The notes under the pieces are model-generated. The model was given only the letters and a program-made list of their open reading frames with translations. It ran no database searches and was not told the DNA's origin. A stretch of DNA of 64,000 nucleotides from Carcharhinus longimanus. Taxonomy: Eukaryota. Made by a program: the position numbers and the translations under genes. The stretch spans positions 67,170,209-67,234,208 of the forward strand of contig JASCQW010000072.1 of the NCBI GenBank assembly GCA_030264375.1, given 5' to 3'. Below, in pieces: positions 1 through 64,000 of the stretch; within the stretch, counting starts at the first letter, position 1; each line of letters opens with the position of its first letter.

Positions 1-160
1 AATCTACATTCTTCAGTTCCTGCCTAATATTGTTGTAATTAGCCTTCCCCCAGTTTAGCACCTTAACTTGAGGACTACGCTTATCTTTAATCATCAGTAC
101 CTTAAAGCTTATTGAATTGTGGTCATTGTTCCTGAACTGCTCCCCTATTGAAACATTCAC
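1..160 (-). mobile_element. CR1 LINE ORF2 (endonuclease region) fragment
   Basis: GGTCATTGTTCCTGAACTGCTCCCCTATTGAAAC reverse-translates to the V-I-G-E-Q-F-x-N-x-D-H-N motif typical of CR1 APE C-terminus. Confidence 0.55.
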
Positions 161-439
161 ATTCATGACAACAATTGGTTTCTGATTGTTACAATGAGGA
201 CTGCAGAACAAAAATATTAAGAAAGCAAGAAGTATTCGATAGACACTGGTACATCAAGCAACATAATGAACTTTACAGATTTGTGGAAGTGGTTCAACAT
301 GACGACCTAAAAATGAAGCCCTCAAAAGTAAGATCAAGGCTATATGATGGCATAAGACTTATACTGAAGGGACAAATTTGATTGGGCTGTCAACCTATGA
401 CAAGAAGGAAGATCATGAATTCCACATTATAGATGGAAC

Positions 440-1085
440 ACAAATCATCTCAGCTATAGCGAAATCTGGAGTCAAGCTTTTAAATGTGTTACTTTAGACA
501 TAAGCAGAATAAGTATGGAATAACTTTAGAATCAACAATCCGATTTGGAGAATGTATTCTCATTCTAGTCAATTATATGTCTTCACAGAAAAATGTTGTT
601 GCTGTATATCAAAAGAGAGAGAGCAATTGTGAAGCTTGATTGGTCAATTGAAATAGTTGTGCACTCAGACTAGACCAGACGTTAGCTTTAATGAATTGGC
701 ATTGAGTACTATGATGAAAAACACTAAAGTCAAGAATGTTTAAAGGGCAAATAAAGCATGATAAAAATATATCAGAAAAAATTGTTGTTAAATTCTCATC
801 CTTGGATGACCCAAAGAACATGAAGCTAGTCATTGATCTGAAGGAAGTAGTGCTAATCTTTTTGATGGGTGTCATAATGCCGTGTGTGATGGCCGGGAAA
901 TGGGAAATGGTGTTCCTTAGCTTGGGAAGCTTAGAAATTAAAAAGGGTTCTTGTAAATGCTTTGCATCCCCACAAGAGTCAGGGTTTTAGCAGTGGATGT
1001 GGGATTCTACTTGTCAAATAATTTAAATAAGATTCTGTACAGAGGTATACTGAAGATTGTGTACCATTGAATGTTATAAAGATAA
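440..1085 (+). mobile_element. Decayed Ty1/Copia-type LTR retrotransposon pol (RT end / RNase H)
   Basis: From 621: EQL*SLIGQLK*LCTQTRPDVSFNELALST...RANK, matching the Copia RT motif (R)SLxGxLxW/YxxxxTRPDI/VSF; downstream KLVI.., IFLMG..GKWCSLAWEA*KLKRV and AVDVGFYL resemble Copia RNase H. Stops and frameshifts throughout. Confidence 0.7.
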
Positions 1086-1612
1086 TGTCTCATCGTGGGG
1101 TAAGGTACATTCTATGAAACGTGGGTGGAATTTTATGAGGGTCATGGGTCTTGATAGGTGGCAAGAGCTCCATATCATTTGTTTTAGGGAAAGCTTTCCA
1201 ATTTAAGTGCCACTCGAGCATTTAACTGGCAGTGCAGGCCTTAGGATCAAGGACCCCAAGGGAAGTACGTCCCACCCACTGAGAGCTACTAGCCAATCAG
1301 CAGCTGGCTGTGTAACATTTGGCAATATCACTAGGGATGTGGTTGCTGCTGCTGGTAAGACACCCCCTAATTCTAGGATCATCTCTGGGTCCCAGACCGC
1401 AGGAGAGTGTAGGGAGTTGTGAGAGAGCAGGGCCAGCAGCAAAGGTAGGTGTAGTTCTCAGCAGGCCCCCCATCCCCTACCCAATGCCCTGTTCCATGAT
1501 CAAGCACTAGGAATCCTTGAACGAAGGACCCTAGTAGCAGGCAATGCTACACCAATTTTTATCTGCTTGCCGCATGGAGAGCCATCTGTCCACTGCCTGG
1601 TAAATAAAGCAC

Positions 1613-2103
1613 TGGGGAATTCCTCCATGAAGTTCCCATGTAAAGGTTTAGTTGACAATTGCCCAGAAGGGCTAACTTCCCCTGGATAATTACGCTGGGC
1701 TGGACACCATTTGACAAAGTGATTTAAATCACTAACTTCAGAAGGTTCTGCCAGTTTTAACTTCATAGTTACTCTGAAAGAGTTGGAAGGAAAGAATGCA
1801 CTTTGAACTCCAGAGTAACTGTTTTAAAGACCCAGACTGAGCCCTGCACAGAAATCCCCTCACAACACTGACNNNNNNNNNNNNNNNNNNNNNNNNNNNN
1901 NNNNNNNNNNNNNNNNNNNNNNNNNNNNNNNNNNNNNNNNNNNNNNNNNNNNNNNNNNNNNNNNNNNNNNNNNNNNNNNNNNNNNNNNNNNNNNNNNNNN
2001 NNNNNNNNNNNNNNNNNNNNNNNNNNNNNNNNNNNNNNNNNNNNNNNNNNNNNNNNNNNNNNNNNNNNNNNNNNCTAAGAAAGTTATGAGCTAGCAATTT
2101 CCG
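1613..2103. mobile_element. Dispersed repeat (MITE-like), copy 1
   Basis: 1645-1872 aligns by eye with 22078-22305 (GTTTAGTTG.CAATTG.CCAGAAGG.CTAACTTCCC...GATTTAAATCACTAACTTCAGA); both end in GAAGTTATG(A/G)GC(T/C)AGCA. Confidence 0.65.
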
Positions 2104-2167
2104 CTCTCACTTTCTAATATACCCTTATACCCTGCCTCCACATGTAAGTCAATCCTAGTCTTTTAAA

Positions 2168-2480
2168 GGTGGCATAGTAGTTAGCATTGCTGCCTCAGAG
2201 CACCAGGGACTTGTGTTCAATTCTGGTCTTGAGTGACTATCTGTTTGGAGTTTGCACATTCTCCTGTGTCTGCGTGGATTTCTATGGGTGCTTCAGTTTT
2301 TACCCACAGTCCAAAGATGTGCAGGTCAGGTGAATTGGTCATGCTAAATTGCCCCTTTGAGCCGGGGGATTAGCATGGCAAACACATAGGGTTATGGGAA
2401 TAAGGTCTGGGTAGGATTGTTGTCGGTGTAGGCTCGATGGGCCGAATGACTTCCTTCTGCACTGTAGGGATTCTGATTCT
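2168..2480 (+). mobile_element. tRNA-derived V-SINE (HE1-like)
   Basis: Head GGTGGCATAGTAGTTAGCATTGCTGCCTCA, V-domain GGAGTTTGCACATTCTCC..CAGTCCAAAGATGTGCAGG, CR1-type tail CACTGTAGGGATTCTGATTCT. Confidence 0.85.
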
Positions 2481-2527
2481 AATACCGGTAGCAGCAGGAT
2501 GAGACCCGTAAGTGGGCATTAGTTTAT

Positions 2528-2742
2528 TGAAGAACAACCTGTTCCTTGCTGTCATCAGACTTTTGAATGGTCATATCATTTGTTAAGCTGATCTTTCTCT
2601 TCACCCTACCTGTAACTGCAACACCGCACCCTATCCTTTTCCCCCCAATGTACTTTATAAATGGTATGCTTTGTCTGTATAGCGCCCAAGAAACAATACT
2701 TTTCACTGTATCCCAGTGCATGTGACAATAATTCAAATCAAT
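2528..2742 (+). mobile_element. Rex1/Babar-like LINE 3' end
   Basis: ATCAGACTTTTGAATGG ... TTTCACTGTATCCCAGTGCATGTGACAATAATTCAAATCAAT tail; family recognised from memory. Confidence 0.55.
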
Positions 2743-3404
2743 TGGTAGTGTGGTAGGAAGGCCAGCGATGGACCTTCTCACCATGGCCTTAATTGGATTG
2801 GAGGTGGGAGTGTGGTGGGGTCCTCACCTGTCATTCTCTCACCTGATTAAATGGTCCTCACCACCAAATAAGCTCGGGGCAGGGGGCATTAAATTTGCCC
2901 TGTGAATGAGAATCTTTAATGATTGACCTTGCTGACTTGAAGCAAATGCTAGAAAGAAAATAAATCTCTCAAATTAAATGGGTGGAGGCAAGTCATCAAT
3001 TGTTTGATTATTTATAAAAAGAATAGCACGCATGAGGAAATTGTACGGTGGTCTGAAGGAGAATTCTCACAATTTAATGCTTTGTGCGGATTTTGGAAGC
3101 TTTTGATATAATCTATTTTGCAATTTTGGCTGCACATCTCAAATCTAAATTTTATTTAAAGATAGTGACCAGAATTCTCTCATCCCGCCCACCACTGGAA
3201 TTTTAGCAGGAAGGTTGCAGAGAATGCAAAACGCCATTGATGTCAGGCGGGAATTTCCAGCTTTTAGACCAGCATAGCCAGAGAGTACCACTCAGTAATT
3301 CTGATGATTGTGTTTAATTGTAGGTCGGGCATTCCCTGGGGATTCATCTGAGTCCTTTATAAGTAGATATCAATTGAAAGTGTGGTTGTGGGGTTAGTGG
3401 GTGA

Positions 3405-4445
3405 ACATAAGAACATAAGAACTAGGAGCAGGAGTAGGCCATCTGGCCCTTCAAGTTTGCTCTGCCATTCAGTAAGATCATGGCTGATCTTTCTTTGGAC
3501 TCAGCTCCATTTACCTGCGTGCTCACCATAACCCTTAATTCCTTTATTGTTCAAACATTTATCTATCCATGCCTTGAAAACATTCGATGAGATAACCTGC
3601 TTCACTGGGCAGGGAATTCCACAAATTCACAATCTGGGTGAAGAACTTCCTCCTCAACTCAGTCCTAAATCTGCTCCCCCTTATTTTGAGGCTATGCCCC
3701 CTAGTTCTAGTTTCACCCGCCAGTGGAAACGACTTCCCTGCTTCTATCTTGTCTATTCTCTTCATAATCTTGTATGTTTCTATAAGGTCTCCCCTCATTC
3801 TTCTGTCCCAGTCTGTTCAATCCCTCCTTCGAAGCCAACTCTCTCAACTCCGGAATCAACCAAGTGAATCTCTTCTGCCCCCCTCTAGTACCAGTGTATC
3901 CTCAAGTAAAGAAACAAAAATGTAGACATGTGGCCTCACCTGCACCTTTTACAGTTGCAACATAATCTCTCTGTTTTTAAACTCTATCCCTCCAGCAATG
4001 AAGGACAAAATTCCATTTGTCTTAATTACCTGCTGCAAACCAACTTTTTGGGATTCATGCACAAGGACACCCAGGTCCCCCTGCATAGCAGCATGCTGCA
4101 ATTTTTATCATTTAAATAATAGTCCATTTTGCTGTTATTCCTACCAAAATGAATGGCATCACATTTACCAACATTGTATTCCATCTGCCAGACCGTTGCC
4201 CACTCACTTAGACTATCTATATCCCTTTGCGGACTTTCAGCATCCTCAGCACACTTTGCTCTGCCACTCATCTTAGTGTCATCTGCGATTTTTGACACAT
4301 TACACTTGGTCTCCAACTCCAAATCATCTATGTAAATTGTAAATAATTGCTATCCCAATACTGATCCCTGAGGCACACCACTAGTCACTGATTTCCAACC
4401 AGAAAAACACCCATTTATCCCCACTCCTTGTTTTCTGTTAGTTAG
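3405..4445 (-). mobile_element. CR1 (HER1-like) LINE, 5'-truncated
   Basis: AACATAAG tail repeat; minus-strand ORF2 remnants SKIADDTKMSG, WQMEYNVGKC, MRGDLIETYKIMK, TRGHSLK. Confidence 0.9.
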
Positions 4446-5467
4446 TGTGCATGCTCACAATCTGTAACTCTAAGCAAATGCTCATTAAAGTGTGCAAAGA
4501 TTGGCTCCAGTTATATCCTTCATTAACTGACTTTCTGGAATATAACACCTTGGTCGAAGACCCTTAAAATTACTGGCGAGGGAAGTACCATCTAGTCTTT
4601 TGAAAACAAATAGAATATAAAAGAAGAAAACATGCAGGAGGGAGAGCATGCTAACAGTATTGTTTAGTGTTTTGAAATGCAGTTATCTTTCAGAAAGCAT
4701 TGTCAGTGCCCCAGTTGTTGCACTGATTTGTATTGGCTCATCTGGCAGAGGGCACATCAAATTTCAATCTGACTTCATTCACTCTTACCTCATCAGCAGT
4801 CAGCTCCAGTGAAGCTGACTGCACCTGCATCCGGTGTATTTAATTCAGGTCCTGCAACCACCCGCTTCAGGTTTTACTGGGCCACCTCTTGCCCTTGACA
4901 CAGTTGTGTTTGACAGCAGCAAGGAACTTGGAGGCAAGCAAGGCCTTTGTATAATTATGTCATCTGAAAGCTACTGTCTGATTAACAGAAAGCGCTACAT
5001 GGCATTCAATTAAAGCTTTTCTTCCAGAGACTGTCAGCCTTGACAGCCTCTCACGGTTCATTACATTTTTTTTGCTGGTCTGCTCCCGGTCATTCTTTTC
5101 ATTCACAAAATCCAGTCTCTGTAATAATTGTAAAATTTCTACAGATGCTTGTTTAAAAAAAAATCAAAATATACAGAATCACTTTCAAATTCAGAAATCT
5201 GTTCCCCTTGAAAAATCCTTGGAATATAATGAAATCGCTGAGGATAATGAATGGGGTTTGTCAGATGATGTAAGAATATTTATTGTACAGACGACAATGT
5301 CCCTGTAGTCATTTAACTTCAGCAGAGAATGAGGTCAAAGAGAGGGGTAAGCCAGTCAGTATATCTCTCATTGTGAACCCCCACAGTTCTGTATCCGTAT
5401 TTGGATTGCACGTCCACTGACTGCTTCGATCTTGAAAGTGCCAATTTATATTAACAAAAAACCAAGT

Positions 5468-6005
5468 TATAGAACATAGAACACTACAGCACGAACAGGC
5501 CCTTCGGCCCACAAGTTGTGCCGATCACATCTATACCTACTAAGCCATAGACCTATCTATAACCCCCAATCCCATTAGATCCCATATACTCATCCAGAAG
5601 TCTTTTAAAAGACCCCAGCGAGTTCGCCTCCACCACCACCGACGGCAGCCAATTCCATTCACTCACCACCCTCTGAGTGAAAAACTTACCCCTAACATCT
5701 CCTCTGTACTTGCTTCCCTGCACCTTAAATCTGTGTCCTCTTGTAGCGACCATTTCAGCCCTCGGAAATAGCCTCCGAGAATCCACCCTATCTTTACCTC
5801 TCAACATTTTATAAACCTCTATCAGGTCGCCTCTCAACCTTCATCACTCCAGGGAGAAGACACCTAGCTCCCTCAACCTATCTTCATAAGGCATGCCTCC
5901 CATCCAGGCAACATCCTTGTAAATCTCCTCTGCACCCTCTCAATAGCTTCCACATCCTTCCTGTAGTAAGGTGACCAGAACTGCACACAGTACTCCAAGT
6001 GGGGT
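5468..6005 (-). mobile_element. CR1 LINE 3' end
   Basis: ORF 5553-5837 RGDLIEVYKMLRGKDRVD...TRGHRFK...FFTQRVV; TAGAACA tail repeat. Confidence 0.9.
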
Positions 6006-6887
6006 CTGTGTGTGTGTGTGTATAGACCAGGCAACATTACAACAGTAAGTACAATAGGTCAAAGTCCTACTTTGCCAATGAAATGCTTTGGGATATCCTG
6101 AGGTTATGGAAAAGGCTTAATAACTATGTTCTTTCTGTCTATTTTGATTCCATATTGCATACAATCAGCAATGAAACAAATCTGTTGCCTAATGTATCAG
6201 CTAATAGCACAAAAAAATGAAGAAGATGGAAATTTTATTTTTTATTTTAAGTCTGAAGTGGATTCTTAGATTAAAATAAGGTTTGTTTACTGTACGTTCC
6301 CAAACTGCAAGATATTAAGCCAGGATTTTTCTCTCTGGTCCAATCCCGTGTGGCAGGGTGTACTCTCCATCTTACTGAACTTGTCATGCTGACACTGGCT
6401 AGTTTTGCTGGGACATGGCTGCCTCTAATTGTTCAGCAGGCTCCCAATGTCACCTAATGAAAATGAACCCAACAGGAGTTCAAATCCAGGCTTTCCTTTT
6501 CACTCTGAGAAACGCTGCCTACATACCACAACTCAACCAAGAATGCAAGTCCTTCAGGCGTCAATTCTGCTATCACACAATTGGAATCACAAGGGACCCT
6601 GTCGGCATTATGTGAGTCTGCAGGAGTAAAACATCCCACGATATACAAAAAGGGACATAATTGTAAAATTGCAATTGATTTATCAGGTTTGTGCGTCTGT
6701 GTCCTTCAAGAGCCTCTTTTACCGTGAAATGAAATAGTCGCTTGAACTGAGGTCAAGGATTTTTTTGCCGCCTCCTCTGATTTATTCTTTGTTACTTACT
6801 TTAGTGGCTAATACATAGCATGAAAAGAACTGTTTGTATATTTCTTCACTCTGACTACCCAGTGGTCGTGGTATGATCATATATAAT

Positions 6888-7770
6888 AATAACAACATGT
6901 TTACATCGCACCTTTACAAAATGAAATGTCCCAAGGGGTTGCACGTGAGCGTTGTAAAGCAAAGTTTGACATTGAGCCACAGAAGGCAGTTAGCCAAAAG
7001 CTCGATCAAAAAGGTTGGGTTTAAGCAGTAGCTAAAAGGAGGAAAGGGAGGTAGAGGGGGAGAGATTTAGGGAGAGCTGAGGACCTAGGCAGCTGAAGGC
7101 ACGATAACCAATGACCATGTGATTAAAATTGGGGATGCTCAGGAGACCAGAATTAGATGAACACATATCTACGTTGGAAGGTTATGTGGGTGAGGACATC
7201 ACATTAGATAGAACAAGGCTGCAAATTAAGGTACTGACTGAGTGTAGTGTCAGTGACCCTGCATAATAGTTGGAGGGCATGTGTCTGAACTAAGACATGG
7301 GCAGTAGCATTTTGGGTGACCTCAACTTCACAGAGGCTTAAACCTGGGATGCAGGAGAGCTTTCAAATATCCTAAGGATAAAAAGGGATAGGATGAGGGT
7401 TTCAGCAGCAAATGAACTTATGCAAGGACATCATTATGAGGACAAAAATAGGCATCTTAGTGATGGCATGGATATGTGGTTGAAATTTCATCTCTGGCTC
7501 AAATGTGGCACCAAGGTTGTGAAAAGTCTGATTTAATCTTTTACAGTTGGCAGGGAGAGGGTCAAAGTCACTAGTTAGGGATTGGAGCTTGTGGAGGAGA
7601 TTTAAGACTTTGCTTTTTTCCAATATTCAATTAAAGTAAATTTCTGCTTATCCAGTACTGGATGTTGGACAAGTAATTTGATAATTTGGCAAAAGTGAGA
7701 GAGGTGCTGGTGAGGTAGAGTTGGACAAAAACTCACACTGTGTTTTCAGATGACGTCACCAGAGGAAACA
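6888..7770 (-). mobile_element. Old L2 LINE 3' portion
   Basis: AACAACATGTTTACATCGCACCTTT..ATGTCCCAAGG tail; minus-strand NLGATFEPEMKFQPHIHAITK is an L2 ORF2 motif. Confidence 0.7.
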
Positions 7771-7775
7771 TGTAG

Positions 7776-7900
7776 ATGAGGAGGTTATTGCAGAAGGTCA
7801 GGGGACAGGGAGTTGGGGGTAGAGTGTTAGCGTGGATAGAGGATTGGTTGTCAAATAGGAGGCAGAGAGTGGGGGTCAATGGGTGCTATTCGGATTGGCG
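7776..7900 (+). mobile_element. CR1 RT fragment running into gap
   Basis: RRLLQKVRGQGVGGRVLAWIEDWLSNRRQRVGVNG. Confidence 0.85.
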
Positions 7901-8000
7901 NNNNNNNNNNNNNNNNNNNNNNNNNNNNNNNNNNNNNNNNNNNNNNNNNNNNNNNNNNNNNNNNNNNNNNNNNNNNNNNNNNNNNNNNNNNNNNNNNNNN

Positions 8001-8198
8001 CTTGCATGGGGGACCTTATCAAACGCCTTGCTGAAGTCCATGTAAACCACGTCTACCGCTCTTCCTTCGTCAATGTGTTCAGTCACATTCTCAAAGAACT
8101 CAACTAGGCTCGTAAGGCACGACCTGACCTTGACTAAACCATGTTGACTATTTCTGATCATTCTAAACTTCTCCAAATGCTCATCAATCTTGTCCCTC
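8001..8198 (-). mobile_element. CR1 RT fragment running into gap
   Basis: QHGLVKVRSCLTSLVEFFENVTEHIDEGRAVDVVYMDFSKAFDKVPH. Confidence 0.9.
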
Positions 8199-9423
8199 AG
8201 AAGCCTTTAGAAGCCTCATAGAAGCCTTTAACCTGTTGCACCACTCTGATATATTAGATTTCACATTCATTGTAATTCTCCCGGCTACTGCTGCCTGTTA
8301 TGTCACAACTTGTCATGTTTACCATTCCAAACCCCATTCAGTACAATATTATCTGATATATCAGGCTCTTCATTATATTTACTCAGTTTGGTGATTTCAG
8401 TGTTAGGGCCTTATTAACTTAAGATAGGAGGCAATTCAGAAACTAACGTTAGATAATTCATCAATATTTTGTGATTCAACAAGGTCTTTCGCAAGTTTAA
8501 GAACTGCTTGAGTGTATTGGTCATTAAATCCGTTTATTAGATAATTTAAATCATAATAATAACCTCTTTCAACAATAGCTAAAAATGAGATGTAATTTTA
8601 CTTTTTTATTATCATCACGTCAGAGACAAATGACCACAGAGTATAACCTGTATCAGTCCTCACATTAGTGGTGCTCATTGAAGTGAGCAGATGTAAAGCG
8701 GAAGCTCTCCTTTGGTGATTCCAGTGTTATAGATGTTTTCTTATTTTTCAGCTGCTGCTGTTCCTTATCAAATGAATTGAGGAAATCCCTATCTTTTTGA
8801 TGCCATTGGTGATAATCATAACCATTGGTGTTCTCCCTATTGTCTGACTATTGGTGTATCTCTGTCTGCATAGGATCACTCTGTCTCACCATATTTAAAT
8901 ATGTCCCTCAACCCAACCCCATCTGTAATGTCTGCACTGCTTGGCTTTGTGTTGCCTGTCTAAAATGCCGAATAAATTAAACAACCAGACTGTTCACATC
9001 TAACCCAAAAGTATGAATTAAACAAGATTATTGGTCAGGAGGACAGCAGACTGAGATGATGTATAAAATGATTATTTCCCATGGCCCCTTTAAAACTCAA
9101 GGGGTTCCTGTGATACAACACACCCCTTATTCAGTGTGCTATTATCTGTTGTGGCACACCCCTCAAACGATCTAATACTGTCTGATATAGCACACATTTC
9201 GTATCACACCCCCATTCAGTTTTATTTGAGATAACATGGCCCTTATTCTGTGTAATACTGACTGATTTAGCATACCACCCATTTTGTAACAGCCCTTATT
9301 CACTGAACAATGTTAGATACTCTACATCCTTCCCCTGCTGCATTACTCTCCAATCTATTGTATCTTCATTCATTGCCACATTGTCTTTTACATGTGCTTT
9401 TTCATTGACCCTTTTTGGTGCAG

Positions 9424-9663
9424 GTGACTCAGGGACAGATGGAGGACTGCATTAAGCAGGAATTTGCTAAAATGAGGCAGCTGGTGACTGAGGAAGAGCG
9501 CAAGGCCCTTCACCTGGTAGACCTGCAGGAGGCAGTGGCTACAGCACATGTAGCTGAGCTAATAGCTGAGATTAATGTCACCATGGAAAAGCTTACAGAG
9601 GAGATGCAAGAGATCACCAGGCAACTGAATGCCTTCAACCAGCTGGCACTGCTGAAACCAAAG
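9424..9663 (+). CDS. TRIM44: TRIM44 internal coding exon (coiled-coil region), 240 nt, phase 0/0
   Basis: Polypyrimidine tract + CAG acceptor (9421-9423), AAG|GTAAGT donor (9664). Translates [80 protein letters not shown], closely matching human TRIM44 as I recall it (VTRDQMKMFIQQEFKKVQKVIADEEQKALHLVDIQEAMATAHVTEILADI...). Confidence 0.93.
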
Positions 9664-10297
9664 GTAAGTGATGCCCAGTTACCTAACTGCAGGTATAGGT
9701 GCAAACAGTGAATGAGCAAAACCCATTAGGATAGTGCTGAATACCCTATTTGAATTAAAGCTCCCACTCCAAAGCTATTGAACCATACCAACACTGAGAG
9801 CAGCACCAACTTCTGCTCAGGTGAAAGGTCAGATTGAAAATCTTGCTTAACATCAAATACTCTGTTAACACTACAAGGAAATTCCAATTAATATTTTAAA
9901 ATTATACAGTTACACAAAAAACTTTGCTTGTATTTTGAACATCCTGGCTGCCAGTTTGAAATGCATTGACCTATCTCACATTTATGGACATGGTTCCAAT
10001 ACTGACTTCCATGTTCTGCTGATATAGTATGCTGGGTGAGCCAATGCATTTGAACCTTCATTGCTGAGGGACTTGTGCTTCTCTGGAAGGACATGGTATT
10101 TGAAAGAGGGTGGGAGAGAGTACTGACAGTTGTGACAAATGGCAGTCCAATTCACACCAAGCTCCAAAAATGTAAACCTTTTTTGCCCAGTAGATAGATA
10201 GCACATAGTCCCATGGTGTAAACTTATAGAACGATATTCAGTGTGATTGGAATCAATGAGATAACGCAACCTGATTCTTTGTATTGTTTCTTTGCAG

Positions 10298-10317
10298 GTC
10301 ATTGAAGATAAACCCAG
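10298..10317 (+). CDS. TRIM44: TRIM44 20-nt micro-exon (VIEDKP-R/S), phase 0/2
   Basis: TTGTTTCTTTGCAG acceptor, exon GTCATTGAAGATAAACCCAG, donor GTAGGT; in frame with the preceding exon; human TRIM44 has, as I recall, a 20-nt exon ending ...CCCAG at the same position. Confidence 0.8.
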
Positions 10318-10450
10318 GTAGGTGATTAGTGTGATTCTCATTTTTAATGTAACATTTTACTGTTTGCAACAAGAAGCACAGCTACTTAGAACTCTAATTC
10401 CCACATGCTTACAGCATTTTACCGAATGACATAATCACATTGTGTTTATA

Positions 10451-10613
10451 TAGAAACTGACACAGTCACTGTATGTTGTATTGAGACTAAGCTGGTCATT
10501 GTATATTAAACAGAGGCTGACACGGTCACTGCGTGTTATACAGGGGCTGACACGGTCACTGCGTGTTATACAGGGGCTGACACGGTCACTGCGTGTTATA
10601 CAGGGGCTGACAC
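10451..10613. repeat. 30-bp minisatellite
   Basis: CAGGGGCTGACACGGTCACTGCGTGTTATA x3 near-perfect (10511-10600) plus a partial unit and two degenerate upstream units. Confidence 0.9.
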
Positions 10614-12539
10614 AGTTTTTAATTATATTCACGATTGTGACCTCTGCATTGCACAGAGTGGGCAGATTCGAGTGAGAAGCTGCACTGAAAAATCTGTCAT
10701 GATCTAGAACAATTTTCCCACCAATTCAGCACTTTTAGGAGAATGACTCCCATCTTTTCTATACCTCTGCACTTCTCCCCTCCCCAATTTGTCTACATAA
10801 ATATTTGCTCTTCTATCTCCCTCTTTTATAGCATACTTGCAGCATATGATTGCCTCTGTTTTATTCTACAATTAAGTTTGTACAACTCATTTGATGATCC
10901 TTTGATTACATCATCCCTCCACATAGTTGTGGTTGTTTCTTTTAACAGTATAGCACACCCCTTCCTTAACCCCAGATTTTTTGTCTGAGAGTCATGTAAC
11001 AAGGAATATTGAGTTGCTATTCCTACCTTTCTTTCAGACATGGTTCAGTATGATATCATACTTCCCAGTGTCTATCTCTGCCCTGAATGTATCTGTCTTA
11101 TCCACTGGACTCCTTGCATTAAGTCTTTATCACTAATCACTAAACAATTCTTCACTGTCTCTTTTCTAGCCTTTGTTTTCCCTGCCTTTCATACTCACTA
11201 ATTTTCTAATTTTACTAATGTTCATTAATTGAGGACTGTGTAGCACATTGAGACAGAGATGATCACTGTTCAGTGATGACATGGCCACTGCACGTAATAT
11301 TTATGTAGAAACTGTTTGAATGCTTTGATTCTGAATCTCTCCAGAATATTTTACAAAGTTGAATATCACTCTTTTCTCACCTAGATAAAGCAATGATGCT
11401 CTATGGAGGATTGTAAGGATTGTATATGTTTATTGCTTTTTGATTTTTTTCATTTCCAAAAGAAGACTGAGCCCTTATTACTGAAACTTCCCAATTCTTA
11501 CTTGATGACAAGTATTCCACTTCAGTGTTCCCCTGGCTTTTAGTTACCAAAATGTAATCATCATGAACATCAGAGCATTTGTATGTTCCAGAATACTCCA
11601 GGGAAGGCTGCTTCAGATTGTGATGGCATCTAGTGAGTTGCAATTTCCTCCTGTTCCCGTGAAAGTTTGCAATTATTGTTGTTTGTAATTTCACCTTTCT
11701 TTGCTTGGAGCCTGTGCCAAATTTCAGAGATTTCCACAATGATGTTGGGTTCCATGGAACACTGGGATTTAAAAATGACATCAGCTGGATACTTTAAGAG
11801 CCGTGTGTTCTTAAAGTAAGACTTGTTAACGTTATCAGCCTGCTTCATTCAGAGGAATCAATTTCAAAATGCTAAGTTCAGGGTGAGACAGCATTTATTG
11901 TATGAAAATCTTCAACAACAAACACAGCTAGTGTTAAAGCTCATTTTAAATTCAGCAAGTTATGGTTGATGTGGTTAAACTCTTAAAAGGATTATTTGAG
12001 TGTGGCCGGCACTGTAGCTTTAATTAGAGTGTGCTAAAAGGACTTCTTGAACCTTTGGCTACTATATTTTTATTATGCCTCTGCAGCACTTTGGGATGTT
12101 CTTCTCAGTTAACAGCACGAGCTATCGCTGTGGTAAATACATAGCAGCTGTGAGCACATCACACTTGCAGTGTGCTGTTCAACTTGGGACTATAGGTGTT
12201 CTTGTCATACATATTGTAATTCTACCTCTCTCCGGTATAGAGTATATGTGTACAGTTTAAATGTGTGTACTGCAATTTCTCTTAACTTCTCCCAGGTATG
12301 CTGCATGTGTGAACATTTTATTGCCTCATGCCTCTCTTGGGTAGATAGTATTGTTGGGTTAGCTGATGCGGTAAACATACGGTAAACCTTTATTGAAGCT
12401 TAGTTTGAAAGGAATGCGTCAAAAATCAATACCACGTGTCTCAAAAATGTCAGGATAAATGGAAAATTATTACACAGTGATCTGAAGGAGATGTAGGAAG
12501 ATGGTTCACTACTACATGAGTATCCCAAGCAGGAACCAG

Positions 12540-13170
12540 CACAGAGTGGTAAGTCAACAAAGCCTTAAAAATGGAAACAAAGCACTGGGGTTAATTTCTG
12601 CATGAACTGAATTTCAAAAAGGAAATTATGTTAAATTAGTCGACAACTTATACCAAGCCGCACAGAGAATTGTGCACAATTGTGGTCTCCATATTACAAA
12701 AAGGACAGAAGCACTGGAGAAAATGCAAAGAAAAATTGCAATTATGGTACCAGAATAAAACACTTAGATTGAACAGGCTGAGCACTTTTCTGCAGGAAAG
12801 TGAAAACTAATAGATGACCTTTAAGATTATGAAGAGTATCAGTAGGGTGGACATAGAGAAAATGTGTTCACATAGAGGTAAATCCAAAACTAGGGTCAAT
12901 TATCACAAGATAGTCATTGATTTATCTAATAAAAAATTTAGAAGAAATTTCTGGACCAGGAGAGTTATTAGAATGTGGAATTCGCTACAACATGGAGTAG
13001 TTAAGGTGAATAGCATTAATGCATTTAAGAGACTGCTATCTTCGTACATGAGGGAGGAAGGAATAGAAGGATAAGTTAATAGGGTTAGATGCAGAGAAGT
13101 GGGAGGAAGCTCGTGGAGAGCAGAAACACCAGCATACTAAATTGGGCTGAATGACGAGTATCCATTGTGA
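12540..13170 (+). mobile_element. Old CR1 LINE 3' portion
   Basis: FKIMKSISRVDIEKM...RRNFWTRRVIRMWNSL; CAQLWSPYYKKD motif upstream. Confidence 0.8.
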
Positions 13171-13664
13171 AATTCAATGTAGAACAATGTCTTGCCTCTT
13201 GCTGCATCCTCACAGCATTACTTTGCAATGTGCAGCAACATCTGACCTTTCAAGTCCACAAATATATGTGCCATTTGATGGGAGCATTCATGCTGACTGC
13301 TTGGTGTATGACCATGCTCTACTTCCAGCTCTATGCCCAATTGTGCACAGAGCACAAAGTATATTTAAAAATATGTTCACAGACTTTTCCCACTCATTGT
13401 GGCTTTTGCAATAATCAGGTAATGATGTGGGAAATTCATGTTTTCTATGCAATCACGTGGACTTGCTGCTTGTTCATTTCACAAATGGGGAGAAGGTGAC
13501 TGCACATGTGTATATTCTACTATGTAGCCCAGCACTGCCTCACCATGTCTCTGTAGCTCCAAATTGGTGGAACCCAATTAGATACTGATGAATCTGGTGC
13601 TGTGAAAATGATGTGAGCAGAATTATCTATGAGGCCAAAGTTCAGGCAATGCTGCTTTTATGTC

Positions 13665-13990
13665 AATGCAATTATGTCAGCTGTGATTTGAGAAGGTTGT
13701 GGATTCAAGCTCCACTTCAAAGATATGAGCACAAAATATAGACTGACACCAAGGAAACTGTCAAAGATGACATCTTTTGAATGAGCTATTAAACCCAGAT
13801 CCTGACTGCTTACTCAAGAGGATTTATACAATCCCATTGGCATTATTTCAAAGAAAAGCAGGGAAGTTCCTCTTGGTGCCCTGGCCAATATTTATCCCTC
13901 AACAGCATCACCAAAATTAACGATCTGGTCATTATTTCATAGTTATTTGTGGGAATTAGCTGTGAGCAGATTGACTGTAAAATTTTAGAA
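13665..13990 (+). mobile_element. DeuSINE/SacSINE1-like SINE
   Basis: GAAGGTTGTGGATTCAAGCTCCACT head; Deu-domain-like CCTGGCCAATATTTATCCCTCAAC...ATCTGGTCATTAT...TTTGTGGGA. Confidence 0.7.
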
Positions 13991-14417
13991 TACCAAGCTC
14001 ATCATTACTGGTAGTATAATAATGGACAGACATTTGGCACATTAATAGAACATTCTTTGTTCACTGTTCAGTGGAGGTGGAAACCATTCAATATAATGGG
14101 CAGAGGAGCATCTGTCGAATGCATTCAGCAATCCTCACTTTTCCTGTCAATAGTAATTTCTGGCCTATTTGTTCTTTCAGCTCTTGTCAAAAATATTTTC
14201 TTGTAGTGGAAATCAAAAATCATTACATGCTGAAGCCCTTAAAAGAGCCTGGAGTGTGTGAAAAGATAGCTTGGAAGAATCAGCTGAATTTTAGGCTCTC
14301 TGGGGGACCTGATTGCCTACAGTCTGAGGTTTGCAATCTGTTACATTCTTATTCAATATTAACATCTCTTCCCCCAACCCCCCCGCCCCATTTCCCAGTG
14401 GAATATATTGTATATGG

Positions 14418-14437
14418 AATAAAACAAGTGAAATAAA
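14418..14437 (+). promoter_or_regulatory. Tandem AATAAA hexamers, candidate TRIM44 polyadenylation signals
   Basis: GGAATAAAACAAGTGAAATAAAAGG, ~4 kb downstream of the last recognised TRIM44 exon. AATAAA is common in AT-rich DNA, so this is weak. Confidence 0.3.
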
Positions 14438-14917
14438 AGGGCAAATTCATCTTAAAAGTATGAGCTTGTGGCTGTAACTGAGTGCTGTCTACAAGCTAGG
14501 CATGATTGGGAATAAATATTACAAGTTATAAGGTCTTTGACTAGACAGAGAAATNNNNNNNNNNNNNNNNNNNNNNNNNNNNNNNNNNNNNNNNNNNNNN
14601 NNNNNNNNNNNNNNNNNNNNNNNNNNNNNNNNNNNNNNNNNNNNNNNNNNNNNNNNNNNNNNNNNNNNNNNNNNNNNNNNNNNNNNNNNNNNNNNNNNNN
14701 NNNNNNNNNNNNNNNNNNNNNNNNNNNNNNNNNNNNNNNNNNNNNNNNNNNNNNNNNNNNNNNNNNNNNNNNNNNNNNNNNNNNNNNNNNNNNNNNNNNN
14801 NNNNNNNNNNNNNNNTGTTCCTGGAACAAAAATATATTGAAAATAGGCTTAATCTTGAGTATATAGCCAGAATTCGACAACAATCTTACACTGAGAGAAC
14901 ATCGAATAGTGATAAAA

Positions 14918-15090
14918 AGATAAAGACAGATTACTGTGGATTCTGGAATCTGAAACAAAAACAGAAAATGCTGAAAAATCTCAGCAGATCTGACAGCATT
15001 TGTGGAGAGAGAATAGAACCAATGTTTCGTGTCTGGATCACAGTACCTCCACAGATGCTGCCAGACCTACTGAGATTTTCCAACATTTTT
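14918..15090. mobile_element. Penelope-derived inverted-arm element with 9-bp TSD
   Basis: Arms 14965-15007 and 15047-15089 are reverse complements; GTGATAAAA duplicated at 14909-14917 and 15091-15099. Confidence 0.7.
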
Positions 15091-15309
15091 GTGATAAAAC
15101 ATTTTTAAATTCAATATTAAGTTGATAGGGAGAAGGATGAGTCATAAGCCAAAGTTCCAAAGGTGGTTAAGGATAATCTTGGAAACCTGAGAGAGGGATT
15201 GACCGCAGCAAACTTTGAAGAGCTATTAGCTGATCAAATTGATTATCTGCAGTGGGAGATGTTGAAGAAAAGTATTTGAGAGAATATATGCCAGGAGGGT
15301 TCACTTCAG

Positions 15310-15774
15310 AGGGGTTTACTATAGCTCCCCACTAATGGAGAGCTAGCGGCCGGACCTCTGGAGTGAAGAGGAGCAATTGAGGCCCCCCCAGAGGATTGGG
15401 GGTAAGGGGGGGGGGGCCCCCCTGGTCTTTCCCAGCTTGGCTCCCTGGCACTGCCCAAGGTGCAAAGTGCCAGTGTCCAGGGGGCACCTTGGAATTGCAA
15501 GAGATTGAGAGGCCAGCAGTGCGAAGCTACTGTGCATACACTGATCTCAGCACTGACAGATCTGCGCATGCGCAGTGGCCCACTCCGCGCTATGCTGCCA
15601 GCCTCTCCAGCAGGAATAGGCCCTGCCCACAGATTTTTCATGTGATTTACACTGAGGCAGTCTGTAGTGCACAGAATGTGGGAGATTCATTTTGAAACTC
15701 CTGCTGAAAAAAGTTTTATGTGACTTTGACACTTAACCTTTTTTTGGGGGGGGCGGGGGGTGGAAATCGCCCCC
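15310..15774. mobile_element. GC-rich non-autonomous TIR element fragment
   Basis: TGCGCATGCGCA core and terminal GGAAATCGCCCCC; resembles the 42.5 kb element family. Confidence 0.45.
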
Positions 15775-15777
15775 ATA

Positions 15778-15989
15778 GTTTATTACAGAATACATAGTAA
15801 AACCATTACCATGGTGTACACACACTAATCCCTGCCCGGGACAGCTGTTCAGCAGGCCCAGTCCTGGGCCTGACTTATAAAAGGCTCAGGTAATGAATTA
15901 CAGCTGGACAGGCCACTTCCTGATACTAAAGGAACTCAGATTCAACAAGCCCCACAGTGATTCCCCATGGACCTCCTGAGGGTTATCAT
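15778..15989 (-). mobile_element. Solo LTR-like sequence
   Basis: Minus strand begins TGA.., contains TTTTATAA TATA-like box then AATAAA near the end; resembles Gypsy-type LTRs. Confidence 0.5.
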
Positions 15990-16323
15990 GAGGGCAAGAG
16001 TGCCGATTGTATAATAACCATGCATGGCAAACAAGGAAAATGCTATATAATACAAACTAAAGAACATAGCTATCCAAATGCAGAGAACAGTAGAGATCTT
16101 GAGAACAGGGAGAAATATAAAGAACAGCAAAGAAATTCAAAGAAAGTAGTTAAAGCTGCAAGAAGCAATATCAAGAATAATACTCAATGTTTTTACAAGT
16201 AAATTAATAAGAAGTGACTGACTAAAAGGAATATGAACCACTTAACACTCATGGGTGGTACTGTCATTGAAAATCAGGACATGCCACAATTTTTTATTCT
16301 TTCATTGGGCATCGTTGACGAAG

Positions 16324-16561
16324 TAAGAAGTCTAACAACAACAGGTTTATTTGGTAGTAAACACCACTAGCTTTCGGAACGCTGTTCCTTCGTCAGATGT
16401 GTGGGGAGTTCCACTAGCTTTCAGAACAGGTAATGAATTACAGCTGGACAGGCCACTGCCTTATACTAAAGTTTACTACCAAATAAACCTGTTGAACTTT
16501 AACCTGGTGTTGTGAGACTTCTTACTGTATTTACCCCAGTCCAACGCGGGCATCTCCACAT
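16324..16561. mobile_element. Penelope-derived inverted-arm element with hammerhead motif and 14-bp TSD
   Basis: Left arm TAAGAAGTCT..ACAGGTTTATTTGGTAGTAAAC vs right arm GTTTACTACCAAATAAACCTGTT..GAGACTTCTTA plus tail CCCCAGTCCAACGCGGGCATCTCCACA; TSD CATCGTTGACGAAG (16310-16323)/CATCGCTGACAAAG (16562-16575). Confidence 0.8.
16364..16405 (-). ncRNA. Minimal type I hammerhead ribozyme motif
   Basis: Minus strand CCACACAT CTGACGA A GGAAC-AGC-GTTCC GAAA GC TA GTGG: CUGANGA core, 5-bp stem II, GAAA, palindromic stem III, UH site, CCAC/GTGG stem I. Confidence 0.7.
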
Positions 16562-17320
16562 CATCGCTGACAAAGCCAGCATTTATTTATCTTCACTAAT
16601 TCCCTGAGGAGTTGGTGGTGAGCCAATGTCTTAAACTGCTGATGTTAAATAATCTCTTTTGTATAGGTCTTCACACTAAAGGATATGGCAGAGTTCCAGA
16701 GATATGAGGAAAATGAAAATTGAATCAAGTAGAGGAACTTGCTGGATTTAATGTCAGTAAAATATTGGTAAAGGAGAAAATAATGGCGATTGACAAATTC
16801 CCAGGAGCGAATGATTTCCACACCCAAAAATAAGCAAGAAAATTGTAGTTAATTTAGTTGTGATCGCTGGAAATCCTTTTGATTCTGGAATTCCCCTTTT
16901 GGATTAGAAATTGCTAGTGACACTCCATTAGTTAAAAATGGGAGAGAGAAACAGGAAACTATAGGCGTATAACTCTAACATTAGTTCTGGCAAAATCACT
17001 AGAATCTGTTATTAAGAACAGAGTGATGAACACTTAACAGAGAAGGCCAGCATGGGATTGTAAAGCATAAGTCATGTCTAACTAAAGTTGATTTTCTTTT
17101 ATGTGGAAATAAATAACATTGGTATATCAAGGAATGTTACTAATTCAGGCATTCAGTAAGATTCCACACAGATGATGGTTGGCAAAGATAAAGACATTTG
17201 GAATTGAAGGCAACCTATATGACATGGGTATAGAATGAGTCAGAAGATTGGAGACAGGATATACAGTCCATTGGCTAGATGTGCCAATCAATGTCCTCCA
17301 GCAAACTGTACTGGGACACT

Positions 17321-18103
17321 TTGGCCAGAACTCTACCACCTCATCTACCATGGAATTGGAGCGGGTGAGTGCCCAACAACAAAAATTTCTGATGACCTCA
17401 GGCGGGAATTTCCGGTGTCACCTGAGCAAGGCAGTAAAATCCCACCCTACGGGCACAATCTACAATCTTCCCAAACAAATTCTAAGCGTTTGAAAACAGG
17501 AGTTCCACATTGGTTATTTGGACGAGTGCAGAACTGTAATCTTCCTACACTCTGTCAGTTATTTTCACAACTGGGAGCTTTGTGCTGGTGGGGGACAGTA
17601 TTTCCTCCCACTCCACAGCCCATCATCAGCATTGCTATCCCCCTCATGCCACATAAGCCGCTGGCACTGGGACATCAGGACTTCCCAATGAGTCCCCGGC
17701 AGATCCTGGACATGCCCCTAGCCCCCGTCATGATCTCCTCTGTGGCCCACCCTTACACGCACTTCTCCCTTGCACATCCACCCCCTGCATGTCCCCCTTG
17801 CACAACCATGCCCATGGCAGAGCTTCCCCCTTGCATCGGCCTCCCTTTCGTTATGCAAGTGCCACTCCCCGTGTTTTTCCCACTCAGGTCACACCCCCAC
17901 ATAGGCCACGCTCCTTTGGCACTGTCATTGGCACATTTATGGTGCCCAACTGATGGGCACTGCCATGCTCCCGACCACCCGGGGACTTCAATAGCCTCTG
18001 ATACCCTGGCATGGCCATGGCACCTATGCTCCGCTACTGCAGTGCAATCTTCCTGGCTCACCATACCGATCGACCGGTATAGCAAGCTGGTAAGATTGCA
18101 TCC
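17321..18103. mobile_element. Non-autonomous TIR (Harbinger-like) element inserted in CR1
   Basis: GC-rich block with imperfect termini GGCCAGAACTCTACCA / TGGTAAGATTGCATCCC interrupting the CR1 RT; related fragment at ~3167-3295. Confidence 0.55.
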
Positions 18104-18379
18104 CTAATATCTTGGGAATGAAATAATGGAGGACTGTATATCAAAGTTTTATGACGGTATTAAGTTGGTTGGCAGAGTAACTATTATAGGTAGAATGAGA
18201 GAGTTGCAAAGGTATATTAATAAATTGAGAGTGAGAAAAACTGTGGCAGATGGAGTTCAATGTGAGTCATCCAACTTGAACCAAAGAAAGATCTATCAGA
18301 TGTTTTCTAAATGGTAAGTAGGAATTTTGGTGGATCAGAGAAATCTAGTGTTCCATGTACATAAATCACTGAAGTTTGT

Positions 18380-18623
18380 CAGCAGACCATTGTATTCTGT
18401 CCAAAGTCAGATTCTGGGCTTATTGTCCAGTGATGCTTAAGCCTGAGTTGTTTTCTTGCCAGTTTTTGTCAGTATTGTGTTGCCATTGTCTTTTACTCTC
18501 AACGGCAGGGCAAGGTGGCAAGTCCCAAGTCTACCTCAACCAGAACAGGAATTGAATCAACACTGGTACTGTTATTCTGAACTACAAGCTAGCCATTGAG
18601 CCGACTGAGTTAACGAGCTCCCC
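18380..18623 (-). mobile_element. tRNA-derived SINE
   Basis: Minus-strand head GGGGAGCTCGTTAACTCAGTCGG (A box-like) ... GATTCAATTCC (B box-like). Confidence 0.6.
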
Positions 18624-19209
18624 TGTGAATAAGTACAGAAAGTAATTTAAAAAACGACTGGGATATTGGCCTTTAACTCAAGGGGGCTGGAAACAATGAA
18701 TGTATGTTATTCTGTAGCTGTATAATGTTTGGTTAGGTAGCATTTGGAGTATTGTATTCAGATCTGGGCTTTGGATCTCTGGTAACGTCTAGGTAAGCAT
18801 ACATCAGATTTTCACTAGTATTATACCAAGTTTAAAAGGCTTAAATTAGCAGGACAGCTTATAAAAACTTGGCTTGTATTCCTTCCAAGTTTAGAACATT
18901 GAGGAGTGATCTAATATAGATATTTAAAGTGGTTAAGGATATCCATTGCACAGTTCCAGCTATAAAATATTTCCTGTAAGGAAATAGCACATAATCTTAC
19001 AATTAGAGTCATTTACGAGTGAAATCAGATAGCACGTTTTCATACAGATGCCTTTAGAAGGTTGTAAGCACTGGGCCAGTTATATTTTCAAGTCCGATTA
19101 ATTATTTATTGTTCTATGAGAGCATCAGAAGACATGGAGCAATGGCAGGTACAAGGGGCTGAGATGCAGATCAGCCATGATCTGATTGAATGGCAGAACA
19201 AACTCACAA

Positions 19210-20690
19210 CCCTTTCTCTGGTAATTTTAATTGTTTGATGTTCTTCCCTCTCTTTTCACCTGTTGTGTTCTAATTATTTCTGCAATGCTATTTTTGTCTT
19301 CTACAGTGACGATAAACACAAAATATCTATTCAATTCATCTTCCAGTTCCATATTTTCCAGGATTATTTCCCATGACTCACTCACTGGAGGGCCATTTCA
19401 GTTACTCTTTTTTTCTTTCTTTGAACACCTGTAGAAACTCTTATTATCTGTTTTTATATTTATAGCTAGCTTTATCGTATGCTGTAATTTCTCGCTTTTT
19501 TTTTAGGTATTTCATCACTTTTTTTATATTCTGTCCAATCTTCTGACTTACTACTAATGTTGGCAGAATTGTACGCTTTTTCTTTCAATTTGATACTATC
19601 TTTAACTTCTGTTGGTAAACACAAGTAATACTTAGTCTTTCTTTCTCGCTGGAATATATCTGCTGAGTGTTATGAAATGTCTCCTTAAATGTCTTTTTGC
19701 TGCATCTGTGACTACATAACGCTTAACCTAATTTTAGAGTTCACTTTAGCTAACTCTGTCTTCATATGCTTATAATTAGAGTCATAGAATCCCTACAGTA
19801 CAGGAAGAGACTAGTTGGCCCATCAGGTCTGCACCTACACTCCAAAAGAGCATCCCACCCTCTATCCTATTCCTGTGACCCCACGTATTTAAAATGGTTA
19901 ATCCTTCTACACATCTTTGGACTGTGGGAGGAAACTGGAACACTCAGAGGAAGCACATGCTGAGACAAGAGAACGTGCAAACTCCACAAAGACAGTCACC
20001 CAAGGCCGGAATTGACCCCGGGTCCCTGGTGCTATGCTGCTGCAGTACCATCCACATTTAGATTACCTTTATTTAAATTTAAAACACTAATCTTAGTCCC
20101 ACTGCTCTCTCCCTCAAACTGATTGCAAGTCAATTATGTTATAATCACATGCCACCGAGGATGGCTTTTACTGTGAGGCCATTCATTAATCCTATCTCAT
20201 AATATACCAGTTGTAGACTAGCCTGCTCTCTGGTTGGCTCTCGTGCTGCTCTAAGAAATTGTCCTGAGACCTTGAGAGGTATGGACAGAGTAAATAGTGA
20301 GAAGCTATAAACTCATCTTCCAGGCTCCCTTGGTCAATTTGTTTTGTTCAAATCAATATGTAGATTAAAATCATATGTAATTATTGCATCTTTTTCAGGT
20401 CTCCATTATTTCATTCTATATACCCCATTCTACAATGTGACTACTGTTAGTGGGACTAGAAGCCTCTCATACAAGTGACTTCTTGCCTTTGCTATTTCAT
20501 ATCCCTACTCAAACAAATTTTACACCTTGATTTTTAGCACTGTCATTAACAGAGCTACCCCACCACTTTGTTCTTGCTTCTTGTCTTTCGAATTGTCATG
20601 TATCTTTGAATAGTCAGTTACCAGCGTTTGGCATTACAGGGACATGACAATCATATCATGCATATTTGGTTCCATTTGAGCTGATAATCT
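19210..20690 (-). mobile_element. Old CR1 ORF2 5'/central fragments
   Basis: Typical CR1 minus-strand segments (CTACAGTGACGATAAACACAAAATATCTATTCAATTCATC, GTAGATTAAAATC, ACAGAGCTACCCCACC), interrupted by a SINE. Confidence 0.65.
19775..20055 (-). mobile_element. V-SINE (HE1-like)
   Basis: CATAGAATCCCTACAGT tail; CACATCTTTGGACTGTGGGAGGAAACTGG; GGAATTGACCCCGGGTCCCTGG B-box region. Confidence 0.85.
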
Positions 20691-20699
20691 ATCTATTTT

Positions 20700-21305
20700 G
20701 TACAGAACAACAGAATTTTTACAGTGCAGAAGGAGGCCATTCAGCCCATCAAACCTGCTCTGGCTCTCCGAAAGAGCATTCTACTTAGTCCCACTCCTCT
20801 GCCTTATCCCTGTACGTCCTTTCTTTTCAGATAGCAACCCTTTTGAACAACTCAACCAAACCTGCCCCCACCAGCCTCTGAGGAAGTTCATTCCAGATTC
20901 CAACCATAAAACCTTTCCTCACATCACTATTACTCCTTTTGCCAATTACTTTCCATTTGTGTGCTTTGATACTTGATGCTGTCTTGACTGCAAATAGCAT
21001 CTCACTATTTACTCTGTCCATACCTCTCAAGGTCTTGAATACCTCTACAAAGTCACCTCTCACCCTTCTTTTTCTCCAAGTGAAACAGTCTCAGCTGCTC
21101 CAATCTTTCCTCATAATTACAGTTCTTCATCCCTGGAATTATTGTAGTAAGTATCCTCTATTCTTCCAATGCCTTCACATCATTGCTCAAATATGGTATC
21201 CAGAACTGGACACAGAACTCCAGATGAAACCTAACTAGTTTCTTATACAGTTCAACATGTACTCTTGTACTCAGTGCCCTTTTAATGATGCCTAAGATGC
21301 AATAT
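20700..21305 (-). mobile_element. CR1 LINE 3' end
   Basis: ORF 20827-21063 RGDFVEVFKTLRGMDRVNSEMLF...WNELP. Confidence 0.85.
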
Positions 21306-21309
21306 GTGG

Positions 21310-22040
21310 AAAATAAAAGATCATGGTGTATGGGGGAATATATTTGCAGGAATTGAAAATTGGCTAGCTAACAGGAAACAGAGTAGGCATAAATGGGTCT
21401 TTTTCTGTTAGGCAGGATATGATGGGTGGTGTAACAGGGATTAGTGCTGGGACCTCAATCTTGTACAACTGACTGAAGGCATGGTTGCTAAATTTACTGA
21501 CAGTGCAAATATCAATAGGAAAGTAAATAATGAAGAGGATGTAAGGAGGCTGCAGAGCGATATATATATATATGAAGTGAGGGGACAAAAATGTGTTAAA
21601 TGGAATATAATGTGGGCAAATGTGAAATTGTCCGAAGAATAAAAAAGACACATTATCTAAATGACGAGAGGTTGCAGAGCTCTGAGGTGCAGAGGATTTG
21701 GGTGGCTGAGTGCATGAATTGCAAAGAGTTAATATGCAGATACAGCAAGTAATTTGGAAAGCTAATAGAATGTTATAATTTATTGCGATAGGAATTGAAT
21801 GCAAAAATAGGCAGGTAATGATTCAAATATATAGTGCATTGGTGAGACCCCATCTGGAGTATTTTGAATAGCATTAGTCTCCTTATTTAAGGAAAGTTGT
21901 AAATGCGCAGAAGCAGTTCAGTTAAAGGTTACTGGACCAAGACCAGAAATGCGCGCGTTGTCTTATGAAGAAAGATTGGAGAGGTCAAGTTTTTATCCAT
22001 TAGAGTTTAAAAGAGCAAGAAGGGACTTGATCAAAACCAA
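21310..22040 (+). mobile_element. CR1 LINE RT fragment
   Basis: GNIFAGIENWLANRKQ; LVRPHLEYFE*H*SPYLRK remnants. Confidence 0.75.
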
Positions 22041-22077
22041 ATCAAAATCAAAAAAAAAATTCTGAGGTCATTGGCAG

Positions 22078-22506
22078 GGTTTAGTTGGCAATTGTCCAGA
22101 AGGACTAACTTCCCTTGGGCAATTGCGCTGGGTTGGGAACTATCTGACAAAGCAATTTAAATCACTAACTTCAGATGATTCTGTCAGTTTTAACTTCATA
22201 GTTACTCTGAAGGAGTTGAAAGGAAAGGGACACTTCTAACTGCAGAATAAATATTTTAAAGATGTAGACTGAGCCCTGCATGGAACAACCCTCACACCCC
22301 TGACCCTGGCTCAGCCTGTCACTAGACAGCCCCAGTCCAAAACTCCACTCCCTTCGCCTCCCTCAGTCCGGTCCCCACCTCTGCCCATGAAACCCCACCA
22401 GACACCCATCCCTGCCACCACGCGTGCCCAAACCGAACACCCTTCACCCTGGGCCTAGCTCAGCCTGATGATTGCCACTCTGAGGAAGTTATGGGCCAGC
22501 ATTACC
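22078..22506. mobile_element. Dispersed repeat (MITE-like), copy 2
   Basis: Homologous to 1613-2103. Confidence 0.65.
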
Positions 22507-25500
22507 AGTGTCTTTACAGTTTCCACTCTCACTTCCTTTTGTATCCTTGGATGCATCTTATCCAGTCCCAGACTTTTTGATACCTCCTTCTTTTCAATTG
22601 TAAATTCTTTGAGTGTACCTCCTCTCCCACCTCAGACTGCTTCCTTTGGAAAGATAAATGCACAATACTTGTCTAATATCTCTGCTACATCTCCTGTCTC
22701 CGTATGTAAGCCCCCACTCTTTTATCCCTAATCGGCCCTACTCTTTCTTTTATCACCCTTTTATTATTTGTATGCTTTATAGGAGACCTTCAGGTTCTCT
22801 TTTAAATGCTATAAAAATGTTGTGCATATTCATAGCCTTTAGTTCCACCTTTGTACTATTTTTCAAACCACTAGCCTTATCTGCTGGCACAGAATTAAGT
22901 TTGTAAGTTCTGTCCCTTTCTGTCACACTCATTTTGTGAGCCTTGTTCCCTTGTCTTATCCTCTTCCTTAAGTTTATCACATCTTCCCTAATTTAATCCC
23001 TTTTCTCCATTATTTTCTAAACTAAATAGAGAAGGCAAGGGATCAAGTGAAGCAAGATGTGATAAATTAGAGAGAGAGGCCAAGACAGCCAAGAGGAATG
23101 ACAGAATCTCTGCTGAAAAGCTAGTTGTGAAAGCTGCATTTTCTGCCCAGCTTAGTTTACATCAGAAAATGGAGGAAGACTTGTTCATGAAACCTCTGTA
23201 GTTGTACTAATTTTGCTCCCACAGTGGTATGAAGTGGAATATTACAGTTTCTTGCTGGTGATATATGCTTAAGTGAGGATAGTGTGCGAGTTGGATTGGA
23301 ACTTCAACAAGACAGTGTTTCAGCATCCCTCAAATAAAATGCCAGGGCAGTGGACTGCAACCTTACCCCACCCCAACTTACAACCGGCAGTGTAGGAGAA
23401 TCACAAACAGAGCAGGGACTTGGGCAAAACTGGAGACCATTGTGAAAGAATATTGGCTCTTCAGGTCAAAACCCTGAAGGATGGCCATGACAGCACAGAA
23501 ACCAGTTAACAGGAAATTCAGTGCATCACCATCATATATTCCTAGCCATGGTCTCTTCTCTTCACTCATTCTGACATGATTGTTTACTTTGCCTCTGTTG
23601 ATAACTTATTGCTCTGTCTCTACTTCATTCATTCTCTGCGTCATTCACACTACCACCCTCGAACCCTATCCCAACTGCCTTTCTCAGTTTGTGTACCCAA
23701 CCCCTTTTGCTCTATCTTTCTTCTATTTTTCTGTACCTGCTAGGTTCAGTCCCACTATTTTCCTCTCAATCTGCTTCTCTTGCTTAAAATAAACCACAAC
23801 CTCAGTGCACATTTTATTTGATATTAGGTTTCTTTCTTTTATTCATATACAGTAATGCAATCGACCCTTGAAACACTCACACACATGAACTATACATACC
23901 TTAGATTTGATTATAGTTGACTTCTGTTGTCTAGACACTAATGTTTTCCAGCCTTGGGAGAATGCAATTTTGTCAGAGTCTTTATAAAATGGCAATCATA
24001 AAGTTAACCTAATAAAAAGGAAATGAAGGTGATCCACTTAATTCTGTTTACTGTGTTTTCAATTTGGGTGTAGGTGTTACTGTGTATGTGAAATACACAG
24101 GAATGGATTCACCAGGCTGAACTTAGCAGTGCCGTTATGGGAATTAATTTTCCCTGAAGGATAAAAGAATTAAACCAAAGATATTCTGATAGGCAGAAGG
24201 CTGAAGGAAATGGGGAAGGCAAAAATCTGCCTGTGGCTTTACTTCACAGACTAGCAGAGCTGTGCGAATATTGCTCATTTCCACCTTGTTTAAAGGACCT
24301 TTGGCATCCAATTAGTTCTCTGCACAGACATCGCACAGCAGTCAGCGCAAGTCGAGCATAAAGCTGCAAGGTAGAATGAGAGACAAAAACCCAAAGCACT
24401 TTGTTGTTTCTTTCTCAGCATTTCCTGCTGCTGCTTCATATATTCTTATGGCTTGGCCAATCAGCCTGTTGCATTTTACAGAGAAAAACAAAATAAAAGA
24501 TTTTATTCCCTGCTCTGATCCATCCCCTTTGAAAGGAAAGTTTGCAATCTTATGGACACTGTATTCAGTTGTATCATAAAGAAGAAATGTACTTTTCAGT
24601 TTACACTGTTTACATTGTCCAGATACTTAGATAAAGTGCACCCCTTGGTTTAGTGATTTGCCTCCTGCATTTTCCTGACCACATTTCATTCAGGGACAAC
24701 CTGAAGCTGGTTTAGAACCTGGCAGCATGGCTACAATTGTACCTGAGAGTTTCAAGGAAGAATTCAAGATAACAGACCTTGGCAGAGACTAATTGGTGCC
24801 ACTGCAGGCTGTTTAGGTTGAAGATTACAGGCTTCATTCATTTTGACTTCAATTGCCTGGTGGATTAGCTGCATGGTTTAACTTGTGCCTCTTTCTTTGT
24901 GCACCAGGAGCAGGGGAATACACAGTTTCCATAATGACCAGCCAAATTGACTCAATTTTCCTTAATTCTAAAAATTATCATTAATTATTTTGATTACTGA
25001 AGTATGAGACCAGGGAGCATTAACACAGTAAGATATAGATTGAAATATACCTTGTGTAAATAATGTTTTCTCTTCTGCAAGCAATTCAATTGAATGTTGG
25101 CAATTAAGTAATTTTTTTCTTCTACTCCCTTTCCCATTACACTACCTAATTAATTGACCTGATGTGTCTCCTTATTAATGAGAAGGGAGCAGGTTGTAGA
25201 AAAGTTCAGTAACAACTCATTTTCCAGTGCCATTTGGGAACTGAGCTATCAAGAGTTAAGGAGGCAGTACAAAGGAAATCTTCTCTGTAGCTCTTTTTAT
25301 CCTTTGAACCTGTTGAAAACAGAGAGTTTGAAGATACATAAAAGACAAATCATCTGAAGGTGGTGAAACTCAGTTCTGCAGCTCGGTCAACTAAAAGCAC
25401 CAGTGGTTTACCACAGGACTGCTTGCCTCCCATAGCCAATAGGAAGTGGGCTTTACTGAAATGTGTCAGAAAACCTGACTTTTAATTGGAATGAAAGCAG

Positions 25501-25574
25501 TTTGAACACAAATACAAAATAAAGAGAAGTCCCAGCAGCTGCATATCTTGGATTTTCCATTTCCATCTTTGCCA

Positions 25575-25900
25575 ATAAGAACATAAGAAATAGGAGCAGG
25601 AGTAGGCCATCTAGCCCTTCGAGCCTGCCCCGNNNNNNNNNNNNNNNNNNNNNNNNNNNNNNNNNNNNNNNNNNNNNNNNNNNNNNNNNNNNNNNNNNNN
25701 NNNNNNNNNNNNNNNNNNNNNNNNNNNNNNNNAAATAATAATCCCTCCTACTATTATTTCTGCCAAAGTGGATAACCTCACACTTGCCATCATTATACTC
25801 CATCTGCCAGGTCCTCGCCCACTCGCTTAGCCTATCCAGATCCTTCTGAAGACTTTCCACACCCTCCACGCAATTTGCTTTTCCACTCATCTTCGTGTCA
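25575..25900 (-). mobile_element. Young CR1 LINE (gapped)
   Basis: AAGAACATAAGAAATAGGAGCAGGAGTAGGCCATCTAGCCC tail; DDTKMSGKANC...WQMEYNDGKCEVIHFG. Confidence 0.9.
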
Positions 25901-26341
25901 TAATAATAATAAGTAACAGAGGCCTCAGATTGTACAATGCACAGAGATAAAGAGTAAAATTATTTCCTTTGCTTCCACAAATGCACGGTGAATGATTCAC
26001 CACATAACTCTGCCAGGTCAGTTGCTTCCTTTCCAAACCCAATTTCCTCCAGCCTTTCCTCATAGCTCAGAGCTGTGACGTTATGGATCAGTCTCCTGGC
26101 TCTTCCCTGAACCATGTCTTGGTTTTGAATGTCTCCCCTTTTTTCACAGTGCCCAGAAGCAGTACAATCAGTGGTAGTGTTCAAGAATCATTCTTGAGAG
26201 GAGCAGCTGATTTTAGAACCTATGGTTTCCAAAGTGGTCCAATGCTGGAATATGTCTCACCTTTCCCAGGTCTGTTGTTAATTAATTTGATAGAGATTTA
26301 TTGCTATCATTAGTCAACACTCTATTGTCATCATGTGAGGG

Positions 26342-26650
26342 ACCATAAGAACATCACTCACATAATTGAGTAGACCATCTGGCCCTCCAAGCCTGCTCTG
26401 CCATTCAATAAGATCATGGCTGATCTTTTCATGGACTCACTCCATTTTTCCGCCTGCTAGCCATAACCCTTAATTCTTACAGTTTAAAAATTTATCTATT
26501 ATTGCTTTAAAAACATTTGACGCAATAGCCTCAACTGCTTTACTGGGCAGGGAATTCCACAGATACACAAACCTTTGAATGAAGAAGTTTTTCCTCAGTG
26601 CAGTCTTAAATCTGATCCCCTTTATTTTGAAACTATGCCTCTCGTTCCAG
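26342..26650 (-). mobile_element. CR1 LINE 3' tail
   Basis: CCATTCAATAAGATCATGGCTGATC; GGGCAGGGAATTCCACAGA; same family as 3405. Confidence 0.8.
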
Positions 26651-27519
26651 ATTTCAATTTCCAGAGAGAGAAAGAGCTGCTCCTTTCAAATTCAAACAAC
26701 AACTGCCTGTTTTTCTCTCTGTAAGCTTAGCTCTACCAATTCATATGATTTTCTCTTGTCAATTAAATTAATCAGACGTTGAAAAGCCAGGGGACAATCC
26801 CAATAATAACTAAATTGCATCAGCTCAGATTAAAACAAAAACCCTAATAACTAAGAGCAATTATTGTTCTGCATTATTAGGATATGGGCTGCTGGTTGTG
26901 GACAAATTGGCACCATTTAAACAGTTGAGTTATAAAACAGTCTCTTCACAAGAAATATGACACAGGTTATTTTTCTTGTAGACACAATATTGACACAATA
27001 ATAACATGCAACTACTGGGAAAGTAGAAGACAGACTAGAGGGAGCTTTGTTTCTCTTCATCCAATAATTCCTGTGTTCTTGTGAAAATCAAATTACTTGG
27101 TGATCTGGTAAGGCAAGACATAGTAAACCTGAAAACCCACCTGGTGAATTCCTCAACTGCATGTAGCCAGGCAGAGTTCTGGCCTAGTCATACAGAAATG
27201 AAAGAGTGAAATCCCAAATCATGCTGTGTCTTTTCACGGAGCAATGTCCCCACAGAAACTAAGGGAAGGGGGAGTAAGAGGTGCAAACTGAGGAATAGAG
27301 GTGAGGAGGGAAGAGGACGAATCTGACTGAAGAGTTAACTGAGGGAGGAGAGGGAGCTAAGTGAAGTGCTAAGTGAGGAATGAAGATGTGGAAGGGAGAA
27401 GAACCTGAAGGAAGTGATCTGAAGTAGAAAGAAAGCAATGGATCTGTCAGAGTCAATAAGGGGAGAGAAGAGACTCGAGTCAAATGATGACTGAGATTTT
27501 ACTGACACAGTGAAATATT

Positions 27520-28050
27520 GGGCAGCACAATGATACAGTGGTTAGCACTGCTGCCTCACTGTGCCAGGGATCTAGATTTGATTCCCGGCTTGGGTTACTA
27601 TCTATGCAGAGTCTGCACATAGTCCCCCTGTCCAGGAGCTCTGGTTTCTTCTGAAAGCTGCTGGTTAGGTGCATCAGTCATGCAAAATTCTCCCTCGTAC
27701 CCAAACAGGTGCCAGAATGTGGCGTTTCGAGAATTTTCAGTTTTGTGAAAACTTTGTTTTAAAGTTTAAAGTCTATTAGTGTCACACGTAGGCTTACATT
27801 AACACTACAATGAAGTTACTGTGAAAATCCTTTGGTAGCCACACTCCAGCGCTGTTCGGGTACACTGACGGAGAATTTAGCATAGCCAATTCATCTGACC
27901 AGCATGTCTTTAAGATTGTGTGAGGAAACTGGAGCACCCAGATGAAATCCATGCAGACGTGGGGAGAGTGTGTAGACTCTGCACAATGTAAATGTAAGCT
28001 TACTTGTGACACTAATAAATAAACTTTCAAGCTTTAAAGTTTAAACTTTT
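27520..28050. mobile_element. V-SINE (+) interrupted by an inverted V-SINE (-, ~27760-27985)
   Basis: + head GGGCAGCACAATGATACAGTGGTTAGCACTGCTGCCTCAC; minus copy in the middle; + tail TGTAAGCTTACTTGTGACACTAATAAATAAACTTT resumes at ~27990. Confidence 0.8.
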
Positions 28051-28617
28051 ATTTGCCTTAATGTTAACAGACAGGATAATGTAAAGGCAGATATAGTAAC
28101 AACTGTTGATTTAGTTACTTGTATCTATTTGGTTGAGAAACTCAGTCAGGGTTGTCTCTTCTAAACAATCCAGCATCGAGACATAATTGACCAATGCACC
28201 ATCGCTCAAGTATTTTTAGACTTATCTTTATATCTCAGTGGCTGTCCCATATTGAGCTCAACAGGTCTAGAATGAAGAATAATGTACTACCTACAATGAA
28301 AGGAGAGGAAGTGCAGACACCCACCCTCCCTCTCAGAGGAAGATCTGGGCCACTTTCTGACTTGTAAAGCCCTCTCACCCTGACAGGTGATGGGCGAACT
28401 GGTAGTTTCCTTTGGCTCGTGGGCTCAGATGAAGCAGCCTTGACAAGGCAGCAGTTATTCCGGTAAAGGCTGCCAGGAGTTATCTCGGGATGTGCTGGCT
28501 TGATAAGACAGGGCCAAGATTTTTGTTTTAAACGCTGCAGGCCTGGAGGTTTACACTGAAACAACAACAAATACTGTAAGGAATGTGCGGGGATGGAGTA
28601 TGCGGGGCGCAGGGACG

Positions 28618-28717
28618 GAGTGTGCTCTGAGCGCGCTGGTTGAGGGTTGAGTGTGCACTGAGCGCGCTGGTTGCGGGTTGAGTGTGCACTGAGCGCGCTG
28701 GTTGCGGGTTGAGTGTG
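28618..28717. repeat. 31-bp CpG-rich minisatellite
   Basis: GAGTGTGCACTGAGCGCGCTGGTTGCGGGTT, ~3.2 copies. Confidence 0.9.
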
Positions 28718-29679
28718 TAAGGTGTGTTCAAATTGCAATTCTAATTTCTGTGATTTTTCTATCATTTCCTCTTAGCCTTCTGTCACCAAGAATGATTTGG
28801 GGAGGCAGTGAAGTGCAGCCAAGGATGTTACCATTTCATGAATAAGTTAAATCAAAATGTCTAATCATTTTTAATTGCAGGGAGTGTCATTATTATCCTA
28901 TTATGCTGTTAGCAACAACATAACCATTAAATATGTAAATTAGTCACCATTTCCAAATGCAAATTGCATTAATATTGAATCGGACTCAAAATATGTTCTA
29001 GCTAAATGGTTCTTGGACAGTATTGTTCGGAACAGAATATTAATGATTTGTGGCACTTAATCTTAAGATTCAGATGTAAATTGGTTACATGGACACATAT
29101 TACTGAGCGATTACAATTTGCCTTGAGTATCAAGGGCAAGAGAGCATATGGAAGAAAGATGTGTATTTCTGTGATGTCTTTCATGACCTCAGGGCATCCC
29201 TTTCAATCAACAACTTTTGTGGTGAAATCACTGTTTTAATATAGGAACAACATCACCTTTTTATGGAAATAGATGTGTTCATTCAGGCACACAGGTTGTA
29301 CTGGACGATAATTGCAATATGATGAAGAGATACTGCAAGATCCACTGAAAAAGAGATGAGTTTGAGGACAAAAAGAGTTCTGAGAATCTGAGAGCAGCAT
29401 TCACAAAAGAGCCAAGCAGGAGGGTAAAGGGAAACACACAGAACAGATCAATGGCAAAAGACAGATAACAGCATGCAAGAGGGAAAGAAAGAGAGAGGAA
29501 ATAGTCAGCGGGAAGAAGAAGAGGACATACCCAGAGAGAGGAAGGAATATAGCCAGAGGGAGAAGAGAGAGAAAACGTAGTGAGGGGAGGAAAAGTAAAA
29601 CCCGCATAAGAAGAGAGATAAAAAGTGGAGCTGGAGAGAAAGGGAAAATGAGAATTGAGTGAGAAGTGCTGGAGAACAT

Positions 29680-29975
29680 TCATCCCAGCCATAAATATAA
29701 ATGCTGGGGCATCCACAACTCTCTGGGATACAGAATTCCAAAGTCACAACACTCTTATTAAGAAATTTATTCCTATCTCAGTCGTGACTGATTGATTCTT
29801 TATTTTGAGACTGTAGCCTCATATTCTAGATTTCCCAGCCAAGGTAAACTACTTTGTAGTGTCTACTGTTTAAGCACCTTCAAAGTCTTCTCTGCTTCAG
29901 TGAGATCACCTCTTATTCTTTTCAACTCCAGAGGGTGTTAGTCTAATTTACTCAGCCTGATTTTGTCGGACAAGT
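29680..29975 (-). mobile_element. CR1 LINE fragment
   Basis: CATCCACAACTCTCTGGGATACAGAATTCCAAAG; GAGATCACCTCTTATTCTTTTCAACTCCAGAG. Confidence 0.7.
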
Positions 29976-30279
29976 TTATTATAATATATATTAAATATAT
30001 ATAATATTTTAAAAATGGAGTCAGGGAAACAGGAGGCTGATAATAGGGTCATGGAGATAGAGAGAGTAATATCGAAGAAGAGATAGAGCTAAGAAAAGTG
30101 GTAAGTGAGAACAGGTAGGTGGAGAATATATGGAGGAGAGGATACCAGTGTCTGTGTGTGTCACTCTGACTAACAATTTAAGAGATGTCCAAGTTGCATT
30201 GGCTGGGACTTTGTGTGTTATTGTGGCAGCAATTGTATTCAGTAACAACTTGTATTTTTATTTCACCTTTAACTATAAT

Positions 30280-30840
30280 ACTGGAATCTACCCAGCAATG
30301 ACGGTCATTGTTGACCAGAAGCTTAACTGTAGCTACAAGAACAGGTCGAAGGCTAGGAATTCTGTGGCATGTAACTTACCTCCTCACTCCCCAAAGTCCA
30401 CAATCAACAAGGCAGAAGTCAGGAGTGTAATGGAATACTCTCACTTGTTGGAAGAGTGCAGCTTCAACAACACTCAAGAAGCACGATACCCTCCAAGACA
30501 CAGCAGCCCATTTGCTTGGCACCAAATCTACAAACATCCACTCCTTCCACCACCAAAGAACAGAGGCTGCAGTGTTTACCGTCTATGAGATACATTGCAG
30601 GAATTTACTGAGATTTTTTAGGCAGCACCATCCAAACCCATGGCACCACCATTGAGAAGGGCGGATGCATGGGAATACACCACCTGAGGGTTCCCCTCTA
30701 AGTCACTCACCACCCTGACTTGGAAATATATCACTGTCCCTTCACAGTTGCTAGGTTAAAATTCTGGATCTCTCTTCCTAACAGCACTGTGGGTGTACCT
30801 ACATCACATGAATTGCAACAGTTCAAGAATGCAGCTCAAC
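30280..30840 (+). mobile_element. Second CR1-clade LINE family, 3' part
   Basis: TIDQKLN-like, STINKAEVRSVMEYS motif, W.SLPNSTVGVPT.H.LQQFK.AA C-terminal motif. Confidence 0.75.
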
Positions 30841-31259
30841 GAGGTCCACCTCGTTGTCAAACGAGGGGCATGCACACGGTGGGTCGTGCGTGGGCTGCTC
30901 TTGGAGGTTCCGGGANNNNNNNNNNNNNNNNNNNNNNNNNNNNNNNNNNNNNNNNNNNNNNNNNNNNNNNNNNNNNNNNNNTTGTGTGAAATCATCCTTC
31001 CAGCAAGAATCTTGTCCACTGTGAGTGCTGATGGGAAGTGATGGCCGTGTTTTCCATGATTCTCATTGTGGTCAATGTGAGCAACACAACCGTGTTTCTG
31101 TAATACGTGTTTTTAGTAAATGAATCTACCACTGGCAATGTAAATTTATAGGATCCTTCCTTTAGTGTAGTCTTGGTTAGAAATACCAGCCAGAGGTGGT
31201 TAAGCAATTTTATTTTTCCCCAATGTCTTTTCAAGTTTTTAAAATGATTGCTAAGCCAA

Positions 31260-31560
31260 ACAAACCATGAAGGTCAGTCTCCCATGTATGCTGAATCAGC
31301 TGATCTCTGAGGAACAGTGTTTAAGTAAGAAATGATCTCGGTGTGGCTTGGTTGGGTTGAATTGGGTGATGGAGGAACTGGTTTGTGATACTGCTTTACT
31401 TTCTTATGACCTTTGTTAAAACTGAATACAAAGTGAAGACAGAATCACCCCCACGTGGTGCTGTCTCCACAATAGATTCGCTTGTCCTCATTCTTAAGGC
31501 TCACATGCAAGTTACAGAACAGCCATGTGTACATATCTCACAGAGGAAATAGAACTGAAC
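31260..31560 (+). mobile_element. LF-SINE-like ancient SINE remnant
   Basis: ATGCTGAATCAGCTGATCTC ... GAAGACAGAATC ... AAGGCTCACATGCAAG resemble the LF-SINE consensus as recalled. Confidence 0.45.
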
Positions 31561-33334
31561 AGATTTTAAAAACAAAATTATAAACTTTTTAAAAAATAGG
31601 TTTCCAAATGTGATTTTAATATAAGATCCATTGGCAGAAATGGAAACGGTGCCAGTTAGGTTTAGATGGGGGGGGGGTGCAGTTTGACTTTAACAAAAAA
31701 TATTTACAAGTGAGCAAGGAATTTGCAATGGAGGATTGAGGGGGGAACAGAAAAAATATATGTCTTGCAAATGGCAGAAAGGATTAAGTATTGCTGAGCA
31801 ATAAATCCAACAATGTACAGGATAGGGTGACAACTATGGAGAGTGCTGGTTGGAGGGAGGCTGCTCCCACCATACTGATTAGTATGCTGCTCAGCCCAGG
31901 TATCTTGGTTACAATAGCACATCATTTTCTCACTCTTGAGTTTTGCATTACACTTGTAAATACATTAGAGAGAGCTCATTTTTACTGCCTGTGTAATGGT
32001 CTGGTAGTGGTATTAATCCCTCTCTAATTAGGCTGCTAAAGGTCAGGGTAGATTACTAGTTAAAGGGGATTGTTTTTTTTCTCTCACCACTGATAAATCA
32101 GAAGGGTTTAAAAGGCAGGACGCTGTGAGCTGCTTTTTTCAAGGTGCAGAGCAATTGCAATAAGAATTAACCCTTTCAGGACTAGCTTTTACCTAATGAA
32201 AGCTGAATTCCAACCCGTCATGGACGAGAGACAAAGGATTAAGCCCCGAAGTGCATCAGTGAATGCGTTAGTGTCATTGCCAATGCGGGACTGGTCCTTT
32301 AGCTGACCGTGTCTGTCACTTCCATCCTTATCCACAGCTGCAGATGAGGTCATCCGGCATTACCGCAGGACCAAAGGCTATATTGGCAATGATCCAAGGG
32401 CCTCATCAGTACTGTTCCTGTGAAGATTGCTTGTGTGATTTGAATTAACAGCAAAGTACTCGCTTTTTATTCATCATGCATCAGTGAAGGAGGCCACTCA
32501 GCCCTTCTCCATTTCTCTAGTCAGACAAAAGGCATCTACTAGACTAACTACAGTGATTTCCTTTCTCTTTGCTAATCCTGTACAGTATTTACATTGGTGT
32601 CACCTTTTATTTACTCTTGTTTGGCAGCAGGGGAGGAACAAACCCGGGGAAAATTCCTTATCATTCATTTGGAAATAAATGACAAGCCTTTGGTCATTCT
32701 TTGAGACCAAGCAGCCCTTTTTCATGAGAGGCATTATCAAATTTCCAGAGAGTCAGAGAAAGTTGCAGAGAGATAACAGGAAGATAGGAATTGCTAAAGA
32801 AGTAAAAACCAGAATCCATCTATAGACCAACTTCTACCGCCTTGGCAGCGGCATGATACAATGATAATGGAGTTGTAGATTATTTAACAATCAACCTTGA
32901 TCACTTAGGCCTGATTTCCCATGCAGACAGAGGCTTTCCATTGTAGTTAAAATGGCGCCAGAATTCCAAATGCAGAAGTTCTGCCCTGACCCTGACCCCC
33001 ACCATTTTGTAGGAGGGGGTTGAGGTAGATTGGGTTGGGTGGGGGTACATGGAGGTGACTCCACTTTCTCAGAACCAACTTTCAGTAGTGAAATGTCCAA
33101 AACATAATTTGTGCACATTAGCTCCAACCTTTGGAGAGGTAGGGTATCCTTTTGTAGAGTAAGGTACCTTATGTATATGGTCCTGGAAATCTTTGGAAGA
33201 GATAAGCTGCCCTTTGGGAAGTCAAATGCCCTTTAGGATTGTTTAAAATAGACATAAATGTGCATCAAAAGTGGATAAACGCAGTTGAGCTGTCAAGGGA
33301 GATAATCAGATGGCAAGGCAATTAAATCTCCCAT

Positions 33335-36300
33335 TGTTACGGAATGCCATGTTGAGTACTGAATGTTCTTATAAAACCTTTTCTCCTGTATAATTGTTCT
33401 ACTGGCTTAAAGTTTATTTATGAATCACAAGTACACTGCAATGAAGTTACTGTGAAAATCCCCTGGCTTTTGTTGAGAGTTCTGAGCATGTGCAGGTTTT
33501 GGAAGCTTTTCAGTCTGCAGAGAGTGTTCTGCAAGCGAGGCCTATTCTACAATTACTGTTGATTAGTTATTGCTGTTTGTAAACTTTGTTATTTTAGTAT
33601 TTAAAGAAGATGGTTCTTTTGACAATGTATTCGACCGCCTTTTATTGTGAATTTAAGTTATCATCTCTTCGGTGATAAGGAGAAAGTGGCAAGGAAAGAA
33701 AACAAAGTTAGTCCAATGTTCAGCATGGCAACATGAGATTGCATACAGTGATTAGCTAGTTTTCATCATCGGCTTATCTGATGGAATTTCGAGTTAGCAG
33801 CACCATTACTATGTTTGGGGCTGTCAATGGGTTTAACAAGAGAAGTGAAAACTGGGCTGAATACGTGGAAAGGGTGAAAAATTTCTTTTTAGCAAATAGA
33901 ATAGAAGATGAGGTGAAGCAATGCTGGATTCTCGTGAGTGTGTGGGGAGGAGACTTATGAGAAATGAGAAATCTGGTCATGCCACAGAAACCAGGGGAAA
34001 TGTCATTTGCAGATTTAGTTGCTCTGCTCCAGAATCACCATAACCTGCAGTTGTTGGGGAAAGCCACAGTGAGTTTTAAGAAGGCTTTGGAAATCTTGCA
34101 GCTCATGGCAATGGCTGCCAGTAATACTATTCAGAAAGCTAATGTTGATGCCCAGGCTGCATCAAATAAAGAAGTAGCAATCAATAAGGTGAAAGTAGTG
34201 GAGTGTTTTAGGTATGGTGAGCCACACTGTGTAAATCATTGCAAATTTATGGATGTTATTTTGTCACTGGTGCAACAAGAAGGGACATTTGGCGAAGAGG
34301 TGCAAGGCCATGAAGAGCAAGGCAAAGGTGAGCAAGAAAATTTAAGTTTGAAGAAGCCTCAATCAGTTACACATCATCTGGACAGCTCAGAGCAGGCAGA
34401 GGAGCAAGCTTACAGCATGTTTAATGTGAATGAGGCACAAGCAGAGCCTATTTTTACTACAGCAGTGGTTGATGGTAAACAAATCAAGATGGAGATGGAC
34501 ACAGGATGTAATTAATTAATGAAGAGACCTACAAGTCAACTTGGGACACTAGCTGAGGGCCGGTCCTCACTCTGGATATACACGGGAGACTGCATACTTT
34601 TGCTTGGGTGTTGGAAATCCGTACTATGTATAATCGTCAAGAAGCAAGGGCACACCTCCTTGTGATCAAAGGGTAGGGGCTGAGTTTTCTAAGGCATGAC
34701 TGGCCCAGCAAAATTCCATTGAACTGGGTCTTGATCAAGCATACAAAGAGGGTGTTGTTAAGAAGTATCCGGATCTGTTCAAGGTTGGATTGGATACATT
34801 GCATAGTATTACCGTGAAATTATATGTAAATCCTCAGGTTACTCTGTGGTTTTTCAAGCACTACAGTGTGCCATTAGAACAAAAGTGGAATAGGAGTGGC
34901 TGCAAAAGCTTGGAATCATTGAGCCTATTTGGTTTTCTTATTGGACAACTCCAATCATTCCTGTCCTTAAAAATTATGGTACAGTCCACACATTTGGTGA
35001 CTACAAACTCACTATTAAACAGGTTTCCAAGTTAGATGCTTATCCATTATTTAGAGTGGAAGATTTGTTTTCAACTCTTGCAAGGAGTCAGAATGTTTTC
35101 AAACTTGGACATGAGCCAGGTATATCAATAACTCTTACTAGAGGAAGACTTGAAGCAGTACGTGACCATCAACGCGCACAAGGAGTTTTTTGATGTATCC
35201 TCCAGTCTAGCGATTTTTCAGAGGACAGTGGACAACCTTTTGCATGACACCTTAATTATAGGGAAGAGCGAAGAAGAGTACCTCAGCAATCTGGATCAAG
35301 GTTTTCAGAGGCAGGACTGCGTCTGAAGAAAAGCAAGTACAAAGTGTAGAGTATCTTGGAAGGGAAAATTGGACCAATTAAGGAAGCTCCAGAGCCCAGG
35401 AATGTGTTCAAGCTCAAGTCATTTTTGGGTTTACTAAATGATTATGGAAAGTTTTTGCCAGACCTGACAACACTGTATCTACTTCTGCACAAAGAAACTA
35501 AATGGAAGTGGGGAGTCAGCACAAAAGAAGGCTTTCAAAGATGTAAAAGTGGTGTTGCAATTGCCTATTCTGCTAGTCCATTTTGACCTAAACAGAGAAC
35601 CTATTCTGTCATGCAAAGCCTCGCCTTCTTGTATGGGAGTGGTACTTTCTCATTTAATGAGAAACAGTCTGGAAAAAACCATCAGTTTTAAATCTAGGAC
35701 ACTGACAAAGGCTTAAAAAAAATGTTCGCAATTGGACAAAGAAGATCTAGCTATTTTTTTTCAATGAAAGATTCCATCCGTACCTCTAGGTTGTTTGTTC
35801 ACCACAAGTCATTGAATTTCTCAGTCGGTCGAAATATATTCTTCCTATGGCATCAGCAAGAATACAATCAGTGCTAGGTACTTACATTGTCAGCTTATCA
35901 TGTACAGAGCAGGGAAAGACCACACAAATGTGGATGCATTGAGTCATCTCTCTTTACTGGATTTGCCATCCAAAATATTGTGTCCTCCTTAGACCATTTT
36001 CTTCATTGGTTGTTCTCAAGTCATGGATAAAATTCATGAGCCACATCCAGCTGCTTCTAGAATTAAAAATCTAGGTAGGTCATATGCTGGTGGCCTAATA
36101 TAGATCTGGGCTTGGAGACCAAACAAGATGAAAACCTGTTGGACAATGTCAAATAAACTAGCGCCACTTCATCCTTGGCAATGGCCTGATTGTCCATGGT
36201 ACAGACTTCATGTGGACTTTGTGGGAAATGTCATGAACTGCATGTTTTTAATTGGCGTAGATGCGCACTCAAAAACGAAATGTCATAAGTAATATTACAG

Positions 36301-36713
36301 CTTCTGTAACAATTGAGAAATTACATCAAATTTTTGCGAATCGGTCCACCAGATATGCTTTTTTCGGATAACAGCACTACATTTACCAGTGAATTACCTC
36401 AAGAATTCTTGCAAAAGAATGATGTCCGCCATGTTCACACTGTGCTGTTTCATCCAGCTTTGAATGGTTTGACGGAGTGAGCTGTTCAAGCTCTGAATGT
36501 GGGATTGAAGAGAATGGCAGGTGATACTTTTGAGTACAAAGTTGTGAAGATTTCGATTCCAGTATCGCATCATGTTATAATCTACAATCCGGCTCTCTCT
36601 AGCAAATCTGTTGTGAGGTAGAAGACCAAAGTCTCATCAAGATTTGCTTCATCTAGATCTCAAGAGTAAAAGTGAGCAGGCGACAAGAGAAGCAGAAGGA
36701 ACCACATGACTAC
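33335..36713 (+). mobile_element. Decayed Ty3/Gypsy LTR retrotransposon (LTR-PBS-gag-pro-RT-RH-IN), 3' end in gap
   Basis: TGT..CA LTR (33335-33725) followed by TGG PBS-like site; gag from 33811 (MFGAVNGF..ENWAEYVERV.NFFLAN), zinc knuckles, protease MEMDTG, RT GIIEP...WTTPIIPVLK..GDYKLT..YPL.RVEDLF, LKSFLGLLN.YGKFLP, integrase PLHPWQWP..PWYRLHVDF..VDAHSK, SDN..FTS..HPALNG. Many frameshifts/deletions. Confidence 0.9.
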
Positions 36714-39700
36714 NNNNNNNNNNNNNNNNNNNNNNNNNNNNNNNNNNNNNNNNNNNNNNNNNNNNNNNNNNNNNNNNNNNGCTCAAGGGGCTAGATGGCC
36801 TACTCCTGCTCCTATTTCTTATGTTCTTATGTAAGACTGCAACACGGAAGAGTTGTTTGCAATTACCAAGACCATATTAGTTTATATTATGACTCAGAGT
36901 CAGGAAAGGTTTTGGAGTCAGCAACAGTTATGGCGTAGTTCCTACCGTTCATCTTCCAACCTGATTAAATGTAACCTATCCTGCCACCAACCCATCTTGG
37001 AAGACAGCATAAATTTCACTCACAGAAAGAAAAATAAGAGCGGTTCAGGCAAAACCAAAGAGTCATGAAGCACAAACTGAGGGGATAAGGCAAGATGGCA
37101 AGAGAGAAAGAGAAAATGCAACAGATAACAATAAGGGAGAATGTTTTTGAGATGATGGCTCAAAAATTCCCAGCTCCAAGACAATGTATCAAGATGCACT
37201 GAAGAACTTCCCTGCTCCGCCATGCCACCCACTTTACTTACTTTATGAGGCAGACAAAGGACTTTGGTTCACTTCACTAAAACACTTACAAGTTAAAGAA
37301 ACAGCTCTTACATAATAAATTAACTTTTCCCTGAACCAGGCTGACTGCCTGAAAAACACATATACTACCCGTTCTGGTGAAGTTGACTGGGCTGTTGTAT
37401 TTAATTTACTGACCTCACATCGACATATAAACTCAGGGTTTTCTTGGTTCAAAGGTGGATAACTCACGCCTATTCTTCATCACAGGTTGTAGGTTGCAGC
37501 AGTCTGGTCGAATCTTCACCAGACGTCATCTCCATGTGTTTGTTTTTACCCCCTCTCCAAGCCGTTTTGGAATGTTCTCCGGCTTTCAGCCAATGGGGTC
37601 ACAAGGTAGGGGTCACAGCACCCAATGAGTTTAGGCCAGGTCATCCTAGGTGTCCTGGGTGCACATAGCCCCTTTCAAGATATGGTTAATACCAAAGAGT
37701 CCATCTGAAACTGGAGAATTCACAAATGTAATGTATTTTTCTATTATTCTGGCTGAGTGCCTTTTGTTGGGTTTCGGGTCGTCATAACTCTCCCATTGTT
37801 AAGATTGAGCATCTCCTTCAATATGCAGGGCAGTTCTGGGCCAGCTCCTGTTTGCTTTTGACGTGTGGTAACCTTGTCCACGTTGCACCTGGCCTTGCTT
37901 GTAGAAGCAGTTTAGCTGTGTATTAATTTAAAGTGTCCAATTTATGTTGGGCCTAGTTGCTTAGGCTGTTAACCAGTATGGCACAGAACCATCTGAAAAT
38001 GTGATTTAAAATGCGTACGTTGGATGGTCCTGACTGTCTTATGTCAATAGTTATTTAGAATAACTATTTCTACCTCCTGAGTAACTACTGTATTGACACC
38101 CCTCAAGCCATTCTAGAAATCCTGACTCGGCCCCCATTTCCTCCGACAGTAACCACTCCCAACTGCACATCTCCACCGGACAAACTGATCCCACTACCTG
38201 CACTGCACAGCACCCCCGACCACGCAAACGCATCTCTCCCCCACCCACCAGTGANNNNNNNNNNNNNNNNNNNNNNNNNNNNNNNNNNNNNNNNNNNNNN
38301 NNNNNNNNNNNNNNNNNNNNNNNNNNNNNNNNNNNNNNNNNNNNNNNNNNNNNNNNNNNNNNNNNNNNNNNNNNNNNNNNNNNNNNNNNNNNNNNNNNNN
38401 NNNNNNNNNNNNNNNNNNNNNNNNNNNNNNNNNNNNNNNNNNNNNNNNNNNNNNNNNNNNNNNNNNNNNNNNNNNNNNNNNNNNNNNNNNNNNNNNNNNN
38501 NNNNNNNNNNNNNNNNNNNNNNNNNNNNNNNNNNNNNNNNNNNNNNNNNNNNNNNNNNNNNNNNNNNNNNNNNNNNNNNNNNNNNNNNNNNNNNNNNNNN
38601 NNNNNNNNNNNNNNNNNNNNNNNNNNNNNNNNNNNNNNNNNNNNNNNNNNNNNNNNNNNNNNNNTCTTAAAGCGGTAAATACAAAAAGCCCGCGAAAATG
38701 CTTTTAAATAATTTAAACAGTTCTACAAGGTAAGTTCTAACCACACACTAAAAGGCCCTTCACATTTGAACAGCACTGTGAGCAAATGTATAAGGTTTCC
38801 AGTGTGTCAGGTGTGAAATAGAAACTGTTTCTGGACTCTACATATTTAACAAACTCTGTTATATATATTGTTGCTGCATTCATGGGCCTGATTTTATTGA
38901 CTACATGAATTGTGTAGGATATTCAATCTTCAGAAGACTGAAGGTTACTGATCAAAACAAGATTCCAATTTTCTTTTGGCAAATCTTCACACGTGCATTT
39001 TTTTCCCCTTTGAGGAATAATAAGAAAATGGTGGAAGGACTTTCAGACTGATTATCAGCCACTGAATACGACATGAACACTTCTTCCAAGGCTAACAAGT
39101 CACAGAATCACATTTGCATTTGCCCAAACCATATTTACTTGAGGCAGTATAAGACTCAGATCAAGTACTTTCCAAAAGAGAGGGAAGCAAGTGAATTAGT
39201 GCTGCTTTTCACATATCTACAGGCTGTAACACACAATGCAACGCAAGGCTTTCTAGGTCTGAGCCACCTCTTAAACTAATCCCACTTCCTTACTCTGTGT
39301 CAGTGCATAGCTTTGTGTCTTGCTCTGTTTCAAATATTACTTCAGTTTCCCCTTAAGTGCAATGATCTCTGTCTCAAACAGACATTATGCAGTTTTTCCT
39401 AACCCCTTTCTTTATTCTCAGTGATCATTTTCAATTGCTGACCGGCTTGTCACTGACCTCCTTAGCAGAGGAGGTACTCACTTCCTTCCCACTCTCAGTA
39501 AACACTTCATGATTTTTTTTAGAAGCCCTGATTAAGTCTCCTCATAGCCTACTCTGCTTCCAATGTTTTAAGTCCCCCCTCATGATGATAATTCACAAAG
39601 CAAGCAATAGTATAAAAGACTCTTATATTGCAGGAATGGTACCTTGGTTCAAGAGCTATTAAAGAGGGAAGGGGCTGGAGAAATAGTCAGGACATGAAAA

Positions 39701-40825
39701 AAAAACATTAAGGGCTCTTTGATTTACTCTATTGGTGTATTCCCTATGTGCAAGTGGGAGACAGACAAATAGGGAGTCAGAAATACTTAAAAAGAGACAG
39801 ACAAACAGGAAGAGCAAAAGGTAGTTAGAAAGTACCTATTCATACAGATTGATTCTCAGTCAGAGAAAAGACATAAATATACGTCATAGAAAAGGCAGAT
39901 NNNNNNNNNNAATGGATAGATATAATGGAGGATATGGTAAATGTATATATAGGTGCAGACAGAATGAACTTTGGCAGATGTAAAATTTGACACCAATTTA
40001 TATATTTTTGAAAATGAACTCACACTTGAGTTAATGAGCAGAGCTAACGTATGACAGTGAAGATGTTTCATGACCATCTTTGAGAAGAGCCTTCAGGATG
40101 AGTGAGGATGTACTGCAGCAGCTTGTATGCTGCCAGATTGAACAGAAATAGAACAAAAGATCCAAGAGGCCACAGTGCCTTTGCCTGTAAGCAGCACTCT
40201 CACCACTGACAACTATCACCCAATGATTAAAGTATTATGGTTAGAGTAAGCATTCCAGTGTGTTTGATGCCAGAAGTGAGACCGTCAAGCTGATTACTTT
40301 TGTCAGATATAGGTCCCATATTTCCACATAACCATTGAAATATTTATTGAGCATACAGCTATATAAAACACAGCATGAGACTGCTTTCTGTTGTAAAGGA
40401 TGTTATTGAATGGTCACATTTCTCTCAACCAATCAAATCACTTGTGATTACCTGTAACTGTTTGGTACTCTTGTCAAGTCCTAAAGGAATTGGACCAGTG
40501 CCGTTTTTCTCTTTGATGCCTCTTTTATTTCCAGATAGCTTTCAAAACCCTGGATATAACCGGGAATTGAATGAGCAAACCAAGATTAAAGCATCATCAC
40601 GGAGACCCTGGTCATATCCATTCAGCTTAGCTCAAATACACTGGAATGCTCATTCTAACCAAATCATTTTAATCGCTGGATGACAGTTATCGGTGCTGAT
40701 TACAGGCAAAGGGATTTTGACCCCTATAAGAGTTTCACTCTGTTTCTGTTCAATCCTGTCAACATAGTTCAGGCCACTGCACTATATTTAATGAGTGGCT
40801 ATGTTAGATTCTTCATCTCAGGGAC

Positions 40826-41196
40826 AATAGAGGTCTATAAAATAATGAAGGGCATAGATCAGCGAGATAGTCAATATCTTTTCCCAAAGGTAGGGGAGTC
40901 TAAAACTAGAGGGCATAGGTTTAAAGTGAGAGAGGAGAGATACAGAAGGGTCCAGAAGGGCAATTTTTTCACACAGAGGGTGGTGAGTGTCTGGAACAAG
41001 CTGCCAGAGGCAGTAGTAGAGGTGGGTACAAATTGTCTTTAAAAACCATTTAGACAGTTACATGGGTACGATGGGTGTAGAGGATATGGGACAAATGCGG
41101 GCAACTGGGACTAGCTTAGGGGTTTAAACAAAAGGGCAGCACGGACAGGTTGGGCTGTTTCCCTGCTGTAAACCTCTCTGACTGTATGATTCTATG
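40826..41196 (+). mobile_element. CR1 LINE 3' end
   Basis: IEVYKIMKGIDQRDSQYLFPKVGESKTRGHRFK...FFTQRVVSVWNKLP; ACTGTATGATTCTATGA tail. Confidence 0.9.
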
Positions 41197-41635
41197 ACAG
41201 AGAGAGGGGGAGAGAGAGAGAGACTGGGAGAGAACTGGAATGTTCTGTTCACAATGTGCTGGATAGCAGCTTTAAACTCTCTCAGCAACATTTCAATCAT
41301 TACCAGGCCCAGCACTGAACAGTCACTATTCCAGAACCATCCGGAAAGCCAGAGTCAATCCCAACAGTTACAATCAGCTCCTAACCAATCCAATCAATAG
41401 TCTCTGCCCTGTCCCACTCTTCCACTCACCACCTGACCAAATCTCCTCCCTGCTCTCACCCTCCACCTTCCTCCAATTTCCCTCCTGTCTCCCTCACATC
41501 CACCTCCTGTTTCCTCAGCCCCATTCCCGCTGGCCTCCTGATCCAGCTCCCTCTGTGAGCCCTCACTTTAGCCCCGATTGGAAACAGTTCACTCTGGGTG
41601 TTGTCCCTCTCATTGCTTTCTATGGGTCGGCATTC

Positions 41636-41705
41636 CCCCCTCTCCCTGTCCCCTCCTCTCCCTGTCCCCTCCTCTCCCTGTCCCCCCACTCCCTGTCCCC
41701 CCACT
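41636..41705. repeat. C/T-rich minisatellite running into gap
   Basis: CTCCCTGTCCCCTCCT-type units. Confidence 0.8.
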
Positions 41706-42189
41706 NNNNNNNNNNNNNNNNNNNNNNNNNNNNNNNNNNNNNNNNNNNNNNNNNNNNNNNNNNNNNNNNNNNNNNNNNNNNNNNNNNNNNNNNNNNNNNN
41801 NNNNNAAGAGGTAACACACTGTTTAACATCCAAATTACTCTCCACAGAGATACTTACCAGCACCGATCACCCCAGGGAGACAAGGCAGGTCTTACCTTCT
41901 CCAATGGTTCTCACTTAGCACCAATCCCCATGGGAGACAGTGCAGAAACTTCATAACCAGGGCAGATGCTTCATGACAATCCTTACAAAACACATGTGTA
42001 AATATTGCTCTTAGCTTGGATTCAAGCCTGTAAAACTAGTGAATTTTCTCTTCGGCTTTCAAAATTGGTGGACATACCAGATGGAGAACACATGCAAATT
42101 ACTGCAGTGTGTCTCTGGAGTAACATAACTCTTTTCATGAAGGCAGTTATGGGAGTTTAGTGCAGACACACAATTCATTTTTCAATGCA

Positions 42190-42510
42190 TTAACCCATTG
42201 CCATCCATTTAAAGCTTCTCCAGGGACTGAGGGAGTGTGGCACTGTTGGAGATGCCTATTTCAGAAGAGAGGTTAAACTGAGGCCAAATCTTCCTTATTG
42301 GCTGGAAATAAAATGCACCATAGCACTAGAAGAACAAGGGTATTCTTCCTAATATTCATCCCTCAGCATTACTACTTGTGGGAAGTTGCTGCATACAAAT
42401 TGGCTGCTGCATTTCTGAAGTTACAACAGAGACTACATTTTACAAGCACTTCATTGATTGGAAAGTTCCTTGGGATACCCTGTGTCATGAAAGGTGCTAT
42501 AGGACTCTAA
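42190..42510 (+). mobile_element. DeuSINE/SacSINE1-like SINE
   Basis: ACTGAGGGAGTGTGGCACTGTTGGAGATGCC..TTAAACTGAGGCC; CAAATTGGCTGCTGCATTTC; L2-type tail GAAAGGTGCTATA, resuming as CAAGTCTTT at 43849. Confidence 0.75.
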
Positions 42511-43848
42511 GGGCCTGATTTTACTATTTTCATTTTAAGTGCTGAATCTGGGTGCAATTCAGATCTGACTTGGAAATCTGCTTTCAGGAGCTCTCATACG
42601 CACCTAGCTTGAAAAAAACCGCAACGTCCGAATTGCGCTGCAGGCAGGGCTTAGCACACCTGAAACAGTTGGAGCTCTGAACTGCGCATACACACTGAAG
42701 AAAAGAATTTGAAAAAGTGCGCCCGTGTCACATTGTTCCCGGGCCGCAAAAAGCAGATAAAGCGGCCCAGGAATGAAAAGCGGGAGCGATGGCCCCCATA
42801 GACATCACTGTCCCCCTTATCCACCACTCCCCACTCCACCTCTTCCCAGACCGATTGTGACCCCTGCCCCCTTCCCCCACACCAAGCGCCTGCAGAGTAA
42901 CAGTGGACCCCCTTGCTCCCCCACCNNNNNNNNNNNNNNNNNNNNNNNNNNNNNNNNNNNNNNNNNNNNNNNNNNNNNNNNNNNNNNNNNNNNNNNNNNN
43001 NNNNNNNNNNNNNNNNNNNNNNNNNNNNNNNNNNNNNNNNNNNNNNNNNNNNNNNNNNNNNNNNNNNNNNNNNNNNNNNNNNNNNNNNNNNNNNNNNNNN
43101 NNNNNNNNNNNNNNNNNNNNNNNNNNNNNNNNNNNNNNNNNNNNNNNNNNNNNNNNNNNNNNNNNNNNNNNNNNNNNNNNNNNNNNNNNNNNNNNNNNNN
43201 NNNNNNNNNNNNNNNNNNNNNNNNNNNNNNNNNNNNNNNNNNNNNNNNNNNNNNNNNNNNNNNNNNNNNNNNNNNNNNNNNNNNNNNNNNNNNNNNNNNN
43301 NNNNNNNNNNNNNNNNNNNNNNNNNNNNNNNNNNNNNNNNNNNNNNNNNNNNNNNNNNNNNNNNNNNNNNNNNNNNNNNNNNNNNNNNNNNNNNNNNNNN
43401 NNNNNNNNNNNNNNNNNNNNNNCAGACAACGATCAGGCCTCCCTCCTCCCTCATCCCCCTCACCATAGAATGATCTGGCCCACCTCCCTTCCACTCCCCC
43501 ACACCCCCCACCAATCTTAATCAGAGAGTCATTGGAAGTACTGAATCACCTCTTCAGCAGTTGGAGTGCCCAAAATAGAATTTTGCCAAGCATGTCTGTT
43601 TTGCGCCCAACCTGGACACACGAATGCGATGGTAAAGGGGGAAATGCTAATAAAGTTGGGCAGGCAATTCATTAATTCAATTGAAATACATGCAAATGCA
43701 TTTAAATCACCGTTGCACCTGTTTCGGGCACGAATTGGATCGTGGCCATTCCTGGCCTCTGTAACGTGGCCATCTGCATGGACGCGGATTGCGTTAATGG
43801 CCTCACACCCGACTTTACCACATTTTACGCAATGGTAAAATTAGGCCT
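42511..43848. mobile_element. Non-autonomous TIR element (PIF/Harbinger-like) inserted in SINE tail
   Basis: TIRs GGGCCTGATTTTACTATT / AATGGTAAAATTAGGCCT; flanking TAA/CAA fits a 3-bp TSD with one mismatch; internal gap. Confidence 0.75.
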
Positions 43849-44254
43849 CAAGTCTTTATTTCTGCCTCCCTATGATACTGATTATCTATCCTAGACAGAG
43901 TAGCAGCTACATCTGCGCAAAACTAAGAACCCTAAGCAACAGGATCAGACTATACTGAAGAGAATAGACAAGCTCATGTTAAATCATTCAGCAGGAGAGG
44001 TCAGTTTTTCCTGCAGCAAGTGTTATAAGGACACCTTACTTTGCCCAAACTCAATTGCAGCCATTGGGTGGTACTCAAGTAAAGTTTTAGCAAGTAACTC
44101 CAATGGCAGCTTGGCACCACGACTCTTGTTGTTAGAATCATTATGAAATGCAACCTCAATATCTGAACTTGTGAGTGATTTACAGGCACTGTAATATTCA
44201 ATCAGTGTGTCTTTGTTCTCACTCTAACCATGGTAGTATGTAAACTTCTCTGTC

Positions 44255-44412
44255 TCTCTTCCTTTATCTTCTCCTTCAAGACACTCCTTAAAACTTAGAT
44301 CACCTGTCCTAATGTCTCGTTTGATTCGGTGTCAATTTTTACTTGATTTATGCTCTGTGCTTTGGGATGTTTTACTACATTATAGGTGCTTCATAAATGT
44401 AAGTTGTTGTTG
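44255..44412 (+). mobile_element. L2 LINE 3' tail
   Basis: CTCCTTAAAAC...TTGGGATGTTTTACTACATTATAGGTGCTTCATAAATGTAAGTTGTTGTT. Confidence 0.7.
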
Positions 44413-44554
44413 AAGGGGGCTATAAGCCTTACTGCAACTGTAATGAAGGGTTTCCTATGACAGAACATGTATGGAAAGAGATCTTTGTTGACCATAAGCA
44501 GTGTTTGCTGCAACAACTGTAATCCTGTTCCCTGTCAAGATCTGTTTGTAGGCA

Positions 44555-44685
44555 GAAGGAAAATACTGCAGATTCTGGAAGTAAAAGCAGAAAGTGCTGA
44601 AAATACCCAGCAGGTCAGGCAGCATCTGTAGAGAGAGAAACAGAATTAATGTTTTTGATGAGGGATCATAGAACTGTAATGTTGG
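44555..44685. mobile_element. Penelope-derived terminal fragment
   Basis: AAATACTGCAGATTCTGGAA..CAGAAAGTGCTGAAAATACCCAGCAGGTCAGGCAGCATCTGTAGAGAGAGAAACAG; same family as 14918 and 47525. Confidence 0.6.
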
Positions 44686-46524
44686 CCCAAATCTTCTGAT
44701 CAGTGTGGGGACCACTGTGTCCAATGCTGATCAGATAGGAGAGGTAGTCAGGTCGGGTTGGAAGGTAATTGCTGGAGGTCAGGAAGGTTAGCTTCCTGTA
44801 CTGGTATTGGTGCTTGTGGCGGTAAGTTCTACAGTCACCCAGGAGTTAGACTAGGAAATTTTTGTCTAATGCTTCCTAAGTAACTATTTGGGTAAGTAAA
44901 TCAGATTCACCTGAAGCCTGCAACGGAGTCAGTCTGTTTTTGGAGAATCCAGGGGAGGAGGGAAATTGCCCATTGAAACTTCTAGTTGAAACCTCCAAGG
45001 CAATTCCCACAGAAATCAGTGCATCAGAGTTCCATCGGGATCTAATGTGTATCTTGAGCATAGTTTCTGATGACTTGGAGACTGGAAGACCTGGGCTGTT
45101 GTTCAATCTGTTTCTCTCTCCATAAATGTCACCTCACCTGCTGCATATTTGCAGAATTTTCTGTTTTTATTACTGACCCAATTAGTTGGGCAGAATGGCC
45201 TGTTTTTGTGTTGTAATTTCAGTGTTTTTTTAAATGTGTCATACCTAGACTTCTGCAATGGAGAGCTGAAAGAGAGGGTGACTTCCATCCAATCCCCCCA
45301 CTTCAGAATAATGTGGTCTTTTAACAGTGGAATGTAGCATTGTCAAGGTCCTCGACGGCTGTAGAGTTTGAATCAGTGGATCATACGCAAGATGTAGCAA
45401 TTAGATTTCATTATTTTGCTAACAAATGTTATCTTTTTTGAGGTAAGTATCAGAGTCTGAGTTAAAAACAGCCATTATTTTGCCACACCATGCCTAGCGT
45501 TTGTTTGGCCACCACCTCAGAGAGATCTGACTATCCAATTTGGAAAACAGCCACTACTGCACTCTGTGAGACTACTCATTCTGCTTCTAATCCAGGGCCT
45601 CTCCTGACATGACATAGCCTCTAGTAGGAACTCTGCAATGTGTGCAGGGAATCTGCCAGGAACATACCATCAACCTTAGTCAGATCCTCTATAAACTGCA
45701 GAGTTGATCAAACTAAGAGGGTCATGGCTGCCCTCTGAGGTAAAGCAAACGGAATTAAAACAAAGAGAGGTGATTAAAGTTTTGGCGGTTTAAAAATTAC
45801 ATTTCTAATCTCATTCTGAAGATGTTGATTATTTTTACAATGTAATGGAAATGTCAGGAAGATCATTAGCAAGGTAGCAATACTGCTTTAACTTTTCACC
45901 TCTGAAGATTTGTTGTGCTAAATCTTTATTTATCCCATATTTCTAACCAGTTCAAGGTGATTACCTGTGTTTGGTCTCATTCAGTCAGTGTGTAATGCTG
46001 CATCTAGTTCACTGTCAGTGATGAGGATGATGATTTTTGTTAAAGTAAGTAAAAGAATCGCACTTCCAGTGGTTGGTGACTCAGTGAAGAAGAAGTGTTA
46101 TTATATGAATGGAGAGATTAACTTTTTTTTGTGCACAAGAGTGCTGCTGGGATGTGTTATGACCAGAAATAGTGAAGGAAGCAGATTCATGGTTACTTGT
46201 AAAAGGGAAGGGCATAAATACCTGAAAGAAAGTTCAAAGAATTTGGAAAAAATTGCAGGCTAATGGGATTAAACGGAAAGTATCCTTCAGAGGGAGGATA
46301 GGTGCAGGGAACTGGTTTGTGCCCCTGTGCTGCAAAGCTGTATGACCCTCAGACTTTCTGCTGTCGTAGTGTTCCCCTTTCACTACTGACAAAGTTACAG
46401 CTACACATCACCAGAGAGTCTGAGGAAATTTGGAGGCAGTTTCTGAAGCAGTGGTGCTCCCACTTCGGGGCAGTGAACACCACTGTACTGACAAGCCATC
46501 ACTAGCCCCTCTGCTGAGATCTCA

Positions 46525-47070
46525 GTGAGTAGTTGAGCCAGTGAGTAGCTGAACTGTGCAGATCAGAACACTCCCGGTTTCAATCCATGGTCTGTGCTGT
46601 GTTTAACATGTGACACAGGCGGAATGACAGAGATTGGTGGTGGTGAGTGCATTGTGCCCTTTGCCTGGGGAAGATTCACATGAAATTCCTGTTCTTGGTC
46701 TCAATCTAGTGAGTCATACTGGCAAGCAATTCTTTAATCATCATTCTTCGGCATGTGAGCATCAATGGGAAGGCCAACATTATGTGCCTGCCGCAGTTAC
46801 CCATGAGACCTCAGTCATGGGTCACTGTTCTAAATCATTGAAGTCCATGTGGTGGAAATGCTAACACATTGCTGCTTGTTAGGGAGTTCCAGGGTTTTGA
46901 CCCAGTGGGCGTGAAGGCAAGTTAAGGTCAGGGTGAGGAGAGGCTCAGGTTTGGTTGGCTCTCACTGCCTCAGTGAACAGATGCAGAATGGTCACTTGGT
47001 CTTGATGCCCTGAGAATAGCCTGCATCCAAGATACAATAAGAGTCAGTGTCTTCAGGATGGGAACAAAGA
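46525..47070 (+). mobile_element. LF-SINE-like SINE split by a CR1-tail fragment (~46730-46935)
   Basis: GGTTTCAATCCATGGTCTGTGCTG head region; GAATGGTCACTTGG and AAGAGTCAGTGTCTTCAGGA 3' region. Confidence 0.5.
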
Positions 47071-47524
47071 TGAAAAAAGATCATTTATTTTTGAATTAAC
47101 AGCAGGTATAAATGTCATTAAACTGTTTTGGGGAGCCTTTAACCCAATCTTGGAGAATTGGCAAGGATTAACTGCCTTCTGCTGTGTTGCAGCAACTACG
47201 CTGAAGATTCCGCAGTAATTGCTTGCTGTAAATTATACCCATTGCCATGGAGACGGTGTCGTATGCAGTGAGGCGTGAAATGCTTTAGAGCTGAAAATGG
47301 GAAAGATTCATGGTCCTGTCATGTTTTATTTTTTCATGTGTGGCACCTCTGAAAGGCTGATGAAATACCGTATTTTCCTGAATAATTGCAGGTCCTAAAC
47401 CACCTCAATTGGCGTATGTTATTGTAATGAAAAAGTTTTGGTCCAGATGGTGAGAGGTTTCCCCATTGCTCCATGACATTTCTGGCTCTTTAATTGATGG
47501 GCCAACTGACAGTCGATTGCAGTT

Positions 47525-47718
47525 AATAAAAACAGAAAGTTCTAGAAAGCATCAATGAAGAGGGAGAAACGGTCATAGCTCTGAAGAACTATCATATGGA
47601 CTTGAAACATTAACTTTGCTTCTCACCCCACAGGTACTGCCAAATCTCTTGAGATTTTCCAGCATCTTCTGTTTTAATTTCAGATTTCCAGTATCCACAG
47701 TATTTTGGTCTTATTTTA
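47525..47718. mobile_element. Penelope-derived inverted-arm element with degenerate hammerhead
   Basis: Short arm AAAACAGAAAGTTCTAGAAA vs TTTCCAGCATCTTCTGTTTT; CTGAAGA...GAAACATTA core at 47581-47612. Confidence 0.6.
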
Positions 47719-47934
47719 GTTGATTGAGCTTGCTGTGGAATGGGATCTCTCCTTTCTCTCTTGGAAGACAGATGGTTTCAGATACCTGACGCCCTAACAT
47801 ACTTTGTCACAAAGATGCAGTTGAATTCCATGAAGTTTTCAGCAATGAGTGTCTCCTCTCCCTTCCGCCTATCAATGAGCAGCCATAATAACCGTGGAAC
47901 AGGTCTTCGATCACGTCTGTTCTAAGTAATCCAT

Positions 47935-48244
47935 TAAAAAGTCTCACAACACCAGGTTAAAGTCCAACAGGTTTATTTGGTCAGGTAAGTGGGAATTTAC
48001 AGCAAGCAGTTACCTGAGGAATCTTCAGCATAGTTGCTGCAACACAGCAGAAGGCAGTCAATCCTTGCCAATTCTCTAAGAGTGGGTTAAAGGCTCCCAA
48101 AAACAGAACTCCCACTTACCTGATAAAAGAGCAGCACTCCAAAAGTGCTTTTGCTACCCACTAAACCTGTTGGACTGTAACCTGGTGTTGTGAGACTTCT
48201 TACTGTGTTTACCCCAGTCCAACACCGGCATCTCCACATCATGA
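47935..48244. mobile_element. Penelope-derived inverted-arm element with perfect 13-bp TSD
   Basis: Same family as 16324; TSD CTAAGTAATCCAT at 47922-47934 and 48245-48257; arms GTCTCACAACACCAGGTTAAAGTCCAACAGGTTTA / TAAACCTGTTGGACTGTAACCTGGTGTTGTGAGAC; decayed hammerhead CTGATAAAAGAGCAGCACTCCAAAAG at 48120-48145. Confidence 0.85.
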
Positions 48245-49429
48245 CTAAGTAATCCATACCAGACTTGTCTAAATTTCTGAAAGATGGCACTGAATGATCA
48301 TCCTCATCAAATGACATGCAATACAAGCATGAAAAATCTTTTTATTAGTGCAGAGGTTGCTATCCTGTGGTTGAATAAAAGCCCACTTTTGGACAACAAA
48401 TCTGACCCAAACAGTGGTGGGATTTAGGTGTGCCTGGTTCAGTACTCATATTTAACTTTAAATTTATTTATTATTATCGCAATTAGGCTTATTTTATGAG
48501 CAAAATATTGATAAAAATATTCCAGTAGATGAGGACTGTCCTATCGACTTGTAGACTTTCGTCCTATTATTCTGGACTGAGCGTGCAATGTTAGTAACCC
48601 ACTGTGCCACCCAGATTACACTGATACTTTCTTGTTCTCAATGTGTGTTACAAGACATATAAATTGTAGCTGTATTGTACCTATAAGGTCCTTTAAGTAA
48701 TCTCACAGATGACATTAAAAGGGACTCTGAGTTCAGTTGACATGTATATCTTAAGCCAACCATATTTCACAAGTTACAGCACACAAGCTTATAATTTCAC
48801 AGCATCATGGATATTTTTGCAGCCCATGAGGTGACGACACTCCTCTCGAATATAAATGAGATCCCATGTTGTTAAATGAAGATGAATTGTGGACTTATTT
48901 AAACCTCAGCCTCTCTGTGCCCAGAAAATAAATAAACCATCCAAAGATAGAGCTACATCTTTTCTCACGTACCCAATTAGACCACTACTGATCATCCCTG
49001 GGCATGTTCCCCACCAATATTGTTGATTACCAACATATGTACGTGTCTGGAAAAACAATCACCAAACACGCACAAATGCCAGAAACAATTAATGTGCCTC
49101 ACCAAGCTATTAAGTAATGTCATTATCTAATCAGGGTGGCATTGACATAGGCAGTCCTTGTCAGAAACAACAGGATATTATTGGCATGCCTTTGTGTACA
49201 TGTGTTGGAAGCAAATTCGTTATAGAAAATTAGAAACATACCTAGCTTAAAATATAGTACATTAATGATTGCAGAGACTTAGCAATAAACTGGTTATGAA
49301 TGTGTGTTAAGTAGTTCAATCTTTGGGATCTACAAAGGTAAGGGAAATAGAGAAAGAGAAAGGGATACCAATACTGATAAAATGCCCCCTACAGTAAAAC
49401 AAAAAATTATAATATGAATGATCAGGAAG

Positions 49430-51060
49430 TGGAAACACTACGGGTAGAATTATGAATAGCAAAGGATGCACAATTCATTAGGTCCCAGAACAGTTCCCAA
49501 GGAATGAAAGGTAACAGACAAAACCCAGCTGTTTAAGATTTACCTTCACCTTTTCTTTTACAAAGGGAAAGAAGAAAACTGAACTATTGGATAGTTAGCC
49601 TAATATCAGGAGATGGCAAAGGTGAGAATCAATCATTAGAGGCGTGGCAATGGGATACTTAAAAAATCACAACGTGATTACAAAGTCTCACAGATTATGA
49701 AACAGAAAGCATTTTTGACAAACGGGCAGCAGAGTGGCTAGCACTGCTGCCTCCCTCCTTCAGATGCTCCTTTGGAGAGTTGGTACAGACTCGATGGGCC
49801 AAATGGCCTTCTTAAACACTGTAGGGATTTTATGGATTCTAAATCCATTACAATTCAGTATGTGATCGATAAGTTGAATAAGGGGGAAACCCTTATATAG
49901 TTTACTTGCATTTTCAAAAAAGTATTCAATAAGGTGCTGCAGAAGAGGTTATAACATAAAATATTTTATGGAGTGCTATTTAACATGAATTGAGGATTGG
50001 TTAATGGACAAAATAGAGAAAATAGGAATAAACAGGACATTGTAATTAGTGAGATACTGCAAAGGTCAATACCTGGGCTTTAGCTATTTACAATCCATAT
50101 CAATGACTTAGATGAGTGGATTGACATATCCAGATTTGCTTACAAGATCAAATTAGATGGGGAGTAAGCACTGACCAGGAAGCAAAGAGGCTGCCGAGGG
50201 ATATAGATAGATTGAGTGAGTGGACAAAAATATGATAAATGAAACAGAATATGGTGAAGTTATCCACTTTTGTAGAAAAAAATTAAAATGCAGAGCATTT
50301 TTCAAATGATGAGGGACTGAAAAGACATGTATTCAGCAGTGTCCTTGAACATGAACTACAGAAAGTCAATATGCAGGTACAGCAAGAAATTAGGAAGGTA
50401 ACATAAGAACATAAGAAATAGGAGCAGGAGTAGGCCATCTAGCCCTTCGAGCCTGCCCCGCCATTCAATAAGNNNNNNNNNNNNNNNNNNNNNNNNNNNN
50501 NNNNNNNNNNNNNNNNNNNNNNNNNNNNNNNNNNNNNNNNNNNNNNNNNNNNNNNNNNNNNNNNNNNNNNNNTTGAGTGAAGAAGTTCCTCCTCAACTCC
50601 GTTCTAAACCGCCCCCCCTTTATCTTGAGGCTGTGCCCCCTAGTCCTAAGTGACATGTTAGTTTTTGTCATGAAAGGATTGGAGTGTAAGAGTAAACAAG
50701 TCTTACTACAATTACACAGAGCATTGGTGAGACCAAGCCTAATGTACTGCATGTAGTTTGGTCTCCTTGGAAAGGAAGGATATACATTCCCTAAAGGCAG
50801 TGCAACAAAGGTTTATTGGGATGAGCGAATTGTATTATGAGGAGCGATTGAGTAGACTGAACCTTTATTTCCTGAAATTTCAAAGAATGAGAGATGATAT
50901 AAGTGAAACATATACAATTATTAAGGGGCCTCAGGACAAATACTGTTTTCCTTTCACTGAGGAATCCAGAACACAAGGTTAGAGTCTCAGAAAAAGGCCA
51001 TTTTGGACTGAGTTGAGAAATTTTTTCTATCAGAGATGTGAATCTTTTGAATTCTGGATG
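49430..51060 (+). mobile_element. Old CR1 LINE with nested truncated V-SINE (~49725-49840) and young inverted CR1 tail (~50400-50648)
   Basis: Sequential RT remnants (F.KVFNKV, IEDWL, FTIHINDLDE, LVRP.L.YC..FWSP); nested pieces recognised by heads/tails. Confidence 0.75.
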
Positions 51061-51099
51061 CTCAGAGAGCTGTGCATTGTAGTTGCGATTGAAGATTTT

Positions 51100-52370
51100 A
51101 ATTTTCTCACAGTCTGGGAGACACAAAGCACTAATGTGGCTCTAATGGCTGTAGCCAGACCAGACAAAAGGTGTCTCATGTGCCAGCTCCCCAGAGCCAA
51201 GGACACAGAAGAGTTATGTTGCAGGGGACTCGAGCATTGATGAGACAGTGAACAGGAGAAAGTTACTGATGATGCACACCAAGTTGTTTGGGGCATTGAC
51301 AGACCTGCCAGAGATCCTCCTGTCACTGTCATGGAGCTTTGAGGATCTCAGTTCCAGTGCAGAGGTCAAGAGCAGAGGTTGGATTATCCTTTCTGACATG
51401 AAGTGTTCACACAGTGCTGCTCGACCAACCGTGATGTAGTGTCTACTGGCTGTTGTTTTAACTTTCACTGCAGTGTATAGGAGGCAGTGGCACAGTAGTG
51501 TTGTCACTGGACTAGTAATGCAAAAACCCAGGGTAATGCTCTGGGGACCTGGTTAAAATCCCACCATGGCAGAATACAATAAAAATCTGAAATTAAAGGT
51601 CTAATAATGACCATGAAACCATTGTTGATTGCCCTAAAAATCCATACTAATTCCGTTTATGGAAGTAAATCTGGCATCCTTACCTGGACTGGACTACATG
51701 TGACTCCAGGCCCAAAAAGATGTGGTTGACTTGTAACTGTTCTGAAATGGGATAGCAGACCACTCAGTCCAAAGGCAGCCAGGGATGGACAACAGATGCT
51801 GCTATTGCAGTGACACCCACATCCCATGAATGAATTAAAAAGGGCAAGATCTTCAAAACATCTCAGTGCTACAGAGGGAAGATGTAGATCCATACTTACT
51901 GTCATGTGAGTACTGTCCTCGTGGGCTTCAGTGCTCAAAGCGGCATTCAGGATCTCACAGCAATCCACCTATCTGTGCTCCAGCAGATTGCGAGGATTGT
52001 TGAGGCACTGACCCCAGAGTGCCAGTAACTCTGTGGAACATGAATCTGCTATCATCTCTTAAGATGACCCACATTTATGCTTCCACGATTGCCAATCAGT
52101 CAGCTAGTCATATTACTGCCACTTTTTCCAAGGTGATGCAGTCAAAAGCTGGGATGTCAAGTCAGGGAGTTGTTTGAGGAGCTCCTGCAAGGCAATCTGT
52201 AGGCACCCCCAGTGAAAGTCAGAAGGCTTCCACCAAGCATGTGGCAGCAGCCACTGGGGTAGCACATGGTAAGAACACTAGACCAGCAAAGACACCAGCA
52301 AATGAGGCACACCGGGGGATGAAAAAGTCAGGAAGTGTGAGATCATCCAATTTGAATGTGAGAAAGACAA
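51100..52370 (+). mobile_element. Decayed GC-rich DNA-transposon (Harbinger-associated ORF-like) fragment
   Basis: MHTKLFGALTDLPEILLSLSWSFE resembles a recurrent shark repeat ORF as recalled; split by a SINE. Confidence 0.35.
51482..51840 (+). mobile_element. tRNA-derived SINE with CR1-clade tail
   Basis: GGCAGTGGCACAGTAG..CACTGGACTAGTAAT..GGTTAAAATCCCACC head; tail CCCACATCCCATGAATGAATTAAAA. Confidence 0.8.
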
Positions 52371-52374
52371 CTTC

Positions 52375-52826
52375 AAATAGAACCATAGAAAAAATATAGT
52401 GCAGAAAGAGGCCATTCAGCCCATTGTGTCTGCACTGGCCAAAAAAAGAGAAAATAAAATAGCCATTCATTTTAATCTAATTTTCCAGCCCTGGCCTGTA
52501 GCCTTGCAGGTTACAGCACTTTAGATCCAGGTACCTTTTAAATTAGTTGAGTATTTCAGCCTCAATCACCAATTTAGGCAGTGGATTTCCTTCATGACAC
52601 CTTTAATCCTTCTGCAAATCACCTTAAATCTATGTCTCAGTAGTTGACCCCTTAACTAGGGGAAACAAGGCTTTTCTGTCTACCCTATCTACCCTCACAA
52701 TTTTGTACACCTTAAATAAGTCACCTCTTAGCCTCCTCTGTTCTAAGAATACCAAGCCCAGCCTATCCAATTTCCCCTCAAAGCTACATTTTTCAAGCCC
52801 TGGCAACATTCTTATAAATCCCCTCT
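52375..52826 (-). mobile_element. CR1 LINE 3' end
   Basis: RGFIRMLPGLE...LEQRRLRGDLFKVYKIVR; TAGAACCATAGAA tail. Confidence 0.85.
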
Positions 52827-52879
52827 TAGTGATAGGAGACCAGGGATTGTGAAGAAAAGGAAACTGAACATTCCTGTGC

Positions 52880-53770
52880 TCAGATGACACTAAGATAGGT
52901 GAAAGAGCAAAGTGTGCAGAGGACGCTGAAAGTCTGCAAAGGGATATAGATAATCTCAGTGAGTGGGCAAGGGTCTGGCAGATGGAGTACAATGTTGGTA
53001 AACATGAGATCATCTATTTTGGTCAGAATAACAGTAAAATAGACTTGTTTAAATGGTAAAAAATTGCAGCATGCTGCAGTGCAGAGGGACCTGAGTGNNN
53101 NNNNNNNNNNNNNNNNNNNNNNNNNNNNNNNNNNNNNNNNNNNNNNNNNNNNNNNNNNNNNNNNNNNNNNNNNNNNNNNNNNNNNNNNNNNNNNNNNNNN
53201 NNNNNNNNNNNNNNNNNNNNNNNNNNNNNNNNNNNNNNNNNNNNNNNNNNNNNNNNNNNNNNNNNNNNNNNNNNNNNNNNNNNNNNNNNNNNNNNNNNNN
53301 NNNNNNNNNNNNNNNNNNNNNNNNNNNNNNNNNNNNNNNNNNNNNNNNNNNNNNNNNNNNNNNNNNNNNNNNNNNNNNNNNNNNNNNNNNNNNNNNNNNN
53401 NNNNNNNNNNNNNNNNNNNNNNNNNNNNNNNNNNNNNNNNNNNNNNNNNNNNNNNNNNNNNNNNNNNNNNNNNNNNNNNNNNNNNNNNNNNNNNNNNNNN
53501 NNNNNNNNNNNNNNNNNNNNNNNNNNNNNNNNNNNNNNNNNNNNNNNNNNNNNNNNNNNNNNNNNNNNNNNNNNNNNNNNNNNNNNNNNNNNNNNNNNNN
53601 NNNNNNNNNNNNNNNNNNNNNNNNNNNNNNNNNNNNNNNNNNNNNNNNNNNNNNNNNNNNNNNNNNNNNNNNNNNNGTCCATAAAAAGATCAGCCATGAT
53701 CGTATTGAATGGTGGAGCAGGCTTGAGGGGCCAGATGGCCTACTCCTGCTTCTAGTTCTTATGTTGTATT
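52880..53770 (+). mobile_element. CR1 LINE 3' half (gapped)
   Basis: DDTKIG..AKCAEDAESLQRDID.LSEWARVWQMEYNVGK; tail GATGGCCTACTCCTGCTTCTAGTTCTTATG. Confidence 0.9.
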
Positions 53771-54361
53771 CTTGTAAAAGCTAAGGACAAAAAAAAATTC
53801 ATTTACAGAAAGCGTTACAAAAAAATCAACATGAATGAAATTTTGACTTTTATCACAAGGGGAGCAAAATAAAAAGTGAGGAAGGATCCTTCAGTTGTAC
53901 CCTGCCTGGCATGAACCATTATGGAGTTCTGTGTTTTGTTTTGTAAGTACATAGGAAAGATTTATCAGCCTTGGAGGGGGTATAGTGCATGATACAAGTA
54001 TTTAAAGACGAGATATCAGGCAAACCTGCATCAAAATGGAAAATGGCACATTTTTAACATACAACAGTGTTTGTTGTTCTTGATCCCTCTTACTCACCCT
54101 GTTCCCTCCCTCATGCCAGCATTGCCCACCCCACTCCTCAGATCCAATACTGCCCTGCTCAACCCCTCACTCCTGGCCTCTTGCTGCATCAGACAATCAG
54201 TGTAGCTAGGTGCTAGAATAGAGTGAGAGGGGGTTTGCAAGGGGCCGGGACGCAATGCATGTGCTGGCAGATGGAGTGGGTGCTGAGTGGGCATGAATAA
54301 TGTTTCTGTGCAGCAACAGGAATTATAATGAAATAGGAAAGGCATGCAGATCAGAACATCA

Positions 54362-54658
54362 GGGTGCCTCAGTGACACGGTCGTTAGCATTGCTGCCTCA
54401 CAGTGTCAGGGATCCAGGTTTGATTGCCGGCTTGAGTCACTGTCTGCGTGGAGTTTGCACATTCTCCCTGTGTCTGCGTAAGTTTTCTCCAGGTTCTCCA
54501 GTTTCCCCCCACAATCCAAAGATATGCAGGTTAAGTGAGTTGGCCATGCAAAATTCTCCCTCAGTGTACCCGAACAGGTGCTGGAGTGTGACGATTAGGG
54601 GATTTTCACAGTAATTTCATTGCAGTGCTACTTGTGACTAATAAATAAACTTTACTTT
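54362..54658 (+). mobile_element. V-SINE (full length)
   Basis: tRNA-like head, V-domain, tail GACTAATAAATAAACTTTACTTT. Confidence 0.85.
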
Positions 54659-55974
54659 ATCCAAAAGCATTTTGCAGCCAATGAAATACTTTTGAAGTGC
54701 AGTCACTAATAGTTACACTATTGATTGAATTGCAAAAGTTGTGGAGGCAAGACATGATGCAGTGGGTAGCATACTGCTGTAATTCTAAAGAATTCCATGT
54801 TTGTTTCAAAATTCTATAAAGAAAGTTATAGAAACTCAACCGACTGCTCTATCATTGAACCTTTCTTTGAACTGGTTCAGAGCTGTTGTATTATTTGAAT
54901 ACATCAACATCTGCTATTGCTGCTTAATTCAGTGAATGACTGTACCAAATAATAAACTTGTTACTCAGGTTAGTCCTTTGTGGTGACTGACATTTCCCCG
55001 CCATTCTTTGTGGAAATTCAGAGACAAGCAGTTCAGTGCAGTTTCTAAGTGTTGGGGACTTGCTACTGAGAACCAGCCATGCCAAATTTGCTATGGTGGC
55101 TGGAGGTCTCAGTTTTTTGTTAAACATCCTGGTGTCTGAATTGTTTGCACAAACGTCTTACATGAATCATATCAGAGATTTCCGTCAGGACTTCACCCTT
55201 TTGTACAACATCAGCTTTTCCTCTCACCTCCCCTTTTCATCATGCTCCATTTACTGTCTGTAAACCCAAAAAAACTCCTGTGCTGCGGTGCATCCTTGGA
55301 ATTGGAATGCCACCCACTTACCAATCTATAAGAGGCAGTGCTGGTACACTCCCACATGCACAGAAATCCTCCTCAACAGCATCCAGAGTCGGGAGCTCAT
55401 CTTTTTTCCAAAATGGCCCTCAAGGGTGAACTTTTGTGCTCTTTCTGATACTGTCTTCAGCTGCAGTATCTTCAATTAAATCTCACCTCTATATCTTCCC
55501 CCGCAAGATAAAAACAATGTCTCAAATTACTTTTTCTCCCACCCAAAAACTACACCCGACCACCATCATCCAGCCCAGAATCTGCCAACGTGTCCTGCGT
55601 GTTCCTGCAACCAGTCAATGACTCCAGTGCAATCTTTGCTTCTTTTCACTGGGTTAGAATTGAAATGAAAACAAGCCGCTAGCTTTGTTTTCTTTTAATT
55701 GTTGCTTGGGGAGTCAGGTTGGAACTGGGCTGTTGGCTCTAATTGCTGATCCATGATTTGGTTTTTGGTCCCAGAGCTGTCTCTGACTTTTTTTTAATAT
55801 TGTGATCAGCTCCCAACCTCTTTCTACAAAACAACACCAATCACTTTTAAAGAGGCAAGTGTCTTATTATTAAAAGTATAGCACACAATTGCACCATTAC
55901 AATTACTGAGTAGTTTATACATTACGCTACACCTAATTTTTTCATTAACTATGCGTAAAATAACATTGCATGTT

Positions 55975-57270
55975 ACATAGAAATTAGAAGCAAGAGAAGG
56001 TCATTCGGCCCTTCAAGCCTGCTCCGCCAATTATTTTGATCATGATTGAACATCGAATTCAATATTCTGATTCCCCTTCCCGCCCATATCTCTTGATCCC
56101 TCTGGTCCCTACAGCTATATCTAATTTCTTCTTGAAATCAATGTTTTGGCCTCAACTACATTCTGTGGTAGTGAATTCCACACATGGGTGAAGAAATTTC
56201 TACACCTCTGTTCTAAAAGGCTTACTGCCTATCCTCAAACTATGACCCCCTAGTTCTGGACTTCCTCACTTTGGGAACATTCTTTCTGAATCCACACTGT
56301 CTAAACCTGTTAGAATTTTATAAGTTTCTATGCGATCCCTTCTCATTCTTCTAAACTCCAATGAATGTAATCTTAATTGACTTAGTCTCTCCTCATATGG
56401 CAGATCTGCCATCCCAGGAATCAGCCTGTAAACCTTTGCTGTATTCTCCCTATAGCAAGGACATCCATCCTCAGATAAGGACACCAAAACTGCACACAAT
56501 ATGCCAGCTGTGGATTCACCAAAACCCTATACAATTGTAATAAAACATCGCCATCCCTATACTCAAATCCTCTTGTTATGAAGGCCGACATACCATTTGC
56601 CTTTTTTACTCCCTGCTGTACCTGCATGCTTACTTTCAGTGACTGATGCACAAGAACACCAAGGTCTCACTGAGTATCCACCTCTCTCAATTTACACCCA
56701 TTCAAGTAATAATCGGTCTTCCTATTATTGCTACCAAAGTAGATAACCTCACATTTTTTCACATTACACTGCATCTGCCATGCATATGCCCACACACTCA
56801 GCCTGTCCAAAACATGATGAAGCATCTCCGCATCCTCCTTACAGCTCACTCTCCCACCCAACTTTGTATCATCATGTTGCCCAAGAACATAATAGACCAT
56901 ATGGCCCATTGGGCCTTTTCCACCATTGAAGATGTTCATGGCAGATCTTGGGCTTTAACACCATTTTCTCACCCATTTCCCATATCTCTTGTTCCCTTGT
57001 GAGACCAAAAACCTTATCCATTCAGCCTTAAATGTGTTTAACAATAGAGCTTCCACAACCTTCTATAGTAGAGAATTCCAAAGGTTCACAATCTTTTGAC
57101 TAAAATCATTTCTGCTCATCTCAGTGCTAAATGATCAGCCCTTTATGCTGAGACTGTGCCCCGTGTTTTAGATTCTGTGACCAGCATTGACCCAATTCAG
57201 AGTTCTGTAAAGTTTAATTAACTCACTTTTTTCCCTGCAGCGAATATAAGCCCAATGTACTCAACCTCAT
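55975..57270 (-). mobile_element. Two adjacent CR1 LINE 3' ends (55975-56872, 56880-57270)
   Basis: ORFs DDTKLGGRV, WQMQCNVKKCEVIYFG, YCVQFWCPYLRMD, RRMRRDRIETYKIL; second tail begins at ~56880. Confidence 0.85.
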
Positions 57271-57679
57271 GTTCACATAAAAATAAGCACATATATAACA
57301 ACACAGATTTCATAATTTGCAATCCATTTTTATGATGGTGAATTTAATTTGACTCAATATCTACAAATTAAAATGATAAAATATGGAAAATGATTTCCCC
57401 ACCAAATATTCATCTAAAGACAAGGAAAAAAAACACTTTTAGTGCCTAGATGATTAAATGCTGAAACATTGTCATTTTAATGTTATTTCCATCTTCTTTA
57501 TATGGCTTCATGCTGCTGGAATGATTCATACTGATAGGAAAGAAGTGCTACTGATGGCATTTTCATGTAGATGATCTGTAGACAGAAGACCTGGTCCTGA
57601 GCCTTGATGTTGTCATCAGGTTGCTGTCTACGACAAAGCATGCTATGATATTTGGTGTTTTTGCAGTTCTTGTGATAGA

Positions 57680-58030
57680 AGCATAGAATCCCTATAGTGC
57701 TATTTAACCCACCAGGTTTGCATCGACTCTCCAACAGTGCCACTTACCCAGGCCCATCCCCCACCCTATCCTTGTAACCCCACTCATTTACCATGGCTAA
57801 CCCCCCTAACCTTAACATCTTTGGATACTGAGGAAAATTTAGCATGGCCAATCGTCTAACCCACACATCTTTGGAGTGTGGGAGGAAACCAGAGCACCCA
57901 GAGGAAGCCCACGCAGACAAGGGGAGAAAGTGCAAACTCCACACTGACAGTTACCCAAGCTGGAATCAAATCCAGATCTCTGGCGTTGTGAGGTAGCAGT
58001 GCTAGCCACTGGGCCTCTGTGCCACCATGG
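57680..58030 (-). mobile_element. V-SINE (HE1-like), full length
   Basis: CATAGAATCCCTATAGTGC tail; CACATCTTTGGAGTGTGGGAGGAAACC; GTGAGGTAGCAGTGCTAGCCACTG head. Confidence 0.85.
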
Positions 58031-59194
58031 GGAGCAACAAGTGAATAGGGGAACAGATCTGTCCCTTGACTTCATGTATTTTGATGGTAAAATCTATGAC
58101 TATATTCCAGCTATAGAATCCTGGCCCCACAAAGTTTAGTGGAGTCTGCTAATCAGCTGACAAATATTATAAATGTTGACCTATGGATCCAAAGTACAAA
58201 GCTCACCCCCCAGTGACCAGAACTGCTAAATGAATAAATATAAAATCATTGAACTCGTTTTCCTTCCAATGGAAATGTTAATTAGCCTTATTGTCAGCAA
58301 ATTGTTATTTTCTGACCTTGTGCAAGATAAGTGATGCATTGCATTAGTAAATAAGCAGTATTACAAAGATGGGCAAGCTATTCAGGCTACAAGCAACAGA
58401 AGCTACCTCTAAGTAACAAAACGCGAGAGCAGTCCTATGGCAGGCCTACTGTTATTATTGTGATATGCTATGTTATTGGGTGTAATATTTCTGTTCATAA
58501 GTGAAATAATAATGCAGTGTTACTTGCTGAAGTACTATATTCTTATAAATGTTATAAACCACATATTGACCTGGAATTTCCTGTTCTTCAGCCAGTATTT
58601 TGCTGTATATACAGTATAAATGCCGTTTCTACTGTACTTCACCGATGCTAGAGCAGTAGAGTGGAAGCAACTCTGAAAAAATTATCAACCATTGTGTGTT
58701 TGCTTAAGATGACATTCCTGTTTTTTTTTCTAAAAGGGAAAACTCAAACAGAGATGACTCCCCTCCTCCAGGGAGAGGGGGGCGGTTTAGCGAGCCTCCC
58801 AGTGCTAATGGACCTTGGTGAAGTAAGCAAGATTTAGGTAAGTTTGCACCAGAATTCAATAATGAATGTAAAGAATCTGGCCCCTGGCTGATTGGCGACT
58901 GGATGGTGTATTGGAGTTTGCACACTTTTATTGCATCTCTGTAACTTGAAGTTAAACCCATCTTGGGCTGATTGAACAAAAACCTTTTTATCTCAGAACA
59001 ACAGTAAAATTGACACATTAATTTTCAACCCACAACTTGATATTTAAAATTATGAAGAGATGGAACTAGGTAAATGAGAATAGACAGTTTTAAGTGATTG
59101 AGGCATCAAGATTAAAGAGACATATAGCTTTCCTGTATTTTCAGTTTGAATCAAAATTAAATGAATTTATTAACGAGTCATTCGAACTTCATTA

Positions 59195-59865
59195 GAACTT
59201 GAGCATTACTGAAAAGAGAGACATTTTTTGTTGAAACTTTTCACCTTGCATTCATCAGGTAAGAATACAAATGTCAGGCAAAATAATAAATTTATACTGT
59301 ACGAAAAGAGAGTGTTGCTTGGTTGGCAAATGGAATTTGATTGATAGAGACGTTGCCATGGTGAGTGCACCAGTTGATGGTTACCAACAGTGAGCTACCA
59401 AGCATTGTTTGAAATTTAAGTCAGGCAGCTTGACACTGATTAGTCAAGACATTGCCCTGAAGACTGAACCAGCGAATGGCTGTCACTTTTTTTTTGTAGC
59501 TGAAATAGGCATTATGTGTGTACACATTATTTCTGTCTGCAAAGACCAGGGCCCTATGTATTAACATACGTACCTCCCAGTACACACAAATACAAACCCG
59601 ACTGACAATCTTAAATTGGTTGTCAGCTTGGTCAATAGTGCTTAGCAGTTAACTGTCAGTCAGCATCAATTGTTGCACTCTATGGCAATGTCTCTATCAA
59701 TCAGATTATACTTTCCAGTTAATCAACACTCTTCTCAAATATAAATTTGTTGTTTCCCCTGACATTGGTATTCTGGTGAACTGTCCTGATGAGTTCACTA
59801 GAATACCTGATGAGCTGATGAAAAGCTTCAACATAAAATCTCTTTGTTTCAGTAATACTCAAATT
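59195..59865. mobile_element. Penelope-like element 3' end with inverted pseudo-LTR arms and hammerhead motifs
   Basis: ~200-bp imperfect inverted arms (GAGCATTACTGAAA.. / ..TTTCAGTAATACTC); minus-strand remnant LGGTYVNT*GPGLCRQK resembles the PLE GIY-YIG C-terminus (LEATYI..QGPVLCRQKE); CTGATGA..GAAA cores at 59233-59258 (-) and 59786-59824 (+). Confidence 0.75.
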
Positions 59866-62800
59866 TATTACTGTTGGTTAGGCTACCATTAAGCTGCTAA
59901 GAGAGTTAGTTAGCTCTTTTTGGTCAAATTATCAAGGAACCAGACAGACTATAAATTGCACGTTAAATACTTTATTAATATCAAATTGTAACAACATTAA
60001 AATTGGGTACACATATTTAGTGTGCGTGCATGTCAAAGTTAACTAATAGTTGAGTGGCAATGATTTAAGATTGTTTAACAAAACAAGCATCATAAACTTC
60101 ACAGACATTACCATATACCACTATAAATCATTGCTAATGAATGTTGAATATTAATTATAACAATGACCAGAGTCTGAGGCTATAAACTGGTGAGGTTACT
60201 TAAACCTAATTCCTTAAATAGCTGTTGAAGTAACAGCTTTAAATAGCAAGTCAATCAAATAGCTGAACTAATCAACTATAATTAACTGTATTCAAAGTTT
60301 AAACAACTTCATCCTCACAAATGGTTTGGTTGGATCAATCTTCTTTCTTAACTGGAAAGCAAGCATTAGCTTCCAGAATGTTAAATTGAGGAAACCTTTG
60401 TGACAGGATTAACTGTTCTGCTTGGATATTCAGTTCCAACTGATTCCACCCAACACAAGAAATAACATTGCTAAACTGACTTCCCTCTCACACTTCTCAA
60501 TCTCAGACTGCTCTTAGCACTACCTCTTACTGAATTATATCAAATTCAGCTTCTAACCTGAACAATGTAATTGTAAGGATAAGTTATACAGCATTTTAGT
60601 AAAAGTTATTGGAGAAGATGTATGGAGGTCTTCTTTTAATTAATGCAGAGGCTGAGACAGAAAAAGAGAAAGAAAACTCTACTTTTAGCTGACTCATGTA
60701 CTGCTATGGCCCACTATATTTCCAGTATAAATTATCTTTAAAAGTCAGTGTTGAAGCAATGAACTGCAGGCAGAATGGATCAGCTTTTACAACTTAAACA
60801 CTTACTTTATGCCTTAATTTTCATAATTATGAAGGGTTGTGACTTGTTAATATCTCACCAAGTGTTCCTTACCTGGCCTGACTTTACGACTTAATTATTT
60901 CGTAGTGTAATTCCTAAATTAATTCTTCAACTCTGGCCTTAGTTTAACAGCTGTGAGAGTCTCTCCGCAATTGGCATATCGGTAGCGGTCTCTGCCTTTT
61001 CACCCAGAGATGGAGAGATTTCTTTAACAATCCCCACACAACATTGGCACCTCAGGGTCTGGGTGGCACCAATTGAGATAAATTGTGACTTTCAGGGAGA
61101 TTTGGTGTAAAACAAACTACAGAGACACACCAGAGAACAACGGTCTGCTTTGTTGCACAATAACGTTGGTCTTCCTTCTTAAACTGTTTGTCTTCCAGAT
61201 ACTCCTGAATTTTTTCCAACTGGCTTTCCCCACTTTTTCGTATTGAAGTCCTTGGATTCTCACATAAGATTTAAACAATTTTTTTTACGAGTCAACCTAA
61301 TGACTATTGAAATTGGAAACTGCTGAATGAATGAGGAAACTTTTTAATCANNNNNNNNNNNNNNNNNNNNNNNNNNNNNNNNNNNNNNNNNNNNNNNNNN
61401 NNNNNNNNNNNNNNNNNNNNNNNNNNNNNNNNNNNNNNNNNNNNNNNNNNGGAAACTTTTTAATCACTGGACACCGCTGCTATCTCTGTGCTGGATCTGC
61501 AGGACAACTCAGTTGTGTGGAGCAAGAGATAATAATTGTTCACAGAGATGGGGTCTTGAATGGAGAACCAGACTGTAAAGTGTATCCCAAATAACCTCAC
61601 TGAGCCATTATTTATTGTATCTTGCTACTGGCCAAGATGTGTTTGATTTATACACACATCTAAGATTTTTTTGTTGATTCCTGTTTCCGATAACCATATT
61701 GTTCTGATGGTATGAGAAGCACCTCCTTTCATCCCTTTAACAGTGCCTGAAGTAGATTCGTTGGCCAATGAGTGATTGCCCAGAAAACTCCTACAAGGTA
61801 GAATTTTACCATCATTTTGGATTGTCAACCTTCCAGGTTTGTTCTGTAGTTTCTTGAAGGTTAATCTCTGGGACATACCAGGAGAAAAAACAAAAGGGAC
61901 ATGAAAGAAACAAATCATTTTCTTTCAACACTTCTCTTAATCAGTTTTTAAAATGTGGGAATTGGGAAAGCAAATAGTTGGTATCATCCATTTGGGTGAA
62001 AAAGACACTGCTCACTTACCGATTGACTTGGAAAGGCTGGCAGCATGAGAATTGACAGATTAGGCGACCAATGTGGAGAGTGTAGAGGCACACCACGTGG
62101 AGATTATGCGATATAAACCCTCAAGAACGCAGAGGTAGCAGTCCTACCATTTCTGGGCGTTCAACAAGAGATTGCACCACTCCAAGACCTCCTTCAGGGG
62201 TATATTCCCTTATATAATCACTTATCTCCCAAACCAGTCTGTAATCTTGACCTACTCTTGTCCTTCAACCAATACACCAACAGATTTATTGCTTTTTTAA
62301 GGGATCTTGATGGCATCCCTGTTTGATAAGCAAAAACAACCAGTGTGCTTGCAAGTAATTCTTTGGGAGTGATTTTGACTTTGGTCAATAGTATAAAAGA
62401 GTCTTCACTTCTCTTCATTGAACATGTAAATTGAAAGAGATATCTGACAGGCAGCTGATACAATTTTAGTCAAAATCAACAATACTATCTCGTGTGGAAA
62501 GCACTTTAAGATATTTCTGAGCGACTTGTTTTTTTTGATGTGACAGACATCATTTGTACATTTGTCAGAAATATAAAAACCACTGAAAAAGCTTGCTAGG
62601 TCATAATCTTTTATTATACAGCTGGTGCCACCACTCAGAGGAATGGAGAGTTTCCTTCTGGCTGTCTCCAAAGGTGCAGCCTAGTGCATTCAACTGGACC
62701 AACCACATTGAGACCAATGTGAGGGATTGTACCAGACATGGTTCAAATCCTCACCTTTCTCTTTGAAATGTGGCATCATCCTTCGAGTCCAGATGCCCTA

Positions 62801-64000
62801 TCTTGTCTGTTTTATGACTGCACAGTATATAGCAGAGCAGCCTGCAAGGCAACAGAAAGTTATTCCCAGTATACATTCAGGCATGTACGTGCCACATGTA
62901 TGAAATATGCCCTAATTACTCATTACATTGGGCCATTGTAGTCTACTCACACAGAATGATCCCCAACAGGATAGTGCATAGCAACTGATCACAATCCCTT
63001 CAATTTGATTTTGAGATGAATGTGTTATTCTATTACCCACTCCCACAGAATTGTAAGCAGCCAGTGTACAATGCAGTCTTTTCTGCAATTGAGTCCTTGT
63101 TTAACAAGTTGTCTGTTTATTACTTCTCAATACTGTATATTAATGCAAATTGCTGAGAGGATAGTGCTCAATAGTGTGCTCTGTATGGACAAAGGGATGA
63201 TTATGTATAAAAGGTTGCTTCAAGGAGGCCTGCACCACTAGAAAATGGTCAGACCTCACAAGTGTAGGTAAACTTATTATAGAGTCGCTCTCTGCTGCAT
63301 TCTATTCAGAATTTGTGTGTTTCTTGTAATCGGTAATAAAAAAGATTTTTTTTTTAATAAATTAGTGTTATTGCTAATTTGTTATAGCTGGGAATTGGAA
63401 TGTGATGATTTCATTCTTTATTCACCTCAGCAGCAGGGTGAGATATTGAAATTTATGAAAATAGATTGAAAATTAGAATAGGCCTGAATTTGTTGAAAAA
63501 AATCAGCCTGCGAACAATGCATTTCATGATTAATGTGCAAATTAATGAGCGACTTCTGGCAAGGAAAAGATAGCCCATGAATTACAAATCACCACAACTT
63601 GCTGAGGCCCCTCTGTTCACTTTGCAAAAACTGCATTTTGCACTTCACTTAGTCATGACTGTCATGAAGTCATTGCAATTGCACATTAATTGCTCATTAA
63701 ACTCAACACCAACATTAATAGTCAGAACCTTTTTATCAACATGATCGTTGTTAATGATTGCCAATCAACTTCCCTAGCCCTGTAAGTAAACAATTAAAAG
63801 TGTGGAGCCTTACTGCTTCTGGGCTGGAGATACTCAGAATATGAAGTTTTAAAGTGTAAGTTTTCCTTTCTGTCTAGCGCTTCTGTCACTCTTAATCCAG
63901 TTTTTATTTCCCTCTCTTTCTTTCTCTGTGGACCTGATTCAACATTGAACTCATCTGCTTTAATTCACCCTCTTCACTGTTTCCTCTGTGTATTTCTTAA

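Follow-up and report, generated by a model that had tools for sequence, protein, structure and literature searches.

How do three stretches of DNA in one 64,000-nucleotide window of the Carcharhinus longimanus genome come to be near-identical to sequence less than 1 kb away, and does a mobile element or its host copy them? A preliminary description of the window, by which we mean the whole stretch analysed, had placed short copies of local DNA at 16427, 20267 and 47994, and we found all three there with local donors. Patch 1 is direct (16427-16471 versus 15887-15931; 43/45 positions identical, gap 496 bp, start-to-start distance 540 bp); patch 2 (20267-20308 versus 20994-21035; 41/42 identical, gap 686 bp, start-to-start 727 bp) and patch 3 (47994-48106 versus 47123-47234; 105/113 columns identical, gap 760 bp, start-to-start 871 bp) are inverted. 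Patches 1 and 3 lie at the centre of head-to-head insertions of a Penelope-like element (PLE), each within one 13-14 bp target-site duplication (TSD), and both window copies of the PLE family bear a patch (2/2), as had been described. The features are as follows.

15887..15931, + strand: donor of patch 1, within an old dispersed repeat
16310..16323, + strand: left TSD copy of PLE insertion 1, 14 bp, 12/14 alike to the right copy
16324..16411, - strand: inverted tail-less PLE arm of insertion 1, 3' end leftward, with a hammerhead-like core
16412..16426, - strand: short re-copy of the left arm of insertion 1 (16364-16380 versus 16410-16426, 16/17 alike)
16427..16471, + strand: patch 1, 45 bp copied in direct orientation from 15887-15931, centre of inverted insertion 1
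16472..16564, + strand: forward PLE arm with tail, insertion 1
16562..16575, + strand: right TSD copy of PLE insertion 1
20267..20308, - strand: patch 2, 42-bp inverted copy, in place of ~12-15 bp within an old LINE fragment
20994..21035, + strand: patch 2 donor, lying in a LINE fragment (repeat 20697-21298)
47123..47234, + strand: donor of patch 3, single-copy DNA
47922..47934, + strand: left TSD copy of PLE insertion 2, 13 bp, 13/13 alike
47935..47993, - strand: inverted tail-less PLE arm of insertion 2, internally deleted at 47981/47982 when compared with family copies
47994..48106, - strand: patch 3, 113 bp copied in inverted orientation from 47123-47234, centre of inverted insertion 2
48107..48244, + strand: forward PLE arm of insertion 2, with hammerhead-like core and tail
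48245..48257, + strand: right TSD copy of PLE insertion 2

All three patches are true copies of nearby DNA, locally templated: the best match of each is its nearby donor. Across the entire genome, the donor at 47123 matches twice, at its own position and at patch 3. The donor at 15887 belongs to a dispersed family with copies ~85% alike and the donor at 20994 to a LINE family, and a chance match within these families is ruled out for patches 1 and 2 by private variants common to donor and patch. Patch 1 has the donor's letter at 6/7 positions where the donor differs from 12 family copies, and patch 2 at 5/6 positions where its donor differs from 11. For patch 3, an assembly artefact is ruled out by an independent sequencing run (X1), in which a single 235-base contig spans 47982-48112, across the patch, with the donor on a separate contig; for patches 1 and 2 an artefact is unlikely because the copies differ and no gap lies between them. 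The pairs are not chance: no pair of at least 35 bp and at least 88% identity appeared in any of the shuffled control windows (10/10 with 0 pairs). With 0.48-0.60 pairs expected from the rate outside, the count of three for this window is only mildly raised (P(>=3) 0.013-0.023, uncorrected for window choice).

Two features place the host elements among PLEs. Inverted, 5'-truncated copies with a tail at one end occur, and a GIY-YIG domain at the C terminus, as in EN+ members, lies upstream of the 3' end: longer copies with the same 3' end encode in translation a VYLI..YIGET stretch, and a GIY-YIG cluster was the best match in the ESM Atlas (score 0.96; PF01541 on 41% of its members). Pfam returned 0 families for 74- and 100-aa pieces of the frame, and neither the telomerase-related RT core nor a full-length frame was recovered, the three longest frames running into assembly gaps, so that the placement stops short of a clade (Poseidon, Neptune). 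A CTGA-GA..GAAA-type core, putatively the hammerhead-type motif of the pseudo-LTR, is present in 11/13 library copies. Rfam returned 0 matches for the window, and the fold, computed on a piece that excluded the hammerhead-like core, was not significant. Described PLEs are alike in having a head-to-head truncated copy, a tail of 30-40 bp confined to one end, a hammerhead-like core and, in longer copies, a C-terminal GIY-YIG, and the available text of both descriptions makes no mention of TSDs around inverted pairs or of locally copied DNA at the joint (PMC8557442, PMC11167929).

The tail is confined to one arm in 113/126 inverted insertions, and a TSD of at least 8 bp surrounds 83/126 inverted loci versus 10/290 mismatched-flank controls. 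At 74/103 gap-free loci the two arms either overlap or come within 9 bp of each other. The arms diverge from each other by a median of 12% (IQR 9-14, n=80). The one-sided tail and the TSD fit priming from both ends of the break. A PLE protein has been reported to cut and extend both strands from two start sites (PMC11167929). Completion of integration and formation of the inverted pair are given as still-open questions in the available text (PMC8557442; PMC11167929); TSDs around inverted pairs and a one-sided tail constitute a countable, genome-scale argument for two-ended priming. Some central spacers (L323, L296, B43 81992) derive from distant parts of the element itself, and five others (L037, 76 bp, searched 5 kb each side; L349, L363, L346, L200) yielded no source.

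The preliminary description had gone further, proposing a recurrent capture system in which every insertion is a cassette recording its neighbourhood from 0.5-0.9 kb away. Outside the window, a local patch was present at 0/101 other gap-free inverted PLE insertions and at 1/115 single 5' junctions (L195), or 1/216 pooled 5'-side junctions (95% interval 0.01-2.6%), in a scan counted without an 85% identity filter, with 93/103 planted patches detected. The cassette claim is thereby refuted for the family as a whole. None of the 58 copies most similar to the window's two elements carried a patch. The controls were 445 PLE 3' junctions and unselected blocks; matches at the 3' junctions were tandem arrays, one gap-adjacent pair, or pairs of 74-84% identity (L329, B43 138472) not demonstrated to lie within a TSD. 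A TSD-anchored scan of single copies (17 with adjacent TSDs, 18 with extra sequence, 98 with none, 80 skipped) gave no further nameable local donor, the extra sequence in the 18 being mostly a second arm or chance. A tandem unit containing a PLE (L173) was set aside, as were tandem, repeat-family or gap-adjacent matches at L019, L330, L343 and L213.

Similar pairs also occur away from PLE junctions, at 8-10 per Mb with donors 0.4-3.1 kb distant, so the donor reach is not fixed at the range first proposed; several sit inside old LINE-like repeats. This rate may be overestimated, since some inverted pairs may be rare DNA-transposon terminal repeats; the many artefact-like direct pairs of 30-100 bp flanking 100-N gaps were removed before counting. 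Across 1.02 Mb outside the window, 10 mutual-best pairs lay within 5 kb versus 2 at 5-50 kb, and none of the background pairs in these blocks was at a PLE 5' junction. At PLE junctions, one patch was seen versus an estimated ~0.06-0.13 expected, a possible enrichment that rests on one unselected case. Local patches are thus rare in the PLE family and also found away from it. A recurrent capture system does not survive these counts (1/216 junctions, 8-10 similar pairs per Mb elsewhere), and the proposed link to PLEs holds in part: PLE 3' ends host the patches at 16427 and 47994, but for patch 2 (20267..20308) neither a nearby PLE nor a surrounding TSD was seen.

The one unselected case, L195, is a non-inverted PLE whose directly oriented patch fills exactly the interval between the TSD and the 5' end of the element. 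Neither this patch nor its donor has any other match in the genome; the two differ at ~12/113 positions plus indels, and the joints show microhomology of AAG on the TSD side and TGATG on the element side. As this patch lies inside the TSD, patch and insertion can at times form together. By contrast, a 70-bp patch within a PLE body outside the window (B72 37280) is 69/70 alike to its donor and therefore younger than its host, so later addition is possible, which counts against a one-event origin.

We consider it reasonably probable (about 0.62) that the patches are nearby DNA copied by host microhomology-mediated end joining at breaks, two of these breaks likely being the PLE insertion itself. 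The GIY-YIG endonuclease would make a staggered cut, and both 3' ends would serve as primers for reverse transcription, each at its own member of the pair of start sites bounding the tail, leaving two non-complementary cDNA ends that are usually joined directly via microhomology. In ~0.5% of insertions (at most ~2.6%), the break would be left open and its flank resected, allowing a free 3' end to anneal 0.4-0.9 kb away on the exposed strand and copy 45-125 nt before release and joining. Annealing in cis would produce the inverted patch 3, and annealing in trans the direct patches 1 and L195; this geometry is no test of the model, because a cis or a trans scheme can be drawn for any side and orientation. 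For patch 2, this host reaction would have acted in an old LINE, where an unrelated break had arisen. The enzyme would most likely be polymerase theta.

Formation in a single event at the PLE break is supported by the placement of the TSD: in both window insertions a single TSD surrounds the two arms together with the patch, and in L195 it likewise surrounds the patch. Set beside the arm-arm median, the patch-donor differences (2/45 for patch 1, 8/113 for patch 3, and those of L195) give ages that fit one event. Patch 3 also retains out-group donor letters since lost from the present-day donor, and the outer junctions of its PLE are present in sequencing runs from three other organisms (X18, X9, X14), which together support one event. 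No contig for patch 3 was obtained from those runs, where contigs cannot prove absence; this would fit a later origin, but the shared old letters argue the opposite. The template is DNA near the break, as in templated insertions, and similar pairs elsewhere without a PLE support a host reaction. Of the two agents first suggested, host end-joining fits best. Joint microhomology is 3-5 nt for patch 3 and L195, in part read from family sequence (at patch 3, AACAG common to family sequence on the right, and on the left 1 nt, which becomes 4 nt if a family variant is read). The 0-1 nt of direct microhomology at patches 1 and 2 counts against end joining, as do patches of 42-125 nt drawn from 0.4-0.9 kb when polymerase theta insertions have a median of 7 bp.

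Other explanations share some of this evidence. The PLE reverse transcriptase might jump from its own RNA to exposed local DNA or a nascent transcript and back, which we regard as unlikely. The spacers from distant parts of the element indicate template switching at the joint, patch 1 adjoins a re-copy of its own arm that appears to be a second template switch, and R2 has been reported to show U6 template jumps or ligation (PMC11371274). In 3/3 PLE cases the donor also lies opposite the tailed end, but this bias has n=3; the same patches occur without a PLE (patch 2 and the background pairs), and the window yielded no host gene, with a Pfam match in 1/95 of its longest non-repeat frames (LTR-type RNase H), though short exons would escape. 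It is somewhat less likely still that the patches inside the PLEs were added after insertion, when an inverted repeat able to form a hairpin or cruciform broke centrally and nearby DNA served for its repair. Each window insertion is an inverted repeat, one with an internal deletion in an arm, and the younger patch at B72 37280 and the missing patch 3 contigs in the three other organisms agree with such a sequence of events. However, L195 is non-inverted with its patch fitted exactly between TSD and 5' end, none of the 101 other inverted loci carries a patch, and patch 3 keeps old donor letters. A dedicated system by which each family insertion takes a cassette from 0.5-0.9 kb is highly improbable: despite the 2/2 window copies, a scan able to detect most planted patches found one at the other 216 junctions, and at a 0.5% rate ~10 genome windows of this size would hold two cases by chance. 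Dedicated capture is refuted for the family overall, and a rare high-rate sub-family is excluded among the 58 closest copies only.

The patches are likely ordinary break-repair scars of a known class, not a new system. We found no published case of locally copied patches for PLEs; comparable ones have been reported for L1 and R2, as described in the available parts of the sources cited here. In L1, resection can be followed by a local inversion, or by an inverted duplication, at the insertion (10.1101/2024.12.14.628481); such insertions, together with L1 twin priming, are alike in the retrotransposon break, resection, 2-14 bp of self-annealing homology and retained TSD, and in using local DNA up to ~0.9 kb away, mostly on the reciprocal end. 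L1 differs in that the events come from human cells and tumours and begin at the break end, whereas here a 45-125 bp patch sits between two cDNA arms that both have a near-complete 3' end. R2 cDNA can snap back onto nearby rDNA: in PRINT, further DNA-templated synthesis starts from the cDNA 3' end, on cDNA or, more rarely, nearby target DNA, ahead of 5' joint formation, but that system is engineered, site-specific and single-primed (PMC11371274). Polymerase theta templating in cis gives inverted and in trans direct copies, and patch 2 is alike in its small deletion and, at 0-1 nt, in microhomology, but the insertions of polymerase theta are a few bases long, median 7 bp (PMC4912351). Class 2 templated sequence insertions differ in that TSIP donors are distant and those here local (PMC5110952).

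Rare patches imply that a break can remain open over several hundred bases, a caution for developers of PLE proteins for gene insertion. The unselected blocks held 74 PLE loci per 1.085 Mb, 25/74 of them inverted, which scales to a genome total of roughly 180,000 copies. One might tentatively, and with considerable doubt, picture hundreds of TSD-enclosed patches among these copies as a fossil record of the extent of break opening and of the completion of PLE integration, left by two-ended priming from different start sites with the PLE RT occasionally jumping onto the exposed flank on the tail-less side.

Self-alignment of the window recovered three patch/donor pairs at the places where the preliminary description had put them:

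16427-16471: patch 1, donor at 15887-15931
20267-20308: patch 2, donor at 20994-21035
47994-48106: patch 3, donor at 47123-47234

Local alignment of patches 1, 2, and 3 to these donors gave identity at 43/45, 41/42, and 105/113 columns, and none of the 10 shuffled windows examined contained a comparable pair. Across the 2.68-Gb genome the donor of patch 3 matches only itself and the patch. The donors of patches 1 and 2 are members of repeat families, from whose other copies the patches differ by 5-11 places; patch 1 carries six of seven positions specific to its local donor (compared with 12 other family copies) and patch 2 five of six (compared with 11). A read check, made for patch 3 alone, found one contig spanning the whole patch and a second over its donor in an independent sequencing run (X1).

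Patches 1 and 3 are embedded in the 3' end of a very abundant Penelope-like retrotransposon (PLE), present at 74 loci per 1.085 Mb of unselected sequence and represented by 12,914 exact genome matches to one 34-mer. Translations of longer copies contain a GIY-YIG-type stretch (Atlas score 0.96), for which a Pfam search returned no match. Full-length copies run into assembly gaps, so no reverse transcriptase was recovered and we leave the PLE clade unnamed; the element has a candidate hammerhead-like core. Head-to-head pairs (e.g. L033, L216, and L203) make up 126 of 339 PLE loci from unselected blocks and searches combined, but because some search loci were picked for tail-less arms, the unselected inverted fraction is that of the blocks alone (25/74). 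A 25-44 bp tail occurs on a single arm in 113 of the 126, and a target-site duplication (TSD) of 8-18 bp was found at 83/126 versus 10/290 mismatched controls. Inverted copies, and a tail confined to one side, have been described for PLEs before (PMC8557442); the PLE protein of an anole cleaves and extends both strands, with two start sites bounding the tail (PMC11167929). We infer that each inverted pair arose in a single insertion, with priming at the two ends of one staggered break, and one-tailed pairs within one TSD are a genome-scale sign of such two-ended priming at two start sites. In the window, a 14-bp TSD with two differences encloses the arms and patch 1 (insertion 1), and a 13/13 TSD encloses the arms and patch 3 (insertion 2).

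Local patches are rare at PLE junctions. After removal of 23 inverted loci for gaps, 103 were usable, with at least 900 bp of readable flank on both sides at 69 and on one side at 95; only two had a local donor, at strict and loose thresholds alike, and both are the window insertions. Planted patches were detected in 93/103 trials; the donor search extended past 1.5 kb for the blocks and locus L037. The 5' joint could be read in 115 of 213 single PLE copies, and one of these 115, L195 (L195:1183-1606; contig C146 near 12849300), carried a local patch: a 125-bp direct copy of a donor ~850 bp upstream, filling the interval between the end of a 14-bp TSD and the element's 5' end, with microhomology of AAG and TGATG and no other genome match for patch or donor. 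L195 is the clearest case of patch and insertion arising together. The rate outside the window is therefore 1/216 PLE junctions (0.01-2.6%), and at 0.5% chance alone would give ~10 window-sized stretches with two cases. The copies are real and local, but the proposal of a recurrent short-range capture system with donors 0.5-0.9 kb away over-read them; the patches are likely rare repair scars, at times linked to PLE insertion.

The remaining central spacers derive mostly from other parts of the PLE itself. Central spacers and one 5' region (L323:1147-1451, L296:1686-1770, L041:843-1482) come from far-upstream parts of the PLE frame, reflecting either template jumps from one part of the element to another or derivatives with internal deletions. 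At the joint of one inverted pair (L037:1378-1453) stands a spacer of 76 bp that is foreign to the element, and a search of 5 kb to either side of it found no donor. L173 (1377-1870) was excluded from the count as a tandem unit; its ~180-bp units each contain a tail-less PLE end and a hammerhead-like core, a retrozyme-like arrangement.

As a measure of background, 118 candidate pairs in the blocks reduced to 15 mutual-best pairs, nine at 0.25-1.5 kb, four at 1.5-5 kb, and two at 5-50 kb. Of the 13 short-range pairs, ten fall outside the window. Two of the ten are tandem or of low complexity, and some of those in inverted orientation could be transposon ends; none of the ten adjoins a PLE 5' joint, and several are embedded in old LINE-like repeats. 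Patch 2 belongs to this background class: related copies of its host LINE, which we take to be CR1, continue straight through the site with ~12-15 bp in the patch's place. One of the ten, a 70-bp patch in a PLE body upstream of the window (contig C72, ~67107488-67107557), matches a donor 3.1 kb away at 69/70 positions and replaced ~17 bp; it is a young repair scar, younger than its host. One site on contig C132 (~70065694-70066928), with no PLE nearby, combines three local pairs in direct and inverted orientation and constitutes a multi-switch templated insertion. Three events in one window are a mild excess (P 0.013-0.023), which the way the window was selected explains.

The local origin, position, TSDs, and rarity of the patches are matters of observation; as to their source, we favor host end joining (probability roughly 0.6), because identical scars arise without a PLE and because L1 (10.1101/2024.12.14.628481) and R2 (PMC11371274) exhibit related copying of local DNA. 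A staggered cut at the target would be primed from both break ends, the flanks resected, and a free 3' end annealed, in cis for patch 3 and in trans for patch 1 and L195, before short synthesis and joining; both modes are described for Pol theta (PMC4912351). Template jumping by the PLE's own enzyme is an unlikely source. The donor lies opposite the tailed end in 3/3 PLE cases, but three cases prove little. Our search, at abstract level and mostly of open literature, found no paper describing PLE insertions with patches copied from nearby DNA; supplements of the L1 preprint and PLE papers could hold cases.

Later repair of the inverted repeat we consider quite improbable. Patch-donor divergence (4% for patch 1, 7% for patch 3, ~11% for L195) is at or under the arm-arm median of 12%. 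Runs from three other organisms (X18, X9, and X14) contain the outer junctions of insertion 2. Patch 3 retains a base otherwise surviving only in the X14 donor, and in X1 it has a letter common to the X9 and X14 donors; it was therefore copied before those donor changes. That no patch 3 contig was obtained from X18, X9, or X14 counts against early copying, although contigs cannot show absence.

Runs X9 and X14 carry a further 24 bases at 47789-47790 that are missing from the window and from X18; this deletion arose in the lineage of the window and is useful for ordering relatives. Three old inverted pairs in the window (40126-40766, 44582-45169, and 59262-59774; 63-144 bp, 72-79% alike, 0.4-0.5 kb apart) may be the terminal repeats of DNA transposons that have since decayed, or patches of an older date. 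A piece of an LTR retroelement lies at 35468-35713 on the plus strand, where PF17919 (E 2e-11) matches the RNase H-like domain of an LTR-type reverse transcriptase.

Follow-up and report, generated by a model that had tools for sequence, protein, structure and literature searches.

Between its two inverted arms, the insertion at positions 47922-48257 holds a segment that also occurs in the DNA upstream of it, which raises the question of how chromosomal DNA came to lie inside a mobile element beside its own source. The 64,000-nucleotide stretch of Carcharhinus longimanus DNA that was analysed (the window) is rich in repeats, with a GC content of ~39%, a CpG observed/expected ratio of 0.23 and 13 N-runs. 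Self-comparison of the window identified two copies of the family: the element bounded by TSDs at 47922-47934 and 48245-48257, here called E1, and a second copy at 16310-16575, called E2. No N-run falls inside either locus. Both are solo remnants of ~250-310 bp, neither long enough for an ORF, and no RT or GIY-YIG ORF was recognised among the 52 window ORFs of at least 110 aa that were read by eye, 4 of which were also scanned against Pfam.

E1 contains an inverted copy of its own left flank

The E1 locus is made up of the following features.

47123..47234, plus strand: donor 1, window-unique DNA copied into E1; its end lies 688 nt upstream of the left TSD
47922..47934, plus strand: E1 left TSD, 13 bp, 13/13 identical to the right copy
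47935..47997, minus strand: E1 left arm, an inverted pLTR remnant without tail; its last 4 nt overlap the cargo
47994..48106, minus strand: E1 cargo, an inverted copy of donor 1 with 7 substitutions and 1 indel
48107..48244, plus strand: E1 right arm, a sense pLTR remnant with tail and no poly(A)
48245..48257, plus strand: E1 right TSD, 13/13 identical to the left copy

The initial annotation had described 47994-48106 as the reverse complement of 47123-47234, and its coordinates, orientation and count of differences all proved right. The match was recovered by blastn at E 6.7e-41, with 92.9% identity over 113 columns, and donor 1 has no further match in the window better than E 0.2. When the cargo was aligned locally, it scored 174 against its own left 3-kb flank and no higher than 24 in any of the 16 other 3-kb regions compared. 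The perfect 13-bp TSD was likewise confirmed; its rough chance probability is 3e-6 with an offset of ±5 nt allowed. An inverted-repeat search showed that the two arms are real, and they differ at 5 of 63 positions. The left arm has an internal deletion of 33 nt that takes out most of the hammerhead, and it is missing the tail of ~40 nt (48203-48244) carried by the right arm. A degenerate minimal hammerhead lies in the right arm at about 48120-48148, with core G residues lost, and is predicted to be inactive. We also observed that an older head-to-head repeat copy, E0 (47525-47712), sits between donor 1 and E1.

Since the cargo is placed inside the insertion, it is the derived sequence and the donor is the source, as had been proposed. 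The loss of two donor CpGs from the copy had further been taken to mean that the donor is constrained, and possibly regulatory. Both CpGs are indeed gone from the cargo, but only one disappeared by a C>T transition, the other being a G>T change beside the indel. The suggestion of constraint rested on these two CpGs and is not supported: the surroundings of donor 1 (47100-47299) contain 5 CpGs, and at least as many are present in 26 of the 293 gap-free 200-bp windows. The cargo is best explained as a repair scar.

E2 carries a different local cargo at the same place

The features of the E2 locus are as follows.

15887..15931, plus strand: donor 2, window-unique DNA copied into E2; its end lies 379 nt upstream of the left TSD
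16310..16323, plus strand: E2 left TSD, 14 bp, 12/14 identical to the right copy
16324..16410, minus strand: E2 left arm, inverted, without tail, with a 15-nt internal deletion
16368..16396, minus strand: minimal type-I hammerhead motif, from a descriptor scan using criteria given in the available text of PMC4209133
16411..16427, minus strand: E2 self re-copy, 17 nt from the element's own 16364-16380, 16/17 identical
16427..16471, plus strand: E2 cargo, a direct copy of donor 2, 43/45 identical
16472..16561, plus strand: E2 right arm, 5'-truncated below the hammerhead, with a tail of ~38-40 nt
16562..16575, plus strand: E2 right TSD, 12/14 identical to the left copy

The right arms of E2 and E1 are identical at 84 of 92 positions, and the 12/14 TSD of E2 has a rough chance probability of 6e-4. 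Its cargo scored 76 against its own left flank and at most 24 in 15 other 3-kb regions; donor 2 has 0 CpGs. The 17-nt self re-copy is a further template switch. In the left arm of E2, 48 nt of element sequence (16363-16410) have no counterpart in its right arm.

The order of parts is the same in E1 and E2, namely TSD, inverted tail-less pLTR remnant, local cargo, sense tailed pLTR remnant and TSD. Local cargo is present in both of the two family copies in the window and lies exactly between the arms. The two cargos are unrelated, each inter-arm spacer matching its own left flank alone, and neither is present in the other family copy. Both donors lie on the side of the tail-less arm, a bias that means little at n=2. 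We considered whether the cargo could be part of the element consensus and rejected this because the second family member carries a different local cargo, in agreement with the earlier reading of the 113-bp segment.

Both insertions resemble Penelope-like elements

To establish what kind of element these copies belong to, we compared their ends and their hammerheads. The left arms of E1 and E2 have their outward ends at one consensus position (±1 nt), and the right arms reach about 38-42 nt beyond this common end. Inner ends at 48107 (E1 right arm), 47993-47997 (E1 left arm) and 16410 (E2 left arm) correspond to one element position within ~4 nt. Three of the four arms thus stop at a shared inner point, which places the cargo at what would be the cDNA ends. 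The tail-less arm, not the tailed one, has the larger internal deletion in both elements (33 nt in E1 and 15 nt in E2).

The hammerhead of E2 has a CUGANGA core, an extra nucleotide, a 5-bp stem II, GAAA, a palindromic stem-III remnant and a UH site. The descriptor scan of the window gave one other match, at 45816, with an AT-rich, wobble-dependent stem. No Rfam family reached its gathering threshold in the window, where only chance matches with E values up to 5 were seen around E1 and E2, and folding of the hammerhead regions was not significant (z from -0.04 to -1.74). The AT-rich target preference of EN+ PLEs was looked for in the TSDs, where G+C accounts for 4/13 in E1 and 7/14 in E2, in a window with GC about 0.39.

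Three structural marks of EN+ PLEs were found, that is, inverted pLTR remnants within a TSD, a one-sided 30-40-bp tail and a minimal type-I hammerhead. A one-sided tail of 30-40 bp is described for PLE insertions (PMC8557442) and has been traced to two internal RT start sites (PMC11167929), and dual minimal hammerheads have been described 100-700 bp apart on opposite strands (PMC4209133). In the available text of these reports and of PMC3846280, EN+ PLEs (Penelope/Poseidon, Neptune) resemble E1 and E2 in having an inverted 5'-truncated copy by the 5' end, a one-ended 30-40-bp tail, a TSD and a minimal hammerhead. E1 and E2 differ from them in having no ORF and in that host DNA copied from nearby fills the junction, in place of a palindrome or overlap. 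Judged from sequence, the best explanation is that a single family of Penelope-like retrotransposons gave rise to both of these short insertions. The proposal of a Penelope-like hammerhead element is thus upheld, with the correction that the hammerhead of E1 is degenerate and the intact minimal motif is that of E2. A MITE or other non-autonomous DNA transposon was rejected, as the repeat fails to reach the right terminus by ~40 nt and E1 and E2 have unrelated interiors.

A protein search with the open antisense frame of the E1 right arm, confined to longer proteins, gave 1 match among 13 candidates. The C-terminal 22 residues of this ENA protein correspond to the antisense frame of the right arm in both elements (19/22 for E1). 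Its N-terminus is unrelated to the element and has no Pfam domain, although it looks LINE-like. At the level of protein, the match suggests one more copy that shares this tail end but lies in another flank. As it ends before the hammerhead, it carries no information on sequence 5' of the arm.

Junctions and timing of the cargo

The match to donor 1 ends exactly at 48106, the right junction of E1, and unrearranged element sequence 5' of 48107 occurs in none of the window copies. The initial annotation had five bases shared with the element end here, a candidate overlap that is not confirmed but would be in keeping with repeats of this kind. The overlap visible in the window is that of the E1 left junction (47994-47997), which shares 3 of 4 bases with the donor and has an interrupted extension; each of the two E2 junctions shows an overlap of 1 nt, where a microhomology of 2-6 nt would be typical of templated insertions. 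In a rough duplex scan, which did not honour the terminal-pair constraint, the E1 left junction ranked 4 of 89 eligible sites within 1 kb and 23 of 251 within 3 kb. Neither end of the E2 donor appeared among sites having two terminal pairs. Ranking of priming sites by duplex energy gives weak support for E1 and none for E2. As is expected of a templated insertion, the cargos were copied from near the break, the distance between donor and TSD being 688 nt in E1 and 379 nt in E2.

The perfect TSD had also been read as showing that arms and cargo arrived in one event. This conclusion does not follow: the TSD would be unchanged if something were inserted between the arms afterwards, and divergence does not tell the two timings apart either. 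The E1 arms differ at 5 of 63 positions and its cargo and donor at 7 of 112 (Fisher p 0.76); for E2 the values are 1 of 39 and 2 of 45 (Fisher p 1.0, run with 1/38). These similar divergences would fit a single event or a repair soon after it, the clocks being too coarse to separate the two.

Other inverted pairs and an arm-free local copy

As a control, we examined the spacers of other inverted pairs in the window.

47525-47712: E0, inverted pair with a centre of 25 nt
14923-15097: E4, inverted pair with a centre of 16 nt and a possible 9-bp TSD
44556-45172: E5, inverted pair; spacer 44671-45106 (~440 nt) with no window match
59196-59865: E3, a third inverted pair with arms 75-83% alike; spacer 59405-59638 (234 nt) with no window match, no clear TSD
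40126-40267 and 40632-40766: old inverted pair, 71.5% alike over 144 columns and single-copy in the window
40268-40631: spacer of the 40126-40766 pair, 364 nt, no window match

None of the five spacers in these older pairs (E0, E3, E4, E5 and 40126-40766) matched its own 3-kb flanks, in a control whose sensitivity falls with age and in which some spacers may be element sequence. The spacers of E3, E5 and the 40126-40766 pair scored 20-28 against their 3-kb flanks, where the background maximum is 26-28. The idea that the family generates local duplications as a rule is strengthened by E2 as a second case (2/2), but it is held back by the sample of two and by the five older pairs.

E0, E4 and E5 belong to another, older family, whose palindromic repeats stand head to head and have just one arm extended, by ~30 nt; a degenerate hammerhead-like core lies at 47581, inside E0. 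In E3, hammerhead-like cores lie on opposite strands, at 59258 (minus) and 59786 (plus), the latter partly tandem-duplicated.

A local copy was also found without element arms. Positions 20267-20308 are an inverted copy of 20994-21035, 41/42 identical and 685 nt apart, the donor being 71% alike to one dispersed relative. By its sequence, this copy looks like a plain templated insertion. The presence of an arm-free local copy at a similar distance points to host repair. The initial annotation had the nascent strand switch template onto nearby chromosomal DNA during integration; copying from nearby is supported, but, given the arm-free copy, the element's own enzyme is not required for it.

How the cargo may have been copied

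From the observed anatomy of E1 and E2, we infer the cutting, the priming, the polymerase and the order of events. We lean towards dual-primed reverse transcription, followed by templated-insertion end-joining that bridged the cDNA ends with flank DNA, a reading that we hold with slightly more confidence than doubt. The element endonuclease would make a 13-14-nt staggered cut. The element RNA would then be reverse-transcribed from both target 3' ends, with one start including the tail and the other tail-less, leaving two cDNA flaps of the same polarity that could not anneal together. One flap would prime on exposed flank 0.4-0.8 kb off and copy 45-113 nt before the ends were joined; in E2, this step would include the extra 17-nt re-copy of the element. 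The anole PLE protein is described as cutting and extending both target strands in vitro (PMC11167929). The copying itself was most likely carried out by host templated-insertion end-joining, presumably with a polymerase of the Pol theta / MMBIR type.

In templated insertions, annealing in cis is reported to give inverted copies and annealing in trans direct ones (PMC13596132). With the top strand of the left flank as template, the inverted cargo of E1 would correspond to the left flap folding back in cis, and the direct cargo of E2 to the right flap annealing in trans. This route would explain both cargos but is not unique, as other routes fit E1. E2 is not a plain snap-back of its right arm, because the left arm has 48 nt absent there, unless the right arm was later shortened.

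The cargo could instead have come later, an order of events that we consider unlikely. In that case, a head-to-head perfect or near-perfect palindrome would have inserted, its hairpin or cruciform would have been cut at the centre, and the break would have been repaired with a local template; on this reading, interrupted palindromes would survive and assemble better, so that cargo-bearing copies are enriched among those visible. The TSD is blind to such subsequent events, the internal deletions in both left arms (33 and 15 nt) break symmetry, and the inner sequence of 48 nt is missing from the E2 right arm as resection would leave it. If a perfect palindrome were cut at its centre, the E1 arms would share one end position as well, and the arm-free copy at 20267-20308 suggests that ordinary repair makes such copies here. 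Set against this, the cargo-donor divergence is not detectably below that between the arms, a comparison of low power; both inner ends of E1 are kept, which would require repair without resection; and the 17-nt re-copy of E2 lies right at the shared inner end point.

That same end point, with which the junctions coincide, and the E2 overlaps of just 1 nt would suit an account to which we give little credence, in which the element RT made the cargo by jumping, in the manner of the R2 RT, from the RNA 5' end to displaced DNA or nascent RNA close by, a step that would take little homology or none. The 17-nt re-copy would resemble a jump back to element RNA, and a plus-strand template fits both cargos. 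Template jumps and host-DNA capture between pLTRs have been proposed for rotifer PLEs (PMC3846280), and template jumping has been shown for R2 (PMC11371274). An end-to-end jump, on the other hand, needs a template end at each donor boundary, where none is evident; no transcript or host gene was identified over the donors in the ORF list, which is not a gene annotation; and a local copy without arms is present in the window. Very improbable, in our view, is an artefact or coincidence, whether a misassembly or a cargo that is a dispersed repeat or an element part also found nearby. Gaps in the assembly (13 N-runs), the difficulty of assembling palindromes and a donor uniqueness established for the window alone speak for it, but the cargos differ from their donors by 7% and 4%, which misassembly does not produce. 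They are also unrelated, each matching its own flank alone and absent from the other copy, and the two loci are free of N-runs.

Dual-primed reverse transcription closed by host end-joining is favored by the two local cargos in two copies, the shared inner ends, the fixed outer ends and the similar divergences. Points against it are the sample of two, the weak microhomology, the five older pairs without local cargo and donors beyond a 100-bp radius. That local capture is routine in this Penelope family, with double-primed cDNA ends habitually bridged by a copy of the tail-less-side flank 0.4-0.8 kb off, is a tentative proposal about which our doubts prevail.

Relation to known systems

Several parts of this arrangement have precedents. 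In Adineta vaga, unrelated host sequence lies between solo pLTRs inside a TSD, and pLTR spacers of 0.9-1.5 kb were ascribed to host-DNA capture, for which template jumps were proposed (PMC3846280). The unrelated host sequence between solo pLTRs and the surrounding TSD are shared with E1 and E2. As described in the available text of that report, the Adineta vaga cargo, which can reach the size of a gene, is found mostly between direct pLTRs and was moved in trans, and an origin in the element's own flank is not reported; in E1 and E2, the cargo is 45-113 nt long, lies between head-to-head arms and has its source 0.4-0.8 kb off.

Three L1 insertions have been described with DNA templated near the integration site (PMC11702581), and R2 cDNA ends prime on nearby rDNA at 5' junctions, "less frequently" (PMC11371274). 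The nearby-templated DNA of L1 and the "snap-back" 5' junctions of R2 resemble E1 and E2 in that an insertion intermediate primes on adjacent genomic DNA before closure. As far as the available text of these two reports goes, such junctions are a minority class and involve one cDNA end, whereas E1 and E2 show the cargo in 2/2 copies and between two cDNA arms. L1 twin priming is alike in that both target ends prime, an inverted arm forms, the TSD is kept and end-joining occurs at the inversion junction (PMC11702581). Its pieces have essentially no overlap, and poly(A) is present on one of them, whereas the arms of E1 and E2 cover the same terminal region and have no poly(A). A twin-priming L1 product was rejected on these two grounds, although the insertions may work like twin priming.

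Pol theta and MMBIR junctions share with E1 and E2 short local copies, inverted or direct, with several switches per junction and apparently weak microhomology (PMC13596132, PMC8421209). They differ in that the templates of E1 and E2 lie 0.4-0.8 kb off, as against within about 100 bp, and in the E2 overlap of just 1 nt; the 100-bp radius is that described, and searched, for yeast MMB-TIs in the available text of PMC8421209.

How PLE integration is completed and how the inverted-repeat ends form are stated as unresolved in the available text of PMC11167929 and PMC8557442. No published report of locally templated cargo at PLE head-to-head junctions was found in a literature search that covered few subscription journals. 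The available text of bioRxiv 2024.08.27.596794 and PMC2912911 holds nothing on local capture, and the two supplements of PMC4209133 that were searched hold, in the parts available, no shark hammerhead entry. The 15-nt family motif has no literal occurrence in the literature searched, and no title or abstract start among the matches listed for shark and Penelope literature concerns this family. Captured host sequence between pLTRs has already been published, and so has DNA templated from close by at L1 and R2 junctions, as the available text of PMC3846280, PMC11702581 and PMC11371274 shows. Local capture at PLE junctions, for which the literature covered gave no precedent, combines a PLE architecture and a class of repair scar that are each known.

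Should the spacers between the arms commonly be local copies, the genomic copies would amount to a natural experiment on PLE integration that can be read from sequence alone. From each copy one could read which strand and side were used and how far resection or template search extended. The side and strand on which donors lie, how far away they are and what microhomology they have would serve to distinguish dual priming from snap-back, as well as host repair from RT jumping. The family would also be a systematic source of short local duplications overlooked by repeat annotation. If the pattern is not general, E1 and E2 would be two ordinary templated-insertion scars, as at L1 and R2 junctions.

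Other repeats in the window

A dispersed repeat occurs in an inverted arrangement at 27528-28042, with relatives at ~2169-2356, 19907-20055, 54360-54654 and 57827-58029; within it lies a 56-bp inverted pair (27749-27804 and 27987-28042). Decayed reading frames extend over 33961-35035, where the Pfam matches for 33961-34515 are all sub-threshold; these frames look like gag/protease of an LTR retrotransposon. Short tandem duplications were observed at 10438-10616 and 28618-28717, with periods of about 59 and 62 nt.
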